A DNA stretch of 52,467 nt from IMG/VR virus record IMGVR_UViG_3300017741_002088, positions 1-52,467 of that record; one strand, written 5' to 3'. Each line of letters begins with the position of its first letter. The stretch's first letter is position 1. The notes beneath the pieces are model-generated. The model was not told the DNA's origin. It saw only the letters and a list, made by a program, of their open reading frames with translations, and searched no databases. This DNA comes from a virus. Its lineage: Duplodnaviria; Caudoviricetes. Both the position numbers and the translations under genes were made by a program. Of the stretch, positions 1-52,467 are shown in pieces.

Positions 1-2745
1 GATCCGAAACAGGTCGAAGTTCAAATTATGAGGGATGGTACATCAGATGGTTCTGGTAACTTTACTGTCAGTATCCCATCGGCATATGCACTTGATAATG
101 CAGGCGACTGGTTATTCTTTGTAGATTCTGCTGGAGGTGGATTGATTGACAACTCTACTCTTAGCGGTTTGACAACAGGTTCAAATACAACAACTGTAAC
201 AGGATTACCAGCAAACAGACCAGTCAAAGCATATGTTTATGGTTCTACCACATCCCCTGTCGTTCGTGCAAAAACTATTGTATCAAATGTGACAGTGACT
301 ACTTCTGTTGTAACAGATCCTATCAGCGGTGAAAAATATATTCCGCTGGGTAAACCAGATATTAGATCGATTGCTGAAGTTCGCGATACGAATTCAACTG
401 GTGCAGATATTGCTTACAAATTCAAACTTGACAATGGCCAACGTGATAACTTCTATGGTCATGGTCGTATGGTACTCAATTCTGGTCAATCAGCACCTTC
501 GGGTAATGTTTTTGTAAAGTTTGATCACTTCAATCATGGTAATGGTAACTTCTTTTCAGCAAGTTCTTACACAGGGGTTGTAAACTACAAAGACATTCCA
601 TATCATGTTCTTAAAACAGGTTTGCGGATTAATCTACGAGACGTCCTTGATTTCCGTCCAGTTATGGATACAACAATCAATACGTTCAGCGAAGCAGATA
701 TTGCATATCTTCCGCAACCATCTGACTTAATTACGTCGGATAATACTTACTATCTCCCTCGTACATATAAACTTGTGATCGATAAAGACGCTAATCTAAA
801 CGTGATCAATGGTGATGCTGGGTTCTATCCGGAACCACCACAAAAATCAGAAAACACTTTACCACTTTACAACTTCCGACTTGGTGGTAACACATTAGAC
901 GACTCTGATGTATCAGTTCAAAAAATTGAACATCGTCGTTATACAATGCAAGATATTGGACATCTAGAAAAAAGAATTAACAATCTAGAAGAATTAACTT
1001 CTTTGTCTATGCTCGAACTAGGAACTAATAACTTTGAAGTCTTAGATAGCGCAGGATTGAATCGTACTAAGTCAGGATTCTTTGTAGATAACTTTACATC
1101 ACACATCTTATCAGCAACAGAGCAAAATGATTATCGCGCTGCTATTGATCCGACTGTTGGGTTGATTCGTCCTACATTTACTGATGACAACATTCGTATG
1201 ATTTTTGACTCTGATAATTCAACAAGTGTTGTGAGAAAAGGTGATAACATCTACGTCGCGCACACTGAAGTTGATTTCATGAACAACCCATTTGCCACAA
1301 AGAAAGTAAAGATTAATCCTTTCACCTCATCAGTATATGAGGGTTCACTTGTTCTTTCACCTGCTTCTGATGAATGGCATGATAAGAACGTTGGAAGTAG
1401 AACAGTCATTGATGGTGGTTCAAAACTTAGTACAGTTCGTGCATACAACTGGGATAACTGGTCATGGAACTGGGGCGGTAAAGACATCGAAGACTTGAAA
1501 GTCGGTGATGGTACTAACACAATCAGTAAGACTAGCGGAAGAACTACTACTAATTCTGTGAACAAAATTGTATCAGAATCAGTTGTTGAAGAAGTTATTG
1601 GCGAAAGAATTTTGCAAATTGCGATCCTACCATTTATTAGGTCTAGAATCGTAAGAATTAAGGCAAGAGGACTTCGCCCGAATTCAAATGTGTTCTTATT
1701 CATGGACAATAAAAACATGAAAGACTTTGTTCGTGAACAAGCATTTAAGAGATATTCAAAGGACACTAAAGATTTTGGTAACACATTACGAGGAAAAACT
1801 TCCCACAAAGATGGTTCTACTGCATTGACAACAGACGCATCTGGTAAAGTTGATATTTCATTCCAAGTTCCTAACAATAGCACGTTCAGGTTTAGAGCGG
1901 GAACTAAAGAAATAAAACTTATGGATATTGATGTGAACCGTGAAGAATTGTCAGGTACGATTGCAAGAGCAATATATACTGCTCAAGGTTTCCTCGATAC
2001 CGTTCATCAAGATATTAGGTCTACTCGTGTTCTTGAAGTAGAGGGTAAAAAATCAACAACAGTTCGTGCAGTGTCATATAATAATGACGGTGGCGGTGAT
2101 GGTGGCGGCACAGGCGGTGGCGTCAGTTGGTTGAATCCTGATGAACATGAAGAAAAATTTGGTACAAGAAATAATAACAGACAAGGTCATAACCTTGGAG
2201 CGATGGGACTTGGTTGGCCAGATGAACTATCTCACCCACCAACCCAAAGTGATCCTGGTCCATCTTCTAAAATTATTTGTACAGCACTTCACCAAATGGG
2301 TCTACTCCCATATGATATCTTTGCCGCTGACCAAGAGTATGGTCGGAAACTTGCAGTAACAGATCCTGATATTGTTGAAGGATATCATTTGTGGGCACAA
2401 ATTGTAGTAGATTGGATGAATGGCGTTGAAGATGCACCAAATATTATGCCATGGGTCAAAGATGATGCTGAACGTATCGAACGCACAAGTCAGTGGGCAG
2501 TAAGATGGGCGCAAGCAATCGCAACTCCATGGGCAGTTCAAATGGCACATGAAATGGGAATACGAGAAAAAGGCAGCAAACTTGGTAAATTCTTGATGAT
2601 GGTTGGTTATCCAATATCTAAGATGGTTGCTAAAACAGGCAAACCGAATCCAGTAAGCATGCTTGCAATATTTGCAGTTCTTCGCTTAATCGTCTCCCTC
2701 AATATGAAGAATAAATACATCGATAATACAGTGGAGCAGAAATAA
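1..2745 (+). CDS. Large virion structural protein (DUF4815-like), 5'-truncated, with a distinct C-terminal domain
   Basis: Frame open from base 1; motifs DNGQRDNFY, LRDVLDFRP, RRYTMQDIG..LEKRI..LE, KSGFFVDNF, INPF, PFIRSR typical of the large T4-like marine phage structural protein. Confidence 0.75.
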   Translation, partial: DPKQVEVQIMRDGTSDGSGNFTVSIPSAYALDNAGDWLFFVDSAGGGLIDNSTLSGLTTGSNTTTVTGLPANRPVKAYVYGSTTSPVVRAKTIVSNVTVTTSVVTDPISGEKYIPLGKPDIRSIAEVRDTNSTGADIAYKFKLDNGQRDNFYGHGRMVLNSGQSAPSGNVFVKFDHFNHGNGNFFSASSYTGVVNYKDIPYHVLKTGLRINLRDVLDFRPVMDTTINTFSEADIAYLPQPSDLITSDNTYYLPRTYKLVIDKDANLNVINGDAGFYPEPPQKSENTLPLYNFRLGGNTLDDSDVSVQKIEHRRYTMQDIGHLEKRINNLEELTSLSMLELGTNNFEVLDSAGLNRTKSGFFVDNFTSHILSATEQNDYRAAIDPTVGLIRPTFTDDNIRMIFDSDNSTSVVRKGDNIYVAHTEVDFMNNPFATKKVKINPFTSSVYEGSLVLSPASDEWHDKNVGSRTVIDGGSKLSTVRAYNWDNWSWNWGGKDIEDLKVGDGTNTISKTSGRTTTNSVNKIVSESVVEEVIGERILQIAILPFIRSRIVRIKARGLRPNSNVFLFMDNKNMKDFVREQAFKRYSKDTKDFGNTLRGKTSHKDGSTALTTDASGKVDISFQVPNNSTFRFRAGTKEIKLMDIDVNREELSGTIARAIYTAQGFLDTVHQDIRSTRVLEVEGKKSTTVRAVSYNNDGGGDGGGTGGGVSWLNPDEHEEKFGTRNNNRQGHNLGAMGLGWPDELSHPPTQSDPGPSSKIICTALHQMGLLPYDIFAADQEYGRKLAVTDPDIVEGYHLWAQIVVDWMNGVEDAPNIMPWVKDDAERIERTSQWAVRWAQAIATPWAVQMAHEMGIREKGSKLGKFLMMVGYPISKMVAKTGKPNPVSMLAIFAVLRLIVSLNMKNKYIDNTVEQK

Positions 2746-4334
2746 TGTCGACAAATAGTTTAGGTTACAAGGTTGGAAAAAATCCACTCGCTCAGTCATT
2801 TTATATCGATGAACCGACTGGATTGTTTTTAACAAAGGTTGATTTGTATTTCGCATCAACATTCAATCCGACTGCAAACCTTCAGTTGCCTGTTTCATTA
2901 CACCTCAGACCAATGGTAAATGGTGTTCCCTCCGATACTGTTATCATTCCTGGTTCAACTGTGTATGTTGCGCACAACTCTGTATCAACCTCAGCGACTG
3001 CTACATCACCAACATCGTTTGAGTTTGAAGAACCAATTTATCTTCAGGGATTGAGTGATTATGCAATAGTTGTATATGCTGAAACTCCTGAATATGAGAT
3101 ATGGATATCAGAAATAGATGAGCAAATCATTGGTTCAGCGTCAGCACGTGTAAATAGAAACCCAAATCTTGGTTCTTTATTTTACTCTCAAAATGGTGCA
3201 ACATTTAGCGCAAACCAAAAGCAAGACCTAAAATTTAATTTGTATCGCGCAAAATTTGACACAACAGTAGCAGGAACTGCTTTAATTGAAAATGCGTCTG
3301 TTCCTCGTAAACTTTTGAATGATAACTCTATTCAAACATTTGCTGGTGATTCATCAGTTCGTGTGAGAAGTACAAATCATGGTTTACAAGTAAATGATAC
3401 TGTTTCAATTGAAAATGCAATTGCTGTGGGTGGATTAACTCCAGCACAATTAAATACAGATCACACTATAACAAAAATTGATCTTGGTGGGTTTGAATTT
3501 AAACCAGCAAATGCTCTTGCTGACTCTGATGCAGTCGGTGGTGGATCAAATATCTTAGCGACGCAAAACTTAGCATATTCAATTATGTATCCGAATATCG
3601 CTTCGATTAAACCTGTTGGGACTTCAATGTTTGCTTCATTCAAAGGAACTTCTGGTAAGTCTATGGCAGGAACAGAAACACCATACACAGTAGATGCAGA
3701 CTATTCACCTATCCTTTTGAATAAAAATAACGTTTCACTTGATCACAATTATGTGGTTGCTGCTGACTCTATTGCAGATGCTGAAATTTCTATCGGTGCA
3801 AAAACAGCAATGTTTAAATTTGACATGTCAACGACGAATGAATTCGTTTCACCTATGATTGACTTACAAAGAACATCTATAACAGTAGTCGATAACATTA
3901 TCGATAATCAAGACAGTGCTGCTACTCTAGGATTTAACGTGCCACTTCGATATGTTTCTGAAAATGAACCAACGAGTGGATCAAGTGCAGCAAAACATAT
4001 CACGAGCAGTGTTCAATTAGGAACTGAGGCAGTTGGATTAAAAGTTTTGATCACTGCGCATCGTCCTAAAGAAGCAGACTTCGATGTTTATTTTAGAACA
4101 GGCGTTGACGGTGATATCTTAAACACCGTGAGATACCAACTTGCTTCAAAAGAAGCAAACCTACCATCAGATCAAAACACGAATATTTACCGTGAGTATG
4201 AATATCTTATCGGTGGGCGAGGCGGTACTCTTCCTGCATTCACGCAGTTTCAATTGAAGATTGTTTTCAGGTCTACAAACTCAGCAAGGGTTCCAATCAT
4301 AAAAGATCTAAGAGCAATTGCGCTTGGCGTTTAA
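2745..4334 (+). CDS. Virion structural protein (C-terminal part of the DUF4815-type protein)
   Basis: NPLAQSF..GLFLTKVDLYF, GSLFYSQNGATF..Q..DLKF.LYRAKF and terminal F..FQLKIV..P.IKDLRAIAL motifs. Confidence 0.75.
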   Translation: MSTNSLGYKVGKNPLAQSFYIDEPTGLFLTKVDLYFASTFNPTANLQLPVSLHLRPMVNGVPSDTVIIPGSTVYVAHNSVSTSATATSPTSFEFEEPIYLQGLSDYAIVVYAETPEYEIWISEIDEQIIGSASARVNRNPNLGSLFYSQNGATFSANQKQDLKFNLYRAKFDTTVAGTALIENASVPRKLLNDNSIQTFAGDSSVRVRSTNHGLQVNDTVSIENAIAVGGLTPAQLNTDHTITKIDLGGFEFKPANALADSDAVGGGSNILATQNLAYSIMYPNIASIKPVGTSMFASFKGTSGKSMAGTETPYTVDADYSPILLNKNNVSLDHNYVVAADSIADAEISIGAKTAMFKFDMSTTNEFVSPMIDLQRTSITVVDNIIDNQDSAATLGFNVPLRYVSENEPTSGSSAAKHITSSVQLGTEAVGLKVLITAHRPKEADFDVYFRTGVDGDILNTVRYQLASKEANLPSDQNTNIYREYEYLIGGRGGTLPAFTQFQLKIVFRSTNSARVPIIKDLRAIALGV

Positions 4335-4335
4335 A

Positions 4336-4536
4336 ATGAAAAAACAAGTTGAGGGTCATCCTGGTTTAGTAAAAGACATATCTACAGGAGTCGTTTTGAA
4401 TATGAATCGTTCTGAAATTGAATCGGCGAAGGCGAGGAAAAAGGCGAGAAAAGAACAAGAACAAGAATTGAGTGATCTCAAAAAAGAAATGGGTGACCTC
4501 AAAGATATGATGAAACGAATCTTAGAGAAGTTGTAA
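4336..4536 (+). CDS. Small conserved phage protein (coiled-coil C-terminus)
   Basis: VEGHPGLVKD..TG.VLN motif; fills the gap between adjacent genes. Confidence 0.7.
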   Translation: MKKQVEGHPGLVKDISTGVVLNMNRSEIESAKARKKARKEQEQELSDLKKEMGDLKDMMKRILEKL

Positions 4537-5351
4537 TGGCCAGAAAAGTCAACGTTCAAAATTCAAATACGATCCAAGCATGGATGCAAAAAATCAACCA
4601 GATGCAAGAGTATCTGGGTGACATCGATGATTTGAAAGACTCAACGTTTTCTAATAATGATCAAAGTGCAGTTGATGCACTAGATTTTTTGGGACGACTC
4701 ATACCTAAAATCAATCAGCAATTATTTAATGCGTCCGCACCGATTACAATAACTGCAAACATATTAGCAGATTCTGCTGTATTTGATTTTATGACTCTAA
4801 AGAGTTTGTTGAACCATGATTCCGCGATGCCAGATAGTAGTGTCCATGGAATGTATTTTCTTGGTGACTCCCCTGGAACTGCAGAATTTGATTTCAATGG
4901 AGATAGTATCTCGTTTGGTAATGCTACTGTAACAAATAATCTTACATTCGATTCATTTGGCCAATCTGTTATAATCAATAAACTGACTGTCATGGACAGT
5001 GGGTTGATTGGTAGAATAACTGTTGATTCTTCTTCTACGATTGGTTTCGGCAACGTGACAATGATTGCTAGTGATGGATTAGAAGTAGACAGCGCATTAG
5101 TTTTAAATAAACTTAACCTTACAAACTTGCTTTGCGATAGCGTTCATGATACAGGGTTTAATGCAAACAAAGCATCAATTCCCAATCTAGTCCTAGATAG
5201 TGGTGTTGGAACAATAACATTTTCAGATAGTTCTTCATTAGTATTTACTGGACTGAAATCATTTTTATTAACAGATTCACTGGGGTATGATTCAGTCGGA
5301 CAAGGTGATTCTGGCGTTATATATTTTGCAGCGCATCAATTATTGATATAA
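4536..5351 (+). CDS. Asp-Ser-rich putative virion/fibre protein
   Basis: 271 aa; translationally coupled; N-terminus resembles the next gene. Confidence 0.55.
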   Translation: MARKVNVQNSNTIQAWMQKINQMQEYLGDIDDLKDSTFSNNDQSAVDALDFLGRLIPKINQQLFNASAPITITANILADSAVFDFMTLKSLLNHDSAMPDSSVHGMYFLGDSPGTAEFDFNGDSISFGNATVTNNLTFDSFGQSVIINKLTVMDSGLIGRITVDSSSTIGFGNVTMIASDGLEVDSALVLNKLNLTNLLCDSVHDTGFNANKASIPNLVLDSGVGTITFSDSSSLVFTGLKSFLLTDSLGYDSVGQGDSGVIYFAAHQLLI

Positions 5352-5361
5352 AGAGGAAGAT

Positions 5362-6033
5362 ATGGCACGTAAAATTCTTATAGACTTAGTTGATGCAGTC
5401 GGCACATTTGTCTCTAAAACAAACACATTATCAGATTATTTCGGAGACTTAGATAATCTTGACAGTTCATTTATTCATGCTGATTCCAGTATTGTTTCAG
5501 CACTGAATAGACTCAGCGATCAATATGACTCAATCAGCAATAGATTATTTGGTCAACCTCCAGGAAACTTATTGGTAACAGGATTGACTGGGGATAGTGG
5601 AGTGTTCAACACATTGCGTGTTGGTAAATTAACTGCTGACTCTGCAACGATCGATAGTGCTACAATTGGAAACTTACATGTTTCTGGTACATTCACTGCT
5701 GATAGTGCAAGGTTTGATCAAATTTATGTCGATAGTATCGCAGTCAGTAATGGTGCAGCACTTTATATTGACAGTGCAGTTATCAATTCAAAAGTAAATA
5801 TCACAAACCTAACAATTGATTCAGCGACAATCAAGACTCTATCGGTGGGTGAAGTTATCGCTGACAGTGCGACAATAGACTCGGCGACTATCACAGATTT
5901 GACTGTAACGTCATTAACAATAGATGGAATCGAACTTGATAATGTCAAACGATTTACTGTAAAAGAAGAATCAGGAACGATAGTTTTAGATGGTTACTTC
6001 TTATCTACAGCGGATTCTGCGCAGGTGGCATAA
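5362..6033 (+). CDS. Asp-Ser-rich putative virion/fibre protein with ADSATIDSATI repeats
   Basis: 223 aa; GAGG RBS; beta-repeat-like sequence. Confidence 0.6.
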   Translation: MARKILIDLVDAVGTFVSKTNTLSDYFGDLDNLDSSFIHADSSIVSALNRLSDQYDSISNRLFGQPPGNLLVTGLTGDSGVFNTLRVGKLTADSATIDSATIGNLHVSGTFTADSARFDQIYVDSIAVSNGAALYIDSAVINSKVNITNLTIDSATIKTLSVGEVIADSATIDSATITDLTVTSLTIDGIELDNVKRFTVKEESGTIVLDGYFLSTADSAQVA

Positions 6034-6983
6034 TGACACTTTATAGACCTATAGTATCAGACGGAAGCAGAAGAATAAAAGAGTGTACATCTTCAACACT
6101 CAATGCTATGTACAAACGCATAGCATATCTTTATGTTCAAAATCCTTCTGTTATTTTAAGTGTTGTCGCTTCTGGTGGTAATATATCACCAACTATGACA
6201 GACACAAGACTTAAATCTGGTACAGCGAAAAGAAACACTTCAGGGAACTGGCCACAGGTGACTTCATTTCCTAGTCAGGCGCAAACAGGTGAACCGCAAA
6301 CTGTAACTCTTACATATGATAAAATTAATCAGACAACATCAAGTCATGCGACAGTACCAACATATAATTTAAAACCTGTTCGAACAGATGCATCAGGTGT
6401 TAGAGAAATGACTTTCACTGATGTGATCGATTCATTTATTAGTCCAGTTGTGAGCAATATTGTTACTGGTACAACTGACACTTTGGCAGGAGGTGCATAC
6501 TTTATTAGCACAAACACCTCAATATCGAATTGTACAAATTTAGGAACAGTTTATACAGACACTCGAGCAAACGTTTCTGGTTATCTGGCGTCTAACATAG
6601 GTGGGAATAATTCAGTTCAGGATGTTTTCAATTCAACAAACTATCAGTTATTCAGGAATGATGGTGCAGTCGTTGCATATAGAACACCATTGATTATTGA
6701 TGGCACTTCCGGATTGAGACATATGACATTTGCTGAGTTTGATGCATTTTTCCAACCTTTGATTCAAGCATACATTTTTAATCAAGGCGGGAACACACTC
6801 AGATACAATGTAGATGGTAATGGCGTCACAAAAGGAACAGCAATAGTCAATAATGTTCTTACAGGCGGTAATGGAAACTATACTACATACAAAGCATCAG
6901 CAAACGACTATCGTGCGCAAGAATTTCCTAACGGATCAAACTCAGTTGCTAACACATACAGATTAAAGGTGGAAAGAACTTAA
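6033..6983 (+). CDS. Putative virion structural protein
   Basis: 316 aa, T/S/N/G-rich; internal repeated motif (R.MTF..); structural gene context. Confidence 0.5.
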   Translation: MTLYRPIVSDGSRRIKECTSSTLNAMYKRIAYLYVQNPSVILSVVASGGNISPTMTDTRLKSGTAKRNTSGNWPQVTSFPSQAQTGEPQTVTLTYDKINQTTSSHATVPTYNLKPVRTDASGVREMTFTDVIDSFISPVVSNIVTGTTDTLAGGAYFISTNTSISNCTNLGTVYTDTRANVSGYLASNIGGNNSVQDVFNSTNYQLFRNDGAVVAYRTPLIIDGTSGLRHMTFAEFDAFFQPLIQAYIFNQGGNTLRYNVDGNGVTKGTAIVNNVLTGGNGNYTTYKASANDYRAQEFPNGSNSVANTYRLKVERT

Positions 6984-6985
6984 TT

Positions 6986-7501
6986 ATGGATAATCATGTA
7001 TTCGTTGATGCTTATTTCACTAACAATGAAAGAAGCGTTGTAGAGACAATTTGGTATTCGGAAAGCGAAGATGTTTACAGATCTCATTCTATTGTTGCTG
7101 AAGAAAGTGAAGCAGATTGGATCAAACTATTAGAAACAGTTTCGTTGGATGATTTACACGAACGAACTTATAAAAAGATCGCAGAAGCAAACGAAGAATA
7201 TAAAGAAACTCTAATTGACATTGCAAATAACGATGGTAATGGATGGATCGCCTATAAAGACGACATAAACAGGGATGCTTTAAAAGTGCTCATGAACGTT
7301 ATTTTCGATGAAAACTTATCTGAATCAGATGGTGATGCTAATAAAGAAAAACTGTTTTTGTATAAAATGGAATTCTTTGAAAGAGATTTTGTTAAGAAGT
7401 CAACCAACAAAGAACTGAAACGAAATCTCAGAAAAGCAAAGTCTATGATCGAAGCAACGCAAATTGCTTGTCTTTTATATAATGAATCAGAGTTTTCGTA
7501 A
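6986..7501 (+). CDS. Hypothetical protein
   Basis: 171 aa ORF ending the + strand run. Confidence 0.6.
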   Translation: MDNHVFVDAYFTNNERSVVETIWYSESEDVYRSHSIVAEESEADWIKLLETVSLDDLHERTYKKIAEANEEYKETLIDIANNDGNGWIAYKDDINRDALKVLMNVIFDENLSESDGDANKEKLFLYKMEFFERDFVKKSTNKELKRNLRKAKSMIEATQIACLLYNESEFS

Positions 7502-8674
7502 TTCATTTTTCAATTCTGGAACATGATCTAAAATATCAAACCCTCTAATTTTATTCATCTTATTAGTATAGTTCCAAACATCATATAACCAACTTTTGTA
7601 ACCTTTTTCTTCGTAATAACTTATCGGATCAAAAAAGTTTCTGAATGTGGCACGATCACCATAATAATGTTCTAATGGCATAAGTTTCCATAACTGTTCT
7701 TCAACGACTTCTTCAGGCAAATATAAAGGAGAACACCAAGATGGGTGGTGAACAATATTGTGACATTGCATCCATCTTGTGTATGGTTTGTCATGAAAAT
7801 ATTCAAAGATGCGATCTAAAGACCAAAAATTGTACAACGATATTGTAATCATGATTTGAGATTTTATACCAGTTTCTCCATATAAAATCTCCATATTCTT
7901 TGTTATTTTATCCCAATCACCACCTCTGATCCAATTGTAAATGTTTTCTGTACCATCTACCGAAACCATTGCTCTAAGGTTTTTTAACTTTTTGAAAATG
8001 GGTAAGTGTCTTTTTAGCAATCCTTGCATATTAGTTTGTAAATTGATGGTGCAGTCTGGGTTTGTTTCAGAAGCGACTTTCAAAAATTCAATGTGTTTTT
8101 GATCTGCAAGGGGATCTCCACCTTTCATATAAAAAATGTCTAGGTTAGGAATCAGTTTATTAATTTTCTCAGCGTCTTCTTCTGAGAATCTCCACAACTT
8201 ATGATTTACATGACCAAACTCTTTGTCATATTCTAACCACTGATTAGAATGCCTTCCGCTACACATCACACACATTTGATTACATATGTTTGATGCAGCA
8301 ATTTCCAAGAAACGGATTTTATTTTCACCACCACGTTCCCATTTCCAATCATATGTTCCTTTTTTTAAATTTGATCTATACGATTCAAATACAGTATTGT
8401 TACTTCTTTTTGCTGAACCAAAGCATGTGCTGCATGGATAAAAGTTTCCTTGTTCACCTTTATCATATGCATCCCAAACATCCTGATACTCTTCCACCCA
8501 CCACTTTTGAAGATCATCGATGTCAGATATATTCATTGCGGGTTTGAGTCTATTGCCGTTTCGACCAAAATTTCTCATTCTTGAATTGTCTTGGCAACAA
8601 AAGGTTATATTACCTGTGTTGGGTTCTATAGTAATTCCATGAAACGGAATGTAACAATTTTTATCTAAGTCCAA
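7487..8674 (-). CDS. Radical SAM protein with N-terminal SPASM/twitch-like Cys cluster
   Basis: CNQMCVMC (CxxxCxxC), GGDP, TN, SVDG, YNWIRGG; N-terminal C..PF..CC..CxxC. Confidence 0.85.
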   Translation of the reverse strand: MDLDKNCYIPFHGITIEPNTGNITFCCQDNSRMRNFGRNGNRLKPAMNISDIDDLQKWWVEEYQDVWDAYDKGEQGNFYPCSTCFGSAKRSNNTVFESYRSNLKKGTYDWKWERGGENKIRFLEIAASNICNQMCVMCSGRHSNQWLEYDKEFGHVNHKLWRFSEEDAEKINKLIPNLDIFYMKGGDPLADQKHIEFLKVASETNPDCTINLQTNMQGLLKRHLPIFKKLKNLRAMVSVDGTENIYNWIRGGDWDKITKNMEILYGETGIKSQIMITISLYNFWSLDRIFEYFHDKPYTRWMQCHNIVHHPSWCSPLYLPEEVVEEQLWKLMPLEHYYGDRATFRNFFDPISYYEEKGYKSWLYDVWNYTNKMNKIRGFDILDHVPELKNELRKL

Positions 8675-9431
8675 CTTCGAATTCCTTATTTACTTGATGA
8701 ATGAAATGTGCTCCATCAGTGTATTTTCTGACTTTTGCGTCGAGAATATAATTCCAAGATATACCTATGTCTATCATAGGAATATCATATTTCTCAATTA
8801 TGTAGGAAAAGAATGCCTCATTATTAGGTGTCCAAACTCGGGAAACTTGTTCAGGATATAGGTTATCTTCACATGCCTCTTTATACACCTCAAGGCAACT
8901 TTCGAATCTACCTATCCAATCAAACCTCTTTATAGATTCCTTAGACCCTAACACCACTCCTGTGTTTGCAACCTTCTCAGTTCCTGATAAATCATCAAGT
9001 AAAAGCATAGACTTTTTCAAAGCGCATTTAACCCATACACTCATGGGATGAAAATTATCGTCCTCGAGTTCCCACCTGAAATTTTTCTTATTGAATGCTC
9101 TATGTACATTATAAACACACATCTTAGTTGTATCAAAGTTTTCGAAAATGTTGATGTTAGTTTTTGGGATCACATCAAGATCTAAGTATAACACTTCATC
9201 ATATTCTTGTGAGAGTTCTTGCATCTTTATAAGTTTATAAAACTGAATATCGGCATAGGTTGTAACATCGGGAGTATAAACCATGTAATCAGCATTTGTA
9301 AATTTTGCATAATCACTTTGCCTTTTCTCCAGTTCACCTCTGTGCCTTTTAAATTGACTCTCTTTGTATGGAGTAACAGAATCATGAACTTCTGTTATGT
9401 CGTTCCAGACACTATATACTATTCTTTTCAT
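8661..9431 (-). CDS. Glycosyltransferase-like protein (GT-A fold)
   Basis: LYLDLDV (DxD), NTGV, NNE, WN, H-VNK; AGGAG RBS before ATG at 9431. Confidence 0.7.
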   Translation of the reverse strand: MKRIVYSVWNDITEVHDSVTPYKESQFKRHRGELEKRQSDYAKFTNADYMVYTPDVTTYADIQFYKLIKMQELSQEYDEVLYLDLDVIPKTNINIFENFDTTKMCVYNVHRAFNKKNFRWELEDDNFHPMSVWVKCALKKSMLLLDDLSGTEKVANTGVVLGSKESIKRFDWIGRFESCLEVYKEACEDNLYPEQVSRVWTPNNEAFFSYIIEKYDIPMIDIGISWNYILDAKVRKYTDGAHFIHQVNKEFEVGLR

Positions 9432-10329
9432 ACCACTCCTTGATGTAGTCAAATCTTTTATTTACTACGTGTACAAACTCACTTCCTTTCGCTACATAAG
9501 GGAATCTTTCATTGAGTATGAAATGTTGCTTTCGTTCAAGTTTGTTGAGTTGAACTTCTTTTTGTTGCATCTTATAACTATACAATGTCTCGTTATCATA
9601 CCCAAACAGTGACTGAATGTACGGTGGCCAACCACCATTTACTTCGGTTACAAGTTCTTTCATCGTAGATAAGTCAAGATCAAATTCTCCAAAGTAATCT
9701 AACTTTTTTATTTGCTCAGAACTTGCTCCAACAATTCCTGTGTTGTATACATCATTATCACCAGAGAAACCCTCGTCAAGAAGCAATGCTCTTGCGTTCC
9801 ACCATTTTGCTCGTGGACTTCTTATAGAATTGGTCCTACCTTTCTCATCATACTTTTTACGCATTTCAGCAAAGAATGCTGGTTCTAATCCTTCAAGGTA
9901 ATTTTTAGGATCTTTCTCATGATTGACTCTACAAAGTATTCCTGAATCAAAATCCCACTCATCGAAAACATTACATTTTGTTAACGGAACCACATCAAAA
10001 TCCAAGTAAAGGATCTGATCATAAGATTTAGAGTATTCTACCATCAACCAATGTTTGTAAAAATTGATTATATCATACTCTGATATCCAAGGTTTATCTT
10101 CAAACCAGTCTTTAAAATGAGCATAGTGAGTACCATACCCAACAAACCTATATTCAACTCCGATGGACTCAGCATACTTTTTTTGCACGCTGATTAACCA
10201 GTCCTGATATTTAAGCATTAGGTTTGTAGTTTCTTTTGTTTTGAAATTACTCCACTCATCATCAGAATGATCTTTATCTATCGTAGAGTCTGAAATATTG
10301 ATGTATGTTGAATAAATTAATCGTTTCAT
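9412..10329 (-). CDS. Glycosyltransferase-like protein (GT-A fold), paralogue of the neighbouring gene
   Basis: LYLDFDV, NTGIV, DNE, HVVNK; same MKR.IYS-type start as 8661-9431. Confidence 0.7.
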   Translation of the reverse strand: MKRLIYSTYINISDSTIDKDHSDDEWSNFKTKETTNLMLKYQDWLISVQKKYAESIGVEYRFVGYGTHYAHFKDWFEDKPWISEYDIINFYKHWLMVEYSKSYDQILYLDFDVVPLTKCNVFDEWDFDSGILCRVNHEKDPKNYLEGLEPAFFAEMRKKYDEKGRTNSIRSPRAKWWNARALLLDEGFSGDNDVYNTGIVGASSEQIKKLDYFGEFDLDLSTMKELVTEVNGGWPPYIQSLFGYDNETLYSYKMQQKEVQLNKLERKQHFILNERFPYVAKGSEFVHVVNKRFDYIKEWYEKNSI

Positions 10330-10967
10330 CGAGCAATCACCATGTACCGATCCCACTCTCCTATTTTCAATGTGCCTTTATAAAGTATTTTCATCTTCGG
10401 CAATGTTTCTATGAAATGATCAACAGATGTGTGACAGTTAATATGACTGTCTACATCTACCATATTATTAGACTGCAAAGCAACAATCATATTTTCATTT
10501 TTCATCGACAAGACGCTAAAAAGATCTTCGTGGTCTATGTGTTCACATGCTGTACAAATTACGATTTTTTTCTCGTGGTTTCTTTTCTTATCTTCAAATA
10601 ATTCTAATCCATCCATAGCATCTTCATATTTTATGTTACTATGAACTCTGAGTTTTTTAGCAATCTTAATACAGACATCATCCAACTCGAAATTTATTAT
10701 CTCTTTGTCCCACCCATCCTCTACTAAAATGTGTGACATCAACCCATACCAAGACCCAATAATTAAAATCGAATTGTGATTATCTTCATAAAAAGGTTTG
10801 AGTTCTCTAGACAACCATTCTTTACAAGCGATCTGGCCAGTTGAGAAAGAATCAGTAATGTCTTTGATACGGAATAAATCGTAGTCAGGATCATATGCAG
10901 ATTTTTCAAATATGAATCTGAATATGTTCATGATCTTATCAAAGTATAATGGTGTCATGTATTTCAT
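10326..10967 (-). CDS. Class I SAM-dependent methyltransferase-like protein (start uncertain)
   Basis: LIIGSWYG motif I, FELD, TACEH, LQSNN, HINC. Confidence 0.65.
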   Translation of the reverse strand: MKYMTPLYFDKIMNIFRFIFEKSAYDPDYDLFRIKDITDSFSTGQIACKEWLSRELKPFYEDNHNSILIIGSWYGLMSHILVEDGWDKEIINFELDDVCIKIAKKLRVHSNIKYEDAMDGLELFEDKKRNHEKKIVICTACEHIDHEDLFSVLSMKNENMIVALQSNNMVDVDSHINCHTSVDHFIETLPKMKILYKGTLKIGEWDRYMVIAR

Positions 10968-11490
10968 TCTCAAAAGTCCCATGTTCAAGTTTTTGATCCC
11001 AGATATAACGATCCATCCCCTTATATTTTCGAGTGTTGTAGTCTATATTTTTTGCAAAAATGTCCCAATAATTTGTATTCTTTCCGACAGTCCATGTCAT
11101 AATTGAACTGTTTAACATCGTTTCATAGGCATGAGTTTCCCAATACTTATCTTCTTTCCAATAGTCACAAACGAAATGCGGAACATCCCAGTTTATGTTT
11201 TCTAGTGAAGGGAAAGGAGAACTAATAATATCGATATCGAGATCAAACATGACGCACCGAGAACCATGTATAAAACTATCTCCAAATCCTGGTCTGAAAG
11301 CATGTAATTTATTCCACCACTTAGCGAGTTTCGGTTTATTAGGAATTGGAATACAGTCTATTATAACGTTTTCTGGATCTTCAGTAAAGCAATAAATTGG
11401 ATAATCTGTGTATTTTCTCAAACTTACTGCTTGTTGGTTTACGTCTTGTGCTGTATATTTCTTCCCGTGCTTCAATAATATAATGTTCAT
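10939..11490 (-). CDS. Glycosyltransferase-like protein
   Basis: K.GKKY, F/YCFTED, WWNKL, FDLD (DxD), NSSIM.W, G.DRYI motifs of phage GT-like proteins. Confidence 0.65.
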   Translation of the reverse strand: MNIILLKHGKKYTAQDVNQQAVSLRKYTDYPIYCFTEDPENVIIDCIPIPNKPKLAKWWNKLHAFRPGFGDSFIHGSRCVMFDLDIDIISSPFPSLENINWDVPHFVCDYWKEDKYWETHAYETMLNSSIMTWTVGKNTNYWDIFAKNIDYNTRKYKGMDRYIWDQKLEHGTFENEIHDTIIL

Positions 11491-11505
11491 GAGACTATCT
11501 ATTCT

Positions 11506-11513
11506 TATAAATA
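11506..11513 (+). promoter_or_regulatory. T4-type late promoter TATAAATA
   Basis: Exact gp55 consensus upstream of the tail-fibre gene run. Confidence 0.75.
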
Positions 11514-11559
11514 ACAGTAATCTATATAATGTCCGAGTTACTTAGCATCGAGATGGAAA

Positions 11560-11904
11560 ATGGCAGAATACGAAAAATTCACCTTTGACAAAGGTTCAGA
11601 CATTGCTGTGCAATTAGAACTTGTAGATACGTCAGGGAATCCAAAAAATCTTACAAATTATAGTGCTGCAGCAAAAATGAAACGGAACTACAATTCCGAT
11701 TCAGCGGACACGACTATCTTTGCTGCTGCCATTGAACCGTTGACTGGTACTGTAACTTTCTCATTGACAAATGTTCAAACAGACGCACTTCGTGTTGGAA
11801 ATTATGTATATGATGCAGAGATAACCTATACTGACTCAAATGGAGCAGATATAGTGGAACGCATCCTTGAAGGAAAGATACGAGTGTCACCATCGGTAAC
11901 TTAA
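11560..11904 (+). CDS. Conserved T4-like virion/baseplate-associated protein
   Basis: D.G.D..NLTNY...A.M, L..G.YVYD.EI, RILEG...VSP.VT pattern. Confidence 0.7.
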   Translation: MAEYEKFTFDKGSDIAVQLELVDTSGNPKNLTNYSAAAKMKRNYNSDSADTTIFAAAIEPLTGTVTFSLTNVQTDALRVGNYVYDAEITYTDSNGADIVERILEGKIRVSPSVT

Positions 11905-11905
11905 A

Positions 11906-12124
11906 ATGACAACACCTCCAATACAGACACATGTTAGAAAAATTACGATTGGCACGCCTGTAAGAAAAGTTACAGGTGCGCAAGCGCAAGCGATCGGTGA
12001 CCTCACGGATGTTGATACATCTGCGCTCAAAGATAAAGGTATTCTTCAATTCAATATAAACACAGGGAAGTTTGAAGTGACTACTACTCCAACGGGATTA
12101 ACCCTCAGCGGAGGAAACTTCTAA
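11906..12124 (+). CDS. Small putative virion protein
   Basis: 72 aa; DLTDVD and C-terminal GGNF. Confidence 0.55.
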   Translation: MTTPPIQTHVRKITIGTPVRKVTGAQAQAIGDLTDVDTSALKDKGILQFNINTGKFEVTTTPTGLTLSGGNF

Positions 12125-13836
12125 TGTCAGATAATATCTTTCTAATTAAACAATCTGCTACAACATCAACAATCACCCCTTCAAATAATATTCTGAGAAG
12201 TGGTGAAGTTGCATACACATATGCTTCTGGTGATTCCTCTGGCGGTGATAGACTCTTTATTGGTGCAGGTGGTAATGATTCTGCAAATGGATTTGCTACT
12301 CAGATTCACACTATCGGTGGTAAATACTACACCGACATGCTTTCTCATCCTAAAGGTAGGATAGAACCAAACAAAATATTAATCGTAGATAGTGATAACA
12401 AATTAGATACGAACAGCGGTAATCTTGATATTGATCTGTTAAGGTTCAATAACAACACACTGGTGTCAACTTCTGGTTCATTGATATTTGGTGGAGCAAA
12501 TAGTGTTGTTTCGTTCAGCAGTAATAGATTATCTGATGTTGCCGCACCTACTGCTGGCACAGATGCTATCAACAAAGCATATTTTGAAGCATACAATATT
12601 CTTGATGTTTCCGCTGATGTCAGTATTCTTGGCGCAGGTAATCTTTTCCCAGGAAACCAAATACAAATTCGTGGCGGTAAAAATACCAACACCACAAAGA
12701 CTGATATCTCTGGAGGGACTCGAGTAGATGTTCATCTAGATTCAAACCTTCTTGACCTTGCAAGTCTTACTGTTGATAATATCAAGATAGACGGAAACAC
12801 AATCAGTTCTACTTCTGGCAATCTTACTATTGACCCAAGTCCTACAGGTGCTGCTGGAACATTAGTCATTGCTGGTAATCTGCAGGTTGATGGAACGACA
12901 ACAACTATCAACTCAACCACACTTGAGGTCGATGATAAAAATATCACCCTTGCAAGTGGTGCACTGAACGCTGTGGCAGCAGACTCTGCAGGTATTCATG
13001 TAGAAGGTGCAAACGCAAATATCTTCTATAAATCCGGAACTGATACTTGGAACTTCAACAAGAAAGTTATCTCTCCAAATATTGATGTTACTGGTTCAAT
13101 ATCTTCAACTTCTTTCTCTGGTCAGTATCTTGGATTTGATTCTGATCTTGGTGCCACAACAACAGATGCTTTACCTGAAGGAACAACAAACCTATACTAT
13201 ACAAAGACAAGAGTCGACTCTGACTTTGATCTTAGAATAAGCACAAAAACTACTGGTGATCTAACCGAAGGAAGCAACCTTTATTACACTGATGGTAGAG
13301 CAAGAGCAGCAGTAAGCGTTACTGATGCTGGTGGTGACGGTTCACTTGCATATAATAATTCAACTGGCGTTTTCACTTATACTGGTCCAAGTGCTGCAGA
13401 AGTTCGTGCGCACCTGAGTGCTACAGGTGACTTATCATATAACTCAGGCACTGGTGTATTCAGTATTGATATTGAGCAAGTTTATTCAAAGGCGAACTTT
13501 GATTCAGACTTGGGTGCTGCTAATACAGATCAACTCCCAGAAGGTTCAACTAATTTTTACTACACTGAATCTAAATTTAACTCAAGTCTTTCTACAAAAA
13601 GTACATCTGATCTCAGTGAAGGGTCGAATCTATACTACACAACGGCACGTGCTGACAGTGATGCAAAAAATTCTATTAGTGCAACAAATGGCGTATCTTA
13701 TGCTGCAGCGACTGGAATCGTTTCTGGAATAACTGCAACAGATACAGCACTCGGTGTTGCAGCATTTGATTCAATTGACTTTTTAGTCACATCAGGAACT
13801 GTAGAGATAGCAACTATCGATTGCGGAACATATTAA
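12124..13836 (+). CDS. Tail fibre-like protein
   Basis: L..GE.AY N-terminus, GNLQVDGTTTTINST..VDDKNITL, four T..L.EG..N.YYT repeats, IDCGTY end. Confidence 0.75.
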   Translation: MSDNIFLIKQSATTSTITPSNNILRSGEVAYTYASGDSSGGDRLFIGAGGNDSANGFATQIHTIGGKYYTDMLSHPKGRIEPNKILIVDSDNKLDTNSGNLDIDLLRFNNNTLVSTSGSLIFGGANSVVSFSSNRLSDVAAPTAGTDAINKAYFEAYNILDVSADVSILGAGNLFPGNQIQIRGGKNTNTTKTDISGGTRVDVHLDSNLLDLASLTVDNIKIDGNTISSTSGNLTIDPSPTGAAGTLVIAGNLQVDGTTTTINSTTLEVDDKNITLASGALNAVAADSAGIHVEGANANIFYKSGTDTWNFNKKVISPNIDVTGSISSTSFSGQYLGFDSDLGATTTDALPEGTTNLYYTKTRVDSDFDLRISTKTTGDLTEGSNLYYTDGRARAAVSVTDAGGDGSLAYNNSTGVFTYTGPSAAEVRAHLSATGDLSYNSGTGVFSIDIEQVYSKANFDSDLGAANTDQLPEGSTNFYYTESKFNSSLSTKSTSDLSEGSNLYYTTARADSDAKNSISATNGVSYAAATGIVSGITATDTALGVAAFDSIDFLVTSGTVEIATIDCGTY

Positions 13837-13855
13837 TCCTTATTAGGAAACGACA

Positions 13856-16800
13856 ATGGCAACAACACCAAAAGTATTACTCAAACGATCCTCGGTAGTA
13901 GGAAGAATTCCAACCGCAAGTGATTTGGAATATGGCGAACTCGCCATTAACTTCGCTGATGGTAAAATTCACTACAAAGATAATACAAACACAATCAAAT
14001 CATTTGTGGACTCTGCAAGAGTACAAGCGATTGCTGACGCTGTCGAGACAGTTGCACTTGCGCAACTTGACTCCAGTGAGATTACATCACTTGTAGATTC
14101 TGCTTATGTAAATGCTCGTTTAGATACATCGTCTTTCTTAGATTCTGCAGAAGCAGTTCAACTTATCGATTCCGCATATGTTCGTAGTAAGATTGATGCA
14201 GCATTTATCAATTCACTCACTATTGACGCTGATACTCTCAATGGTCAAACTAGTGGATATCATTTAGACTATAACAACTTTACGAACACACCGACTGTTC
14301 TTGACAGTGCTCAAGTGATTGCCGAAGTAGCAGCAAATAGTGTAGATTCTGCAAAAGTTCTTTCTCTTATTGACAGCGCATATGTTACTGCACGACAATC
14401 TGATAGTGCTGTAAATGCAACAAATGCACTAACTCTTGGCGGACAAAACTTAAATTTTGTAAGAAACTATAACAACCTAACAAACACGCCTGTAGTATTA
14501 GACACGGTCGACGTTTCAAATATAGTTACAGCAGACGTTGATAAAGCATTTGTTGATGCACTGAATGTTGATGCAGACACGCTAGATGGACAAAACGGCA
14601 CACATTATTTAGATTATACAAATTTCACAAATAAACCTGCTCTTATCGATTCTGGTCTCACCACTCAATTAATTGATTCTGCATATATTCAATTAAGGGA
14701 TACACCGCAAGATTTTGCTTATGCATCATTAACAGGTAAACCAACAATTCCAGCGTTTGGTACTGATTATGTTGATTCCCAGGCAGTTTTAGATATTATC
14801 ACGAGTGAAGGATTAGATTCAGATCTTGTGATTTCGTTGGTCGATAGTGCTTACATTGCACTCAGAGATCGTTTCCAAGATTCATCACTAGTTACATCAA
14901 CTGTCGATGCCACATATGTTGCTGCAAGACAAATACAGTATAACACTTCAGACTTTACTGATAGCGCATTCGTAACTGGTTTGCCTATTAGCACATTCAC
15001 CAATGATACTGGTTATCTTACCGCTGCAACGGCAGGTGGACTTGATTCAGATTTAGTGATTCAAATAATTGATTCTGCATATGTTGCCGCAAGAACAACT
15101 GCTGGAACTGATTCTGCCGCAATTATTCAATTAATTGATTCTGCGTATGTTGCTGCAAGAACATCATCAAACACATCCGTTGATTCTGTCGGTGGATTAT
15201 CTCTTCTCACCAATGTGAAAATTGGTGACCATGCATATGCATATAATGCATTAAGCAATCATGCAGGGGATGTTTACTATGCAACCGCATTAGCAGCATC
15301 TGCTGTTGTAGCAGATGGGCAATTAACTCCAGCATCTGGATCAGCACCAACTGCTCCATATCTACATTTAAGTGGTACAAATAGAGTCACTTATTCTATG
15401 GGCGTAAATATTTCTAATCCTAATGGAGCAGAAGTAACAGGAATTCCTATATCGTTTACTGGTACTGGTGTGAGTGAATCATCACTTAATGCTAAATTCC
15501 CAGTCGGAGGTAGCGTTTCACTTGGTATCTACAGAACAGTTCTTGTTTGTACTCTACCTGATGTAAATGGCACTGACGAAGAACGCAATAACGTAGATGC
15601 TGTTGTTGTATTTGAACCTACATCTACATTCAGTGGAACTACTGGAACATTTAAAATAACAGGATTCATACCTGCCTCTGGTGGCGGTTCAGTTGTCGAT
15701 GTTGCTGGTAATTCTAGAAATCTGATTGGAAACTTCTACGACTACACTCGTTTATTAAGCAGAATGAGTGAACAGCGTATATTCACGACCACTGGTAATA
15801 ATGGTACATATGAAATAGCATCAACTTCCAGTAAACCAGTTCAGTGGTCTAAATTAAGTCGTTTAGATTCTGAGGCAACAACCCAGTTTATCGATAGTGC
15901 ATATATCAATGCTCGAACATCAGCAGGTGCGGATTCTGCAACTGTAATATCAATAATTGATAGTGCATATATCAATGCTCGGACATCAGCAGGTACGGAT
16001 TCTGCAACTGTAATATCATTAATTCAATCTGCTAATGATTCTGATAGCACTAATAGAATAACTGCTAGAGTTCATAGAATTACCTCATTATCTGAACTTA
16101 ATACTCTTGCTACACACACTGGACTAGGCGTTCCAAACGGAACAGCAAAAGTTGGTGATATTGCTTATAAATTAAATCCCTTTGATGGATATGTACTTAC
16201 AAACATCGCTGCACCAGCGGCATATCAAAATAGTGGATTTCATGTACAAACCAATAACGGTACTGTTACAAGGATGTTCTTTGATGTAGTTCCATCAGGT
16301 CAACTTCCTTCTCAGAACTTTTCGATTGGTAGCACAATTGCCGTAAACTCTGGTGGTGGAGATGTGAGAACTGTAACTGCAGTATCTGACACTGGCGGCA
16401 CTTACAGCAAAGGATATCTAGACTTTACACCGAGTGATGCAGGTTATGCTCCTGGATGGGACAATAAAACTGTATGGGTTTCAACTGCAAACCAAACCAC
16501 ATGGCAAACTTTTGGAATTGATTCTGCTTCGGTTACAGGTATCGTTGATTCAGATTATGTGAGACTTCATACTCGCATTGGAGATTCTGATATTGACTTT
16601 GGATCAAATAAGATCCTATATTCAAATGTGTATTCTACAGAAGGTGATCTTCCTTCAGCATCAACTTATCATGGTATGTTTGCTCATGTTCATGGAACTG
16701 GTGCAGCGTATTTTGCTCACGCAGGTGCATGGGTTAAATTAGCAAATTATTCTGACATAAACCCATATAGCGATGCGCATGTGACAACACTTGTTGATAG

Positions 16801-18622
16801 TGCTTACATCGCATTAAGAGATAGATTCCAAGATTCTGCTGGTATTGCTGCTGTTGTTGATAGTGCTTATATTCAAGCAAGGCAAACATCTGGTGGCGGT
16901 GGCGGCACGGTAGACAGTGCAGACATTATTGCGATTGTTGATAGTGCATATGTACAAGCACGGCAAACAGCAAGTGGTGGTGGAGGTATAGACTCTGCTA
17001 CAGTTCTCTCTCTGATTGATTCATCGTATGTACAAAATAGACAAACATCTATCATTACTGGTGATGCGGTAGAGATAACAAAGTTTGTTTATCAGGCAGA
17101 CTCTGCTCAAACAGTATTCACTGGAGCGGATAAAAATAGTGTGCCGCTCGCTTACAATAATATTGCTACAGAAATAAATGTTTATCTAAATGGTATTTTG
17201 CAGGTTGATTCTGATGACTTTGCTCAGACTGATAGTTCAACTGTAACATTAGTACAAGCGGCAAATCTTAATGATATTATTCAGATATTCAGATACACAC
17301 CAACTGGTAACACTTCTATCGATTCTGCATCAACAATTCAACTGATTGACTCTGCATACGTTCAAGCAAGACAAACAGCGGCATCACGCGGAACTTTAGA
17401 TGTAAATAAATTCACCTTTGATACTACAGCAAATCAAACAGTATTCTCAGGAAATGATAAATTTGGCAAATCGTTAATTTTAAAAGCACCTGAGAACACA
17501 GAAGTTTATCTGAACGGTTTGGTACTGATATCTCCAACTGATTATATCGTCGATTCAAATTCTGTTACACTAACTGAAGTGGTTGACTCTGGGTTCATTC
17601 TTTCTGTTACAGAGACAGTTGGTGATGTAAACCTTAAATCAAAGTTTGTAAGAACAGGTTATGAATTCGCTGCTGATTCAGGTCAAACTGTATTTTCTAA
17701 TTCGATGGATTTATCTCAAGGTGCGACTGACGTTTATTTCAACGGCATTTTGTTACAAAATTTAAATGACTATACTATCTCTGCAAATGTTTTAACATTG
17801 ACTTCACCAGCAGATAGTGGAGATCTTGTTGTAATCAATAATAACAAAACTGCAGCAGTTTCTGGTTTAAATCTTGCAACATTCGAGTTTACTAATCAGA
17901 CAACGAATTCGTTATCAAGAAATGGGTTTGCATATACTCCAGGATCAATTCAGGTATTTAAAAACAATCAACTTTTGCAAGGCAAACACTACACTGCGAT
18001 TGATGGAACTACAATTAATCTGAACGTTGCTGCTGTTGATTCTGATGAGTTTACTGTTAATGCATTTTCTTCAACAGGAACGCTCGCCTCTCAGTTTGAT
18101 TTTATAGCGGATAGTGGTGCCACAACAATAACTGGTCTAGACAGAAATAATAACACATTGGTCTATGATGTTGGAAACATAGTTGTGTTTGTAAACGGTA
18201 TCTCTCTTATAGACTCTGCAGATTTTTCTGCGACTAACGGATTTTCAGTTTCGTTTGTCGATGCTCTATCAATAAATGATGAAGTGAAAATTGTAGCATT
18301 TGGAAAAACTGCTTCGGTCACTACGCCACCTGTCAGGTATCTTTCTAGAGATTCTGGTGATACATTGACTGTTGGGGATAAAGCGATATTAGATACAACA
18401 TCAAGTGCTCCAACGATATCACTTCCTGCAACAGCGGCATTGGGTGATGAAGTTAGAGTTATAGACGGAACTGGTAATGCCAATACAAATAACATTACTA
18501 TAGATAGAAATGGTCATAAGATTCAAGGAGTGGCAGATAACTTGATAATTGATGTTGATCGTGCTGCAATTGGATTAGTTTATTATAATTCTACAAATGG
18601 TTGGATCTTGACGGAGAACTAA
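13856..18622 (+). CDS. Long tail fibre / adhesin-like protein with DSAY repeats
   Basis: LKRSSV.GRIP..LEYGELAINFADGK N-terminus; DADTLDG motifs; many IDSAY(V/I) repeats; C-terminal V(Y/F).NG repeat domains. Confidence 0.8.
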   Translation: MATTPKVLLKRSSVVGRIPTASDLEYGELAINFADGKIHYKDNTNTIKSFVDSARVQAIADAVETVALAQLDSSEITSLVDSAYVNARLDTSSFLDSAEAVQLIDSAYVRSKIDAAFINSLTIDADTLNGQTSGYHLDYNNFTNTPTVLDSAQVIAEVAANSVDSAKVLSLIDSAYVTARQSDSAVNATNALTLGGQNLNFVRNYNNLTNTPVVLDTVDVSNIVTADVDKAFVDALNVDADTLDGQNGTHYLDYTNFTNKPALIDSGLTTQLIDSAYIQLRDTPQDFAYASLTGKPTIPAFGTDYVDSQAVLDIITSEGLDSDLVISLVDSAYIALRDRFQDSSLVTSTVDATYVAARQIQYNTSDFTDSAFVTGLPISTFTNDTGYLTAATAGGLDSDLVIQIIDSAYVAARTTAGTDSAAIIQLIDSAYVAARTSSNTSVDSVGGLSLLTNVKIGDHAYAYNALSNHAGDVYYATALAASAVVADGQLTPASGSAPTAPYLHLSGTNRVTYSMGVNISNPNGAEVTGIPISFTGTGVSESSLNAKFPVGGSVSLGIYRTVLVCTLPDVNGTDEERNNVDAVVVFEPTSTFSGTTGTFKITGFIPASGGGSVVDVAGNSRNLIGNFYDYTRLLSRMSEQRIFTTTGNNGTYEIASTSSKPVQWSKLSRLDSEATTQFIDSAYINARTSAGADSATVISIIDSAYINARTSAGTDSATVISLIQSANDSDSTNRITARVHRITSLSELNTLATHTGLGVPNGTAKVGDIAYKLNPFDGYVLTNIAAPAAYQNSGFHVQTNNGTVTRMFFDVVPSGQLPSQNFSIGSTIAVNSGGGDVRTVTAVSDTGGTYSKGYLDFTPSDAGYAPGWDNKTVWVSTANQTTWQTFGIDSASVTGIVDSDYVRLHTRIGDSDIDFGSNKILYSNVYSTEGDLPSASTYHGMFAHVHGTGAAYFAHAGAWVKLANYSDINPYSDAHVTTLVDSAYIALRDRFQDSAGIAAVVDSAYIQARQTSGGGGGTVDSADIIAIVDSAYVQARQTASGGGGIDSATVLSLIDSSYVQNRQTSIITGDAVEITKFVYQADSAQTVFTGADKNSVPLAYNNIATEINVYLNGILQVDSDDFAQTDSSTVTLVQAANLNDIIQIFRYTPTGNTSIDSASTIQLIDSAYVQARQTAASRGTLDVNKFTFDTTANQTVFSGNDKFGKSLILKAPENTEVYLNGLVLISPTDYIVDSNSVTLTEVVDSGFILSVTETVGDVNLKSKFVRTGYEFAADSGQTVFSNSMDLSQGATDVYFNGILLQNLNDYTISANVLTLTSPADSGDLVVINNNKTAAVSGLNLATFEFTNQTTNSLSRNGFAYTPGSIQVFKNNQLLQGKHYTAIDGTTINLNVAAVDSDEFTVNAFSSTGTLASQFDFIADSGATTITGLDRNNNTLVYDVGNIVVFVNGISLIDSADFSATNGFSVSFVDALSINDEVKIVAFGKTASVTTPPVRYLSRDSGDTLTVGDKAILDTTSSAPTISLPATAALGDEVRVIDGTGNANTNNITIDRNGHKIQGVADNLIIDVDRAAIGLVYYNSTNGWILTEN
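15893..16024 (+). repeat. 66-bp tandem duplication within the tail fibre gene (DSAYINARTSAG.DSATVIS.I x2)
   Basis: gatagtgcatatatcaatgctcg... starts at 15893 and 15959, near-identical. Confidence 0.85.
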
Positions 18623-18624
18623 GA

Positions 18625-21144
18625 ATGACTACACTATCTTCTATAAGAGTCTTAGCAGAAACAGATGCTGGAACTACAGGACTAGATTCATCTGATGTTC
18701 TTGGATTAGCAGGAGGTGTGCTTAATGTCTTCAGTTCATTAGATTCACTTCCAGTATCATCATTAACTGCTGGTGATCAGGCATATGTGACAAGCAATAA
18801 TAGATTGTACATTTCTAATGGTTCTGGTTGGTACAATGTTGCATTAGTAAATTTATCTCCAACGATGAGTCTAGATCAATCAGGGACTATTGAATTATCT
18901 TCGGAAGGGGCAACAACTACTGTCACAATTACTGCGGCAGATGCAGATAATCCTGAAGCGATATTATCATACAGCGTTGAATCTAGTGGTGACTTTTTCA
19001 AGATGGCAACATTAAGTCAAGATTCAACTGTCTTTACTATTACACCAAGAACGGAAGATTCATCAGTTGCGCTTGGTGATGATGGTGTTGCATCTTTAAC
19101 ATTCAAAACGACTGATAATATTAATCAAGCGACTGAAGCATTATCATTCACTTTATCTTTTATCACTACCATTGATTCATCACAACATACAACATTTTTG
19201 CTCAAGTCGTCAAATGAAAATTATGGTACATATGCTTCACAGGCATATAAGTTCAGAGATTCTAATAACAATTTATTAGCATGGGATGCTAATGTTGGAG
19301 ACGTACATTCCTCAGCGTTTACTCCATATAAGAACAACTATAGTTTATTGCTAGACGGTAATGGAGATTATGTAAGAACTGGGTTTACCACAGTTGCTGA
19401 TTTACCAGGAGACTACACTATCGAATGTTGGATATACCCAAGAGCATTAACTGGCAATCACTTGATAGTAGACACTTTTGTATCAGGGTACAACGGTTCT
19501 TACCAATTATATTGGAGAAGTACTGGTTCTTCTTTGGCAATGTATAATCCACAAGATGGTGTATTTTTACAAGACCCTAGCAGTTCAACTATCGCAGTGA
19601 ATAATTGGTATCATATTGCTGTAACTAGATCTGGAACTACTGGTAGAATGTTTATAAACGGTGCTCTTGTTGATACTGGCACTCACGATCAGGATTTGAC
19701 ACATGGAAGAAGTTTAGCAATCGGTACTCAACTCGCCAATTCGAATAACTATTTTGATGGGTTTATCAGCAATGTTAGAATAATAAACGGAACAGCAATT
19801 TATACATCAGCATTTACACCCCCAACTGAACCTTTAGAGGCAATCACGAACACATCGTTTCTTGGGATGCATCTCCCTTACCTTGCAGACGGTTCAACAA
19901 ACGATACTACGTTAAGAATGCATGGAAATGGTGCACTTATTCCATGGTCACCGTTTCTTAAAGAACCATATGATGGTTCTAAACATGGAATGTCTTTACA
20001 ATTTAATGGTACTAATCAACGAGTACAACATGACACAACTACAGTAAATCCAGGAACAGGAGATTGTACTTGGGAATGTTGGATATATCCATATAATGAT
20101 ACCACTTCGAGTATAATATTTGAAACACAAAATGGTATGTATGCGTGGATTAGTTACAATAGCATAACGTTATATGGTCCATCTGGTCTAAGGATTGATT
20201 ATTCTCGCGTTGGTGAAGCAGACAGGACATGGCACCATTTCGCTGCAACTAAATCTGGCAGCACTTACACAATGTGGGTGAACGGTAAAAATGCAGGAAC
20301 TGATACTGGTCCAGCAGATGTTACAGGAACTGGTATATCGTTTGGATGTAGATACGGAACTAATTCACTAGACAACGTTGGAGCAGTTGCAGATTTTCAT
20401 ATTACTAAAGAAGTCAAATATACTTCTGAATTCACCCCTCCTACATCAGCAGTTGCTCATAGTCCAGGAAAAACGTTAATGAGATGGGCAGATGATGTAA
20501 AAATTTATGATGCATCAGGAACTCATGAATTACATAAATTGAGTGGTGGTGGTGGACCACAACAAAGCACATCAGTAAGAAAATGGTCTACTCATTCTTC
20601 TACACAATTTACTGGAAACGATGCTATGTTCCTTGGTTCAGAACGTATTTCAGAACAAGAACCAAGTATGATTTTGGACTGTGTTCCTATTGGTACTGAA
20701 GATTTTACTATCGAAGGTTGGTTTTATTGGTCGTCTCACGCGAACAATCGTTACTTGTATTCTCAAAGTTATGCTATACAATTATACACAAATTCCAACG
20801 GTTATATGAATTTGCTTGTAAATGATAGCAATGACAGTTCGTCATACATCATCAGTTTAACAGATAATCTGGCGATCGGAATCAACACTTGGCATCATGT
20901 AGCACTGGTCAGAAACGGTTCTTCCTTTGTTGTTTATGTTAACGGACAATCGTATCTTGCAGGAACATCAAGTGGTGCTCTTCCAGAAGTTAGAACTGCT
21001 GGATTTGGCACTTTTGCTTATGGTGCGTCACAGACAGGTGGTGCTGCTAATTTTGTTGGGTATATGCAAGACCTTAGAATCTCAAAGGGATTAGCGAGAT
21101 ACACCACAAACTTTACTCCACCGACAGAAGAGTTTTTGCAATAA
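18625..21144 (+). CDS. Virion protein with multiple LamG/concanavalin A-like domains
   Basis: Three copies of T.E.W.Y...W.H.A..(R/K).G....(F/W/Y).NG...G......(R/H)I......YT..FTPPT. Confidence 0.8.
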   Translation: MTTLSSIRVLAETDAGTTGLDSSDVLGLAGGVLNVFSSLDSLPVSSLTAGDQAYVTSNNRLYISNGSGWYNVALVNLSPTMSLDQSGTIELSSEGATTTVTITAADADNPEAILSYSVESSGDFFKMATLSQDSTVFTITPRTEDSSVALGDDGVASLTFKTTDNINQATEALSFTLSFITTIDSSQHTTFLLKSSNENYGTYASQAYKFRDSNNNLLAWDANVGDVHSSAFTPYKNNYSLLLDGNGDYVRTGFTTVADLPGDYTIECWIYPRALTGNHLIVDTFVSGYNGSYQLYWRSTGSSLAMYNPQDGVFLQDPSSSTIAVNNWYHIAVTRSGTTGRMFINGALVDTGTHDQDLTHGRSLAIGTQLANSNNYFDGFISNVRIINGTAIYTSAFTPPTEPLEAITNTSFLGMHLPYLADGSTNDTTLRMHGNGALIPWSPFLKEPYDGSKHGMSLQFNGTNQRVQHDTTTVNPGTGDCTWECWIYPYNDTTSSIIFETQNGMYAWISYNSITLYGPSGLRIDYSRVGEADRTWHHFAATKSGSTYTMWVNGKNAGTDTGPADVTGTGISFGCRYGTNSLDNVGAVADFHITKEVKYTSEFTPPTSAVAHSPGKTLMRWADDVKIYDASGTHELHKLSGGGGPQQSTSVRKWSTHSSTQFTGNDAMFLGSERISEQEPSMILDCVPIGTEDFTIEGWFYWSSHANNRYLYSQSYAIQLYTNSNGYMNLLVNDSNDSSSYIISLTDNLAIGINTWHHVALVRNGSSFVVYVNGQSYLAGTSSGALPEVRTAGFGTFAYGASQTGGAANFVGYMQDLRISKGLARYTTNFTPPTEEFLQ

Positions 21145-21157
21145 CTATAGATAATGC

Positions 21158-21186
21158 TTTACTTCTATGATGCACTGTGATATAAT
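21158..21186 (+). promoter_or_regulatory. Sigma70-like early/middle promoter
   Basis: TTTACT-N17-TATAAT with TG extension. Confidence 0.75.
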
Positions 21187-21192
21187 AACTTT

Positions 21193-21639
21193 ATGATTGA
21201 TTTGAAAAGTATACATGAGATGTGGCAACAAGATTGCCAAATAAACAACATGAAATTAGATGTGGCATCTTCACAGACTCCTACGCTGCATGCTAAATAT
21301 CTTGAACTTTTGACGACTGCTAAACTTCAATTGAAGCGAACAGAGCAAGCGCAGAAGATATTACTCAAACAAAAATGGTTATATTATAATGGTAAAATGT
21401 CAGAAGAAGATATTTTAGAAACAGGTTGGGAACTCGACCCATTTAATGGATTGAAAATATTAAAAGGTGAGATGGACTATTATTATGACTCAGACCCAGA
21501 GATACAAAAGTCTGAAGACAAAATACAGTACATGAAAACGATTGTAGAAACACTTATAGATATTGTTGATTCATTAAAGTGGCGTCATCAGACAATTGGT
21601 AATATAATCAAGTGGAAACAATTCGAGTCGGGAAACTAA
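21193..21639 (+). CDS. uvsY: Recombination mediator UvsY
   Basis: W..D..I....L......P.LHAKYL, YY.GK; position before uvsW. Confidence 0.85.
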   Translation: MIDLKSIHEMWQQDCQINNMKLDVASSQTPTLHAKYLELLTTAKLQLKRTEQAQKILLKQKWLYYNGKMSEEDILETGWELDPFNGLKILKGEMDYYYDSDPEIQKSEDKIQYMKTIVETLIDIVDSLKWRHQTIGNIIKWKQFESGN

Positions 21640-23090
21640 ATCATAGTGAAATCATCGTTCAGTGTGACGGTGGAACATCCCAAGAACTTAACGAGTTCTT
21701 CTCTTTCTTCGTACCAGGATATAAGTTTATGCCTGCATTCAAATCAAGAATGTGGGACGGAAAAATACGTTTGTTCAATAGGCAAACAGGTACTCTCCCT
21801 GCAGGTTTATTTTATCATCTAGAATCGTTTTGTGTTCAACGCGGTTATGTTTGCGATGTAGTAGATTCAGATTATGGAACGCCTGATGATAAAAACGAAA
21901 TACGACCTGACACATTAAAACAATATGTTGATGATTTAAAATTACCATTTCCGATGCGAGATTATCAGTTTCAGTGCGTTGGTGAAGCAATCACTAGAAA
22001 ACGTGCGATCCTTTTATCTCCTACAGGTTCAGGTAAATCTTTGATGATTTATGGACTAGCGAGAATATGGAATCAACATCTAGCGAGTAATGCAGGACGT
22101 GTTCTTGTTATCGTCCCCACTACTTCTCTCGTTGAACAGATGTATAATGACTTCAAAGGGTATGGAATGCCCGAGAATGAAATGCATAGGATATACTCAG
22201 GGAAAGATAAAGATGTAGATTGCAACTATGTCATATCAACTTGGCAGTCAATTTATAAATTACCTAAAGTTTGGTTTGAACAGTTCGGTTGTGTATTCGG
22301 TGATGAAGTTCACGGATTCAAATCTAAATCTCTTAGCGGTATCATGAATAAATGTACACAGGCAGAATATCGTTTCGGAACAACAGGAACATTAGATGGA
22401 GCGCAAACACATGAATTGGTTTTACAAGGACTCTTCGGGAAAATCTACAGAGTCACGACAACAAAAAAATTACAAGATAACGACACGCTCGCAAAATTAT
22501 CTATCAGGCGACTCGTTCTTAATTATCCGCAAACGCTCAGGAAAACCTTCGGGAAACAAACGTATCAAGACGAACTCGACTTTATCGTTGGTCACGAAAA
22601 GCGGAATAGATTTATCACGAATCTTGCGCTGGATCTAAAAGGTAACACTCTCGTCCTATATAATTATGTGGAAAAGCATGGGAAACCATTGTTTCAATCA
22701 ATAAAGGAAAGGGCAGATGAAAATCGTAAAATATTTTTTGTCTCTGGTGGAACAGATACCTCCGACCGCGAAGCAATACGAGGAATTGTGGAAAAGTTGT
22801 CAGGAGCAATCATTGTTGCTTCATTAGGAACTTTCTCTACAGGGATTAATATTAAGAACCTACATAATATTATATTTGCCTCGCCGAGTAAAAGTCAAAT
22901 TAGAGTTTTACAGTCTATAGGCAGGGGTCTTAGAAAATCAGACGATGGAAGAGTCACCACATTATATGATATCACAGACGATATCAGTTGGCAAAAACGA
23001 CAAAATTTTGCTCTGCTACATAGTTTCGAAAGATTGAAAATGTATAAAGCAGAACAGTTTACTTGTAACACCACGAAAGTTGAGATATGA
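21612..23090 (+). CDS. uvsW: UvsW DNA helicase
   Basis: WDGKIRLF, SPTGSGKS, DEVH, TGT, QSIGRGLR. Confidence 0.95.
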   Translation: METIRVGKLNHSEIIVQCDGGTSQELNEFFSFFVPGYKFMPAFKSRMWDGKIRLFNRQTGTLPAGLFYHLESFCVQRGYVCDVVDSDYGTPDDKNEIRPDTLKQYVDDLKLPFPMRDYQFQCVGEAITRKRAILLSPTGSGKSLMIYGLARIWNQHLASNAGRVLVIVPTTSLVEQMYNDFKGYGMPENEMHRIYSGKDKDVDCNYVISTWQSIYKLPKVWFEQFGCVFGDEVHGFKSKSLSGIMNKCTQAEYRFGTTGTLDGAQTHELVLQGLFGKIYRVTTTKKLQDNDTLAKLSIRRLVLNYPQTLRKTFGKQTYQDELDFIVGHEKRNRFITNLALDLKGNTLVLYNYVEKHGKPLFQSIKERADENRKIFFVSGGTDTSDREAIRGIVEKLSGAIIVASLGTFSTGINIKNLHNIIFASPSKSQIRVLQSIGRGLRKSDDGRVTTLYDITDDISWQKRQNFALLHSFERLKMYKAEQFTCNTTKVEI

Positions 23091-23575
23091 ATCTGAAACA
23101 GTTAAAACTAACTAACAATGAAGAAATCATTTGTGAAGTTTTAGAACAAAACGATGATCATGGAGACTTGATTGTTCGAAAAATTTTGCGCGTTGTAACA
23201 CAGGATGACTTTGATCAAAATATTAGATACTATTCTTTCAGACCATGGGTATCTTTTCAAGATGATATAGAAGAACTTTCTGTTCTTAACACTGGGCATA
23301 TTATTACGGAAACTGCACCATCGAATATTCTTATCAGTCATTGGAATGGTGCGTGGAAAGAAATAGCGGAAACTAATATCGCGAAACGTGAACTAAATTT
23401 AGATCAAATCCTTGCTGAAAATCCAGACTTCGATGAGGATGATATACAAGAATTGATCCTAGAAAAAATCGCGGAAGCAGAGATAGAAAAAGAAGAAATC
23501 CGTCTCGGTCAATTTTCTGCAGATTCTAGCGCAACAAACATTATACATTTCAAACCAACAGACACGAAGCATTAG
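23087..23575 (+). CDS. Conserved hypothetical protein between uvsW and gene 55
   Basis: KLTNNEEIIC, RPW motifs; synteny. Confidence 0.7.
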   Translation: MNLKQLKLTNNEEIICEVLEQNDDHGDLIVRKILRVVTQDDFDQNIRYYSFRPWVSFQDDIEELSVLNTGHIITETAPSNILISHWNGAWKEIAETNIAKRELNLDQILAENPDFDEDDIQELILEKIAEAEIEKEEIRLGQFSADSSATNIIHFKPTDTKH

Positions 23576-23604
23576 GGTATTCCCCCTTTCCCGACGATTA
23601 CTCT

Positions 23605-23633
23605 ATTATATCATAAAAATCGGGATCGGACAA
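23605..23633 (-). promoter_or_regulatory. Antisense sigma70-like promoter
   Basis: Minus strand reads TTGTCC-N17-TATAAT with TGA extension. Confidence 0.55.
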
Positions 23634-23668
23634 GGAATATCTTTTTGTTTAACAAGATAACATAATCC

Positions 23669-23697
23669 TTTATATTTTTTAAATAATGTGATATAAT
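23669..23697 (+). promoter_or_regulatory. Early/middle promoter of gene 55
   Basis: TTTATA-N17-TATAAT. Confidence 0.65.
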
Positions 23698-23724
23698 ATG
23701 TGTGAAGTGAAAGGAGGTGCCCGA

Positions 23725-24321
23725 ATGGCACGTACGAAAAGAGCAAGTATCCATTATGTAAATAATGCAGACTTCTCACAAGCAGTGGTTGACTATGTAA
23801 TGTCAGTCAACGAAGCAAAGGCAGCAGGAAAAAAACATCCAATCGTAACCGATTATATTGCTCAGTGTTTCCTACGAATCGCTGAAGGTTTGTCTCACAA
23901 ATCTAATTTTATTCGCTACACATATCGCGAAGAGATGGTTATGGATGCAGTTGAAAACTGTTTGCAAGCAATAGAAAATTATAATATCGAAGCAGCGACA
24001 AGAACTGGTAAACCGAATGCATTTGCATACTTCACGCAAATCACTTGGTATGCTTTTTTGAGACGTATCGCTAAAGAAAAGAAACAGCAGGATATCAAAC
24101 TAAAATATCTCACAAAATCTGGCATAGAGAACTTCATTGATAATGAAATGGGTGACGATATGTCACAGCAAGTTGCAGGTGCATTTGTTGATGGTCTACG
24201 AGATAGAATCGAAAAAGTTCGTACTATCGATGAAGAAGTGAAAGATTTTACTAAGATAGAAAAGAAACGGCAGAAACGAACACGTTCTGTTGATTCGGAT
24301 TTACAGGAGTTCCTAAAGTGA
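23725..24321 (+). CDS. 55: Late transcription sigma factor gp55
   Basis: HYVNN, IAEGLSHK.NF..YTYREEM..D, NAFAYFTQI...AFLRRI.KEKKQ; AGGAGG RBS. Confidence 0.95.
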   Translation: MARTKRASIHYVNNADFSQAVVDYVMSVNEAKAAGKKHPIVTDYIAQCFLRIAEGLSHKSNFIRYTYREEMVMDAVENCLQAIENYNIEAATRTGKPNAFAYFTQITWYAFLRRIAKEKKQQDIKLKYLTKSGIENFIDNEMGDDMSQQVAGAFVDGLRDRIEKVRTIDEEVKDFTKIEKKRQKRTRSVDSDLQEFLK

Positions 24322-25382
24322 AGATTGCCGTATTGAACGACACACACTGCGGTATTCGTAATTCTAATGAAATCTTTTTAAAGAACGCTGCTGACTTTTA
24401 TGGAAAATTATTCTTTCCTTATTGCGAAGAACATGGCATCACCCAGATAGTGCATCTGGGTGACTACTACGATCATAGAAAGTTTGTAAATTTCAAAGCA
24501 CTCAATCATAATCGTAAAAACTTTTTAGACCCAATGCGTAAACTTGGAATGAGTATGGATATCATTCCTGGCAACCACGATACGTTTTATAAAAATACAA
24601 ACGACCTGAATAGTTTGAAAGAACTGCTTGGTTATTATATGAACGAAGTTAACATCATCATGGATCCAAGAGTTATGGAATATGGTTCGCTGAAGATTGC
24701 AATGTTACCTTGGATCAATCCAGAGAATTATGAATCTTCTATGAAGTTTGTTTCAGAATGTAAAGCAGACTGGTTGGGTGGCCATCTAGAACTTGAAGGG
24801 TTTGAACTTCTCCGTGGCGTTAAAAGTACACACGGTTTAGATCATAAAGTTTTCGAGCGTTTTGAACTTGTAATGTCAGGACACTACCATGCATCAAGTC
24901 GCCAAGACAACATATGGTATCTCGGAACTCAACTCGAATTCTTTTGGAATGATGCGCATGATCCTAAAGGATTTCACGTCATCGATACTGAAACGCGAGA
25001 AGTAGAACGAATCGTGAACCCACACACTTTATTTGAGAAAGTCCTTTACGACGACGAAAAAATAGAGTATAATGATTATGATGTATCGAAATTTGATAAC
25101 AAGTTTGTAAAGATTATTGTTGTTAATAAAAATGATCAGTTCCTTTTTGATCGGTTCGTTGACCGTGTTCAAAACAGGGACATACATGAATTAAAAATCG
25201 CTGAGAACTTTAATGAATTTCTTGGTGAGAACGTGGGCGTGGAAGACGATATCAATTTTGATGACACGTCTGAGATCGTTGATACATATATAGAAGCAGT
25301 GGATACTGACCTAGATAAAGATCGCATCAAAAATCAGATGCGGGAATTGATGACTGAAGCACATGCACTGGAAATTGTATGA
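24318..25382 (+). CDS. 47: Recombination endonuclease subunit gp47 (Mre11-like)
   Basis: DTH.G, HLGD..D.RK, GNHD, SGHYH. Confidence 0.95.
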   Translation: MKIAVLNDTHCGIRNSNEIFLKNAADFYGKLFFPYCEEHGITQIVHLGDYYDHRKFVNFKALNHNRKNFLDPMRKLGMSMDIIPGNHDTFYKNTNDLNSLKELLGYYMNEVNIIMDPRVMEYGSLKIAMLPWINPENYESSMKFVSECKADWLGGHLELEGFELLRGVKSTHGLDHKVFERFELVMSGHYHASSRQDNIWYLGTQLEFFWNDAHDPKGFHVIDTETREVERIVNPHTLFEKVLYDDEKIEYNDYDVSKFDNKFVKIIVVNKNDQFLFDRFVDRVQNRDIHELKIAENFNEFLGENVGVEDDINFDDTSEIVDTYIEAVDTDLDKDRIKNQMRELMTEAHALEIV

Positions 25383-27091
25383 TATTATTTAAGACTGTTC
25401 GTTATAAGAATTTTTTATCGACAGGTAATACTTTCACAGAAATAGATCTAAGAAGATATCAATCAACCCTTGTGGTTGGTCAAAATGGCGCAGGTAAGTC
25501 TACTATGCTTGATGCCATTTCGTTTGGTCTATTTGGTAAAGCGCACCGAAACATAAACAAAAAACAACTCATAAACTCAGTGAATAAGAAACAATGTGTT
25601 GTCGAAGTCGAGTTTATGATTGGGGCAAACAACTTCAAAGTTATTCGTGGAATCAGACCAGGAGTTTTCGAGATATGGAAAAACGACACCCTGATCAACC
25701 AAGCGAGTCACAATAGAGAATACCAACAAGTCCTTGAAAACAATATAATGAAACTCAACCACAAAACGTTTCATCAAGTTGTTGTCCTTGGATCATCATC
25801 GTTCATTCCTTTTATGCAACTTCAAGGAAGTCACCGAAGAGAAGTCATCGAAGATTTACTCGACATAAACGTATTCAGTGCAATGAATACACTACTGAAA
25901 GAAAAAACTAATGTTCTTAAAGAAACCCTCAAAGATTTAAATTACAATATTGACATTCAAAACAATAAAATCGACGCTCAGGACAAATACATACGAGATG
26001 TTGCTGCTCTGACTGAGGAAAGTAAGAAGGAATATGAATCTAGGATACATGCATCGCAGAATAGTATCGATGAACTACAGAATGCGAATAACGTCCTTAG
26101 CATGGGTCTCGAAGAATCTATCGGAGAAACCGAAGAAAGGCATTCATCTTTATCGGATAAACGCCAAGGACTTATGCTCAGAGGTCAAGATCGGCAGACA
26201 AATCTCGCCAACATCAGGCAGCGGATCACCTTTTTCGAAGAGAATGAGGTTTGTTCCGTATGCGACCAAACCATCTCAGACTCGCATAAACATGTCATTC
26301 TCGAAGATGCGAAACAAGAAGCGGAAGGAATCCAATCATCGCTGCGTCAGATCGGGTCGGAAGGGACATCCGTGGAGAAAGAGATTAATGAGAATGGATT
26401 GTTACTTCAATCGTTACGATCTAAAGTATCTCAACTCGGTGAGAACAACCGCGAGATCTCTACGCTCCAGGATCAAATCCGTCAATATCAGAAATCATTA
26501 GATAAAGATGTTGGTGCTGACCTGACTAATGCAAAATCAGATCGTGATGCCATGAAGGTTGAAAAAGATGGCATGCTAGAGAAAAAAATTAATGCGTCGG
26601 AACAGTTTAATTATAATTCTGTTATCGGTGAGATGCTAAAAGATACTGGCATCAAGACAAAGATTATCAAGCAATATCTTCCAGCGATAAATAAACTTGT
26701 TAATCAGTATCTACAGGTTCTTGACTTCTTTGTCCATTTCAATTTGGATGAGTCGTTTCAAGAAACTATTCGCTCTCGACACAGAGACGAGTTTACATAT
26801 GACTCTTTCAGTGAAGGTGAAAAACAACGAATTGATTTGGCGTTGCTATTTACATGGCGCCAAATCGCTAAAATGAAAAATAGTGTAGCAACAAATCTTT
26901 TGATCCTTGATGAGACATTCGACTCCTCTCTTGATCATGAAGGTGTTGAAAATCTGATGAAGATATTAAATACGCTTGACGATGACACTAACATCTTTGT
27001 CATCTCCCATAAAGGTGAGATCCTTGACGGTAGATTTAAAACAAAGATTGAATTTAAGAAAGAAAAGAATTTCAGCAAAATGGTTGCTTAA
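25379..27091 (+). CDS. 46: Recombination ATPase gp46 (Rad50-like)
   Basis: GQNGAGKST, CxxC hook (CSVC), FSEGEK, LILDE. Confidence 0.95.
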   Translation: MILFKTVRYKNFLSTGNTFTEIDLRRYQSTLVVGQNGAGKSTMLDAISFGLFGKAHRNINKKQLINSVNKKQCVVEVEFMIGANNFKVIRGIRPGVFEIWKNDTLINQASHNREYQQVLENNIMKLNHKTFHQVVVLGSSSFIPFMQLQGSHRREVIEDLLDINVFSAMNTLLKEKTNVLKETLKDLNYNIDIQNNKIDAQDKYIRDVAALTEESKKEYESRIHASQNSIDELQNANNVLSMGLEESIGETEERHSSLSDKRQGLMLRGQDRQTNLANIRQRITFFEENEVCSVCDQTISDSHKHVILEDAKQEAEGIQSSLRQIGSEGTSVEKEINENGLLLQSLRSKVSQLGENNREISTLQDQIRQYQKSLDKDVGADLTNAKSDRDAMKVEKDGMLEKKINASEQFNYNSVIGEMLKDTGIKTKIIKQYLPAINKLVNQYLQVLDFFVHFNLDESFQETIRSRHRDEFTYDSFSEGEKQRIDLALLFTWRQIAKMKNSVATNLLILDETFDSSLDHEGVENLMKILNTLDDDTNIFVISHKGEILDGRFKTKIEFKKEKNFSKMVA

Positions 27092-27094
27092 TCC

Positions 27095-27123
27095 TTTACT
27101 TTCTACACATAATGTAGTATAAT
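27095..27123 (+). promoter_or_regulatory. Early/middle promoter
   Basis: TTTACT-N17-TATAAT. Confidence 0.75.
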
Positions 27124-27152
27124 ATGATCATAATAATTTCACGGAGTAGATT

Positions 27153-27830
27153 ATGGAATTGAGTCAAAACACACTTGATGTTCTGAAAAACTTTTCAGGC
27201 ATCAATCAAAACCTTCTAATCAAAGAAGGTAATACAATTAAAACTATTTCTGAAGCGAAGAATGTAGTTGCAACTGCACACGTCGCTGAAGAGTTTCCGC
27301 AAACTTTGGGCATTTATGACCTGAACGAATTTATCGGTGTACTCGGTTTGGTTGATAATCCAAATCTAAAATTCACTGATTCATCAGTTCTTGTTGGTGA
27401 TGCCAGCGGACGTTCGCAAGTTCGTTATTTCTTCTCTCCTGAGGAGACATTGACTTCGCCAACGAAAGATATTAACATGCCTTCTTCCGAAGTCAAGTTC
27501 ACTCTAGATAATGAGACAATGGGTAAAATCAAACGTGCTGCCTCTACTCTAGGACATAACGAACTTTCTGTCACACAAAGTGACGGTGTGTTACGACTCT
27601 CTGTTCTTGACACTACGAATTCAACATCGAATTCATATGTCATCGATATGGAGGGTGAGTTTGCTGAGGGTGCAGTGTTCAACTTTATTCTTAGCATCTC
27701 AAACCTTAAAATGATTTCTGGCGATTATGAAGTCAGTATCTCTTCAAAACTCATTTCTGAATTCAAGAACAAAGATATGAATGTCAGTTACTGGGTTGCA
27801 CTTGAAAAATCCTCAACATTTGGAGCATAA
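27153..27830 (+). CDS. 45: Sliding clamp gp45
   Basis: LKNFSGINQ, IYDLNEF, Y(W)VALE; synteny. Confidence 0.95.
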   Translation: MELSQNTLDVLKNFSGINQNLLIKEGNTIKTISEAKNVVATAHVAEEFPQTLGIYDLNEFIGVLGLVDNPNLKFTDSSVLVGDASGRSQVRYFFSPEETLTSPTKDINMPSSEVKFTLDNETMGKIKRAASTLGHNELSVTQSDGVLRLSVLDTTNSTSNSYVIDMEGEFAEGAVFNFILSISNLKMISGDYEVSISSKLISEFKNKDMNVSYWVALEKSSTFGA

Positions 27831-27835
27831 TAGAC

Positions 27836-28039
27836 ATGTCTGATAATACGCAAGAACTCATGAAACTTGCTAACCAAGTCTCTCGCTCAACCATTGCAGT
27901 GGTTGACGCTGTCACACAACGTGGCGGATTTAAAGGAGAAGAACTTTCTACTATCGGTCAACTGCGTGATCAAGCAGTTCAGATCGTATCTTTGGTAGAG
28001 CAAATGCAGCAAGAAGCAGCAATGGAAGACGGTGATTAA
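27836..28039 (+). CDS. Small conserved hypothetical protein
   Basis: 67 aa, D...QRG.FKGEEL..IG motif. Confidence 0.7.
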   Translation: MSDNTQELMKLANQVSRSTIAVVDAVTQRGGFKGEELSTIGQLRDQAVQIVSLVEQMQQEAAMEDGD

Positions 28040-28041
28040 TC

Positions 28042-28070
28042 TTTACTTTCTCCTGTTTTTGAGTTATAAT
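28042..28070 (+). promoter_or_regulatory. Early/middle promoter
   Basis: TTTACT-N17-TATAAT. Confidence 0.7.
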
Positions 28071-28093
28071 TATATTATGTTTGGAGTTTGTAA

Positions 28094-29032
28094 ATGAGTA
28101 ATGAATTTTTGTGGGTTGAAAAGTATCGCCCACGCACTGTTGAAGATTGTATTCTTCCACCTAGTCTAAAAAAGACTTTTAAAAAAATTGTGGAATCCGG
28201 AGAGTTACCTAATATGCTCTTTTCGGGAACCGCAGGTCTTGGTAAAACAACTGTTGCCAAGGCAATATGTAACGAACTTGATCTTGATCATATTGTCATC
28301 AACGGATCGGAAGAGGGCAATATTGACACTCTCCGTGGTAAAATCAAGCAGTTCGCGAGTACTGTCTCATTGCAGGGTGGCGTTAAAGTCGTCATCCTCG
28401 ATGAGGCAGACTACTTAAATCCTCAGTCAACTCAACCTGCTTTGCGCGGTTTCATCGAAGAGTTTTCTAACAACTGTCGGTTTATCCTCACATGTAATTT
28501 TAAGAATCGTATCATTGAACCTCTACACTCTCGGTGTGGCGTATATGATTTCAATGGCGGTGATAAGGCAACACTGTGCGGTGAGTTTATGACTCGATGT
28601 CAGCAAATCCTTCTTGACGAGCAGATCACAGTTGACAGTCAACAGGTTCTTGCTGATCTGATTATGAAACACTTTCCTGACTGGAGGCGTGTACTTAACG
28701 AACTCCAGCGGTATGGTATTGCTAATCAGTCTATTGATGACCAGATCCTAGTAAATGTTTCAGACCAAAACTACGATGAATTATTCGTGTCTTTGAAAAA
28801 TAAAGATTTCAAGAACATGCGGAAGTGGGTCGTTAACAATATAGATACAGATGCGTCTGCAATCTTTCGGTCGATTTATGATCGTATGCAGGAAAAAATT
28901 GCACCACAATCTATACCGCAACTCGTTTTAATCCTCGCTGACTACCAGTACAAGAATGCCTTTGTTGCTGATCACGAATTAAATGTTGTTGCTTGCTTAA
29001 CGGAGGTCATGGCAAATGTCGAATTTTCTTAA
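28094..29032 (+). CDS. 44: Clamp loader large subunit gp44
   Basis: LWVEKYRP, G..G.GKTT, DEAD, SRC. Confidence 0.95.
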   Translation: MSNEFLWVEKYRPRTVEDCILPPSLKKTFKKIVESGELPNMLFSGTAGLGKTTVAKAICNELDLDHIVINGSEEGNIDTLRGKIKQFASTVSLQGGVKVVILDEADYLNPQSTQPALRGFIEEFSNNCRFILTCNFKNRIIEPLHSRCGVYDFNGGDKATLCGEFMTRCQQILLDEQITVDSQQVLADLIMKHFPDWRRVLNELQRYGIANQSIDDQILVNVSDQNYDELFVSLKNKDFKNMRKWVVNNIDTDASAIFRSIYDRMQEKIAPQSIPQLVLILADYQYKNAFVADHELNVVACLTEVMANVEFS

Positions 29033-29294
29033 ACTTTATACCCAAAACGATTGTCCCTTTTGTGTTACTATGAAGAACAAACTTGACGAGTGGGGGTTTG
29101 ATTATATTACTGTGAATGTGAGTTATAATCAGGAAGCGAAAACGTTTTTGAAAAATCAAGGACACCGCACTGTTCCTCAACTATATGACGGCAATGTAAA
29201 CCTGAACAAAGATATCAACACCAGTGACCTGACAAAACGTCATCTTGAAATGATGATGCTCGAACAAGATGGTGGCGTGGAGATGTTTGGTTGA
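29016..29294 (+). CDS. Glutaredoxin (NrdH-like)
   Basis: CPFC and RTVPQ motifs. Confidence 0.85.
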   Translation: MSNFLKLYTQNDCPFCVTMKNKLDEWGFDYITVNVSYNQEAKTFLKNQGHRTVPQLYDGNVNLNKDINTSDLTKRHLEMMMLEQDGGVEMFG

Positions 29295-29458
29295 GACGTG
29301 CTTGGAATATTTGGTGTAAAACAATTGGGAGTAAGATAACAGATGATAATTGTGAAAATGACATTGCAGCAGTCATTCGTACTATATGGGTTGTTACTCA
29401 TATGGTCGCTTGCTTTTTTATTATCATTCATAACGGCATAAAGATTGGTTGGTTCTAA
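29291..29458 (+). CDS. Small hypothetical membrane protein (55 aa, not in ORF track)
   Basis: TTG start; MRRAWNIWCKTIGSK...AAVIRT...GWF; overlaps the stop of the upstream gene and the start of gene 62. Confidence 0.6.
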   Translation: MRRAWNIWCKTIGSKITDDNCENDIAAVIRTIWVVTHMVACFFIIIHNGIKIGWF

Positions 29459-29835
29459 TGAATCCATTTGAGTATGTTAATGCGATTAATTTTAAGAAAC
29501 AAGATATCATGGTTGATGATCTTGCAGAAAAAGGTTATGCCGCATATATGATCAACAGATCTTTATCTTATTTCCCTGATACAGTTATGATGGCGAATGA
29601 GATGAATATCAACCACCATCTTGATAATCGTTTACAATTTGACTTTCTTATAAATATAGTACGAAAGAAAAAACGGTTCTCTAAATGGGCAAAACCTGAG
29701 AGCATAAGTGACGTGGAAGTTGTCAAGGAATATTATGGTTATAGTAATGAAAAAGCAAAAAATGCCTTGTCCCTTCTCACATCAGATCAGATTGATGAAT
29801 TAAAGAAGAAGGTTTTTAAAGGTGGAACAAAATAA
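29458..29835 (+). CDS. 62: Clamp loader small subunit gp62
   Basis: INR.LS...D....ANEMN, LQFDF..N.VRKKKRFSKW, YYGYS. Confidence 0.9.
   Translation: MNPFEYVNAINFKKQDIMVDDLAEKGYAAYMINRSLSYFPDTVMMANEMNINHHLDNRLQFDFLINIVRKKKRFSKWAKPESISDVEVVKEYYGYSNEKAKNALSLLTSDQIDELKKKVFKGGTK
29649..29656 (+). promoter_or_regulatory. Late promoter TATAAATA inside gene 62, upstream of regA
   Basis: Exact consensus. Confidence 0.45.
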
Positions 29836-30229
29836 AATTATTGAGTGGAACCCAAGTGCAATGCTTGAGATTACACTAAACGAACCAGATGATTTTCTAA
29901 AAGTTCGTGAGACACTAACACGTATCGGTGTTGCGTCCCGAAAAGACAAGAAGTTATACCAGTCCTGTCATATTCTACATAAGCAGGGAAGATATTTCAT
30001 TGTACATTTTAAAGAGTTATTTCTCTTAGATGGAAAGAAGTCTAATCTTGAAGAGAATGATATCGCACGTCGTAATACTATCGCCACTCTTATGAGTGAT
30101 TGGGGATTGATTAGCATAGAAGGTTCGACTACAGAACCGCTTGCACCAATGCGACAAATCAAAATTATTCCTTACAAAGAAAAGCAGGAATGGGAGTTAT
30201 GTCCCAAGTATAACATTGGTAATAAATGA
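29822..30229 (+). CDS. regA: Translational repressor RegA
   Basis: PDDFLKVRETLTRIG, LYQSCHILHKQGRY.IVHFKELF. Confidence 0.95.
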   Translation: MEQNKIIEWNPSAMLEITLNEPDDFLKVRETLTRIGVASRKDKKLYQSCHILHKQGRYFIVHFKELFLLDGKKSNLEENDIARRNTIATLMSDWGLISIEGSTTEPLAPMRQIKIIPYKEKQEWELCPKYNIGNK

Positions 30230-30866
30230 TATCCCATTTATCGAACTTGATATCGATATAGATTATGACAAACTATTAAGTGAATGGAAAGCAGTAGAAG
30301 ATAAATATTCTTTTGCCAAATATAAAACCAAATATTGGCAGGTCAGAAGAAAATATGCTAAAGCATGGTCAGGAATCTCATTAGTAGGATCAGATGGTGA
30401 CTTATACTCTGATATGTACGAAGGTGATTCTTCTGCGGCATCTAAGACTGAACTGAGAGATGTTTGTCCATATTATTATGAACTGATATCAAAACTTGGA
30501 GGAGATGGTTTTAGAGCAAGGATTATGAGGATTTCACCAAAGGAATCCTTGGTATGGCATAGTCATGTACAAGAACACAGGCAACCCGAATGGCAACTAA
30601 CTTGCCAGATTCCGATTGTCATGCCAAATGATTTTGAATATTGTGTTTTACATAAAGATGAATTTAGATGGTGGAAAAGGTTTCATAGACCAGATTGGTT
30701 AAAGAGAGTCTGGCGAAAAAAACTTGATGTTGGTAAGGCATACATTTTTAATTCTTACCACTATCATAACGTGTACAACTACAGTAATGAATACAGGGTT
30801 ACTTTGATGTTGTACTTAGATTTAAGAGATCCAAAAGTTCGCGATTTGATTGAAAGAAGTTTATAA
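30216..30866 (+). CDS. Asp/Asn beta-hydroxylase-like 2OG-Fe(II) oxygenase (start uncertain)
   Basis: R.RIM...P.....H.H, GKAY.FN...H.V.N.S...R..L pattern. Confidence 0.6.
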   Translation: MVINDIPFIELDIDIDYDKLLSEWKAVEDKYSFAKYKTKYWQVRRKYAKAWSGISLVGSDGDLYSDMYEGDSSAASKTELRDVCPYYYELISKLGGDGFRARIMRISPKESLVWHSHVQEHRQPEWQLTCQIPIVMPNDFEYCVLHKDEFRWWKRFHRPDWLKRVWRKKLDVGKAYIFNSYHYHNVYNYSNEYRVTLMLYLDLRDPKVRDLIERSL

Positions 30867-31162
30867 TGGACTATTTACATGGCAATGTAAGAAAAGGAAT
30901 TCAGTTGTCTAGGCAACTGGGATTCCCCACAATAAATATTGACAACGATAGGTGGGGAAAAGATGAATATGGTGTTTATATTATAAATCATATTCAGTAT
31001 GGTAATGGGATTGCATTCGTTATGCCATCCCTGATTGAGATACATTTTTTCGAAAATGTGTTATTTGATGATGATACGATTGATGTCAAAGTTGTCCGCA
31101 AAGTTAATGCACCATCAACTGGCATCTTGCATCATTTTTATAAAGGTCTATACAATGTATAG
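30866..31162 (+). CDS. Riboflavin kinase-like protein (short)
   Basis: G.V.KG...SRQLGFPT.N, GVY, E.H motifs. Confidence 0.65.
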   Translation: MDYLHGNVRKGIQLSRQLGFPTINIDNDRWGKDEYGVYIINHIQYGNGIAFVMPSLIEIHFFENVLFDDDTIDVKVVRKVNAPSTGILHHFYKGLYNV

Positions 31163-31586
31163 GATAACAGGGATATTTAAAAACAAGAAGGTCGTACAAG
31201 TGTTCTACAACATTTACGATGCTATTGAGTTTAAAGATATCGTTGATGCAAATTATCCTATAAAAGTGAAATTTGAAAAAGGAGTATATCCGATGAGAAC
31301 ATTTATTGTTGATATGTGGAATTCAGTAATGAACCACGAAGCAAACCCACTGAGTAAAATCCCAGATATGCAAACACGTCATGTTGTTATGCAATTACTA
31401 GCATGGATGTGGTGTATCATTTTTTCTACAAGTGTTGGTAGCATCACAGTTTTTGCTGCAAGCGCAGTTGCCCATGCTCTGCTCATTGCTGGCATTGTAA
31501 TAACTGTTGCCACCTTTGAAACTGCTAGACGCAAACCGCAATACTTTGGTGGATTAGGTCGTGGTAATGGCGGTGAGCACGAATAA
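31155..31586 (+). CDS. Hypothetical membrane protein (possible internal start at 31293)
   Basis: W.SVM....NPL..IP, QLLAWMWCIIFS hydrophobic segments; AAGGAG before internal ATG. Confidence 0.6.
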   Translation: MYRITGIFKNKKVVQVFYNIYDAIEFKDIVDANYPIKVKFEKGVYPMRTFIVDMWNSVMNHEANPLSKIPDMQTRHVVMQLLAWMWCIIFSTSVGSITVFAASAVAHALLIAGIVITVATFETARRKPQYFGGLGRGNGGEHE

Positions 31587-31632
31587 TAGTTACTAACTAT
31601 TGTCATTTAAGAATAAATGATTATATATAATG

Positions 31633-31689
31633 TGAGACGCCGAATGATCGGGTCTCATTATTAAACCTTGCATAGTCATGGAGGTACAT
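31633..31689 (+). promoter_or_regulatory. Structured 5' UTR of hsp20; ROSE-like RNA thermometer
   Basis: Hairpin at 31633-31657, then CCUUGCAU-AGUC-AUGGAGG (31666-31684) pairing the SD with a bulged G. Confidence 0.6.
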
Positions 31690-32166
31690 ATGACTGGATT
31701 AGTTTACCCACGCAGTGGGTTCATCGGTTTCGACCACATCTTCGATCAACTTGAGAATATTCACAAGCATGCGAAGGATACCTATCCCCCACACAACGTA
31801 GTAAAAGACGATGAGTTTAAATTCTGTCTAGAACTAGCAGTGGCAGGATTCAAACAAGATCATATCGATATTGAAGTCAAAGACCACGTGTTAACGATCA
31901 AAGGTGATCGCCCACAACGTCGCGAACAAGATAGATATGTTCACAAAGGTATCAGTGCAAGAAACTGGAAAAAGTCATTTAGACTGTCCGAATACACGGA
32001 AGTCATCGGTGCTGATCTACAGGACGGAATATTGACTGTCGACTTAGAAGTCGTCCTTCCTAAAGAAAAGCGACCTCGTAAAATCACAATTGGTCAGAAC
32101 GAGGAAAACGAAAATGACAACAATAGCACTAAAGGGTTACACAACCCTCGCAACAATACTGGGTGA
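31690..32166 (+). CDS. hsp20: Small heat shock protein Hsp20 (IbpA-like)
   Basis: IGFD, YPPHN, ELAVAGF, HKGISAR, GIL. Confidence 0.95.
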   Translation: MTGLVYPRSGFIGFDHIFDQLENIHKHAKDTYPPHNVVKDDEFKFCLELAVAGFKQDHIDIEVKDHVLTIKGDRPQRREQDRYVHKGISARNWKKSFRLSEYTEVIGADLQDGILTVDLEVVLPKEKRPRKITIGQNEENENDNNSTKGLHNPRNNTG

Positions 32167-32335
32167 ACTCGCCCGAGTATTCGATCAACTAGGAAAAGCA
32201 GTTATCATGTCACGAGGAACTGAAGCAAACTTCAAGATTGCTCAGCAACTAAAACATGAATATCCGAATAACAGTGTAGCAGAAATTGCTCATATGTTAA
32301 ACGCAAATTTGCGAAAGGATGTTTACGGTGATTAA
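32114..32335 (+). CDS. Hypothetical protein
   Basis: 73 aa; GAGG RBS upstream. Confidence 0.55.
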   Translation: MTTIALKGYTTLATILGELARVFDQLGKAVIMSRGTEANFKIAQQLKHEYPNNSVAEIAHMLNANLRKDVYGD

Positions 32336-32462
32336 ATTGTTTAAAATTCTTATGAAAAGAATGTCACAAGATCCAGTAGAACGTTATCTTGCTGAATCAG
32401 AAGACCTAGCAGACCTTGAAAATCGTATGAAATCATTACGTCATAAAGGAATCTGGGTATGA
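32328..32462 (+). CDS. Small protein, DUF3563-like (44 aa, not in ORF track)
   Basis: ERYLAESEDLADLENRMK motif; overlaps both neighbours. Confidence 0.6.
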   Translation: MIKLFKILMKRMSQDPVERYLAESEDLADLENRMKSLRHKGIWV

Positions 32463-32890
32463 TGAAAACATTCTTTGCTACTCTTTTAGGATTAGTTTTA
32501 ATTTCTAATATTGCTTATGGCAAAACAATAGAAGTTGAAATGTTGAACAAAGATAGTTCAGGTCGTAAAATGGTATTCAGTCAAGAGGTAGTTCGTGCCG
32601 ATACTGGTGATACAGTAACATGGGTGCCAACATCAAAGGGTCACAACGTAGAAATCGTTGCTGCACCTGATGGTTTTGCTATCCCAAAGAAAAGTAAAAA
32701 TGGCAAAGAAGTCAGTATTGATTTCACAGTGCCAGGAATTTACTATTACTGGTGTACACCGCATAAAGGCATGGGCATGATTGGTCTTGTTGTAGTTGGT
32801 AACGATACATCTAATAAAGATGATATCGCAAAGGCAAAGGCACTAGGCAAATCAAAGAAGAAACTCAAAGAACTTTTGGGTGACCTCTAA
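32459..32890 (+). CDS. Pseudoazurin-like blue copper protein with signal peptide
   Basis: V.MLN, GHNV, YYYWCTPHKGMGM: type-1 Cu ligands His/Cys/His/Met. Confidence 0.9.
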   Translation: MMKTFFATLLGLVLISNIAYGKTIEVEMLNKDSSGRKMVFSQEVVRADTGDTVTWVPTSKGHNVEIVAAPDGFAIPKKSKNGKEVSIDFTVPGIYYYWCTPHKGMGMIGLVVVGNDTSNKDDIAKAKALGKSKKKLKELLGDL

Positions 32891-32948
32891 TGTGGGCATA
32901 TACCTACGAAGAAGCAAAATGGTTGATGAACAACTAACCTAAATAAGC

Positions 32949-32974
32949 AGGAGCATCGCAAAGATGCTCCTTCT
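32949..32974 (+). terminator. Stem-loop, probable terminator
   Basis: AGGAGCATC-GCAAA-GATGCTCCT perfect 9-bp stem; weak U tail. Confidence 0.5.
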
Positions 32975-32990
32975 AATTACGGGAGGTGGT

Positions 32991-33140
32991 ATGCAAGGAG
33001 AAGAACGAAAGTGTACAAAATGTGGTCATAGATGCCACTGTTATCAACCTGATTGTGAAGAATGTCATAATGACGTTTGTGTTAAATGTGTATGTAAAGA
33101 AAAAAAAGATATCCCTACCAGTATGCTGAATGGGTTATAG
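32991..33140 (+). CDS. Cys/His-rich metallothionein-like peptide (49 aa, not in ORF track)
   Basis: GGAGG RBS; MQGEERKCTKCGHRCHCYQPDCEECHNDVCVKCVCKEKKDIPTSMLNGL. Confidence 0.65.
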   Translation: MQGEERKCTKCGHRCHCYQPDCEECHNDVCVKCVCKEKKDIPTSMLNGL

Positions 33141-33149
33141 GAGAATTAA

Positions 33150-33611
33150 ATGAATATTGAAAAGTTGCGCGTAGACTTAGAAAATGACGAAGGAGTTAAA
33201 TATGAAATTTATCTTGATCATCTTGACTTGCCTACTTTTGGCATCGGTCATCTGGTTAGGGATGAAGATCCAGAACAAGGATTACCAGTTGGCACGGCAG
33301 TCAGCGCAGATCGAGTCGCTGAAGTATTCGAATCAGATATTGAAATCACGATTGGAGACTGCGAAAGACTCTATCCGGACTTTTACGAACTACCAGACGA
33401 AGTCCAACTTATCGTCGCAAACATGTGTTTCAATCTCGGGTTTCCACGTTTGTCTGCCTTCAAAGGTATGAAACGTGGCATCGACGCTCAGGATTGGGAT
33501 GCTGCAGCAGATGAGATGGTAGATTCTAAATGGTATTACCAAGTGCCTAATCGTGCAGAGCGATTAGTTCAACGAATGCGAGCAGTTACATTATCTGAAA
33601 TTGCATACTAA
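33150..33611 (+). CDS. Lysozyme (GH24/T4 lysozyme-like)
   Basis: DEG....Y.D.....T.GIGH, M.FNLG, W..AA.EM.DSKW..Q...RA. Confidence 0.9.
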   Translation: MNIEKLRVDLENDEGVKYEIYLDHLDLPTFGIGHLVRDEDPEQGLPVGTAVSADRVAEVFESDIEITIGDCERLYPDFYELPDEVQLIVANMCFNLGFPRLSAFKGMKRGIDAQDWDAAADEMVDSKWYYQVPNRAERLVQRMRAVTLSEIAY

Positions 33612-33618
33612 TATCTCC

Positions 33619-33647
33619 TTTACTTCTCACTGAGAATGTGATATAAT
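33619..33647 (+). promoter_or_regulatory. Early/middle promoter of gene 43
   Basis: TTTACT-N17-TATAAT. Confidence 0.75.
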
Positions 33648-33669
33648 AGTTTTTTGTTATGGAGGTGAT

Positions 33670-36198
33670 ATGAGTGCATTTTACACATCGGTTGTTCGTT
33701 ATGGCAACAATTTTCTCTATCGTGGTTACGATGGGAATGGAAAACGAGTAACGAAGAAAGAAACATTTAAACCGACGCTATTTACTCCTACACAAAAAGA
33801 TGAGGGGTGGCGCGGTTTAGACGGAACTCGGATTGCACCTATTGAATTCGAGACGATGCGTGAAGCAAAAGAATGGTCAGAGCAATATAAAGATGTTGCT
33901 GACTTTCGCATATATGGTTCGTCTAATATGACGCATCAATACATCACCAAGAAATTTAAATATGATATCGAGTTTGATCGTGACCTGATTAACGTCATGA
34001 CAATTGATATTGAGACAGAGTATGAGGGTGGGTTTCCCGATCCCTCTGTCGCTGATCAACAAGTTCTCGCCATCACCGTAAAGTCAAACAAGAGTGATCT
34101 GTTTTGGGTTTGGGGATATGGCGATTATGACACTGAGAAAGCACTTATCAAACCAGTTCGCTATATCAAATGTGAAGACGAGTGGGATCTTCTTTTAAAG
34201 TTTCTTGATTTTTTCCAAGATCCTAGTAAGTGCCCAGATGTTATTACAGGTTGGAACGTTCGCTTCTTTGATATTCCATACCTTGTGAATCGCGTCTCAA
34301 AAGTTCTAGGCATTGAGCAAGCGAAAAAGTTCTCTCCTTGGGGAATGGTTGACTATCATAAGATCAAACGTATGAACCGCGAAGAAGAGGTGTATGAACT
34401 TCGCGGAATACAAACTCTTGATTATCTTGAATTGTTTCAAAAGTTTGGTTATGCCTATGGCAAACAAGAGTCATATAAACTTGATCACATCGCCTATGTC
34501 GTCCTTGGTGAAAAGAAACTATCATACGAAGAATCTGGTTCACTTCGTAATTTGTATAAAGATGACTTCCAAAAATATATTGACTACAACATGAAAGATG
34601 TTGAGTTGGTTGATCGCATTGAAGCAAAGATGGGGTTGATCACTCTCGCTATGACTGTTGCCTATCGTGGTGGTGTGAACTATCAAGACACCTTTGGTGT
34701 TACATCGATATGGGAAAGCATCATCTATCGTAAACTGAATCGCGATAAAGTTGTTCCGCCATTCCATAATAGTGTGAGTCAGAAGAGCGCAAAGTTTGCT
34801 GGTGGGTTTGTTAAAGAACCACAGGTCGGTAGACACGACTGGGTCGTTTCTTTTGACTTGAACTCTTTGTATCCTAATATTATTGTTCAATGGAATATGT
34901 CTCCTGAAACTATCGGTAAGATGCCATATGATAGAGTGACTGGTGGTGTTGACTTCTACTTAAACTTCCACGGAAGTGAGTCTGATCCTATGCATCCCGC
35001 CCAGCGTGAACGTGATGTAACAGTTGCCGCTAATGGTACAACATACCGTAAAGATGTTGACGGTGTCGTGCCAGCAACTATTATAGACTTCTATGATGAT
35101 CGTCGGTCAGCAAAGAATCAGATGCTCGCTGCTGAACAGGCATATGAAAAGAATAAATCTTACGAGTTAGAAAAACAAATCAACACTTTACATAACCAGC
35201 AGATGGCGATTAAAATTCTTATGAACTCTCTCTATGGTGCACTCGGTAATCAATTTTTCAAATATTTTGATCTTGATGTTGCTGAGGGTGTAACGTTGAC
35301 AGGTCAAATGGTTATTCAGTGGGCAGAGCGGTCGATCAATAATGCTATGAATGGTTTGATGAAAACTGAAAAAGATTATGTGATTGCGATTGATACCGAC
35401 TCTTTGTATATTGACTTTGGTCCAATGATTGAGAAACTAAAACCGAATGATCCAGTAAAGTTCCTCGATAAAATTTGCAAAGATCATTTCGAACCTATCC
35501 TTGAAAATGCATACAAAGATCTCTATGGTAAACTAAACTGCCACAAACCACGTATGGAGATGGCACGTGAAGTTATCGCTGATCGTGGTATCTGGACAGC
35601 AAAGAAACGTTATATCCTAAACGTCCACAACAGTGAGGGTGTCCAGTATGATGAACCGAAACTCAAGATCATGGGCATTGAGGCAATCAAGTCATCAACA
35701 CCAGAGGTGGTACGAGCAAAGTTTAAGGAAGCATTCAAGATTATCATAGGTGGGTCTGAGTCAGACACTCAAGAGTTTATCCAGCAGTTTAAAAGAGAAT
35801 TCAAATCACTTCCTCCAGAATCTGTCGCCTTTCCACGATCTGTGTCAAACATCACTGACTGGCATGATCGTAAACTTATTTACAAGAAGGGAACACCCAT
35901 TCACGTTCGTGGATCTCTTTTGTATAATAAGTATCTAAAAGAATACAAACAAACTCAAAAATACGAACTGATCGAGAATGGCACTCGCATCAAGTTTTGT
36001 TATTTAAAAATGCCAAACACAATCAAAGAAAACATCGTTGCCTTTCCTGACGTTCTCCCTGAGGAGTTTGGATTGCATCGTTTCATTGATTATGATCTAC
36101 AGTTCAATAAAACATTTGTTGAACCACTTAAACTTATTCTTGACGCCATTGACTGGACTGTCGAGGAGCAAACTTCTTTGGAGGATTTCTTTGCCTAA
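33670..36198 (+). CDS. 43: DNA polymerase gp43 (family B)
   Basis: DIET exonuclease, DLNSLYP, KILMNSLYG, DTDS, KKRY. Confidence 0.97.
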   Translation: MSAFYTSVVRYGNNFLYRGYDGNGKRVTKKETFKPTLFTPTQKDEGWRGLDGTRIAPIEFETMREAKEWSEQYKDVADFRIYGSSNMTHQYITKKFKYDIEFDRDLINVMTIDIETEYEGGFPDPSVADQQVLAITVKSNKSDLFWVWGYGDYDTEKALIKPVRYIKCEDEWDLLLKFLDFFQDPSKCPDVITGWNVRFFDIPYLVNRVSKVLGIEQAKKFSPWGMVDYHKIKRMNREEEVYELRGIQTLDYLELFQKFGYAYGKQESYKLDHIAYVVLGEKKLSYEESGSLRNLYKDDFQKYIDYNMKDVELVDRIEAKMGLITLAMTVAYRGGVNYQDTFGVTSIWESIIYRKLNRDKVVPPFHNSVSQKSAKFAGGFVKEPQVGRHDWVVSFDLNSLYPNIIVQWNMSPETIGKMPYDRVTGGVDFYLNFHGSESDPMHPAQRERDVTVAANGTTYRKDVDGVVPATIIDFYDDRRSAKNQMLAAEQAYEKNKSYELEKQINTLHNQQMAIKILMNSLYGALGNQFFKYFDLDVAEGVTLTGQMVIQWAERSINNAMNGLMKTEKDYVIAIDTDSLYIDFGPMIEKLKPNDPVKFLDKICKDHFEPILENAYKDLYGKLNCHKPRMEMAREVIADRGIWTAKKRYILNVHNSEGVQYDEPKLKIMGIEAIKSSTPEVVRAKFKEAFKIIIGGSESDTQEFIQQFKREFKSLPPESVAFPRSVSNITDWHDRKLIYKKGTPIHVRGSLLYNKYLKEYKQTQKYELIENGTRIKFCYLKMPNTIKENIVAFPDVLPEEFGLHRFIDYDLQFNKTFVEPLKLILDAIDWTVEEQTSLEDFFA

Positions 36199-36562
36199 AA
36201 GTAATTTTGATATGGTCGAAGACTTTATGAATGCGTTCGGACAGGACGTTGAAAAAACAACAGGATGGACTAGTGTTGCTGAACTTCGCTACGAACTCAT
36301 CCGTGAAGAACTAGAAGAAATGCGTGAGGCATTGGATAGCAAAGATATGGTTGGGATTGCCGATGCACTTTCTGATTTATTGTATGTAGTGTATGGCGCA
36401 GGTCATTCATTTGGTATCAATCTAGATGCTTGCTTCAATGAAGTTCATCGAAGTAACATGAGCAAACTTGGTGCTGATGGCAAACCGATTTATCGTGAAG
36501 ATGGTAAGGTATTGAAAGGTCCAGATTATTCTGAACCAGACCTAAAGAAAATCCTTTCATAA
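36191..36562 (+). CDS. MazG-like / PRA-PH-like NTP pyrophosphohydrolase
   Basis: LI.EE..E, ADAL.D..YV.YG, EVHRSNMSK, REDGKVLKG; TTG start. Confidence 0.85.
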   Translation: MPKSNFDMVEDFMNAFGQDVEKTTGWTSVAELRYELIREELEEMREALDSKDMVGIADALSDLLYVVYGAGHSFGINLDACFNEVHRSNMSKLGADGKPIYREDGKVLKGPDYSEPDLKKILS

Positions 36563-36583
36563 TGATCAAAAGTGTGATATAAT
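36555..36583 (+). promoter_or_regulatory. Early/middle promoter
   Basis: TTTCAT-N17-TATAAT. Confidence 0.65.
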
Positions 36584-36613
36584 GCATGTATAAACTGAAT
36601 GAGGAATTATATT

Positions 36614-36805
36614 ATGAATGTTACACTTCGCGAAATGCTTTTACAAGACGCACAGGAACTAGCGCAAGAAAACTATGACCTTTCGAGATCAGAGTTTGTA
36701 CAACTTGCCGCTAAAAAGTTTTTGAGAACCAGCGATGCTAAATATTTCGGAATTGCAGTTCGCGCATATGATGAAATAAATAGTGATCTTCGGAATGTCG
36801 CTTAA
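36614..36805 (+). CDS. Hypothetical protein
   Basis: GAGG RBS, downstream of promoter. Confidence 0.55.
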   Translation: MNVTLREMLLQDAQELAQENYDLSRSEFVQLAAKKFLRTSDAKYFGIAVRAYDEINSDLRNVA

Positions 36806-37721
36806 CGTATCTACATTCAAAAACATATTTGATAACAAACCCAAGATGATCGAGTTTACGGACTTTGATCATTTTGAGTCTGTTCTATACAAAATGTCTG
36901 AAAAGAAAATGCCGAGTAAGAAAGATGCGTTTCTTATTTCACCTGCAGTTTATGCTTCGGGTGATACACGTGCAAATAAAAACGTTCTACATTGGGGTGG
37001 TTGGGTTGCCTTAGATGTTGACGATTATATGTTTGAAGGAGAACTCAAAGATGCAATTCGCACTGCAACTGGTAACTGGCGTTGCATTTGTTATAGCACT
37101 GCCAGCAGCACTGAGTCTGTACCAAAGTTTAGACTTGTCTTCCCGATATCGCGCGAAGTACAAAATGATGAGATCTCTGCTTTTAACAGCGCAATACAAA
37201 AGGCACTCGGAAATATCGGAGACGAACAGACTAAGGACTTGTCTCGAATGTATTACATTCCTGCAAGTTATGATGGTGCTTACAACTTTATCTTCTCTCT
37301 TGATGGCGATATTATTGATCCTACAGCATTGATGAGTAAATATCCCTATGCGGAAAAAACAAACCTAAACAACTTCTTTGATCGGTTGCCCGAAGAAATG
37401 CAATCTCAAATAATTGAACATCGTAAATCAAAGATGGAGAACACTAGTTATCACTGGACGTCGTATCGCGACTGCCCTTTCTTTCCTCGTAAACTTGAGG
37501 CAGAGTATCGTACCATATCAAACACTGGTTGGTATGCTAAGATGTTTTCAATTATGGTATCACTCGCTGGTAATGCGATCAAGAAAGAATATCCCATAAC
37601 CGCTGGAGAGATCGCAGTTATGTGTAAAGAATTTGATGCCGAGACAGGTAATTGGTATGCCAACCGACCTATGGATAAAGAAGCGGATCGAGCGATAGAA
37701 TTCGTTTACAAAAATATGTGA
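36795..37721 (+). CDS. Primase-like protein (AEP/PrimPol superfamily)
   Basis: ALDVDD, YST.S, PKFRLVFP, D..TKDLSRMYY.P. Confidence 0.7.
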   Translation: MSLNVSTFKNIFDNKPKMIEFTDFDHFESVLYKMSEKKMPSKKDAFLISPAVYASGDTRANKNVLHWGGWVALDVDDYMFEGELKDAIRTATGNWRCICYSTASSTESVPKFRLVFPISREVQNDEISAFNSAIQKALGNIGDEQTKDLSRMYYIPASYDGAYNFIFSLDGDIIDPTALMSKYPYAEKTNLNNFFDRLPEEMQSQIIEHRKSKMENTSYHWTSYRDCPFFPRKLEAEYRTISNTGWYAKMFSIMVSLAGNAIKKEYPITAGEIAVMCKEFDAETGNWYANRPMDKEADRAIEFVYKNM

Positions 37722-37749
37722 TTTTTTTTCATTTTGATTGTTTTTTTCC

Positions 37750-37778
37750 TTTACTTCTTCTCAAATGTATGATATAAT
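37750..37778 (+). promoter_or_regulatory. Early promoter
   Basis: TTTACT-N17-TATAAT with T-rich upstream element. Confidence 0.75.
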
Positions 37779-37815
37779 CTATGTATAAAATGAGAGATGA
37801 ACTGAGGAGTTTCAA

Positions 37816-38076
37816 ATGACTATCCATACTACACCAATCAAAGATACTGGTATTGACTTTCTTTCCGCTGTAAACGGTGGACTTGAACTTTCTAATAGCG
37901 GACGTTCTACAGTTTTTTGGTCAAAGTCAGTTTCTGATATTGTTGAGTTTGTTCGTGAAGTTGGATTAGCAGATCACGTTTATGCTTCATCTACTATGGA
38001 CTTCGCTTCTGAAGAAGGTTTCGCTGATGATGACGGTGCAAACGAAATGTGGACCCAAGTTGTGGAGGCACTATAA
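37816..38076 (+). CDS. Hypothetical protein
   Basis: GAGGAG RBS; SSTMDFA.E.GF motif. Confidence 0.65.
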   Translation: MTIHTTPIKDTGIDFLSAVNGGLELSNSGRSTVFWSKSVSDIVEFVREVGLADHVYASSTMDFASEEGFADDDGANEMWTQVVEAL

Positions 38077-38078
38077 TT

Positions 38079-38225
38079 ATGGATTATGATACAACTGAAG
38101 AAATCAAATTTTTAGGTATGACTATGACTGAGTTTCAAACTACTCCGATTCATAGGTATGATGATGAAGAAGATTGTAATTGTTATGGTTGCGCAACAAT
38201 GAGGCATCGTTGTTTAAATGACTAA
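38079..38225 (+). CDS. Small hypothetical protein (48 aa, CxCxxC)
   Basis: GGAGG RBS; MDYDTTEE...DCNCYGCATMRHRCLND. Confidence 0.45.
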   Translation: MDYDTTEEIKFLGMTMTEFQTTPIHRYDDEEDCNCYGCATMRHRCLND

Positions 38226-38898
38226 ACTTCCCACATCGGCATTTATGCGTCAACTTGGAAAGTATGTTTATTGCTTCACTAAGACTGATAACTACAAAGA
38301 TGCATACTATGGCGGAAAAAGCGGATTTACAGCAACTGGAACTCGTTGCTTAGATCACATTAAAGACAAGGGATATGACTACGATGATATCATGATCATC
38401 GCTAGGAATCTCGAAACATTTGACAATCGACCAGAAGAGTTATTAGAATCCTGGTTGATTATGACTGAAGATTTTGATGACAATAAAAAAAGTGGTTCAC
38501 ACAAGGAGTGTTTTATTATGGGTAAGTTAAGTTTTCTTTTTTCACAGCACGAAGCATTGCAACGTAATATGTTGACAGAGGGTCCACGCTATGTCCTCGA
38601 TAATGAAGATGCGCTTTCAAATCGTAATTCTGTCACTGGCACCAAATCTAGTTACAAAATTGGTTCTTCTGCAATCAAGTCTTGTTACATCAATATTGAA
38701 TTGAATTCAACTAAAGAGTTTCCAGTTGTTCATTTTAGTAATAATAAAGATGTGAAAGAGTTTCAAAAGATAGCACAACCTGCATTTGCTGAAGAATATC
38801 CTGACCTTGAGGTTCGTAAGAACACATATGGGTTTGAAGTAGACACTGAATCATTTGAACAAGCACTTGAGATGTGGGATGAGTTTCACAGATCGTAG
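38218..38898 (+). CDS. Hypothetical protein, possible GIY-YIG-like nuclease domain
   Basis: YVY...YYGGK...R...H...E..LI...N spacing. Confidence 0.4.
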   Translation: MTKLPTSAFMRQLGKYVYCFTKTDNYKDAYYGGKSGFTATGTRCLDHIKDKGYDYDDIMIIARNLETFDNRPEELLESWLIMTEDFDDNKKSGSHKECFIMGKLSFLFSQHEALQRNMLTEGPRYVLDNEDALSNRNSVTGTKSSYKIGSSAIKSCYINIELNSTKEFPVVHFSNNKDVKEFQKIAQPAFAEEYPDLEVRKNTYGFEVDTESFEQALEMWDEFHRS

Positions 38899-38907
38899 AA
38901 AAATTCC

Positions 38908-38936
38908 TTTGCATAAATACCAGATTATGATATAAT
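38908..38936 (+). promoter_or_regulatory. Promoter of the modification operon
   Basis: TTTGCA-N17-TATAAT. Confidence 0.65.
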
Positions 38937-38955
38937 ACTAATACAGGAGAATTGT

Positions 38956-40311
38956 ATGAGTAATTTCGAAGTAACAACAGTCGATGGCGTGAGAACTATA
39001 ACCGCCAAAAAGAAATTTGATTGTGAGCATCTACTCAATGAGTTTATGACTGACGATCATTATGACATCGTGATTGATGGCGATACAGATTTTTATGCTC
39101 CACCTATTGCAACAATTGATGGTGCATTCAATAATGAATCTAATCTAGGATTTCGTTTTCGTAAAAACGTTTTCACCAAAGAAGAAATGGAAGGTGCGTA
39201 TGAAGGTTTGTTAGATGCAGCGACATCAACAAACAACCGTGGCACTTCAACTGGTCAAATTGGTGTACAACGTCAAGGAAACCGCGATTGGGTTTATCCG
39301 TGGCAGTTTGATATTATGAAAATGATCCAGCATGGACGTCTTGATGATAAAACTCCACAGGATGTGATGGATGAATATGTTGCTAAGTGGGGTGATCTAG
39401 AGTTTCATTGGGATAAACGTGGTGCTCTTTGGCATCGTGGTAAAATCACCCAAGCAGGATATGACTATGATAATTTCTTTATGAATCAATTCGAATCAGG
39501 ATTGACTTCAGAAAAGATCGCTGAACTTAAAACGTTCATCCCAGATACTATGTACACCGCAAGTATCTACTCAGGAATCGCAGGTTTCTATGATCGTTAT
39601 CCTCGGATCCCATATGGTCGTGCAACTAACTTTACCGAATCAAATATGGATAAGTTTGCGAAAGCATACCCATATATGCGTAGACTGAATGCTTTGTTTG
39701 CTGAACTTGTTCCTCAACGATATGCTAAACAAAAGAAAGTCGCTGAGTCAATTGACAAACGATTCGTTGTTGCTGAGGATACTGCATTCTCAACTATTAC
39801 AGTCAACAAGAACTATCGTACGACTGCGCATCGAGATGGAGCAAACTATACTCCTGGATTCTCTAACCTGTCAACAGTGACTAAAGGTGACATCGGTTGG
39901 GAAGGTGGACTGTTTGTTCTTCCGGAATATCGTGTTGCTATCAACTTGCGTCCTGGTGATGCTCTATTGGTTGATAACGCTGGAATCATTCATGGTAATA
40001 CTGAAATGATCCCACCATCAGGTTTGGACATTGAAGATATGGAACGCATCTCTATGGTGTCATATATGCGTGACGGTATGCAGTCTCTTCGCTCAAAAGA
40101 ATATGAAGATGCTCGTCGCGAATATGTTACCGATCGTTCACGCAACAAAGATCACCCACTATGGCGTGAACGTTGGAATGGTGTGTCCGAAGGTATGTGG
40201 GCAGAAGATGAATGGTTAGAATTTCTTAATTCTAAAAACTTAACAGACGAAGATGGTGTAGTCGGGACTGCAAAAACTGATTCTCCCAACTCATTAGAGG
40301 AATTCTTCTAA
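38956..40311 (+). CDS. TET/JBP-family 2OG-Fe(II) dioxygenase
   Basis: FSTITVNKNYRT.AHRD (HxD), GG.FVLPEYRVA..L.PGD.LL, HGNT, RIS.VSY.R. Confidence 0.8.
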   Translation: MSNFEVTTVDGVRTITAKKKFDCEHLLNEFMTDDHYDIVIDGDTDFYAPPIATIDGAFNNESNLGFRFRKNVFTKEEMEGAYEGLLDAATSTNNRGTSTGQIGVQRQGNRDWVYPWQFDIMKMIQHGRLDDKTPQDVMDEYVAKWGDLEFHWDKRGALWHRGKITQAGYDYDNFFMNQFESGLTSEKIAELKTFIPDTMYTASIYSGIAGFYDRYPRIPYGRATNFTESNMDKFAKAYPYMRRLNALFAELVPQRYAKQKKVAESIDKRFVVAEDTAFSTITVNKNYRTTAHRDGANYTPGFSNLSTVTKGDIGWEGGLFVLPEYRVAINLRPGDALLVDNAGIIHGNTEMIPPSGLDIEDMERISMVSYMRDGMQSLRSKEYEDARREYVTDRSRNKDHPLWRERWNGVSEGMWAEDEWLEFLNSKNLTDEDGVVGTAKTDSPNSLEEFF

Positions 40312-40907
40312 TGTGCGCAGTCCTTGGGGTCTCGGGAAAGATCGACAGTCAAGTGATCCGTCGACTTTTTCTCGAGTCCCAGATTCGTGGTAGGCATGCC
40401 ACAGGAGTATCGTACTACAAGGAAGGCAAAGTTCATACGATAAAAGAACCTTTGCCTGCCGAGAAGTTTTTAGAGAAACACGACCCAAAAGATTGGTACG
40501 AGGGAGATGAAATTGTTATGATTGGACACTGTAGATATTCTACATCTGATCTTGAATTCAATCAACCCATCGCTAATGATCAATCAAGCATTGTACATAA
40601 CGGTGTGATCTCACAAGAGATGCCTGACCGTTGGAAACAACTGTACAATATTGATTGTGAAACTCGTAACGATACGGAACTTCTTTTCCATAGTAGTCCA
40701 GAAGATTGGCCAGATGCATCTATTGCTGCAGTTTTTCTTACAGGAAAAGAAATGACGTGGACTCGTAATGGAAAACGACCTTTATGGTTTACTTCTCTTG
40801 AAGAATGTGATATAATAACTTCTACAAATGACATTGCAGTTCGTGCTGGTTTATCGAACTCAGTCAAGACATATTATGACGGAAACGATCTACAAAATGA
40901 TTATTGA
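40311..40907 (+). CDS. Class II (Ntn) glutamine amidotransferase domain protein
   Basis: N-terminal MC, RG.HATG, GHCRYST, NQP, HNGVI, ND(T)E, RPL. Confidence 0.85.
   Translation: MCAVLGVSGKIDSQVIRRLFLESQIRGRHATGVSYYKEGKVHTIKEPLPAEKFLEKHDPKDWYEGDEIVMIGHCRYSTSDLEFNQPIANDQSSIVHNGVISQEMPDRWKQLYNIDCETRNDTELLFHSSPEDWPDASIAAVFLTGKEMTWTRNGKRPLWFTSLEECDIITSTNDIAVRAGLSNSVKTYYDGNDLQNDY
40788..40816 (+). promoter_or_regulatory. Internal promoter within the amidotransferase gene
   Basis: TTTACT-N17-TATAAT. Confidence 0.65.
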
Positions 40908-41553
40908 GAAAATTGATCAACAAGAACTTGAGGATACTCTTGCTCGTAAATTAGAAGAGAATGATGGCGCCAAACTAAACAACATGAATGGTTTGTATCA
41001 TTTGAAACAAACATGTTATGAGTGGGGCATGGAAAACAACTGGCAATCTCCCAGAGCGCAGCAGTGGGTAGCACGCAATGATGAAGGTACTATCATGGGC
41101 GGCACATTTATCACTGTCACCTCGCGCAAACCAGTTCATGTCACCTTTCGCCACATCTTTCTATTTGAAGAAGCAAGAGGTCATGGTGTCGCAGAGACGC
41201 TGTACAATTGGCGGTATCGCTGGGTCATTGAAAACACCCAGTGTAGACGTGTCAGATTGTTTGCGAATAAACCTGCGACACCATGGCATAATAAATGCGG
41301 AATGCGTTTCTTAGGGATGAATAAAGCAAAACAACCTTTTACATATCTGCCTTTATTCGATTGCCCATCTATGCGTGACTATGGAGCAAAACTAGATTCA
41401 ATTGGTCCACGAGCAGCAATGGATATGGTAGAACCTGAAGTCACTAAGCAAGTCGAAAAGATTGTGAGTAAAGGTGGTCGTTGGTACACTCAAGAAGAAT
41501 TCAAGAGTGAATGGGGATCTGAACTAGAAGAAAGGTTTGAACCCTTTGCTTGA
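40897..41553 (+). CDS. GNAT-like acyltransferase
   Basis: EEARGHGVA..L acetyl-CoA motif A; N..A..W..KCGM motif B. Confidence 0.65.
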   Translation: MIIEKIDQQELEDTLARKLEENDGAKLNNMNGLYHLKQTCYEWGMENNWQSPRAQQWVARNDEGTIMGGTFITVTSRKPVHVTFRHIFLFEEARGHGVAETLYNWRYRWVIENTQCRRVRLFANKPATPWHNKCGMRFLGMNKAKQPFTYLPLFDCPSMRDYGAKLDSIGPRAAMDMVEPEVTKQVEKIVSKGGRWYTQEEFKSEWGSELEERFEPFA

Positions 41554-42538
41554 TCGTCGCGAATTGTTTGTTCGATGGTATGGTTGGTCTCTTGAATACA
41601 AAGATGTTGATCCTGCAGTTTGGTTGACCAATTACCTGCATAAACGATACGAACATAATGAAGAACAACGATACTGGTTGGCGTGGTTATATGGAAACAC
41701 ATATTACCTGCCAACAAGTTGGGTCTTGATGAATGAGTTTCCTGACTTTGAACTTGCGACTTATGATAGAATAAAAGACTGGAACGACCACAACTATACG
41801 CGACTTCGATATCAAACTGACACCAAATGGTCAAAAGGTCATTTGCCTGAGATGTTTAAATCCTATAAAGAGATGATCGGTAACAAGACCCAAAAGGAAT
41901 TCTTTGATGGGTTTGATGGTTTCGATGATCTCTTTGATCATGTAAAAACTAAACAATTCAAATTCGGTAGATACTCAACTTGGTTTTATTTGCAACATCT
42001 AGAGGGAACCTGCGGCATGCGCCACATCAACCCGAAGACTTTGTTGTTAAATGATCGTAGTGGAAGTCGAAGTCATCGAAATGGATTGTGTATGGCATTG
42101 AAAAAAGATGACTGGTATGATAAAAAATTAGACAAAAGTCAGATAGATATATTAGAAGGAATGGGTGCTGATATCTTAACCGAGATGTCAGATCGTTTTC
42201 CGAAGCATAAGAATGAAGTGAATGCATTTACTATGGAAACTGCACTTTGTTCTTTTAAGAAGATCTTTCGTAAACATCACGGAAGATATCTCGGATACTA
42301 TCTTGATCGCCAAGCAGAGGAGATCACTAAAGTGTCTAAAGATGGTTGGAACGGTATTGAGTGGAATGTACTTTGGCAAGCAAGGTCAGAATCACTCGAT
42401 AAAAGATTAACATCTAAGGGTGGCATTATCAAAGACAAATTTGATACATTTGTCGATACTGGATCACTAGATAGGATAGAATGGATGTTCACAGATATCC
42501 AGAAAAGTCCTTCACCTTTAGACAATTTTATGATATAA
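41537..42538 (+). CDS. Amino acid:DNA transferase-like protein (aGPT-Pplase2 family, HhH glycosylase-like fold)
   Basis: D.DP, EQRYW.AWLYG.TY, FGRYS.WFYLQ, ET.LC.FKK, RY.GYY.DR; genomic context. Confidence 0.7.
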   Translation: MNPLLDRRELFVRWYGWSLEYKDVDPAVWLTNYLHKRYEHNEEQRYWLAWLYGNTYYLPTSWVLMNEFPDFELATYDRIKDWNDHNYTRLRYQTDTKWSKGHLPEMFKSYKEMIGNKTQKEFFDGFDGFDDLFDHVKTKQFKFGRYSTWFYLQHLEGTCGMRHINPKTLLLNDRSGSRSHRNGLCMALKKDDWYDKKLDKSQIDILEGMGADILTEMSDRFPKHKNEVNAFTMETALCSFKKIFRKHHGRYLGYYLDRQAEEITKVSKDGWNGIEWNVLWQARSESLDKRLTSKGGIIKDKFDTFVDTGSLDRIEWMFTDIQKSPSPLDNFMI

Positions 42539-42545
42539 TGATACT

Positions 42546-43094
42546 ATGAATAAATTACTCGCAATAATTGGTGCTCCAGGAACTGGTAAGACAACCCTCG
42601 TTCGTGAGTGGATGAAGTCACGAAAATGGTCAAAGGATAAACCAGTTGATCTTCTCGACACTCATGTATCGGACGATATTCGGTTGCTTGGTAAATATGA
42701 GCATGATTCTCTCTTCAGCGGTACAGATAAACTGTCTATGGCAGTACAACCGAAAGCAGTAGAATATCTAGACAACCCATCCCCTGTAACTATATTTGAA
42801 GGCGATCGACTGACTTCGATTAAATTCTTTGAAGCAGCGCAGTCAAAAGGATTTGAAATTAAAATCATTCAACTCACTGTTCCCGATGAAGTTAGAGAAC
42901 AACGTTACAAAGAACGTGGTTCAGAACAAAACCCAACTTGGTTGAATGGCAGATTGACAAAAGTTAAAAATGTTTCAAATGCCTTTTCCGGAAACCCTCT
43001 GTTCGATGAACCGAGCATAGTAGAGGAGTGTGAGCATAAAACTCCTGAAGATACAAAATCAATCATAACAATCATTGAGGATTTTATAAAATGA
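42546..43094 (+). CDS. P-loop nucleotide kinase of the type found in base-hypermodification loci
   Basis: GAPGTGKTT, LGKY, F.GTD.LSM, EGDRL, R..ERGS.Q. Confidence 0.75.
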   Translation: MNKLLAIIGAPGTGKTTLVREWMKSRKWSKDKPVDLLDTHVSDDIRLLGKYEHDSLFSGTDKLSMAVQPKAVEYLDNPSPVTIFEGDRLTSIKFFEAAQSKGFEIKIIQLTVPDEVREQRYKERGSEQNPTWLNGRLTKVKNVSNAFSGNPLFDEPSIVEECEHKTPEDTKSIITIIEDFIK

Positions 43095-43900
43095 AGATAG
43101 CGATTATTGGACATGGGTTTGTTGGCAAAGCAGTAGATTATGGATTCTCCCATCCGGAGATCCAAAAGATTATTATCGATCCAATTTATGGGTCTAAGAT
43201 TGATAAACGAATTAAAAACTGCCAGTTTATATTTGTTAGTGTACCAACTCCTATGGGAGATGATGGTACGATTGATGACTCTATCCTTCGTGAAGTAATT
43301 AAAGACATCGAGAAGTATAGTCACAACTCGATTATCATTGTCAAAAGCACAGTCATCCCTGAAGTGATCGCTAACCTATCAGATCGTATCGTTTACAATC
43401 CAGAGTTTCTCACAGAGAAAAGCGCAAACGAACAGTTTGTAAATCCTGTGTTTCATATTCTAGGAGGGCATCCTGCTGACTGTACGATGGTCGCAGACTT
43501 CTACGATAAGTATTCGCTATGTAATCACACAGATTTTTATTGTATGACAATTGAAGAAGCATCCTTCACTAAGTATGCCATCAATTGTTTTCTAGCAACT
43601 AAGGTTCTTTTCTTTAATCAGTTGTATGATGCTGCATTAAAAGAAAACAATGTAAACTTCAGCGTTGTCGCAAAAACCGTTGGAGCAGACCCACGCATAA
43701 CACCATCCCATACAAAGGTGCCAGGATTTGATGGTAAACAGGGTTTCGGTGGTGCGTGTTTCCCCAAAGATGTGTCAGCATTTCTTGCTGCATATCCAGA
43801 GATGGGAATCCTTGATTTCGTAAAGAAAACTAATAATGACTATCGGAATCAATATGAAAAGGATTCTCGTGAAATAGAACAAAACATAGATTTTGCTTAA
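43091..43900 (+). CDS. UDP-glucose/GDP-mannose dehydrogenase family protein
   Basis: GHGFVG, VPTP, KST, NPEFL, K...N.FLA.K, GFGGACFPKD. Confidence 0.9.
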   Translation: MKIAIIGHGFVGKAVDYGFSHPEIQKIIIDPIYGSKIDKRIKNCQFIFVSVPTPMGDDGTIDDSILREVIKDIEKYSHNSIIIVKSTVIPEVIANLSDRIVYNPEFLTEKSANEQFVNPVFHILGGHPADCTMVADFYDKYSLCNHTDFYCMTIEEASFTKYAINCFLATKVLFFNQLYDAALKENNVNFSVVAKTVGADPRITPSHTKVPGFDGKQGFGGACFPKDVSAFLAAYPEMGILDFVKKTNNDYRNQYEKDSREIEQNIDFA

Positions 43901-43912
43901 TGGAGGCATTAA

Positions 43913-44074
43913 ATGTCAGCAACTCAAGAATGGATTAAAGAGCAGTTCACTAAAGATTCACCAAGAATCATTACTGAATATTCGTTACAAAAACAAGTCG
44001 ACGATCTTTTAACTCGAGTAAAACAACTTGAAACTGATATGGCGTATAGTGTGAAACCAGAGGAAAGAACTTGA
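43913..44074 (+). CDS. Small hypothetical coiled-coil protein (53 aa, not in ORF track)
   Basis: GGAGG RBS; MSATQEWIKEQF...; overlaps next start. Confidence 0.6.
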   Translation: MSATQEWIKEQFTKDSPRIITEYSLQKQVDDLLTRVKQLETDMAYSVKPEERT

Positions 44075-44817
44075 GTATTATAATCACGGGATCCGATGGG
44101 TTTATCGGATCCCATTTAACTAAGCATTTCGAAGCAAAAGACATTGAAGTTATACCGTGGGACATCAAGAATGGTGGCACCCAAGATATTCATAACCTGT
44201 TCATTCCCCCAGATGTCACCTTTGTTATTCACCTTGCAGCAATCGCTGACGTTCGAAGAAGTATTCGTGAACCAGATATCTATTGGGAACAAAATGTTCT
44301 AGGAACTAAACATGTTCAAGAGAAATGTGCACAAAAAGATATTCCTTTGTTATATGCTTCATCCTCTTGCGTCCATGCGTGGGGCAAAAGTCCATACGGT
44401 ATGTCAAAGAAAGTAAATGAATTGACTGCGCAACCTGAACAAATTGGAATGAGGTTTACTACAGTCTATGGTGATGGTGCGCGAGACTCTATGTTCATAG
44501 GTAAGTTACAAAGGGGTGAGATAGAATATGTGACAACACACATTCGTGACTTCATCCATGTTTCCGATGTGATTCAAGCGATTGAATTGTTGATGGATAA
44601 CTATGCAACGCTTGAAGAATATTCTTATAACATAGGAACAGGAGTTGGTAATGAAGTTCGTAAACTCGGTGAACTAAATAATTTTTATGGACCAGTCAAA
44701 TCAGGTCATGAATGCGAAGCACTTGATAACACTGCAGACAATTCAGCAATAAGAAAACTAGGATGGAAACAAACAGTTTTTGTTGACGAATATATCAATA
44801 AAGGGTTTACTTTATAG
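44071..44817 (+). CDS. NAD-dependent epimerase/dehydratase
   Basis: TGSDGFIG, HLAA, ASSS, YGMSK, RDFIHV.D. Confidence 0.9.
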   Translation: MSIIITGSDGFIGSHLTKHFEAKDIEVIPWDIKNGGTQDIHNLFIPPDVTFVIHLAAIADVRRSIREPDIYWEQNVLGTKHVQEKCAQKDIPLLYASSSCVHAWGKSPYGMSKKVNELTAQPEQIGMRFTTVYGDGARDSMFIGKLQRGEIEYVTTHIRDFIHVSDVIQAIELLMDNYATLEEYSYNIGTGVGNEVRKLGELNNFYGPVKSGHECEALDNTADNSAIRKLGWKQTVFVDEYINKGFTL

Positions 44818-44834
44818 ATGAAATGTGATATAAT
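44806..44834 (+). promoter_or_regulatory. Promoter of uvsX
   Basis: TTTACT-N17-TATAAT. Confidence 0.7.
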
Positions 44835-44861
44835 ACTGTCACAAATTGATTAGGAGACATT

Positions 44862-45905
44862 ATGAGCATAATGGATAAACTGAAGAAAAACAGTAAGGTT
44901 TCGCACACCTCTGTTTTATCTGAATCAAAATTCTTTAACGAGAAAGATATGGTTCCAACAAACGTGCCTATGATGAATGTTGCATTGTCAGGTTCGCTTG
45001 ACGGAGGACTTGCTCCTGGACTAACAGTCCTTGCTGGTCCATCTAAACATTTCAAAACATCATTCGCCTTAATTATGGCAGCAGCATATCTTCGTAAGTA
45101 TGAAGATTCTGTAATTCTTTTTTATGATTCTGAGTTTGGTTCACCACAATCTTACTTTGAACAATATGGTATTGACACTGATCGTGTACTTCATACTCCA
45201 ATCACAAACGTTGAAGAATTGAAGTTTGATCTTATTGGTCAACTTGAAGGTCTTGAACGAAATGATAAAGTTGTCGTTGTCATCGACTCGGTCGGTAACT
45301 TAGCATCTAAAAAAGAACTCGAGGATGCAATCAATGAAAAATCAGTAGCAGATATGTCACGTGCAAAAGCACTTAAAGGTCTGTTCCGGATGAGTACTCC
45401 ATATCTTAATATGAAGAACATTCCATTGATTGCTGTTAATCACACATACAAAGAGATTGGACTGTTCCCTAAAGATATTGTCTCAGGTGGAACAGGTATC
45501 TACTACTCAGCGGATAACATCTGGATTCTTGGTAGACAGCAAGATAAAAAGAGTGGTGAGATTAAGGGATATCACTTTGTAATCAACGTGGAGAAATCGC
45601 GTTATGTCAAAGAAAAGTCTAAAATTCCTATTTCTGTTTCTTGGGATGGTGGGGTCTCTACTCATAGTGGTCTCCTCGATGTCGCTTTGGCAGGTAATTA
45701 TGTCGCTAAACCTAGCAATGGTTGGTATTGCCGTGTCGATCGAGATACTGGAGAACTTCTCGACCCAAAGGTTCGGGAATCAGATACACTCGAACCATCG
45801 TTCTGGGAACCAATCTTGGAGGGGACAGATTTCAAGAACTATGTCAACGAGAAATTCTCTATCGGTGGAACTATATCTAATGAACTCGAACTTGAAGAAG
45901 CATGA
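44862..45905 (+). CDS. uvsX: RecA-like recombinase UvsX
   Basis: AGPSKHFKT, YDSEFG, DSVGNLAS, NHTY, SGGTG..YSAD, KSR. Confidence 0.95.
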   Translation: MSIMDKLKKNSKVSHTSVLSESKFFNEKDMVPTNVPMMNVALSGSLDGGLAPGLTVLAGPSKHFKTSFALIMAAAYLRKYEDSVILFYDSEFGSPQSYFEQYGIDTDRVLHTPITNVEELKFDLIGQLEGLERNDKVVVVIDSVGNLASKKELEDAINEKSVADMSRAKALKGLFRMSTPYLNMKNIPLIAVNHTYKEIGLFPKDIVSGGTGIYYSADNIWILGRQQDKKSGEIKGYHFVINVEKSRYVKEKSKIPISVSWDGGVSTHSGLLDVALAGNYVAKPSNGWYCRVDRDTGELLDPKVRESDTLEPSFWEPILEGTDFKNYVNEKFSIGGTISNELELEEA

Positions 45906-46209
45906 GGAAAACGTAACATATGAATTCATTCCTGGTCAAGATGAAGATGATCAGGCATGGAACATTCGTATCCTCGAAGGAATGTATAGCGAAACAATAA
46001 TTCAGTATGGAGCAATTGCTTTCAACGAAACAGAGCAGGGTGTGATGACATTTAATTACAACATCATCTCATCTCCTGATACTGACTTGACCGAAGCAGA
46101 CCTCTCATTACAAGAATGCGTTGGCGATATATTACAAGAAATCATTCGTGCTAGTATTGAAGCGGATGATGGAACTATTGCGATGCGCGAAGCATCAGAT
46201 AAGGAATAA
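45880..46209 (+). CDS. Hypothetical acidic protein
   Basis: Downstream part of ORF 45604-46209, beyond the uvsX overlap. Confidence 0.6.
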   Translation: MNSNLKKHEENVTYEFIPGQDEDDQAWNIRILEGMYSETIIQYGAIAFNETEQGVMTFNYNIISSPDTDLTEADLSLQECVGDILQEIIRASIEADDGTIAMREASDKE

Positions 46210-46213
46210 CATT

Positions 46214-46465
46214 ATGGAAGCGGCACTTATTTTAGGTCTATTAGGTTATGGTATGCACCAATATATTGGTCATCCAGAAGAAGAAACAAGTAGAAATACG
46301 CAATACATGTATTCTACTCAAACGACTGAAAGTATTTCAGAACCGACGACTCAATATCTAAAAGATAAAAGCATTGCTCAAATCGACTGGAGCAAAGCAG
46401 GCAACTTTGTACACGGAGACTCACCCAAGACTGGTGTACAATGGGTTTTTGTAACAGGAAACTAA
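46214..46465 (+). CDS. Hypothetical protein with N-terminal hydrophobic segment
   Basis: AAGGA RBS; MEAALILGLLGY. Confidence 0.55.
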   Translation: MEAALILGLLGYGMHQYIGHPEEETSRNTQYMYSTQTTESISEPTTQYLKDKSIAQIDWSKAGNFVHGDSPKTGVQWVFVTGN

Positions 46466-46466
46466 A

Positions 46467-46898
46467 ATGAAAATCCTCATCTTTGGGTTGCCAGGAGCAG
46501 GTAAAACTTATTTGTCAGAGCGTTTGCAAAAACATTTTAAGTGCGCTTGGTATAATGGTGATGAAATTAGAAAGATGGCAGACGACTGGGAATTCAGTCC
46601 TGAAGGTCGTCTGAGGCAAGCATCACGGATGAGAAACCTTGCTAATTTCGAAAAAGATTCTGGTCGGTGGGTGCTATGTGATTTCATATGCCCCACCAAT
46701 CATTATCGAGATTTATTTGATGCTGATATTTCTATATGGGTAGACACAATAAGAGAGGGAAGATTTGATGATACAAACAAAATGTTTGAGTTCCCTTCTA
46801 TGGTTGACTATAAAATAGCAAAGTTTTTATCTGATGAAGAAATAAAAAAACTAGCAAATATGATTATAAATGAAAGTGAAGAAGATGTCAGCATTTGA
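46467..46898 (+). CDS. Adenylylsulfate (APS) kinase-like protein
   Basis: GLPGAGKT, GD.IR, FS.EGR..Q, DFICP, FE.P. Confidence 0.75.
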   Translation: MKILIFGLPGAGKTYLSERLQKHFKCAWYNGDEIRKMADDWEFSPEGRLRQASRMRNLANFEKDSGRWVLCDFICPTNHYRDLFDADISIWVDTIREGRFDDTNKMFEFPSMVDYKIAKFLSDEEIKKLANMIINESEEDVSI

Positions 46899-47301
46899 TT
46901 ATTTAAACCCAACGTCCCTGATGATTGGTAGATACCAACCATGGCATGAAGGTCATTTAGAACTGTTTCAACGTGCGTACGAATTAGCAGGTCAGGTATT
47001 GATTCTCGTTCGGGAAGTTCCTGAATCACGAGAAGCGAATAGTCGCGTTCCAGGGCAAGATGATAATCCCTTTTCACCTTCAGAAGTTTTCGCTATGATC
47101 ACACAAAATTTATCAGAAAATGGGTTTACTTTTGATGAAGATTACGTTATAATGAGTGCTCCTAATATCGTTGACATTAGTTATGGACGCGATGTTGGAT
47201 ACACATTCACTGAGCATGATCTCGGTGATCTTAATAAAATTAGTGCAACTGACATCAGGGCACAGATGAGAGCAGAGGGTAAACTTGCAAACAAATCTTG
47301 A
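46885..47301 (+). CDS. HIGH-family nucleotidyltransferase (cytidyltransferase-like)
   Basis: GRYQPWHEGH, NPF, I.YGRDVGY, ISAT.IR. Confidence 0.8.
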   Translation: MSAFDYLNPTSLMIGRYQPWHEGHLELFQRAYELAGQVLILVREVPESREANSRVPGQDDNPFSPSEVFAMITQNLSENGFTFDEDYVIMSAPNIVDISYGRDVGYTFTEHDLGDLNKISATDIRAQMRAEGKLANKS

Positions 47302-48661
47302 ACAGATTATCTTACGAAATTTGCTGACAAACGAAGAGTACATGCGCAAAGTATTGCCTTTCGTCAAACCAGATTATTTCGAAGGTGTCTATCGTATATT
47401 ATTTAAAGAAGCAGGAAAGTTCATTGGCAAATACAATAAATTGCCAACACTTGAATCTTTCAAAGTCGAACTCGATCAGTCCGATAGATTGACAGGTGAC
47501 AACTATACTATCGCTGTAGATATCCTACCAAACATTTTTGCGAAAGAAGAAAGCGATTCTGAATGGTTGATGGACTCTACTGAGAAGTGGTGTCAGGATC
47601 GTGCGATCTATAATGCCATCATGGAGTCTATCTCTATCATTGACGGTAAACATGAGTCAATGACCAAAGGTGCATTACCTGACTTGTTGAGTAAAGCACT
47701 CGGTGTTGCCTTTGATACTAATGTCGGTCACGACTATGTTGACAACGCAGAGCAAAGATGGGACTTCTATAATAAAGAAGAATCTCGTATCCCATTTGAT
47801 CTTGAATTGTTCAACACTATTACCAAAGGTGGTGTTCCCAATAAAACATTGAACATTGCTCTCGCTGGTACTGGTGTCGGTAAATCATTATTCATGTGCC
47901 ACGTTGCTTCGTCATCATTGGTAGAAGGTAAGAATGTTCTATACATTACTATGGAAATGGCAGAGGAGAGGATTGCTGAACGTATCGATGCAAACTTGCT
48001 GAACATTCCAATTGATCAACTTGAAACATTACCAAAGACGATGTTTACTGAAAAAGTTTCTCAGTTGTCTAAGAAAACTACAGGCAAACTCATCATCAAG
48101 GAGTATCCGACAGGGTCTGCTCATGCTGGACACTTTCGCGCTCTACTAAATGAATTGAAACTAAAGCGACAGTTTGAACCAGATATCATTTTTATTGACT
48201 ATCTTAATATCTGCGCTTCATCTCGTATGAAAGGAATGGGTGGTGCAATCAACTCATACTCTTACATTAAAGCAATTGCTGAGGAACTACGTGGTCTTGC
48301 GGTCGAGTACGACGTTCCGATCTTCTCTGCAACGCAAACGACTCGTTCTGGTTATGGTAACTCAGATGTTGGGTTGGAGGATACGTCCGAGTCTTTTGGA
48401 CTTCCCGCGACCGCTGACTTGATGTTTGCTTTGATCTCTACCGAAGAACTAGAGAACGTTGGGCAAATCATGGTTAAGCAATTGAAGAATCGCTATAATG
48501 ATCCGACCAATAATAAACGGTTTGTTGTCGGGATAGATAGAAGTAAGATGAGGTTGTTTGACGCTGATCCACAAGAGCAAACATTAGCAGACGACACACC
48601 TGTTTTTGATAAGAGCGAAACTCATGACCAACTATCTAAATTCAAGGATTTTAAACTATGA
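47285..48661 (+). CDS. 41: Replicative helicase gp41
   Basis: AGTGVGKS, TMEMAEE, DYLNI, SATQT.R, SESFGLPATAD, KQLKNRY. Confidence 0.95.
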   Translation: MQTNLEQIILRNLLTNEEYMRKVLPFVKPDYFEGVYRILFKEAGKFIGKYNKLPTLESFKVELDQSDRLTGDNYTIAVDILPNIFAKEESDSEWLMDSTEKWCQDRAIYNAIMESISIIDGKHESMTKGALPDLLSKALGVAFDTNVGHDYVDNAEQRWDFYNKEESRIPFDLELFNTITKGGVPNKTLNIALAGTGVGKSLFMCHVASSSLVEGKNVLYITMEMAEERIAERIDANLLNIPIDQLETLPKTMFTEKVSQLSKKTTGKLIIKEYPTGSAHAGHFRALLNELKLKRQFEPDIIFIDYLNICASSRMKGMGGAINSYSYIKAIAEELRGLAVEYDVPIFSATQTTRSGYGNSDVGLEDTSESFGLPATADLMFALISTEELENVGQIMVKQLKNRYNDPTNNKRFVVGIDRSKMRLFDADPQEQTLADDTPVFDKSETHDQLSKFKDFKL

Positions 48662-48906
48662 TGATTAAGATTTCTGATGAGTATGCGCACGACATTTTAA
48701 TAGTAAAACTTCAAGAGGACTTCCTTGAGATAAGCAGCGACATTGAAATGATTGAAACTATGAATGATTTGGGGGAGACTCAAATTTCATCTGCAAAGTT
48801 TCATGTTGTTCGCGACTCTATAGTGAATGTATTGAAGTATCACATGGAAGAAGAAGATTTCCTCGACTTCTTTTCCGAATATGAGGACATGAAATCATGG
48901 ATATGA
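48658..48906 (+). CDS. Hypothetical protein
   Basis: 82 aa, coupled to gene 41. Confidence 0.55.
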   Translation: MMIKISDEYAHDILIVKLQEDFLEISSDIEMIETMNDLGETQISSAKFHVVRDSIVNVLKYHMEEEDFLDFFSEYEDMKSWI

Positions 48907-49106
48907 AAGAACAATTAATTAAAGCAGTAAAGATGCACGCTAAAGGTGATTTAGAACGTGCTAAAACAAACGTCATGGTGTATATGAATCAGAGTGTTGG
49001 TATCGGTGAACACAGTGATGTTGTTGAAGCAATTCAACTAGAACTTGATAAGATGGCAGCAGCAGAAGATCGTCTTTGTATGATTGCTGAATTTGAAAGC
49101 AGATGA
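48897..49106 (+). CDS. Conserved small phage protein
   Basis: N..VY.....GIGEH.D.VEAI..EL motif. Confidence 0.7.
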   Translation: MDMKEQLIKAVKMHAKGDLERAKTNVMVYMNQSVGIGEHSDVVEAIQLELDKMAAAEDRLCMIAEFESR

Positions 49107-49303
49107 GTGATCCTAATTTCCACACCTTCTGGGGACAAGGCGAGTACGAAAATCGAAAAGCAATTGTCTTAAAAAGCAGTGAAGGATTCTATGTAGAATT
49201 CTATAAAGGTGAAAATATTGTTGAGCGTCGTACAGTGTACGAACACAGTGAAAGATATGCAGAAGATACTGCAGAAAACTTTGTAATGGGGATTATACCA
49301 TAA
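49103..49303 (+). CDS. Hypothetical protein
   Basis: HS..YAED.AENFV.G motif. Confidence 0.65.
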   Translation: MSDPNFHTFWGQGEYENRKAIVLKSSEGFYVEFYKGENIVERRTVYEHSERYAEDTAENFVMGIIP

Positions 49304-49437
49304 TGAATAAAATTTTGAGAAGACTTGGATTGAAAGACGACTATGGTTATTGCGATATGTCCATTGTTGGGTTTATTGTTATATGGTCGTTTTTTCTTTA
49401 TGGTGTTTATATTGCGATCGGAGACTTAATTAAATGA
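49303..49437 (+). CDS. Small membrane protein (44 aa, not in ORF track)
   Basis: MNKILRRLGLKDDYGYCD followed by a hydrophobic helix; coupled at both ends. Confidence 0.55.
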   Translation: MNKILRRLGLKDDYGYCDMSIVGFIVIWSFFLYGVYIAIGDLIK

Positions 49438-50099
49438 ATGTTAGATTAATCAGTTATTCACAAACAGCGGAGAACCTACATGTCGGTGAAGATATCCAAG
49501 AACTCATTGCGTATTGTGCCCGTGTCTCGAACCCCTCGAACCAAACTAACCAAGAAACGTCCGAACGTTTATTATCCTATCTCGCAAAACACAAGCACTG
49601 GTCGCCTTTCGAGATGGTGTCTGCTTGCTTAGAGATTGAAACGACTCGTGATATTGCTCGTCAAATCCTTAGGCATCGTTCGTTTTCATTTCAGGAGTTT
49701 AGTCAGAGATATGCTAATCCTGTAGAAGATTTAGATTATGTTATGAGGGAAGCGCGACTACAAGATACGAAAAATCGTCAAAACAGTATTGTTACTGATG
49801 ATGCTGATTTACAACTAGAATGGTATAAGCAACAAGCAGAAGTTCAACTTGCCTCTAAAAAAGCATATCAATGGGCGATTGAAAATGGTATTGCTAAAGA
49901 GCAAGCACGTGCGGTGTTGCCCGAAGGTATGATGGGATCACGACTTTATATGAATGGAACCATCAGGTCTTGGATTCATTTTATTGAATTGCGCAGTGCT
50001 AATGGCACACAAAAAGAATGTCAGGATGTTGCCATTGCTTGCGCAAAAGCGATTACTGAGATATTCCCTCTTGCTCAAAAGTTCTTGGAGACAGAATAA
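49434..50099 (+). CDS. thyX: Flavin-dependent thymidylate synthase ThyX
   Basis: ARVS, H.SPFE, RHRSFSFQEFSQRY, E.AR.VLP, LR....Q.E. Confidence 0.95.
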   Translation: MNVRLISYSQTAENLHVGEDIQELIAYCARVSNPSNQTNQETSERLLSYLAKHKHWSPFEMVSACLEIETTRDIARQILRHRSFSFQEFSQRYANPVEDLDYVMREARLQDTKNRQNSIVTDDADLQLEWYKQQAEVQLASKKAYQWAIENGIAKEQARAVLPEGMMGSRLYMNGTIRSWIHFIELRSANGTQKECQDVAIACAKAITEIFPLAQKFLETE

Positions 50100-50122
50100 T
50101 TCAAGAAAAACGCATTTTTTCC

Positions 50123-50151
50123 TTTACTTCTCATAAAAACTATGATATAAT
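50123..50151 (+). promoter_or_regulatory. Early promoter
   Basis: TTTACT-N17-TATAAT. Confidence 0.75.
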
Positions 50152-50180
50152 CTATGTATAAACTGAGAGAGAGAGAAAAA

Positions 50181-50414
50181 ATGACTAAACCTATATCACC
50201 TTCTAAACTTCGTAAAAACCTTCTATCACTTCCTGATGAAAAGCGTCGTGAATCTATCGAACGTGCGTTTCGCGTTTATCCACGTTGGATCATGGAAGAA
50301 ACTGGTCGTACAGATGGATTGTATAACCCAAAGGTTGTAAAACATCTCGAGAAGTCATACGAAGTCTATAGAAAACTTTGGACTGAAATGTTGGTATCTC
50401 GCCATGCGTCTTAA
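50181..50414 (+). CDS. Hypothetical basic protein
   Basis: ORF directly downstream of the promoter. Confidence 0.55.
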   Translation: MTKPISPSKLRKNLLSLPDEKRRESIERAFRVYPRWIMEETGRTDGLYNPKVVKHLEKSYEVYRKLWTEMLVSRHAS

Positions 50415-50946
50415 AGTTTTACCAGTTGTTGTCTGTGCTGCCGTTCTTTGTTTCCTTTCTAATGGCGCACAGGCAGCATCCCCTGCAAAAGCATCAACTT
50501 TTCATTCTGAATACACAGAACAAAAATGTTTAGCAGATAACATTTACTGGGAAGCACGAAATCAAATAACGAAAGGAATGATCGGTGTCGCTCTTGTTAC
50601 TCGCAATCGTGTTAATGATAATCGTTTTCCTCATTCATATTGTGAGGTTGTTGAGCAAGGACCAACGCGAACGTCGTGGAAAAATTCTAACATTGACATC
50701 CCTATTCGCCACCGTTGTCAGTTCAGTTGGTATTGCGATGGCAAGTCTGATGTTATCCCTACTGTTGATCTTGACGTCTATGATCTTGCTCGCGCCATTG
50801 CTTTCAAAATATATAATGGAGAGTTTACAGACTTTACCAAAGGTGCAACTCATTATCATGCAGACTATGTAAATCCTGAATGGGCATCATCAAAAACGCA
50901 GACTACAGTGATTGACGAACATATCTTTTATAGATGGGAAAAATAA
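50404..50946 (+). CDS. Cell wall hydrolase (SleB/Hydrolase_2 family) with signal peptide
   Basis: CLA.NIY.EAR, NRV....P...C.VV, CQFSWYCDGKSD, GATHYHA.YV.P.WA, H.FY. Confidence 0.9.
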   Translation: MRLKVLPVVVCAAVLCFLSNGAQAASPAKASTFHSEYTEQKCLADNIYWEARNQITKGMIGVALVTRNRVNDNRFPHSYCEVVEQGPTRTSWKNSNIDIPIRHRCQFSWYCDGKSDVIPTVDLDVYDLARAIAFKIYNGEFTDFTKGATHYHADYVNPEWASSKTQTTVIDEHIFYRWEK

Positions 50947-51236
50947 TGAAAGAAACTAAAATGAAACCTGCATACAAATTTCGAGAAGATGAATTAATCG
51001 CTGAATTTGCGAAGTATGTAGAGGGAACATATAATGCCCATTACTCCCAAGAGAAACTGCAAGCGGCAGAAGTCATCTTTGATGGCGGACATGGGACTGG
51101 GTTCAATATGGGAAACGTCATGAAGTACGCACAAAGATACGGCAAGAAAGGAACCGATGCAGATGCCCGAAAAGACCTTCTTAAAGTCATCCATTACGGA
51201 TTCCTTCAACTTTATGTTCATGACTCCTCTAACTAG
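50946..51236 (+). CDS. DUF3310-like conserved phage protein
   Basis: TY..HY, GF.MGN..KY..RYGKK, DL.K..HY. Confidence 0.7.
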   Translation: MKETKMKPAYKFREDELIAEFAKYVEGTYNAHYSQEKLQAAEVIFDGGHGTGFNMGNVMKYAQRYGKKGTDADARKDLLKVIHYGFLQLYVHDSSN

Positions 51237-51708
51237 AAGCGAGGTATATTACGAAACCAAAAGACCCTACCATCACTGCGCAAACAAGAAATATAAGGAT
51301 TCCATTTTTCATCATTTCTTCAAATTCTTTTTGTTCCTTTAACTTTGCGCGTTTTAATTCTTGAAGTGCTTCTCTCTCCTCTTGAATTCTCTTCGCGCGA
51401 AGGTCTATGATTGATTGCCAAGTTCCATGCCCGAAGCGCATGTCAACTAGGTTTCTCATTTCATTAAGTGCTTCTGCTGCTAATTTTGCATCGATCACTT
51501 CTTGAGCGACTGATTTGATTCCGAATTGATCTCTTAATGTGACGCCTGCTTTTTTGCCGCGTTTTTGCTGAACCTGCTCTTCACCGACGAACAGGTTTTC
51601 GATTTGTTCAGTAATTTGTCCAATATCTTGTACTGTGTTGATATTACTCTTGATAAAATCAACGCTTTGTTTGACGAGGGCAATCCCTGTCATTACTTCT
51701 GCAAACAT
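51229..51708 (-). CDS. Hypothetical coiled-coil protein with C-terminal transmembrane helix
   Basis: 159 aa; AGGA RBS; RFG.GTW motif; late promoter upstream. Confidence 0.7.
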   Translation of the reverse strand: MFAEVMTGIALVKQSVDFIKSNINTVQDIGQITEQIENLFVGEEQVQQKRGKKAGVTLRDQFGIKSVAQEVIDAKLAAEALNEMRNLVDMRFGHGTWQSIIDLRAKRIQEEREALQELKRAKLKEQKEFEEMMKNGILIFLVCAVMVGSFGFVIYLASS

Positions 51709-51779
51709 ATCGATCTTCCTTATTTGGATAGATGTATGTCAATGAATTGATGATAAATTTCAATAAACTCTCTACAATC

Positions 51780-51787
51780 TATTTATA
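51780..51787 (-). promoter_or_regulatory. Late promoter TATAAATA on the minus strand
   Basis: tatttata on + strand upstream of 51229-51708. Confidence 0.6.
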
Positions 51788-51825
51788 TAGATAATGATTT
51801 AAATTAACTAAAGGAGACTCTCAAT

Positions 51826-52467
51826 ATGAGATTTTTAATCGCTGCAGCAATTGCAGTAATGTCTTGGGTCAGCGTCGCTCAGGCAGAACCACTCAAAGTT
51901 GGATTCGTTTATGTTGGTCCAGTCGGTGATCATGGTTGGACATATATGCATGATATCGGTCGTCAAGCAGCAGTAGAAAAGTTTGGTGACTCTATCGAAA
52001 CAATCTTTGTTGAATCAGTACCAGAAGGTCCAGATGCAGAACGTGTAATGCGTGATATGATTTCGCAGGGTGCGGATATGATCTTTACGACATCGTTTGG
52101 TTATATGGAGCAAACTCTACGAGTCGCAAAAAATAATCCTGATGTGATTTTTGAGCATGCAACTGGTTATAAAACTGCACCAAACGTATCGGTCTATTCA
52201 TCACGTTTCTATGAAGGTCGTTATGTACAAGGTGTAATTGCTGGTCATATGTCAAAGACAGGCAAAGCAGGTTACATTGCATCGTTTCCGATTCCAGAAG
52301 TGATTCGTGGTATCAATGCTTTTTATCTTGGTGCGACAGCAGTAAATCCTGCGTTTGATATTGACGTTGTATGGGTCAATACTTGGTATGATCCTGGCAA
52401 AGAAGCAGATGCTGCGAAAGTATTGATTGCTGGTGGTGCAGATATCATCACGCAACATACTGATTCA
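51826..52467 (+). CDS. BMP-family ABC transporter substrate-binding protein (nucleoside/purine type), 3'-truncated, not in ORF track
   Basis: AAGGAG RBS; signal peptide; KVGFVYVGPVGDHGWTY.HD, TTSFGYM, HATGY, RFYEGRY, PIPEVIRGINAF, W.NTWYDP.KE, QHTDS. Confidence 0.9.
   Translation, partial: MRFLIAAAIAVMSWVSVAQAEPLKVGFVYVGPVGDHGWTYMHDIGRQAAVEKFGDSIETIFVESVPEGPDAERVMRDMISQGADMIFTTSFGYMEQTLRVAKNNPDVIFEHATGYKTAPNVSVYSSRFYEGRYVQGVIAGHMSKTGKAGYIASFPIPEVIRGINAFYLGATAVNPAFDIDVVWVNTWYDPGKEADAAKVLIAGGADIITQHTDS

What the first reader, a model, noticed from the sequence alone, without database searches (positions are those of the whole stretch)
1..52467. Near-total absence of RGCY across the window, with TGGCCA as the only exception
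Seen: reading every line I found no AGCT, AGCC or GGCT, although RGCR (AGCA, GGCA, AGCG, GGCG) and YGCY (TGCT, TGCC, CGCT) are everywhere. GGCC occurs nine times, always as TGGCCA (435, 2215, 4537, 4958, 6249, 9625, 10834, 24779, 40707). Codon choice bends around the motif: Glu/Lys/Gln-Ala use GCA/GCG and Trp-Leu uses TGG TTR. Four TGGCCA sites encode Trp-Pro, but others (e.g. AAT GGC CAA at 435) were avoidable, so TGGCCA looks tolerated. Known: RGCY is the CviJI specificity, TGGCCA is the BalI/MscI site, and characterised phage TET systems act on GpC-methylated DNA. Inference: intense selection from a host RGCY restriction system, a phage nuclease that destroys RGCY-containing host DNA while sparing the phage, or a GpC-directed methylation/modification pathway. 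TGGCCA may be protected or not recognised.
Basis: partly seen in the sequence, partly recalled or inferred. Interest (0 to 1): 0.9.

Follow-up and report, generated by a model that had tools for sequence, protein, structure and literature searches.

The report
Phage genome purged of RGCY, CCGG
A marine T4-like phage has removed every RGCY and CCGG site from its DNA by silent changes, except copies flanked by T on both strands, and this goes together with a gene set for chemically modifying thymine, which suggests the phage deletes the cutting sites that its DNA modification cannot shield.

Summary
AGCT, AGCC and GGCT are each 0. GGCC occurs 9 times, always as TGGCCA. A codon-preserving null expects 284.5±12.4 RGCY. 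The removal is synonymous, extends into non-coding DNA, and the sequence recurs in runs from 12 studies, so it is selection and not an artefact.

The window is about 30% of an uncultured marine T4-like phage. Among relatives sharing 67-83% DNA polymerase identity, RGCY is either normal or depleted at least 5-fold, and depletion arose several times. Every contig with the window's TET/JBP gene is depleted, and only these show the rule that surviving GGCC/CCGG carry a 5' T.

The TET gene is followed by a glutamine amidotransferase, a P-loop kinase and an amino-acid:DNA-transferase-like gene. No C5-methyltransferase was found.

Best reading (about 0.45): nuclease-driven site avoidance, with T-flanked GC-only sites shielded by TS-directed thymidine hypermodification. 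The nuclease is unidentified.

Known kind of feature (restriction-site avoidance), new variant. Interest 0.75.

The parts
1..52467 (.). Whole window: fragment (CheckV estimate 30% complete) of an uncultured marine T4-like phage, with no AGCT, AGCC or GGCT, and with no GGCC or CCGG outside TGGCCA/TCCGGA
   Evidence: annotation; completeness
435..440 (.). TGGCCA (AAT GGC CAA, Asn-Gly-Gln; avoidable)
2215..2220 (.). TGGCCA (TGG CCA, Trp-Pro; GGCC unavoidable)
4537..4542 (.). TGGCCA (ATG GCC AGA, Met-Ala-Arg; avoidable)
4958..4963 (.). TGGCCA (TTT GGC CAA, Phe-Gly-Gln; avoidable)
6249..6254 (.). TGGCCA (Trp-Pro)
9625..9630 (.). TGGCCA (Trp-Pro in a minus-strand ORF)
10834..10839 (.). TGGCCA (Thr-Gly-Gln in a minus-strand ORF; avoidable)
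24779..24784 (.). TGGCCA (GGT GGC CAT, Gly-Gly-His; avoidable)
40707..40712 (.). TGGCCA (Trp-Pro, inside the GATase gene)
828..833 (.). TCCGGA (Tyr-Pro-Glu; avoidable)
6708..6713 (.). TCCGGA (Ser-Gly)
13033..13038 (.). TCCGGA (Ser-Gly)
28196..28201 (.). TCCGGA (Ser-Gly)
33374..33379 (.). TCCGGA (Tyr-Pro-Asp)
39921..39926 (.). TCCGGA (Leu-Pro-Glu, inside the TET gene)
42987..42992 (.). TCCGGA (Ser-Gly, inside the kinase gene)
43153..43158 (.). TCCGGA (His-Pro-Glu)
45385..45390 (.). TCCGGA (Phe-Arg-Met)
38956..40311 (+). TET/JBP 2OG-Fe(II) dioxygenase (5-methylpyrimidine dioxygenase), 451 aa. H292, D294 and H346 are invariant in 6 of 6 aligned homologues.
   Evidence: Pfam PF12851 E 2.4e-18, 66.3 bits against a cut-off of 34.9; alignment
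40311..40907 (+). Class-II glutamine amidotransferase domain protein
   Evidence: PF13522 E 1.5e-9; purF-like N-terminus
40828..41553 (+). GNAT acetyltransferase
   Evidence: PF00583 E 3.5e-7
41537..42538 (+). Amino-acid:DNA-transferase-like protein (AADT / aGPT-Pplase kind)
   Evidence: No Pfam hit at E<=0.1. ESM Atlas feature score 0.97 to clusters carrying PF18724 in 72-96% of members, with the query's recognition value below the usual level. Clusters by BLASTP with ORFs in the same position in L083, L086, L087 and L117.
42546..43094 (+). P-loop nucleotide kinase (candidate 5-hydroxymethyl-dU DNA kinase)
   Evidence: PF18751 Ploopntkinase3 E 3.3e-19
43091..44817 (+). UDP-glucose/GDP-mannose dehydrogenase-like protein and NAD-dependent epimerase (sugar nucleotide tailoring). 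Also present in relatives without TET.
38218..38898 (+). GIY-YIG-like ORF directly upstream of TET; the only nuclease-like candidate found, probably a free-standing homing-type endonuclease
   Evidence: Atlas leads scoring 0.87-0.89 (leads only); invariant Y..Y, Y-G, R43, H47, E, N pattern; 35-38% homologues in non-purged relatives
49434..50099 (+). ThyX thymidylate synthase: the phage makes ordinary dTMP, so any thymine modification would be post-replicative
   Evidence: PF02511 E 2.6e-43

Best explanation
The window belongs to a marine T4-like phage lineage whose genome has been cleared, by selection on individual sites, of the targets of one or more sequence-specific nucleases: RGCY (the CviJI specificity) and CCGG. 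The clearing used synonymous codons and codon-pair choice, and it extends to intergenic DNA. GGCC and CCGG survive only where a T precedes the tetramer on both strands (TGGCCA, TCCGGA). I propose that the phage oxidises thymine in its DNA after replication with its TET/JBP dioxygenase, then elaborates the 5-hydroxymethyluracil with the adjacent kinase, amino-acid:DNA transferase, amidotransferase and acetyltransferase. I further propose that this modification falls preferentially on T followed by G or C, and that a bulky modified T on each flank blocks the nuclease. Sites that cannot be shielded this way have been deleted: any RGCY with A in first position (which gives a T-A flank), and any GGCC/CCGG without both T flanks. 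Shown here: the purge, its synonymous nature, the T-flank rule, its restriction to TET-bearing relatives, and the gene content of the cassette. Inferred: that thymine is actually modified, that the modification prefers T followed by G or C in this phage, that it blocks cleavage, and that a nuclease (host, competitor or phage) is the selective agent.
For: Purge against a codon-preserving null: RGCY 9 against 284.5 +/- 12.4; CCGG 9 against 40.0 +/- 5.3. Non-coding DNA holds 0 RGCY against 42.6.

Synonymous removal: codon-context tables. At 85 RGCY sites in 13 orthologous genes of the non-purged relative G005, both residues are identical in the window at 55 (65%), against a background of 56%.

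Not one assembly's quirk: 20 of 24 listed runs, from 12 studies, hold 62-99% of the sampled words. Independent IMG/VR contigs show the same pattern.

T-flank rule in the window: 18 of 18 GGCC/CCGG are T..A flanked, and TGGCCA and TCCGGA are at or above expectation (9 against 5.8 and 9 against 5.7).

T-flank rule in relatives: in 11 further TET-bearing contigs, 61 residual GGCC/CCGG sites split 38 both flanks, 23 one flank, 0 none (my sum). Pooled over 21 TET+ contigs (360 kb), GGCC splits 30/33/12 against 7/31/37 expected, and CCGG 48/63/13 against 11/52/61. Over 25 TET- contigs (587 kb), GGCC splits 106/245/189 against 55/235/250, and CCGG 54/156/220 against 43/186/201. GATC, TGCA, CATG and TCGA show no such skew.

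A purged lineage without TET has no exemption: G001 (57 kb) has TGGCCA 0 and TCCGGA 0, each 6.9 expected.

The flank must be T followed by G or C on both strands: TAGCTA is 0 against 6.6, and TAGCCA/TGGCTA 0 against 9.1.

The association is repeated on the DNA polymerase tree: the TET lineages window-L002-L003-L006-L090, L041, L056 and C48C1 are all depleted, some beside undepleted sisters. The more distant TET+ contigs L115-L123 are all GGCC-poor, and in L120/L121 3 of 3 GGCC are TGGCCA.

Cassette.

Literature: PMC13229309 (sections 5, 8, 12 read) says most phage TET-like enzymes are sequence-selective thymine dioxygenases, and those lacking a neighbouring C5-methyltransferase are linked to GATases, P-loop kinases and AADTs. 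PMC6449724 (passages read) says that in three thymidine-hypermodified phages the restriction-resistant sites carry TG/TC dinucleotides, that the kinase very likely prefers TS, and that a flanking tG may contribute to the resistance to some enzymes with GC-only sites.
Against: No modification has been measured; the chemistry is inferred from gene content alone.

AGCT flanked by G or C on both sides would carry a T followed by G or C inside the site on both strands, yet AGCT is 0. The shield must therefore fail at the degenerate Y position of an RGCY enzyme, or that T is not modified. This is an added assumption. Residual AGCT sites in partly purged TET+ relatives show no clear S-flank excess over TET- relatives.

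The window's AADT assignment rests on a language-model match, not on an HMM hit.

No ParB-like activator was recognised.

No nuclease with RGCY or CCGG specificity was found in the window or in relatives, and the host is unknown.

PMC8919816 (passages read) says modified motifs of viral genomes were rarely shared with prokaryotic genomes. This does not favour a common host RGCY restriction-modification system.

Relatives with a glycosyltransferase cassette instead of kinase and AADT also follow the flank rule, so the T-G/T-C preference would have to come from the dioxygenase there.

S-CBWM1 carries a distant TET homologue (30% identity) and is not depleted.

Only about 30% of the genome is in hand, so hexamer methyltransferases cannot be excluded.
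Confidence: 0.45

Rival explanations
1. The purge is nuclease-driven as above, but TGGCCA and TCCGGA are spared because hexamer-specific methyltransferases (MscI/BalI-type and BspEI/AccIII-type), encoded by the host or by the unseen 70% of the phage genome, methylate exactly these sites and so block the tetramer-specific nucleases.
For: The exemption in the window is exactly two palindromic hexamers. PMC8919816 (passage read) lists TGGCCA as an m5C-modified motif found in marine metagenome-assembled genomes. Only about 30% of the genome is in hand.
Against: No PF00145 or PF01555 gene is in the window. It needs two separate methyltransferases that happen to share T..A flanks. In TET-bearing relatives many surviving sites have a T flank on one strand only (TGGCCG, CCCGGA and similar; 23 of 61), which a palindromic hexamer methyltransferase would not cover. 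GCGC and CGCG also show a T-flank skew in the window (no-flank class 9 against 32.7 and 8 against 32.7). The rule tracks the TET gene across lineages.
Confidence: 0.15
2. The nuclease is the phage's own, or that of co-infecting relatives. An RGCY/CCGG-cutting enzyme would shred host or competitor DNA as chlorovirus CviJI does, and the phage is immune because it lacks the sites instead of methylating them.
For: RGCY cutting is known to me only from chloroviruses, where the enzyme is virus-encoded (recalled). RGCY is the commonest modified motif in marine myovirus-like genomes (9 viral genomes), and viral motifs were rarely shared with prokaryotic genomes (PMC8919816, passages read). A GIY-YIG-like ORF lies beside TET. 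PMC13229309 (section 12) reports endonucleases in 17% of TET-like neighbourhoods.
Against: No gene is shared by the purged contigs and missing from the non-purged ones, except one 70-aa ORF. The ORFs directly upstream of TET in four lineages are unrelated to each other (hhalign probability below 1%). Homologues of the GIY-YIG-like ORF occur in non-purged relatives. A genome with hundreds of sites could not acquire such a nuclease without prior protection.
Confidence: 0.15
3. One reading: a GpC-directed C5-methyltransferase plus TET pathway hypermodifies cytosine at GCY, and RGCY (GCY on both strands) is purged because doubly modified sites are harmful or attract modification-dependent nucleases.
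For: Characterised phage C5-methyltransferase/TET pairs act at GpC[C/T] (PMC8256090, passages read). RGCY is the only context with GCY on both strands, and YGCY is enriched (488 against 338). Depletion tracks the TET gene.
Against: No C5-methyltransferase was found in the window or in G001-G003. The neighbours are thymidine-type enzymes. The model does not explain the CCGG purge or TCCGGA. If GCCA escaped methylation, TGGCC followed by C, G or T would be only hemi-modified like the tolerated YGCY, yet it is absent (0 against 26.6 non-T..A GGCC expected). Purged lineages without TET exist (G001, G003, G004).
Confidence: 0.07
4. The pattern is not biological selection. It is a sequencing or assembly artefact at modified bases, or a mutational decay such as 5-methylcytosine deamination.
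For: Modified bases can cause systematic miscalls on some platforms (general knowledge). Methylated motifs decay by deamination.
Against: No single miscall rule gives only synonymous outcomes in all three reading frames. Residues at sites that are RGCY in a relative are conserved at or above background. Near-identical sequence occurs in runs of 12 studies, and the pattern recurs in diverged contigs. Deamination products at R|GCY would change Ala to Val or Thr, yet the observed replacements are GCA/GCG. Zero sites out of about 285 expected is beyond any mutational equilibrium.
Confidence: 0.03

Closest known systems
Restriction-site (short palindrome) avoidance in phage genomes
   Same: Short palindromic targets typical of Type II enzymes are far below a codon-aware expectation, were removed synonymously, and differ between related lineages.
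   Different: The depth of the purge (0 of about 252 expected AGCT/AGCC/GGCT). A degenerate 4-mer not known to me as a bacterial specificity. A flank-dependent exemption shared by two different tetramers and tied to a DNA-modification cassette.
CviJI / M.CviJI restriction-modification of chloroviruses (RG^CY)
   Same: The avoided set is exactly the four RGCY tetramers.
   Different: CviJI specificity is recalled, not tested here. No homologue could be searched for. No C5-methyltransferase is in the window. Chloroviruses protect themselves by methylation, this phage by lacking the sites. TGGCCA is spared.
Post-replicative thymidine hypermodification: phage thymine dioxygenases of the TET/JBP superfamily with P-loop kinase, AADT and GATase (PMC13229309), and the 5hmdU-derived bases of phages M6, ViI and phi W-14 (PMC6449724)
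   Same: Same gene kinds in the same order of chemistry (dioxygenase, kinase, transferase). No adjacent C5-methyltransferase. ThyX is present, so T is incorporated first. The published TS preference and flank effect match the T-G/T-C flank rule.
   Different: No ParB-like activator was recognised. The base has not been identified. A genome-wide purge that complements the modification was not in the passages and sections I read, and four of my five full-text searches found nothing on it.
Phage C5-methyltransferase/TET cytosine hypermodification at GpC (PMC8256090)
   Same: TET/JBP domain enzyme with tailoring enzymes downstream. The avoided motif contains GpC followed by Y.
   Different: The defining partner methyltransferase is absent from the window and the neighbours are thymidine-type. 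C5-methyltransferases occur instead in non-purged relatives that lack TET.

Membership tests
Restriction-site avoidance | Motif is a short (degenerate) palindrome and is depleted beyond a codon- and composition-preserving null | tested here: met
   RGCY 9 against 284.5 +/- 12.4; CCGG 9 against 40.0 +/- 5.3. These are the strongest negative z-scores among all 4-mers.
Restriction-site avoidance | Removal by synonymous change, with proteins conserved | tested here: met
Restriction-site avoidance | A cognate nuclease exists in the host or its community | not testable with these tools
   The host is unknown. No nuclease sequence of that specificity was available to search with. PMC8919816 reports RGCY modification in viral genomes, with viral motifs rarely shared by prokaryotic genomes.
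CviJI-type RGCY restriction-modification system | RGCY-specific C5-methyltransferase gene in the genome | tested here: not met
   PF00145 gave 0 matches in the window (30% of the genome) and in G001, G002, G003 and G005.
CviJI-type RGCY restriction-modification system | RGCY-specific endonuclease gene | not tested
   No profile or reference sequence was at hand. The gene-content comparison found no candidate.
Phage C5-MT/TET cytosine hypermodification (GpC) | TET/JBP dioxygenase with iron ligands | tested here: met
   PF12851 66.3 bits; H292, D294 and H346 invariant in 6 of 6 sequences.
Phage C5-MT/TET cytosine hypermodification (GpC) | Functionally linked, usually adjacent, C5-cytosine methyltransferase | tested here: not met
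   None in 52 kb, and none among the ORFs flanking TET in 19 TET+ loci.
Phage thymine-dioxygenase / thymidine hypermodification cassette | TET/JBP enzyme without a neighbouring C5-MT | tested here: met
Phage thymine-dioxygenase / thymidine hypermodification cassette | P-loop nucleotide (5hmdU DNA) kinase | tested here: met
   PF18751 E 3.3e-19 at 42546-43094. Orthologues sit beside TET in L083, L086, L087, L115 and L116. Kinase activity was not tested.
Phage thymine-dioxygenase / thymidine hypermodification cassette | Amino-acid:DNA transferase (PF18724) | tested here: inconclusive
   The window ORF 41537-42538 has no Pfam hit at E<=0.1, but its Atlas feature score is 0.97 to PF18724 clusters. 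In relative L115 the ORF after TET reaches PF18724 at 27.3 bits against a cut-off of 26.2.
Phage thymine-dioxygenase / thymidine hypermodification cassette | ParB-like activator (ParB-dependent subclass only) | tested here: not met
   No ParB family was found among the window ORFs scanned. The ORF upstream of TET looks GIY-YIG-like. The enzyme may belong to the ParB-independent kind.
Phage thymine-dioxygenase / thymidine hypermodification cassette | Thymine in DNA is actually oxidised and elaborated | not testable with these tools
   Only assembled contigs of public runs were available, with no raw long reads.

The most novel reading that the evidence does not exclude
Sequence-selective, post-replicative thymidine hypermodification and genome-wide motif deletion are two halves of one defence. 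The phage keeps only those GC-only nuclease targets that a modified T on each flank can shield, and has deleted every target that cannot be shielded. This would imply three things. First, a CviJI-like RGCY nuclease is at large among marine bacteria or their phages. Second, related phages answer it either by cytosine methylation (the C5-methyltransferase beside uvsX in non-purged relatives) or by purging. Third, a thymine dioxygenase and a C5-methyltransferase are mutually exclusive in one genome, perhaps because the dioxygenase would also oxidise 5-methylcytosine.
Probability: 0.3. Interest if true: 0.85.

Novelty: new variant of a known kind. Interest (0 to 1): 0.75.

Why it matters
Two recent papers leave open why phages use site-selective, post-replicative hypermodification that cannot cover the whole genome. 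PMC13229309 (section 12) calls the rationale a mystery. The 2023 preprint 10.1101/2023.12.21.572611 (passages read) doubts that it gives broad protection. If the reading here holds, the genome sequence has co-evolved with the modification, so that together they leave no exposed target. This can be tested on native DNA with commercial enzymes.

The finding also points to an RGCY-specific nuclease outside chloroviruses. It gives a sequence-only signature (GGCC/CCGG retained only with T flanks) for spotting thymidine-modifying phages in metagenomes, and for predicting the sequence context of their modification.

Tried and rejected
- Megablast of a 4.8-kb gene against cultured phages found no match.
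- I first suspected that the 'DNA methyltransferase' next to the polymerase of phage C48C1 and of many purged relatives was the RGCY methyltransferase. It is a D12-class (Dam-like) adenine methyltransferase, so I dropped that idea. Its co-occurrence with the purge follows lineage.
- Base-calling artefact and deamination decay were rejected.
- A TET-linked nuclease was not supported. The ORFs directly upstream of TET in four lineages are unrelated, and the gene-content comparison of 4 purged and 4 non-purged contigs gave no purge-specific gene except one 70-aa ORF.
- The specificity of the C5-methyltransferase of non-purged relatives could not be inferred. There was no PDB relative at E<=0.001 and only a weak superfamily hit in NCBIfam.
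- Population variants: only 40 of 597 differences were listed. Applying them creates one AGCC, at 32072, in three runs. It lies in a short, high-depth contig only about 91% identical over hsp20, most likely another phage, so the test says little. All runs were assembled contigs, so base modification could not be read.
- Test of an S-flank excess at residual AGCT in partly purged TET+ relatives: 27/59/33 against 19/57/44 expected, similar to TET- relatives, so not discriminating.
- GCGC/CGCG flank skews are partly shared by purged TET- lineages and are used only as supporting evidence.
- No structure prediction, complex prediction, large homology search or RNA search was run.
- Supplementary files of the papers were not opened. 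The motif tables of PMC8919816 and the datasets of PMC13229309 may name the viral genomes with RGCY modification and the enzymes closest to this one.

Full report
WHAT THE WINDOW IS

The 52,467-nt window is the whole record held for this genome. CheckV rates it about 30% complete. It encodes a T4-like replication and recombination module:
- UvsY, UvsW, gp47/gp46-like nuclease subunits, the gp45 clamp, gp44/gp62 clamp loader and RegA
- family-B DNA polymerase, UvsX and a gp41-like helicase
- Hsp20, plastocyanin, MazG, ThyX and large structural proteins

The closest cultured or named relatives are phage C48C1 (polymerase 51% identical, filed under Kyanoviridae) and marine cyanomyoviruses (about 46-47%). 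IMG/VR holds many closer uncultured relatives, with 67-83% polymerase identity. Near-identical sequence is present in 20 of the 24 listed public runs, from 12 studies of marine, seawater or viral metagenomes.

THE OBSERVATION

- AGCT, AGCC and GGCT are each 0. GGCC occurs 9 times, always inside TGGCCA, at the stated coordinates.
- Four of the nine sites are Trp-Pro, the one dipeptide that cannot avoid GGCC. The other five were avoidable.
- Shuffling synonymous codons within each of 51 ORFs (300 shuffles) gives 284.5 +/- 12.4 RGCY (minimum 247) against 9 observed.
- The same null gives 26.6 GGCC outside TGGCCA (minimum 15) against 0, and 5.8 +/- 2.4 TGGCCA against 9.
- The 4,728 nt outside my ORFs hold no RGCY either, against 42.6 expected from composition.
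- Among all 4-mers, AGCT and AGCC/GGCT have by far the most negative z-scores.

REAL SELECTION, NOT AN ARTEFACT

The motif is removed differently in each reading frame, and always silently.
- Ala after a purine-ending codon is GCA/GCG: GCT 0, GCC 1, GCA 269, GCG 64. After a pyrimidine-ending codon it is 281/70/263/72.
- AGC and GGC are not followed by a pyrimidine (0 and 4 cases).
- Codons ending AG or GG are followed by TTR for Leu and never by CTN or CCN, except TGG CCA.

No single miscall rule does this. In 13 genes aligned to the non-purged relative G005, 85 codon pairs carry RGCY in the relative. In 55 of them (65%) both residues are identical in the window, against a background of 56%. 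Deamination of a methylated C would give Val or Thr codons, not GCR. The recurrence in 12 studies and in diverged contigs rules out a single assembly's quirk.

CCGG behaves as GGCC does. It has 9 sites against 40.0 +/- 5.3 expected, all nine as TCCGGA (5.7 expected). So two different tetramers survive only as T-tetramer-A.

The T..A flank does not rescue the A-containing members of RGCY. TAGCTA is 0 against 6.6, and TAGCCA/TGGCTA 0 against 9.1. The surviving sites are therefore those where T is followed by G or C on both strands.

GCGC and CGCG are not depleted overall, but copies with no T flank are scarce (9 and 8 against 32.7 expected from composition), and TGCGCA is enriched (15 against 7.2; maximum 14 in 300 shuffles). 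TACGTA, CTTAAG and ACCTGG are also absent against 7.3, 7.6 and 12.1 expected.

RELATIVES

I examined 93 IMG/VR loci plus C48C1.
- RGCY observed/expected is bimodal: about 0.5-1.5, or 0.3 and below.
- On a polymerase tree (83 sequences, FastTree, rooted on C48C1) the depleted loci form one large clade and at least two separate small ones (L033/L041 and L055/L056), each next to undepleted sisters. The outgroup C48C1 is itself depleted (0.29).
- Every locus that carries the window's TET/JBP gene is depleted (0.00-0.18; C48C1 0.29). No undepleted locus carries it.
- Purged lineages without TET also exist. G001 (57 kb) and G004 (37 kb) hold 0 AGCT/AGCC/GGCT and 4 and 3 GGCC. G003 (62.6 kb) is at about 0.2, with CCGG 2 against 82.
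- A profile search for TET found eight further distinct contigs, down to 45% identity. All are GGCC-poor, and in L120/L121 3 of 3 GGCC are TGGCCA. L115, L116 and L120-L123 are also poor in AGCT/AGCC/GGCT, while L117-L119 are not.
- L091-L093 (44-46% G+C; only the TET gene aligns between them at DNA level, about 78% identity) hold 0, 1 and 1 GGCC and 0, 2 and 5 CCGG, against 17-27 expected. Eight of these 9 sites are T..A flanked, and AGCT/AGCC/GGCT are normal.
- Among cultured TET-bearing phages, Nonlabens phage P12024L has GGCC 0 and CCGG 2 against 36 each. Pelagibacter phage HTVC112P has GGCC 6 and CCGG 0 against 17. S-CBWM1 (TET 30% identical) is not depleted.

THE T-FLANK RULE FOLLOWS THE TET GENE

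- In the window and 11 further TET-bearing contigs, 79 residual GGCC/CCGG sites split 56 with T flanks on both strands, 23 on one strand, and 0 on neither (my sum).
- Pooled over 21 TET+ contigs (360 kb, now including C48C1 and L115-L123), GGCC splits 30/33/12 against 7/31/37 expected from base frequencies, and CCGG 48/63/13 against 11/52/61.
- Over 25 TET- contigs (587 kb), GGCC splits 106/245/189 against 55/235/250, and CCGG 54/156/220 against 43/186/201.
- All 12 no-flank GGCC sites and 6 of the 13 no-flank CCGG sites come from C48C1, the least purged.
- GATC, TGCA, CATG and TCGA show no such skew in either set. Non-palindromic GC runs such as GCGG/CCGC do not either.
- In the purged, TET-less G001 the hexamers TGGCCA and TCCGGA are both 0 against 6.9 each. 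The exemption is therefore not a property of the purge itself.

WHAT THE TET CASSETTE IS

The gene at 38956-40311 has the TET/JBP oxygenase domain (66.3 bits, cut-off 34.9), with H292, D294 and H346 invariant in six homologues. The genes that follow it are:
- a glutamine amidotransferase
- a GNAT acetyltransferase
- a 333-aa protein whose language-model features match amino-acid:DNA-transferase clusters at 0.97 (a lead, not an HMM hit)
- a P-loop nucleotide kinase (PF18751)
- sugar-nucleotide enzymes

In relatives, the same dioxygenase (71-80% identical) is followed by other tailoring sets:
- kinase plus an AADT that passes Pfam's threshold (L115)
- a TET-associated glycosyltransferase with nucleotidyltransferase and phosphatase (L090)
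- an FkbM methyltransferase
- an inositol-phosphate-synthase-like protein
- UDP-galactopyranose mutase

No C5- or N4/N6-type methyltransferase (PF00145, PF01555) is in the window. The methyltransferase next to the polymerase in many purged relatives is Dam-like.

PMC13229309 (sections 5, 8 and 12 read) states the following. Phage TET-like enzymes without a neighbouring C5-methyltransferase are inferred to be thymine dioxygenases. One clade of them is linked to GATases, P-loop kinases and AADTs. Two purified enzymes prefer NTC and NTG. Only 6% of such pathways co-occur with a C5-methyltransferase. The window also encodes ThyX, so thymine is made normally and would be modified in the polymer.

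MECHANISM PROPOSED

One or more nucleases that cut RGCY and CCGG select against every exposed site. The phage's thymidine hypermodification, directed to T followed by G or C, shields a GC-only tetramer when both flanks carry it. Everything else has been deleted.

PMC6449724 (passages read) gives experimental precedent. In phages M6, ViI and phi W-14, about half or more of the restriction-resistant sites contain TG/TC. The authors infer that the 5hmdU DNA kinase prefers TS. They also note that a flanking T (tGCCGGC) may contribute to resistance to enzymes with GC-only sites.

This reading explains several things:
- why the only spared member of RGCY is the one with G first on both strands
- why CCGG obeys the same rule
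- why one-flank sites are tolerated in less strictly purged relatives
- why the rule is confined to TET-bearing genomes

The chemistry, its sequence preference in this phage, and the blocking of cleavage are all inferred.

WHO CUTS?

This is unknown.
- PMC8919816 (passages read) reports RGCY, called as m4C, as the commonest modified motif in marine viral genomes (9 of them, myovirus-like). It lists TGGCCA (m5C) among new motifs, and says viral motifs were rarely shared with prokaryotic genomes. RGCY is thus a contested motif among marine myoviruses, but that paper gives no sign of a common host RGCY system.
- In five non-purged relatives (L049, L063, L067, L070, L078; RGCY observed/expected 0.90-1.08), a C5-methyltransferase lies just upstream of uvsX, in the region where the window has its cassette. 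None was found in purged loci. This fits 'methylate or purge', but its specificity is untested, and other non-purged contigs lack it (G005, G007, G009, G010).
- I found no candidate nuclease tied to the purge or to TET. The GIY-YIG-like ORF at 38218-38898 has homologues in non-purged relatives.

WEAK POINTS

- AGCT with G or C on both sides should carry a modifiable T inside the site, yet it is absent. The shield must therefore fail at the degenerate position of an RGCY enzyme, which is an added assumption, and one search does not help decide it.
- The purge of AGCT/AGCC/GGCT also occurs without TET, and is missing from some TET+ groups. RGCY avoidance and the GGCC/CCGG flank rule are therefore separable, and may have different agents.
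- Hexamer methyltransferases in the unseen 70% of the genome remain possible.

COMPARISON AND NOVELTY

Restriction-site avoidance is a known kind of feature. What is new is:
- its completeness for a degenerate tetramer otherwise tied to chlorovirus CviJI (recalled)
- the twin exemption
- the lineage-wide link to a thymidine-type TET cassette

Four of my five full-text searches (terms 'RGCY'+'phage'; 'cyanophage'+'restriction site avoidance'; 'GGCC'+'CCGG'+'underrepresented'+'phage'+'thymidine hypermodification'; 'CviJI'+'cyanophage') found no paper describing such a purge. The library is limited to open-access papers and preprints, and supplements were not read. I file this as a new variant of a known kind, with interest 0.75.

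Noticed in passing
window 32459-32888: The plastocyanin gene is missing, by a clean 428-nt skip, from contigs of two other studies (runs X9 and X19) that otherwise match the window. The gene is therefore variable within this phage population.
   Followed up: no
window, whole: Other absent hexamers against the codon-shuffle null: TACGTA 0 against 7.3, CTTAAG 0 against 7.6, ACCTGG/CCAGGT 0 against 12.1. TGCGCA is enriched (15 against 7.2). TACGTA is also rare in G002 (1 of 108 ACGT sites) and in G005 (4 of 156).
   Followed up: partly
G001 (L095-L097) and G004 (L105-L106): In this purged, TET-less sister lineage, GGWCC survives mostly as AGGWCCT (12 of 18 and 11 of 14 sites), GCWGC is almost absent (1 and 0), and TGCGCA is 0. 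This is a different flank rule (A..T) in a lineage that carries a Dam-like methyltransferase, plus in G001 an N6/N4-type one (G001:42917-43744).
   Followed up: partly
L070:19786-20979, L067:19445-20641, L049:11862-13058, L063:9501-10691, L078:12054-12911: A roughly 399-aa C5-cytosine methyltransferase (PF00145, 60-62 bits) lies just upstream of uvsX, only in relatives with normal RGCY content. Its specificity is unknown.
   Followed up: partly
window 38218-38898: An ORF directly upstream of TET has an invariant Y..Y / Y-G / R-x3-H / E / N pattern and weak GIY-YIG leads. It is probably a free-standing homing-type endonuclease. Homologues (35-38% identical) occur in non-purged relatives L009, L010 and L079-L081.
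   Followed up: partly
window 7487-11490 (minus strand): A cluster embedded among structural genes and read on the opposite strand: a twitch-domain radical SAM protein (NF033640, 184 bits), a weak GT8-like glycosyltransferase and three ORFs with no family. The contigs compared hold no clear counterpart (at most 25-28% matches in two). Its role is unknown (virion or DNA modification?).
   Followed up: no
L083, L085, L090, L115 (downstream of TET): The same dioxygenase (75-79% identical) is followed by different tailoring sets in different relatives: kinase plus AADT; TET-associated glycosyltransferase with nucleotidyltransferase/choline-kinase-like protein and HAD phosphatase; FkbM methyltransferase with an inositol-1-phosphate-synthase-like protein; UDP-galactopyranose mutase. 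This looks like a swap-in, swap-out hypermodification locus between primase and uvsX.
   Followed up: partly
L091-L093, L117-L119, L113 (P12024L): In TET-bearing groups that keep AGCT, copies of AGCT with no G/C flank are about half as frequent as expected (58 against 112). This might mean that AGCT is tolerated there when its own T is in a modifiable context.
   Followed up: no
window 38081-38165: Contigs of runs X9 and X19 replace this 83-nt stretch, just upstream of the GIY-YIG-like ORF, with 32 other letters. This is a small variable segment.
   Followed up: no

Follow-up and report, generated by a model that had tools for sequence, protein, structure and literature searches.

The described systems closest to the locus analysed here are phage clusters that begin with a 5-methylpyrimidine dioxygenase (5mYOX) of the TET/JBP family (Lee et al. 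2021, PMC8989533, Fig. 2 sequences 22–25; Burke 2021; the 'ParB-dependent' clade C1 of O'Toole et al. 2026, PMC13229309). In the available portions of these papers, the TET/JBP enzyme replaces a dUMP hydroxymethylase; a P-loop kinase, an amino acid:DNA transferase (AADT) and a glutamine amidotransferase (GATase) are clustered with it, without a C5-methyltransferase, in T4-like marine phages with hsp20 and redoxin-type neighbours, features that the present locus shares. Lee et al. report TET_JBP contigs with a kinase and an AADT and without a dUMP hydroxymethylase, and note that genes for a glutaminotransferase and an amidoligase of unknown function lie nearby. O'Toole et al. demonstrate T-dioxygenase activity of phage 5mYOX enzymes, which convert T to 5hmU in vivo and in vitro, and describe one subclass that is 'consistently linked' with GATases, P-loop kinases and AADTs and requires a ParB activator. 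TET-initiated post-replicative thymidine hypermodification and its link to kinases, AADTs and GATases are in print in these three papers; the same portions report no cassette product or GATase function, and their supplementary datasets may list similar contigs.

Other routes share parts of this logic. Salmonella phage ViI and Pseudomonas phage M6 synthesise 5-hmdU prior to replication, and a 5-hmdU DNA kinase (5-HMUDK) and then an AADT (formerly aGPT-Pplase2), with serine or glycine as the nucleophile, precede PLP or radical-SAM tailoring; this kinase-then-AADT order resembles the present locus, but TET, GATase and GNAT are lacking. Both enzymes work on 5-hmdU in DNA, a Cys and a Glu of the AADT are essential, and the nucleophiles of characterised AADTs are amino acids or putrescine (Gly, Ser, Glu or putrescine) (PMC8989533). 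The PaMx11 pathway, which likewise has a kinase, an AADT and a GNAT acetyltransferase, reaches 5-acetylaminomethyl-dU through a Gly:DNA transferase (gp46), an FAD lyase (gp47), an acetyltransferase (gp48) that acts on 5-aminomethyl-dU, and a kinase (gp49) (PMC8989533). Its 5-hmdU, unlike that proposed here, comes from a nucleotide-level hydroxymethylase, and a thymidylate synthase homologue adjoins its cluster. Base J synthesis (JBP and a glucosyltransferase) and the TET-associated glycosyltransferase (TAGT) cassettes also start with T oxidation in DNA, but continue with glycosylation rather than with a kinase and an AADT.

Composition of the cassette

The window is the entire IMG/VR record IMGVR_UViG_3300017741_002088 (Caudoviricetes; positions 1–52,467), about 30% of a genome. 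The initial annotation had described five contiguous, mostly overlapping genes with intact catalytic motifs. The five co-oriented plus-strand open reading frames are present at 38956–43094, their families hold in profile searches, and the catalytic residues are intact in 5/5 genes. The features discussed are as follows.

38908..38950, + strand: promoter-like site TTTGCA-17-TATAAT with TG, plus an AGGAG ribosome-binding site, 5′ of the TET gene (motif scan; weak)
38956..40311, + strand: TET/JBP-family Fe(II)/2-oxoglutarate 5mYOX, long form, 451 aa (Pfam Tet_JBP, 2.4e-18)
40311..40907, + strand: stand-alone class II (Ntn) glutamine amidotransferase domain, predicted glutaminase subunit, 198 aa (GATase_6, 1.5e-9)
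40876..41553 (ORF opens at 40828), + strand: GNAT-fold acyltransferase, 225 aa from M17, predicted N-acylase of a DNA-borne amine (Acetyltransf_1, 3.5e-7)
41537..42538, + strand: AADT (aGPT-Pplase clade 2), 333 aa (phrog_3271, 3.5e-55)
42546..43094, + strand: P-loop kinase of the 5-HMUDK family, 182 aa (Ploopntkinase3, 3.3e-19)
43091..43900, + strand: short UDP-glucose/GDP-mannose dehydrogenase-like protein, 269 aa, without the C-terminal domain (Pfam UDPG_MGDP_dh central domain 2e-15, N-terminal domain 2.1e-14)
44071..44817, + strand: NAD-dependent sugar-nucleotide epimerase/dehydratase-like protein, 248 aa (Pfam Epimerase, 1.3e-25)
49434..50099, + strand: ThyX flavin-dependent thymidylate synthase (Pfam Thy1, 2.6e-43)

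The TET stop codon runs into the GATase start codon by a single base (TAATG), the GATase and GNAT frames overlap, the last 17 nt of GNAT also belong to AADT, 7 nt separate AADT from kinase, and the kinase overlaps the next gene by 4 nt. Promoter-like sites in the region number 33, with 32.3 expected by chance. The dehydrogenase-like gene, whose start overlaps the kinase stop, is missing from the closest locus of the same type (L019), where uvsX follows the kinase, and its membership of the pathway is doubtful. The epimerase-like gene is probably a syntenic neighbour outside the cassette chemistry, with orthologues in the same position beside both glycosyltransferase-type and AADT-type cassettes.

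In the TET protein, H292, D294, H346 and R364 are invariant among 39 aligned homologues, and the AlphaFold model (pLDDT 85.3) finds human TET2 (7ne6_A, E 7.5e-11) as its best solved fold match. The product is predicted to be a thymine-to-5hmU oxidase acting on DNA; its 451 aa, beyond the ~290–300 aa of the characterised phage T-dioxygenases (O'Toole et al. 2026, PMC13229309), count against the proposed T oxidation. For the GATase, 1950 of 2101 candidates are homologues at E ≤ 1e-3. Residues C2, R26, R75, N97, G98 and D121, invariant in 35 aligned homologues, align with C1, R26, R73, N98-G99 and D123 of E. coli GlmS (a weak profile match, E 0.12), and the alignments show that the residues binding the alpha-amino and alpha-carboxylate groups of free glutamine are kept.

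The GNAT reaches 30.9 bits for Acetyltransf_1, whose cut-off is 20.7, and likely starts at 40876, because homologues begin at M17. R101, G102, G104 and A106 are invariant in the homologue alignment, and Foldseek matches of its model (pLDDT 91.1) are amine N-acetyltransferases such as SpeG. It is related to the GNAT-like family of related cassettes ('c11'; hhalign probability 95%, E 2.9e-8). Its likeness to the PaMx11 5-NmdU acetyltransferase (28% identity over 81 aa, E 8e-4) is only generic, and the two are not orthologous.

The AADT has no Pfam match even at E ≤ 10, which counts against the assignment, and is placed through phrog_3271 and through a 57% identical homologue that matches PF18724 'Amino acid:DNA transferase' at 2.9e-20. 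It is ~28% identical to ViI-type aGPT-Pplase2 and 14% identical to M6 gp51, a glycine:DNA transferase like PaMx11 gp46, so that the PaMx11 and window AADTs are distant. E234 and C238 are nevertheless invariant across the window protein, M6 gp51, a ViI-like AADT and Cr30, conserving the essential Cys/Glu pair. The kinase contains the Walker A motif GAPGTGKT and is 27% identical to M6 gp54 (E 9e-5).

As initially annotated, ThyX is encoded in the window, suggesting that the phage makes ordinary dTMP and that thymine enters DNA unmodified. The further claim that the window has no dUMP/dCMP hydroxymethylase or C5-methyltransferase also stands: profile searches of the 52,467-base record found no C5-methyltransferase, ThyA-like hydroxymethylase or ParB_N, a weak absence in ~30% of a genome. 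A complete related genome of 161,882 bp with the cassette has ThyX and no PF00145 or PF00303 match, which argues for T rather than 5mC as the substrate. Among the ORFs scanned in the window there is no FAD enzyme and no glycosyltransferase.

Gene linkage among related viral loci

Of 599 viral stretches picked by pattern matching, 574 carry a relative of the GATase, which puts the number of viral contigs with this gene at 574 or more; the best 80 of the 574 loci were examined for linkage. TET lies directly upstream of the GATase in 77/80, with the 1-nt stop/ATG overlap of the window in 59 of 70 adjacent pairs. The window-type AADT subfamily (55–67% identical to the window's) occurs in 58/80 and the kinase in 53/80; both are present in all 35 loci whose sequence continues for 5 kb or more beyond the GATase, a count that leaves out 2/80 loci whose GATase was missed in ORF picking. 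AADTs of TET cassettes without a GATase are only 27–30% identical to the window's. Across the loci scanned, this subfamily tracks GATase presence strictly and is found only with it.

The gene after the GATase is of two kinds. It encodes an Amidoligase_2 in 55/80 loci and a GNAT-like protein, as in the window, in 17/80; the two never occur together among the 72 loci with either, and the remaining 8/80 are truncated or have neither gene. Three natural fusions were found, two GATase–GNAT-like (P0131, P0132) and one GATase–Amidoligase_2 (P0133), with 0/3 joining GATase to AADT, which points to the GNAT-like protein or amidoligase, rather than the AADT, as a possible GATase partner. TETs 71–80% identical to the window's adjoin TAGT glycosyltransferase cassettes in six loci scanned, three of which (L006, L007, L012) have the TAGT-linked TET at the same pol–uvsX position.

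Predicted GATase–AADT complex and proposed pathway

Complex prediction of the GATase with GNAT and AADT gave a score of 0.86 (runs 0.85, 0.86 and 0.91), the best of three controls reaching 0.00. This score is the model's own confidence, and its calibration (a mark reached by 116/157 solved complexes and 2/215 mismatched pairs) is only a rough guide here, a three-chain job with custom alignments lying outside it. At least 70% of contacts agree between runs, with partner pLDDT of at least 87. All confident contacts are between GATase and AADT; there is no confident GATase–GNAT contact, and replacing the AADT in a control gave a score of 0.00. On the GATase side the contacts include residue 1, beside the nucleophile C2, and residues 24–29, 76–78, 99 and 154–157. 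AADT residues R37, H40, N41 and G273, on the predicted contact side, are invariant in 30 GATase-linked AADTs but not conserved in five other AADTs aligned. The GATase is thus predicted to dock its active-site face onto the AADT.

The cassette very probably encodes a TET-initiated thymidine hypermodification pathway. That this is a five-gene operon for post-replicative thymine hypermodification in a T4-like cyanomyovirus, with a route from T through 5hmU, 5-phosphomethyl-U and 5-aminomethyl-U to an N-acylated base, we consider rather probable; we infer every step from family membership. Ordinary T, supplied via ThyX, would be built in at replication and oxidised in DNA to 5-hydroxymethyluracil by the TET/JBP dioxygenase, and the P-loop kinase would phosphorylate the hydroxymethyl group. 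C238 of the AADT, assisted by E234, would then attack C6 and expel the phosphate to leave an exocyclic methylene, to which the glutaminase seated on the AADT would pass glutamine-derived ammonia, giving 5-aminomethyl-dU. Finally, the GNAT would acylate the primary amine so formed, with 5-acetylaminomethyl-dU as the simplest product. We regard ammonia as the AADT nucleophile as an even call, and name 5-acetylaminomethyl-dU as the exact final base only tentatively.

The ammonia step may be likened to PurF, where glutaminase-derived ammonia displaces pyrophosphate from PRPP. PurF and other class II amidotransferases share with the proposed step an N-terminal-Cys glutaminase whose ammonia displaces a phosphate-type leaving group, and their glutamine-binding residues are common to the window GATase. 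In contrast to PurF, glutaminase and transferase are separate proteins in the window: the 198-aa glutaminase is predicted to pair with a DNA-base transferase that has no relation to phosphoribosyltransferases, and the ammonia would go to a base in duplex DNA. If the proposal holds, PaMx11 would share the 5-aminomethyl-dU intermediate and possibly the end product, but there the amine is unmasked by glycine installation and FAD-enzyme cleavage, whereas the window has TET and a glutaminase.

The pathway could deviate from this scheme at the AADT, which might install a normal amino acid, with the GATase and the next-encoded enzyme tailoring the appendage by glutamine-dependent amidation of a free carboxylate in the amidoligase type, and by acylation coupled some other way in the GNAT-like type. 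A GATase with an ATP-dependent ligase is the classic carboxylate-amidation design, one of the two families directly follows the GATase in 72/80 loci, the natural fusions join exactly these partners, and amino acids or putrescine are the substrates of all characterised AADTs (PMC8989533). The window type, however, lacks an ATP-dependent ligase that could activate a carboxylate for amidation, and the glutaminase would then have no role. Together with the retained binding residues for free glutamine, the predicted seat of the GATase on the AADT and not the GNAT, and the strict pairing of AADT subfamily and GATase, this makes amino acid installation unlikely. The dioxygenase might also be (nearly) inactive without a ParB-type activator, leaving the cassette inert or reliant on a factor from the remaining 70% of the genome. 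Without ParB, the subclass associated with GATase, kinase and AADT yielded just 0.5–1% 5hmU, and some ParB-less clade C1 enzymes had earlier been found inactive (as noted by O'Toole et al. 2026, PMC13229309). A ParB-like gene, 'c6' (profile match to Noc at 1.3e-4; ParB_N matches 8/19 members), lies inside the cassette in 25/80 related loci, and no gene of this kind was found in the window. Yet c6 is also absent from the other 55/80, within the available DNA, and from 17/17 GNAT-type loci; PF02195 finds nothing in the complete genome G001, a weak test because the same search missed divergent c6 copies in the record of L040. That all five genes have stayed intact, closely packed and conserved speaks for selection on function, and we find an inert cassette improbable.

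Still less probable is 5-methylcytosine as the substrate, fed by a C5-cytosine methyltransferase elsewhere in the genome and ending in a hypermodified cytosine. The window covers only ~30% of the genome, and clade A and B phage TETs are described as acting on 5mC from a neighbouring C5-methyltransferase, but searches with PF00145 drew a blank in the window and in five longer related records, a complete genome among them; 5-hmdU is the substrate of the characterised kinases and AADTs (PMC8989533), and just 6% of the 5mYOX pathways surveyed by O'Toole et al. 2026 (PMC13229309) come with a C5-methyltransferase. That the substrate of the cassette is not DNA but free nucleotides, RNA or a small metabolite, as the generic metabolic families of GATase and GNAT and the adjoining sugar-nucleotide genes might suggest, is hardly credible: TET/JBP, AADT and Ploopntkinase3 are each described only as DNA-base enzymes (PMC13229309, PMC8989533), and their strict co-occurrence fits a single DNA pathway.

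The initially proposed mechanism of T oxidation, phosphorylation, displacement by ammonia or an amino acid and GNAT N-acylation thus gains computational support from families, motifs, the complete relative and the predicted docking. Its novelty is narrower than first claimed: the literature consulted held no biochemistry of the combination, but the gene association is already published, and the suggested 5-(acylaminomethyl)pyrimidine has a known example in 5-acetylaminomethyl-dU, made by PaMx11 enzymes by a different route (PMC8989533). The kind of pathway is already described; new are the GATase linkage counts, the alternation of amidoligase and GNAT, the fusions and the predicted GATase–AADT docking. 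Relative to the published 5mYOX clusters, the window lacks the ParB-like activator of clade C1, and its tailoring set consists of the GATase and one divergent GNAT only. In summary, the cassette is best read as a ParB-less, GNAT-type variant of a widespread TET–GATase–(amidoligase or GNAT-like)–AADT–kinase module of aquatic T4-like phages.

The five-gene cassette and its surroundings

The window, whose 52,467 bases make up an estimated ~30% of a genome, encodes a family B DNA polymerase, UvsX/Y/W, RegA, MazG, plastocyanin, Hsp20 and ThyX, together with gp41-, gp44/62-, gp45- and gp46/47-like proteins, and this gene content led us to assign it to a T4-like cyanomyovirus. Between a primase-like gene and uvsX lies a cassette of five genes in one orientation, with neighbours that overlap or almost touch. 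The initial annotation had placed five contiguous genes here, and all of them were found, co-oriented, where it had put them:

38956-40311 (+), TET/JBP dioxygenase (TET), 451 aa; PF12851, 2.4e-18, 66.3 bits (cut-off 34.9)
40311-40907 (+), class II (Ntn) GATase, 198 aa, starting MC, stand-alone; GATase_6, 1.5e-9
40876-41553 (+; the ORF opens at 40828), GNAT acyltransferase; PF00583, 3.5e-7, 30.9 bits (cut-off 20.7)
41537-42538 (+), amino acid:DNA transferase (AADT) resembling ViI-type aGPT-Pplase2; phrog_3271, 3.5e-55
42546-43094 (+), 5-hmdU DNA kinase; PF18751, 3.3e-19, 69.6 bits (cut-off 27)

The families and motifs that had been claimed for these genes were likewise borne out by the Pfam/phrog matches, those of the first gene included and, for the fourth, through phrog_3271 and Pfam matches of its homologues, and by invariant catalytic residues. 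Across 35 homologues of the GATase, C2, R26, R75, N97, G98 and D121 do not vary, and they align with their equivalents in E. coli GlmS, to which the GATase profile had just a weak match in a PDB search (E 0.12); in GlmS we take them to be the catalytic Cys, the Asn-Gly oxyanion hole and the Arg/Asp residues that bind free glutamine. The window AADT has no Pfam match at E ≤ 10. PF18724, 'Amino acid:DNA transferase', is matched by a 57% identical homologue at the related locus L020 (2.9e-20) and by the L102 representative (5.9e-21) of an AADT cluster whose members are 55-67% identical to the window protein, and tblastn with the latter recovers ViI-type proteins annotated aGPT-Pplase2. Its E234 and C238 (METALCSFKK) are invariant in comparison with M6 gp51, a ViI-like AADT, the AADT of Cr30 and two metagenomic AADTs, and also across 30 members of its subfamily; the active-site Cys and neighbouring Glu of AADTs were shown to be essential by Lee et al. 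2021 (PMC8989533). The kinase has the Walker A motif GAPGTGKT in its translation and is 27% identical to M6 gp54 (E 9e-5). The cassette is real, intact and conserved, and its predicted function is thymidine hypermodification.

A UDP-glucose dehydrogenase-like gene at 43091-43900 (+), whose 269-aa product is without the C-terminal UDP-binding domain, overlaps the kinase stop with its start. This gene and an epimerase gene, both located after the kinase, were considered as pathway members but not taken up, since both are absent from L019, the closest locus of the same type, the epimerase is also a syntenic neighbour of unrelated cassette types, and a Pfam scan of the window ORFs found no glycosyltransferase. 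The two genes are probably bystanders.

Elsewhere in the window, two proteins are encoded at 46467-47301 (+), one an APS-kinase-like P-loop protein and the other cytidylyltransferase-like, between uvsX and the gp41-like helicase gene; in the relatives L006, L009 and L012, a cytidylyltransferase-like gene lies inside the TET cassette, just before uvsX. Five minus-strand ORFs at 7487-11490 (-) sit amid a plus-strand region and have negative GC skew; one encodes a radical SAM protein (5.4e-11), and no Pfam family matches the remaining four. An Asp/Asn beta-hydroxylase-like 2OG oxygenase gene at 30141-30866 (+; 1.3e-9) adjoins regA and is followed by a short riboflavin-kinase-like ORF, and a Bmp/PnrA-like ABC substrate-binding protein (3.3e-43) at 51826-52467 (+) is cut by the record end.

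Spread of the module and the gene after the GATase

A search with the single GATase sequence found no close relatives, so that an alignment query was needed; homologues number 1950 at E ≤ 1e-3 (2101 candidates), and an alignment-based scan with 599 pattern matches showed that at least 574 viral contigs encode a GATase relative. The module is widespread among aquatic T4-like phages. In 50,697 phage records, megablast with the cassette gave no match, and no GATase in the isolate collection is more than 27% identical to that of the window, the matches (~25% identical) being in PaP3-like and marine podoviruses in a different context. Nor is any AADT there more than 30% identical to the window AADT.

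For a locus survey, the ORFs of the best 80 of the at least 574 GATase contigs were clustered and the clusters matched to the window proteins. TET is present in 77 of these 80 loci, an AADT of the window subfamily (55-67% identical) in 58 and the kinase in 53. Where at least 5 kb follows the GATase, AADT and kinase are both present in 35/35 loci, a count that leaves out two loci whose GATase ORF was missed; the shortfalls in AADT and kinase reflect contig ends. Of 70 pairs in which TET and GATase are adjacent, 59 share the arrangement of the window, a one-base overlap of the TET stop with the GATase ATG. In TET cassettes without a GATase, the AADTs are just 27-30% identical to the window AADT.

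The gene after the GATase belongs to one of two families, never both, in 72 of the best 80 of the at least 574 loci, the other 8 being truncated or having neither: a 292-aa family in 55 loci, with Amidoligase_2 in 16 of the 18 members scanned (best 2.6e-8), and a 226-aa GNAT-like family in 17. The amidoligase profile has no match in the PDB, and amidoligase-type cassettes often carry a second GNAT afterwards. The window GNAT falls within the GNAT-like family as a divergent member (hhalign probability 95%, E 2.9e-8); kinship with the amidoligase family was rejected at an hhalign probability of 0.1%. L019, a truncated contig, has the GNAT-AADT-kinase order of the window at 73-84% identity, with uvsX directly next. 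At L027:2187-3365, and also in L028, an IMP dehydrogenase/GMP reductase-like gene (9.6e-71) is located between the GNAT-like gene and the AADT.

The motif R/Q-x-x-G-x-G/A binds the acyl-CoA pyrophosphate in GNATs, and R101-G102-x-G104-x-A106 is invariant among the homologues of the window GNAT. The closest solved folds to its model (pLDDT 91.1) are amine N-acetyltransferases, and among at least 500 PDB matches at E ≤ 0.001 all those listed are N-acetyltransferases or unassigned GNAT-family proteins. It has just 10 close clusters, and among 1.84 billion proteins the joint family has 166 representatives (E ≤ 1e-3). Tblastn of the GNAT against phage isolate records gave no match at this threshold; with PaMx11 gp48 the GNAT shares 28% identity over 81 aa and is not an orthologue.

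The dioxygenase, ParB and the substrate

In TET, the HxD...H Fe(II) triad and the 2-oxoglutarate Arg are H292, D294, H346 and R364, invariant in 39 sequences. TET2, CcTet, NgTET1 and CMD1 are the closest solved folds to its AlphaFold model (pLDDT 85.3), which aligns over its full length to human TET2 (E 7.5e-11), so that the long N-terminus belongs to the TET fold and brings no extra domain. We rejected the N-terminal 210 aa as a fused ParB-like activator, as they have no Pfam match at E ≤ 1 and the whole model fits TET2. The phage T-dioxygenases characterised so far are ~290-300 aa long, compared to 451 aa in the window, and some ParB-less members of the GATase-linked clade were reported inactive in one earlier screen, according to O'Toole et al. 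2026 (PMC13229309).

In the 52-kb record (~30% of the genome), neither a PF02195 match to a ParB-like activator nor, at E ≤ 1, a match to the profile of c6, a ParB-like family of related cassettes, was found. A 434-aa c6 gene lies inside the cassette in 25 of the best 80 of the at least 574 loci; in the PDB the c6 profile matches Noc (1.3e-4), 8 of 19 members have a ParB_N match, and these genes tie the module to the ParB-linked subclass of O'Toole et al. Examples at L042:2391-3695 and L029:8025-9341 have a central ParB-like domain with DGNxRxxAA. The c6 N-terminus looks GIY-YIG-like by eye (YVYG...MYIG), with Pfam GIY-YIG matching just 1 of 19 members (E 0.21), and c6 copies are too divergent for PF02195 detection in genome scans.

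Immediately upstream of TET, a 226-aa ORF at 38218-38898 (+) reaches significance with no family; its start is GIY-YIG-like by eye (YVYCF...YYGGKSG), unsupported by Pfam, and a 38% identical copy occupies the same place in L008. It was rejected as a ParB or other activator on the lack of a significant family and of a c6 match in the window.

The Pfam search also bore out that ThyX is encoded in the window, with no C5-methyltransferase or ThyA-like enzyme found there. In five longer module-bearing records, one of them a complete genome of 161,882 bp with terminal repeats, PF00145 and PF00303 had no match in any, and ThyX was present in four, including the complete genome. These gene contents suggest that thymine in DNA, rather than 5mC, is the likely substrate of TET. 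The kinase and AADT of known systems are specific for 5-hmdU in the account of Lee et al. 2021 (PMC8989533), who used SP8 DNA as a 5-hmdU DNA.

TETs 71-80% identical to that of the window (L005-L015, e.g. L006:7001-8356) carry wholly different downstream modules and in most of these loci keep the pol-mazG-primase...uvsX position. Examples of such modules combine a TET-associated glycosyltransferase, a 2OG oxygenase and a cytidylyltransferase; a UDP-galactopyranose mutase and a 348-aa protein without a known family; or an FkbM methyltransferase, a distant AADT, a gene resembling inositol-1-phosphate synthase and a kinase. The TET site has the look of a hotspot at which DNA modification modules are exchanged. 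The annotation 'SNF2 DNA repair protein' given to the TET/JBP homologues of Caulobacter phage Cr30 (L001, 5998-7326) and Stenotrophomonas phage DLP_6 (L002, 5995-7341) seems mistaken; downstream of TET, Cr30 has an AADT (PF18724, 1.3e-52), a gene weakly resembling TAGT and an inositol-1-phosphate synthase.

The partner of the GATase and the proposed chemistry

The evidence on the partner of the GATase disagrees, with natural fusions pointing to the GNAT-like and amidoligase proteins and the complex prediction to the AADT. Three of the four longer GATase homologues found are fusions, two with a GNAT-like domain (P0131 and P0132, about 440 aa) and one with an Amidoligase_2 domain (P0133, 527 aa). 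The predicted complex of GATase, GNAT and AADT scored 0.86 (runs 0.85, 0.86 and 0.91), compared to 0.00 for the best of three controls. When the tool was calibrated, 116 of the 157 complexes with solved structures reached this mark, as did 2 of the 215 mismatched pairs, a calibration that is rough for a three-chain job. The runs agree in at least 70% of contacts, with partner pLDDT of at least 87. The confident contacts are exclusively between GATase and AADT, and with the AADT replaced (control score 0.00) no interface between GATase and GNAT came out with confidence. On the GATase, the predicted interface involves invariant columns at residue 1, next to the nucleophile, at 24-29, 76-78 and 99, and at 154-157, a family-specific stretch; on the AADT it covers 36-43 and 272-275 and involves R37, H40, N41 and G273, which are invariant in 30 GATase-linked AADTs and not conserved in the other AADTs aligned.

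We propose that NH3, rather than an amino acid, is the nucleophile on 5-phosphomethyl-dU. The GATase would feed NH3 to a methylene intermediate on the AADT to give 5-aminomethyl-dU, and the enzyme of the next gene would acylate this amine, the GNAT type with acyl-CoA as the acyl donor and the amidoligase type with ATP and a carboxylate. Lee et al. 2021 give 5-aminomethyl-dU a nominal mass of 257 u, and its acetyl derivative would come to 299 u. The main rival is that the AADT adds an ordinary amino acid and that the GATase acts with its fused partner, for example in carboxylate amidation; this suits the amidoligase-type cassettes, but the window type has no ATP-dependent ligase, which would leave the glutaminase without a role. 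The NH3 reading fits all five genes, each keeping the usual chemistry of its family, and under it the fusions would point to several enzymes assembled together, not to ammonia being channelled to the GNAT. It is possible, if somewhat doubtful as a whole, that GATase and AADT form a two-subunit, glutamine-dependent 'ammonia:DNA transferase', that its amine product is a hub diversified by swapping the next gene and that the 451-aa TET is ParB-independent. Such an enzyme would put 5-aminomethyl-dU straight into duplex DNA, a PurF-like chemistry on a nucleobase; from this hub, a GNAT would lead to N-acyl derivatives and an ATP-dependent amidoligase to aminoacyl or peptidyl derivatives.

The cassette had been put forward as a new pathway. 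Three published accounts show that the pathway type is already known, and what is new is the ParB-less variant with tailoring by GATase and GNAT. Lee et al. 2021 (PMC8989533) established that 5-hmdU in DNA is acted on first by the kinase and then by the AADT, described metavirome contigs with a TET_JBP gene instead of a dUMP hydroxymethylase, and listed as 'functions not yet known' the amidoligase and glutaminotransferase neighbours. TET contigs with P-loop kinase, aG/PT-PPlase, epimerase and heat-shock or redoxin genes are noted by Burke et al. 2021 (PMC8256090), and O'Toole et al. 2026 (PMC13229309) demonstrate phage T-dioxygenases and describe a ParB-dependent 5mYOX subclass 'consistently linked' with GATases, P-loop kinases and AADTs. 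The window shares these three linked genes with that subclass, but the subclass has a co-located ParB-like gene and none was found in the window (~30% of the genome). The passages covered in the three papers give no product and no GATase role, and a targeted literature search on the latter yielded no further paper. In the PaMx11 pathway, a GNAT acetylates 5-aminomethyl-dU (Lee et al. 2021, PMC8989533). That route to 5-AcNmdU differs in using a glycine-installing AADT and an FAD-dependent lyase that frees the amine, whereas Pfam found no FAD/DAO-type oxidoreductase among the 56 window ORFs scanned, and the five-gene cassette leaves no space for one.

Thymidine hypermodifications shield the DNA of phages against nucleases of the host, and the enzymes that make them are under development for writing chemical groups onto DNA. 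The specific hypothesis offered here is that the glutaminase is a DNA transferase subunit supplying NH3; if true, this would be an enzyme activity new for DNA and would allow an amine handle to be introduced into DNA in a single step. The swap point after the amine, with either a GNAT or an amidoligase, would account for part of the combinatorial diversity of these modifications.
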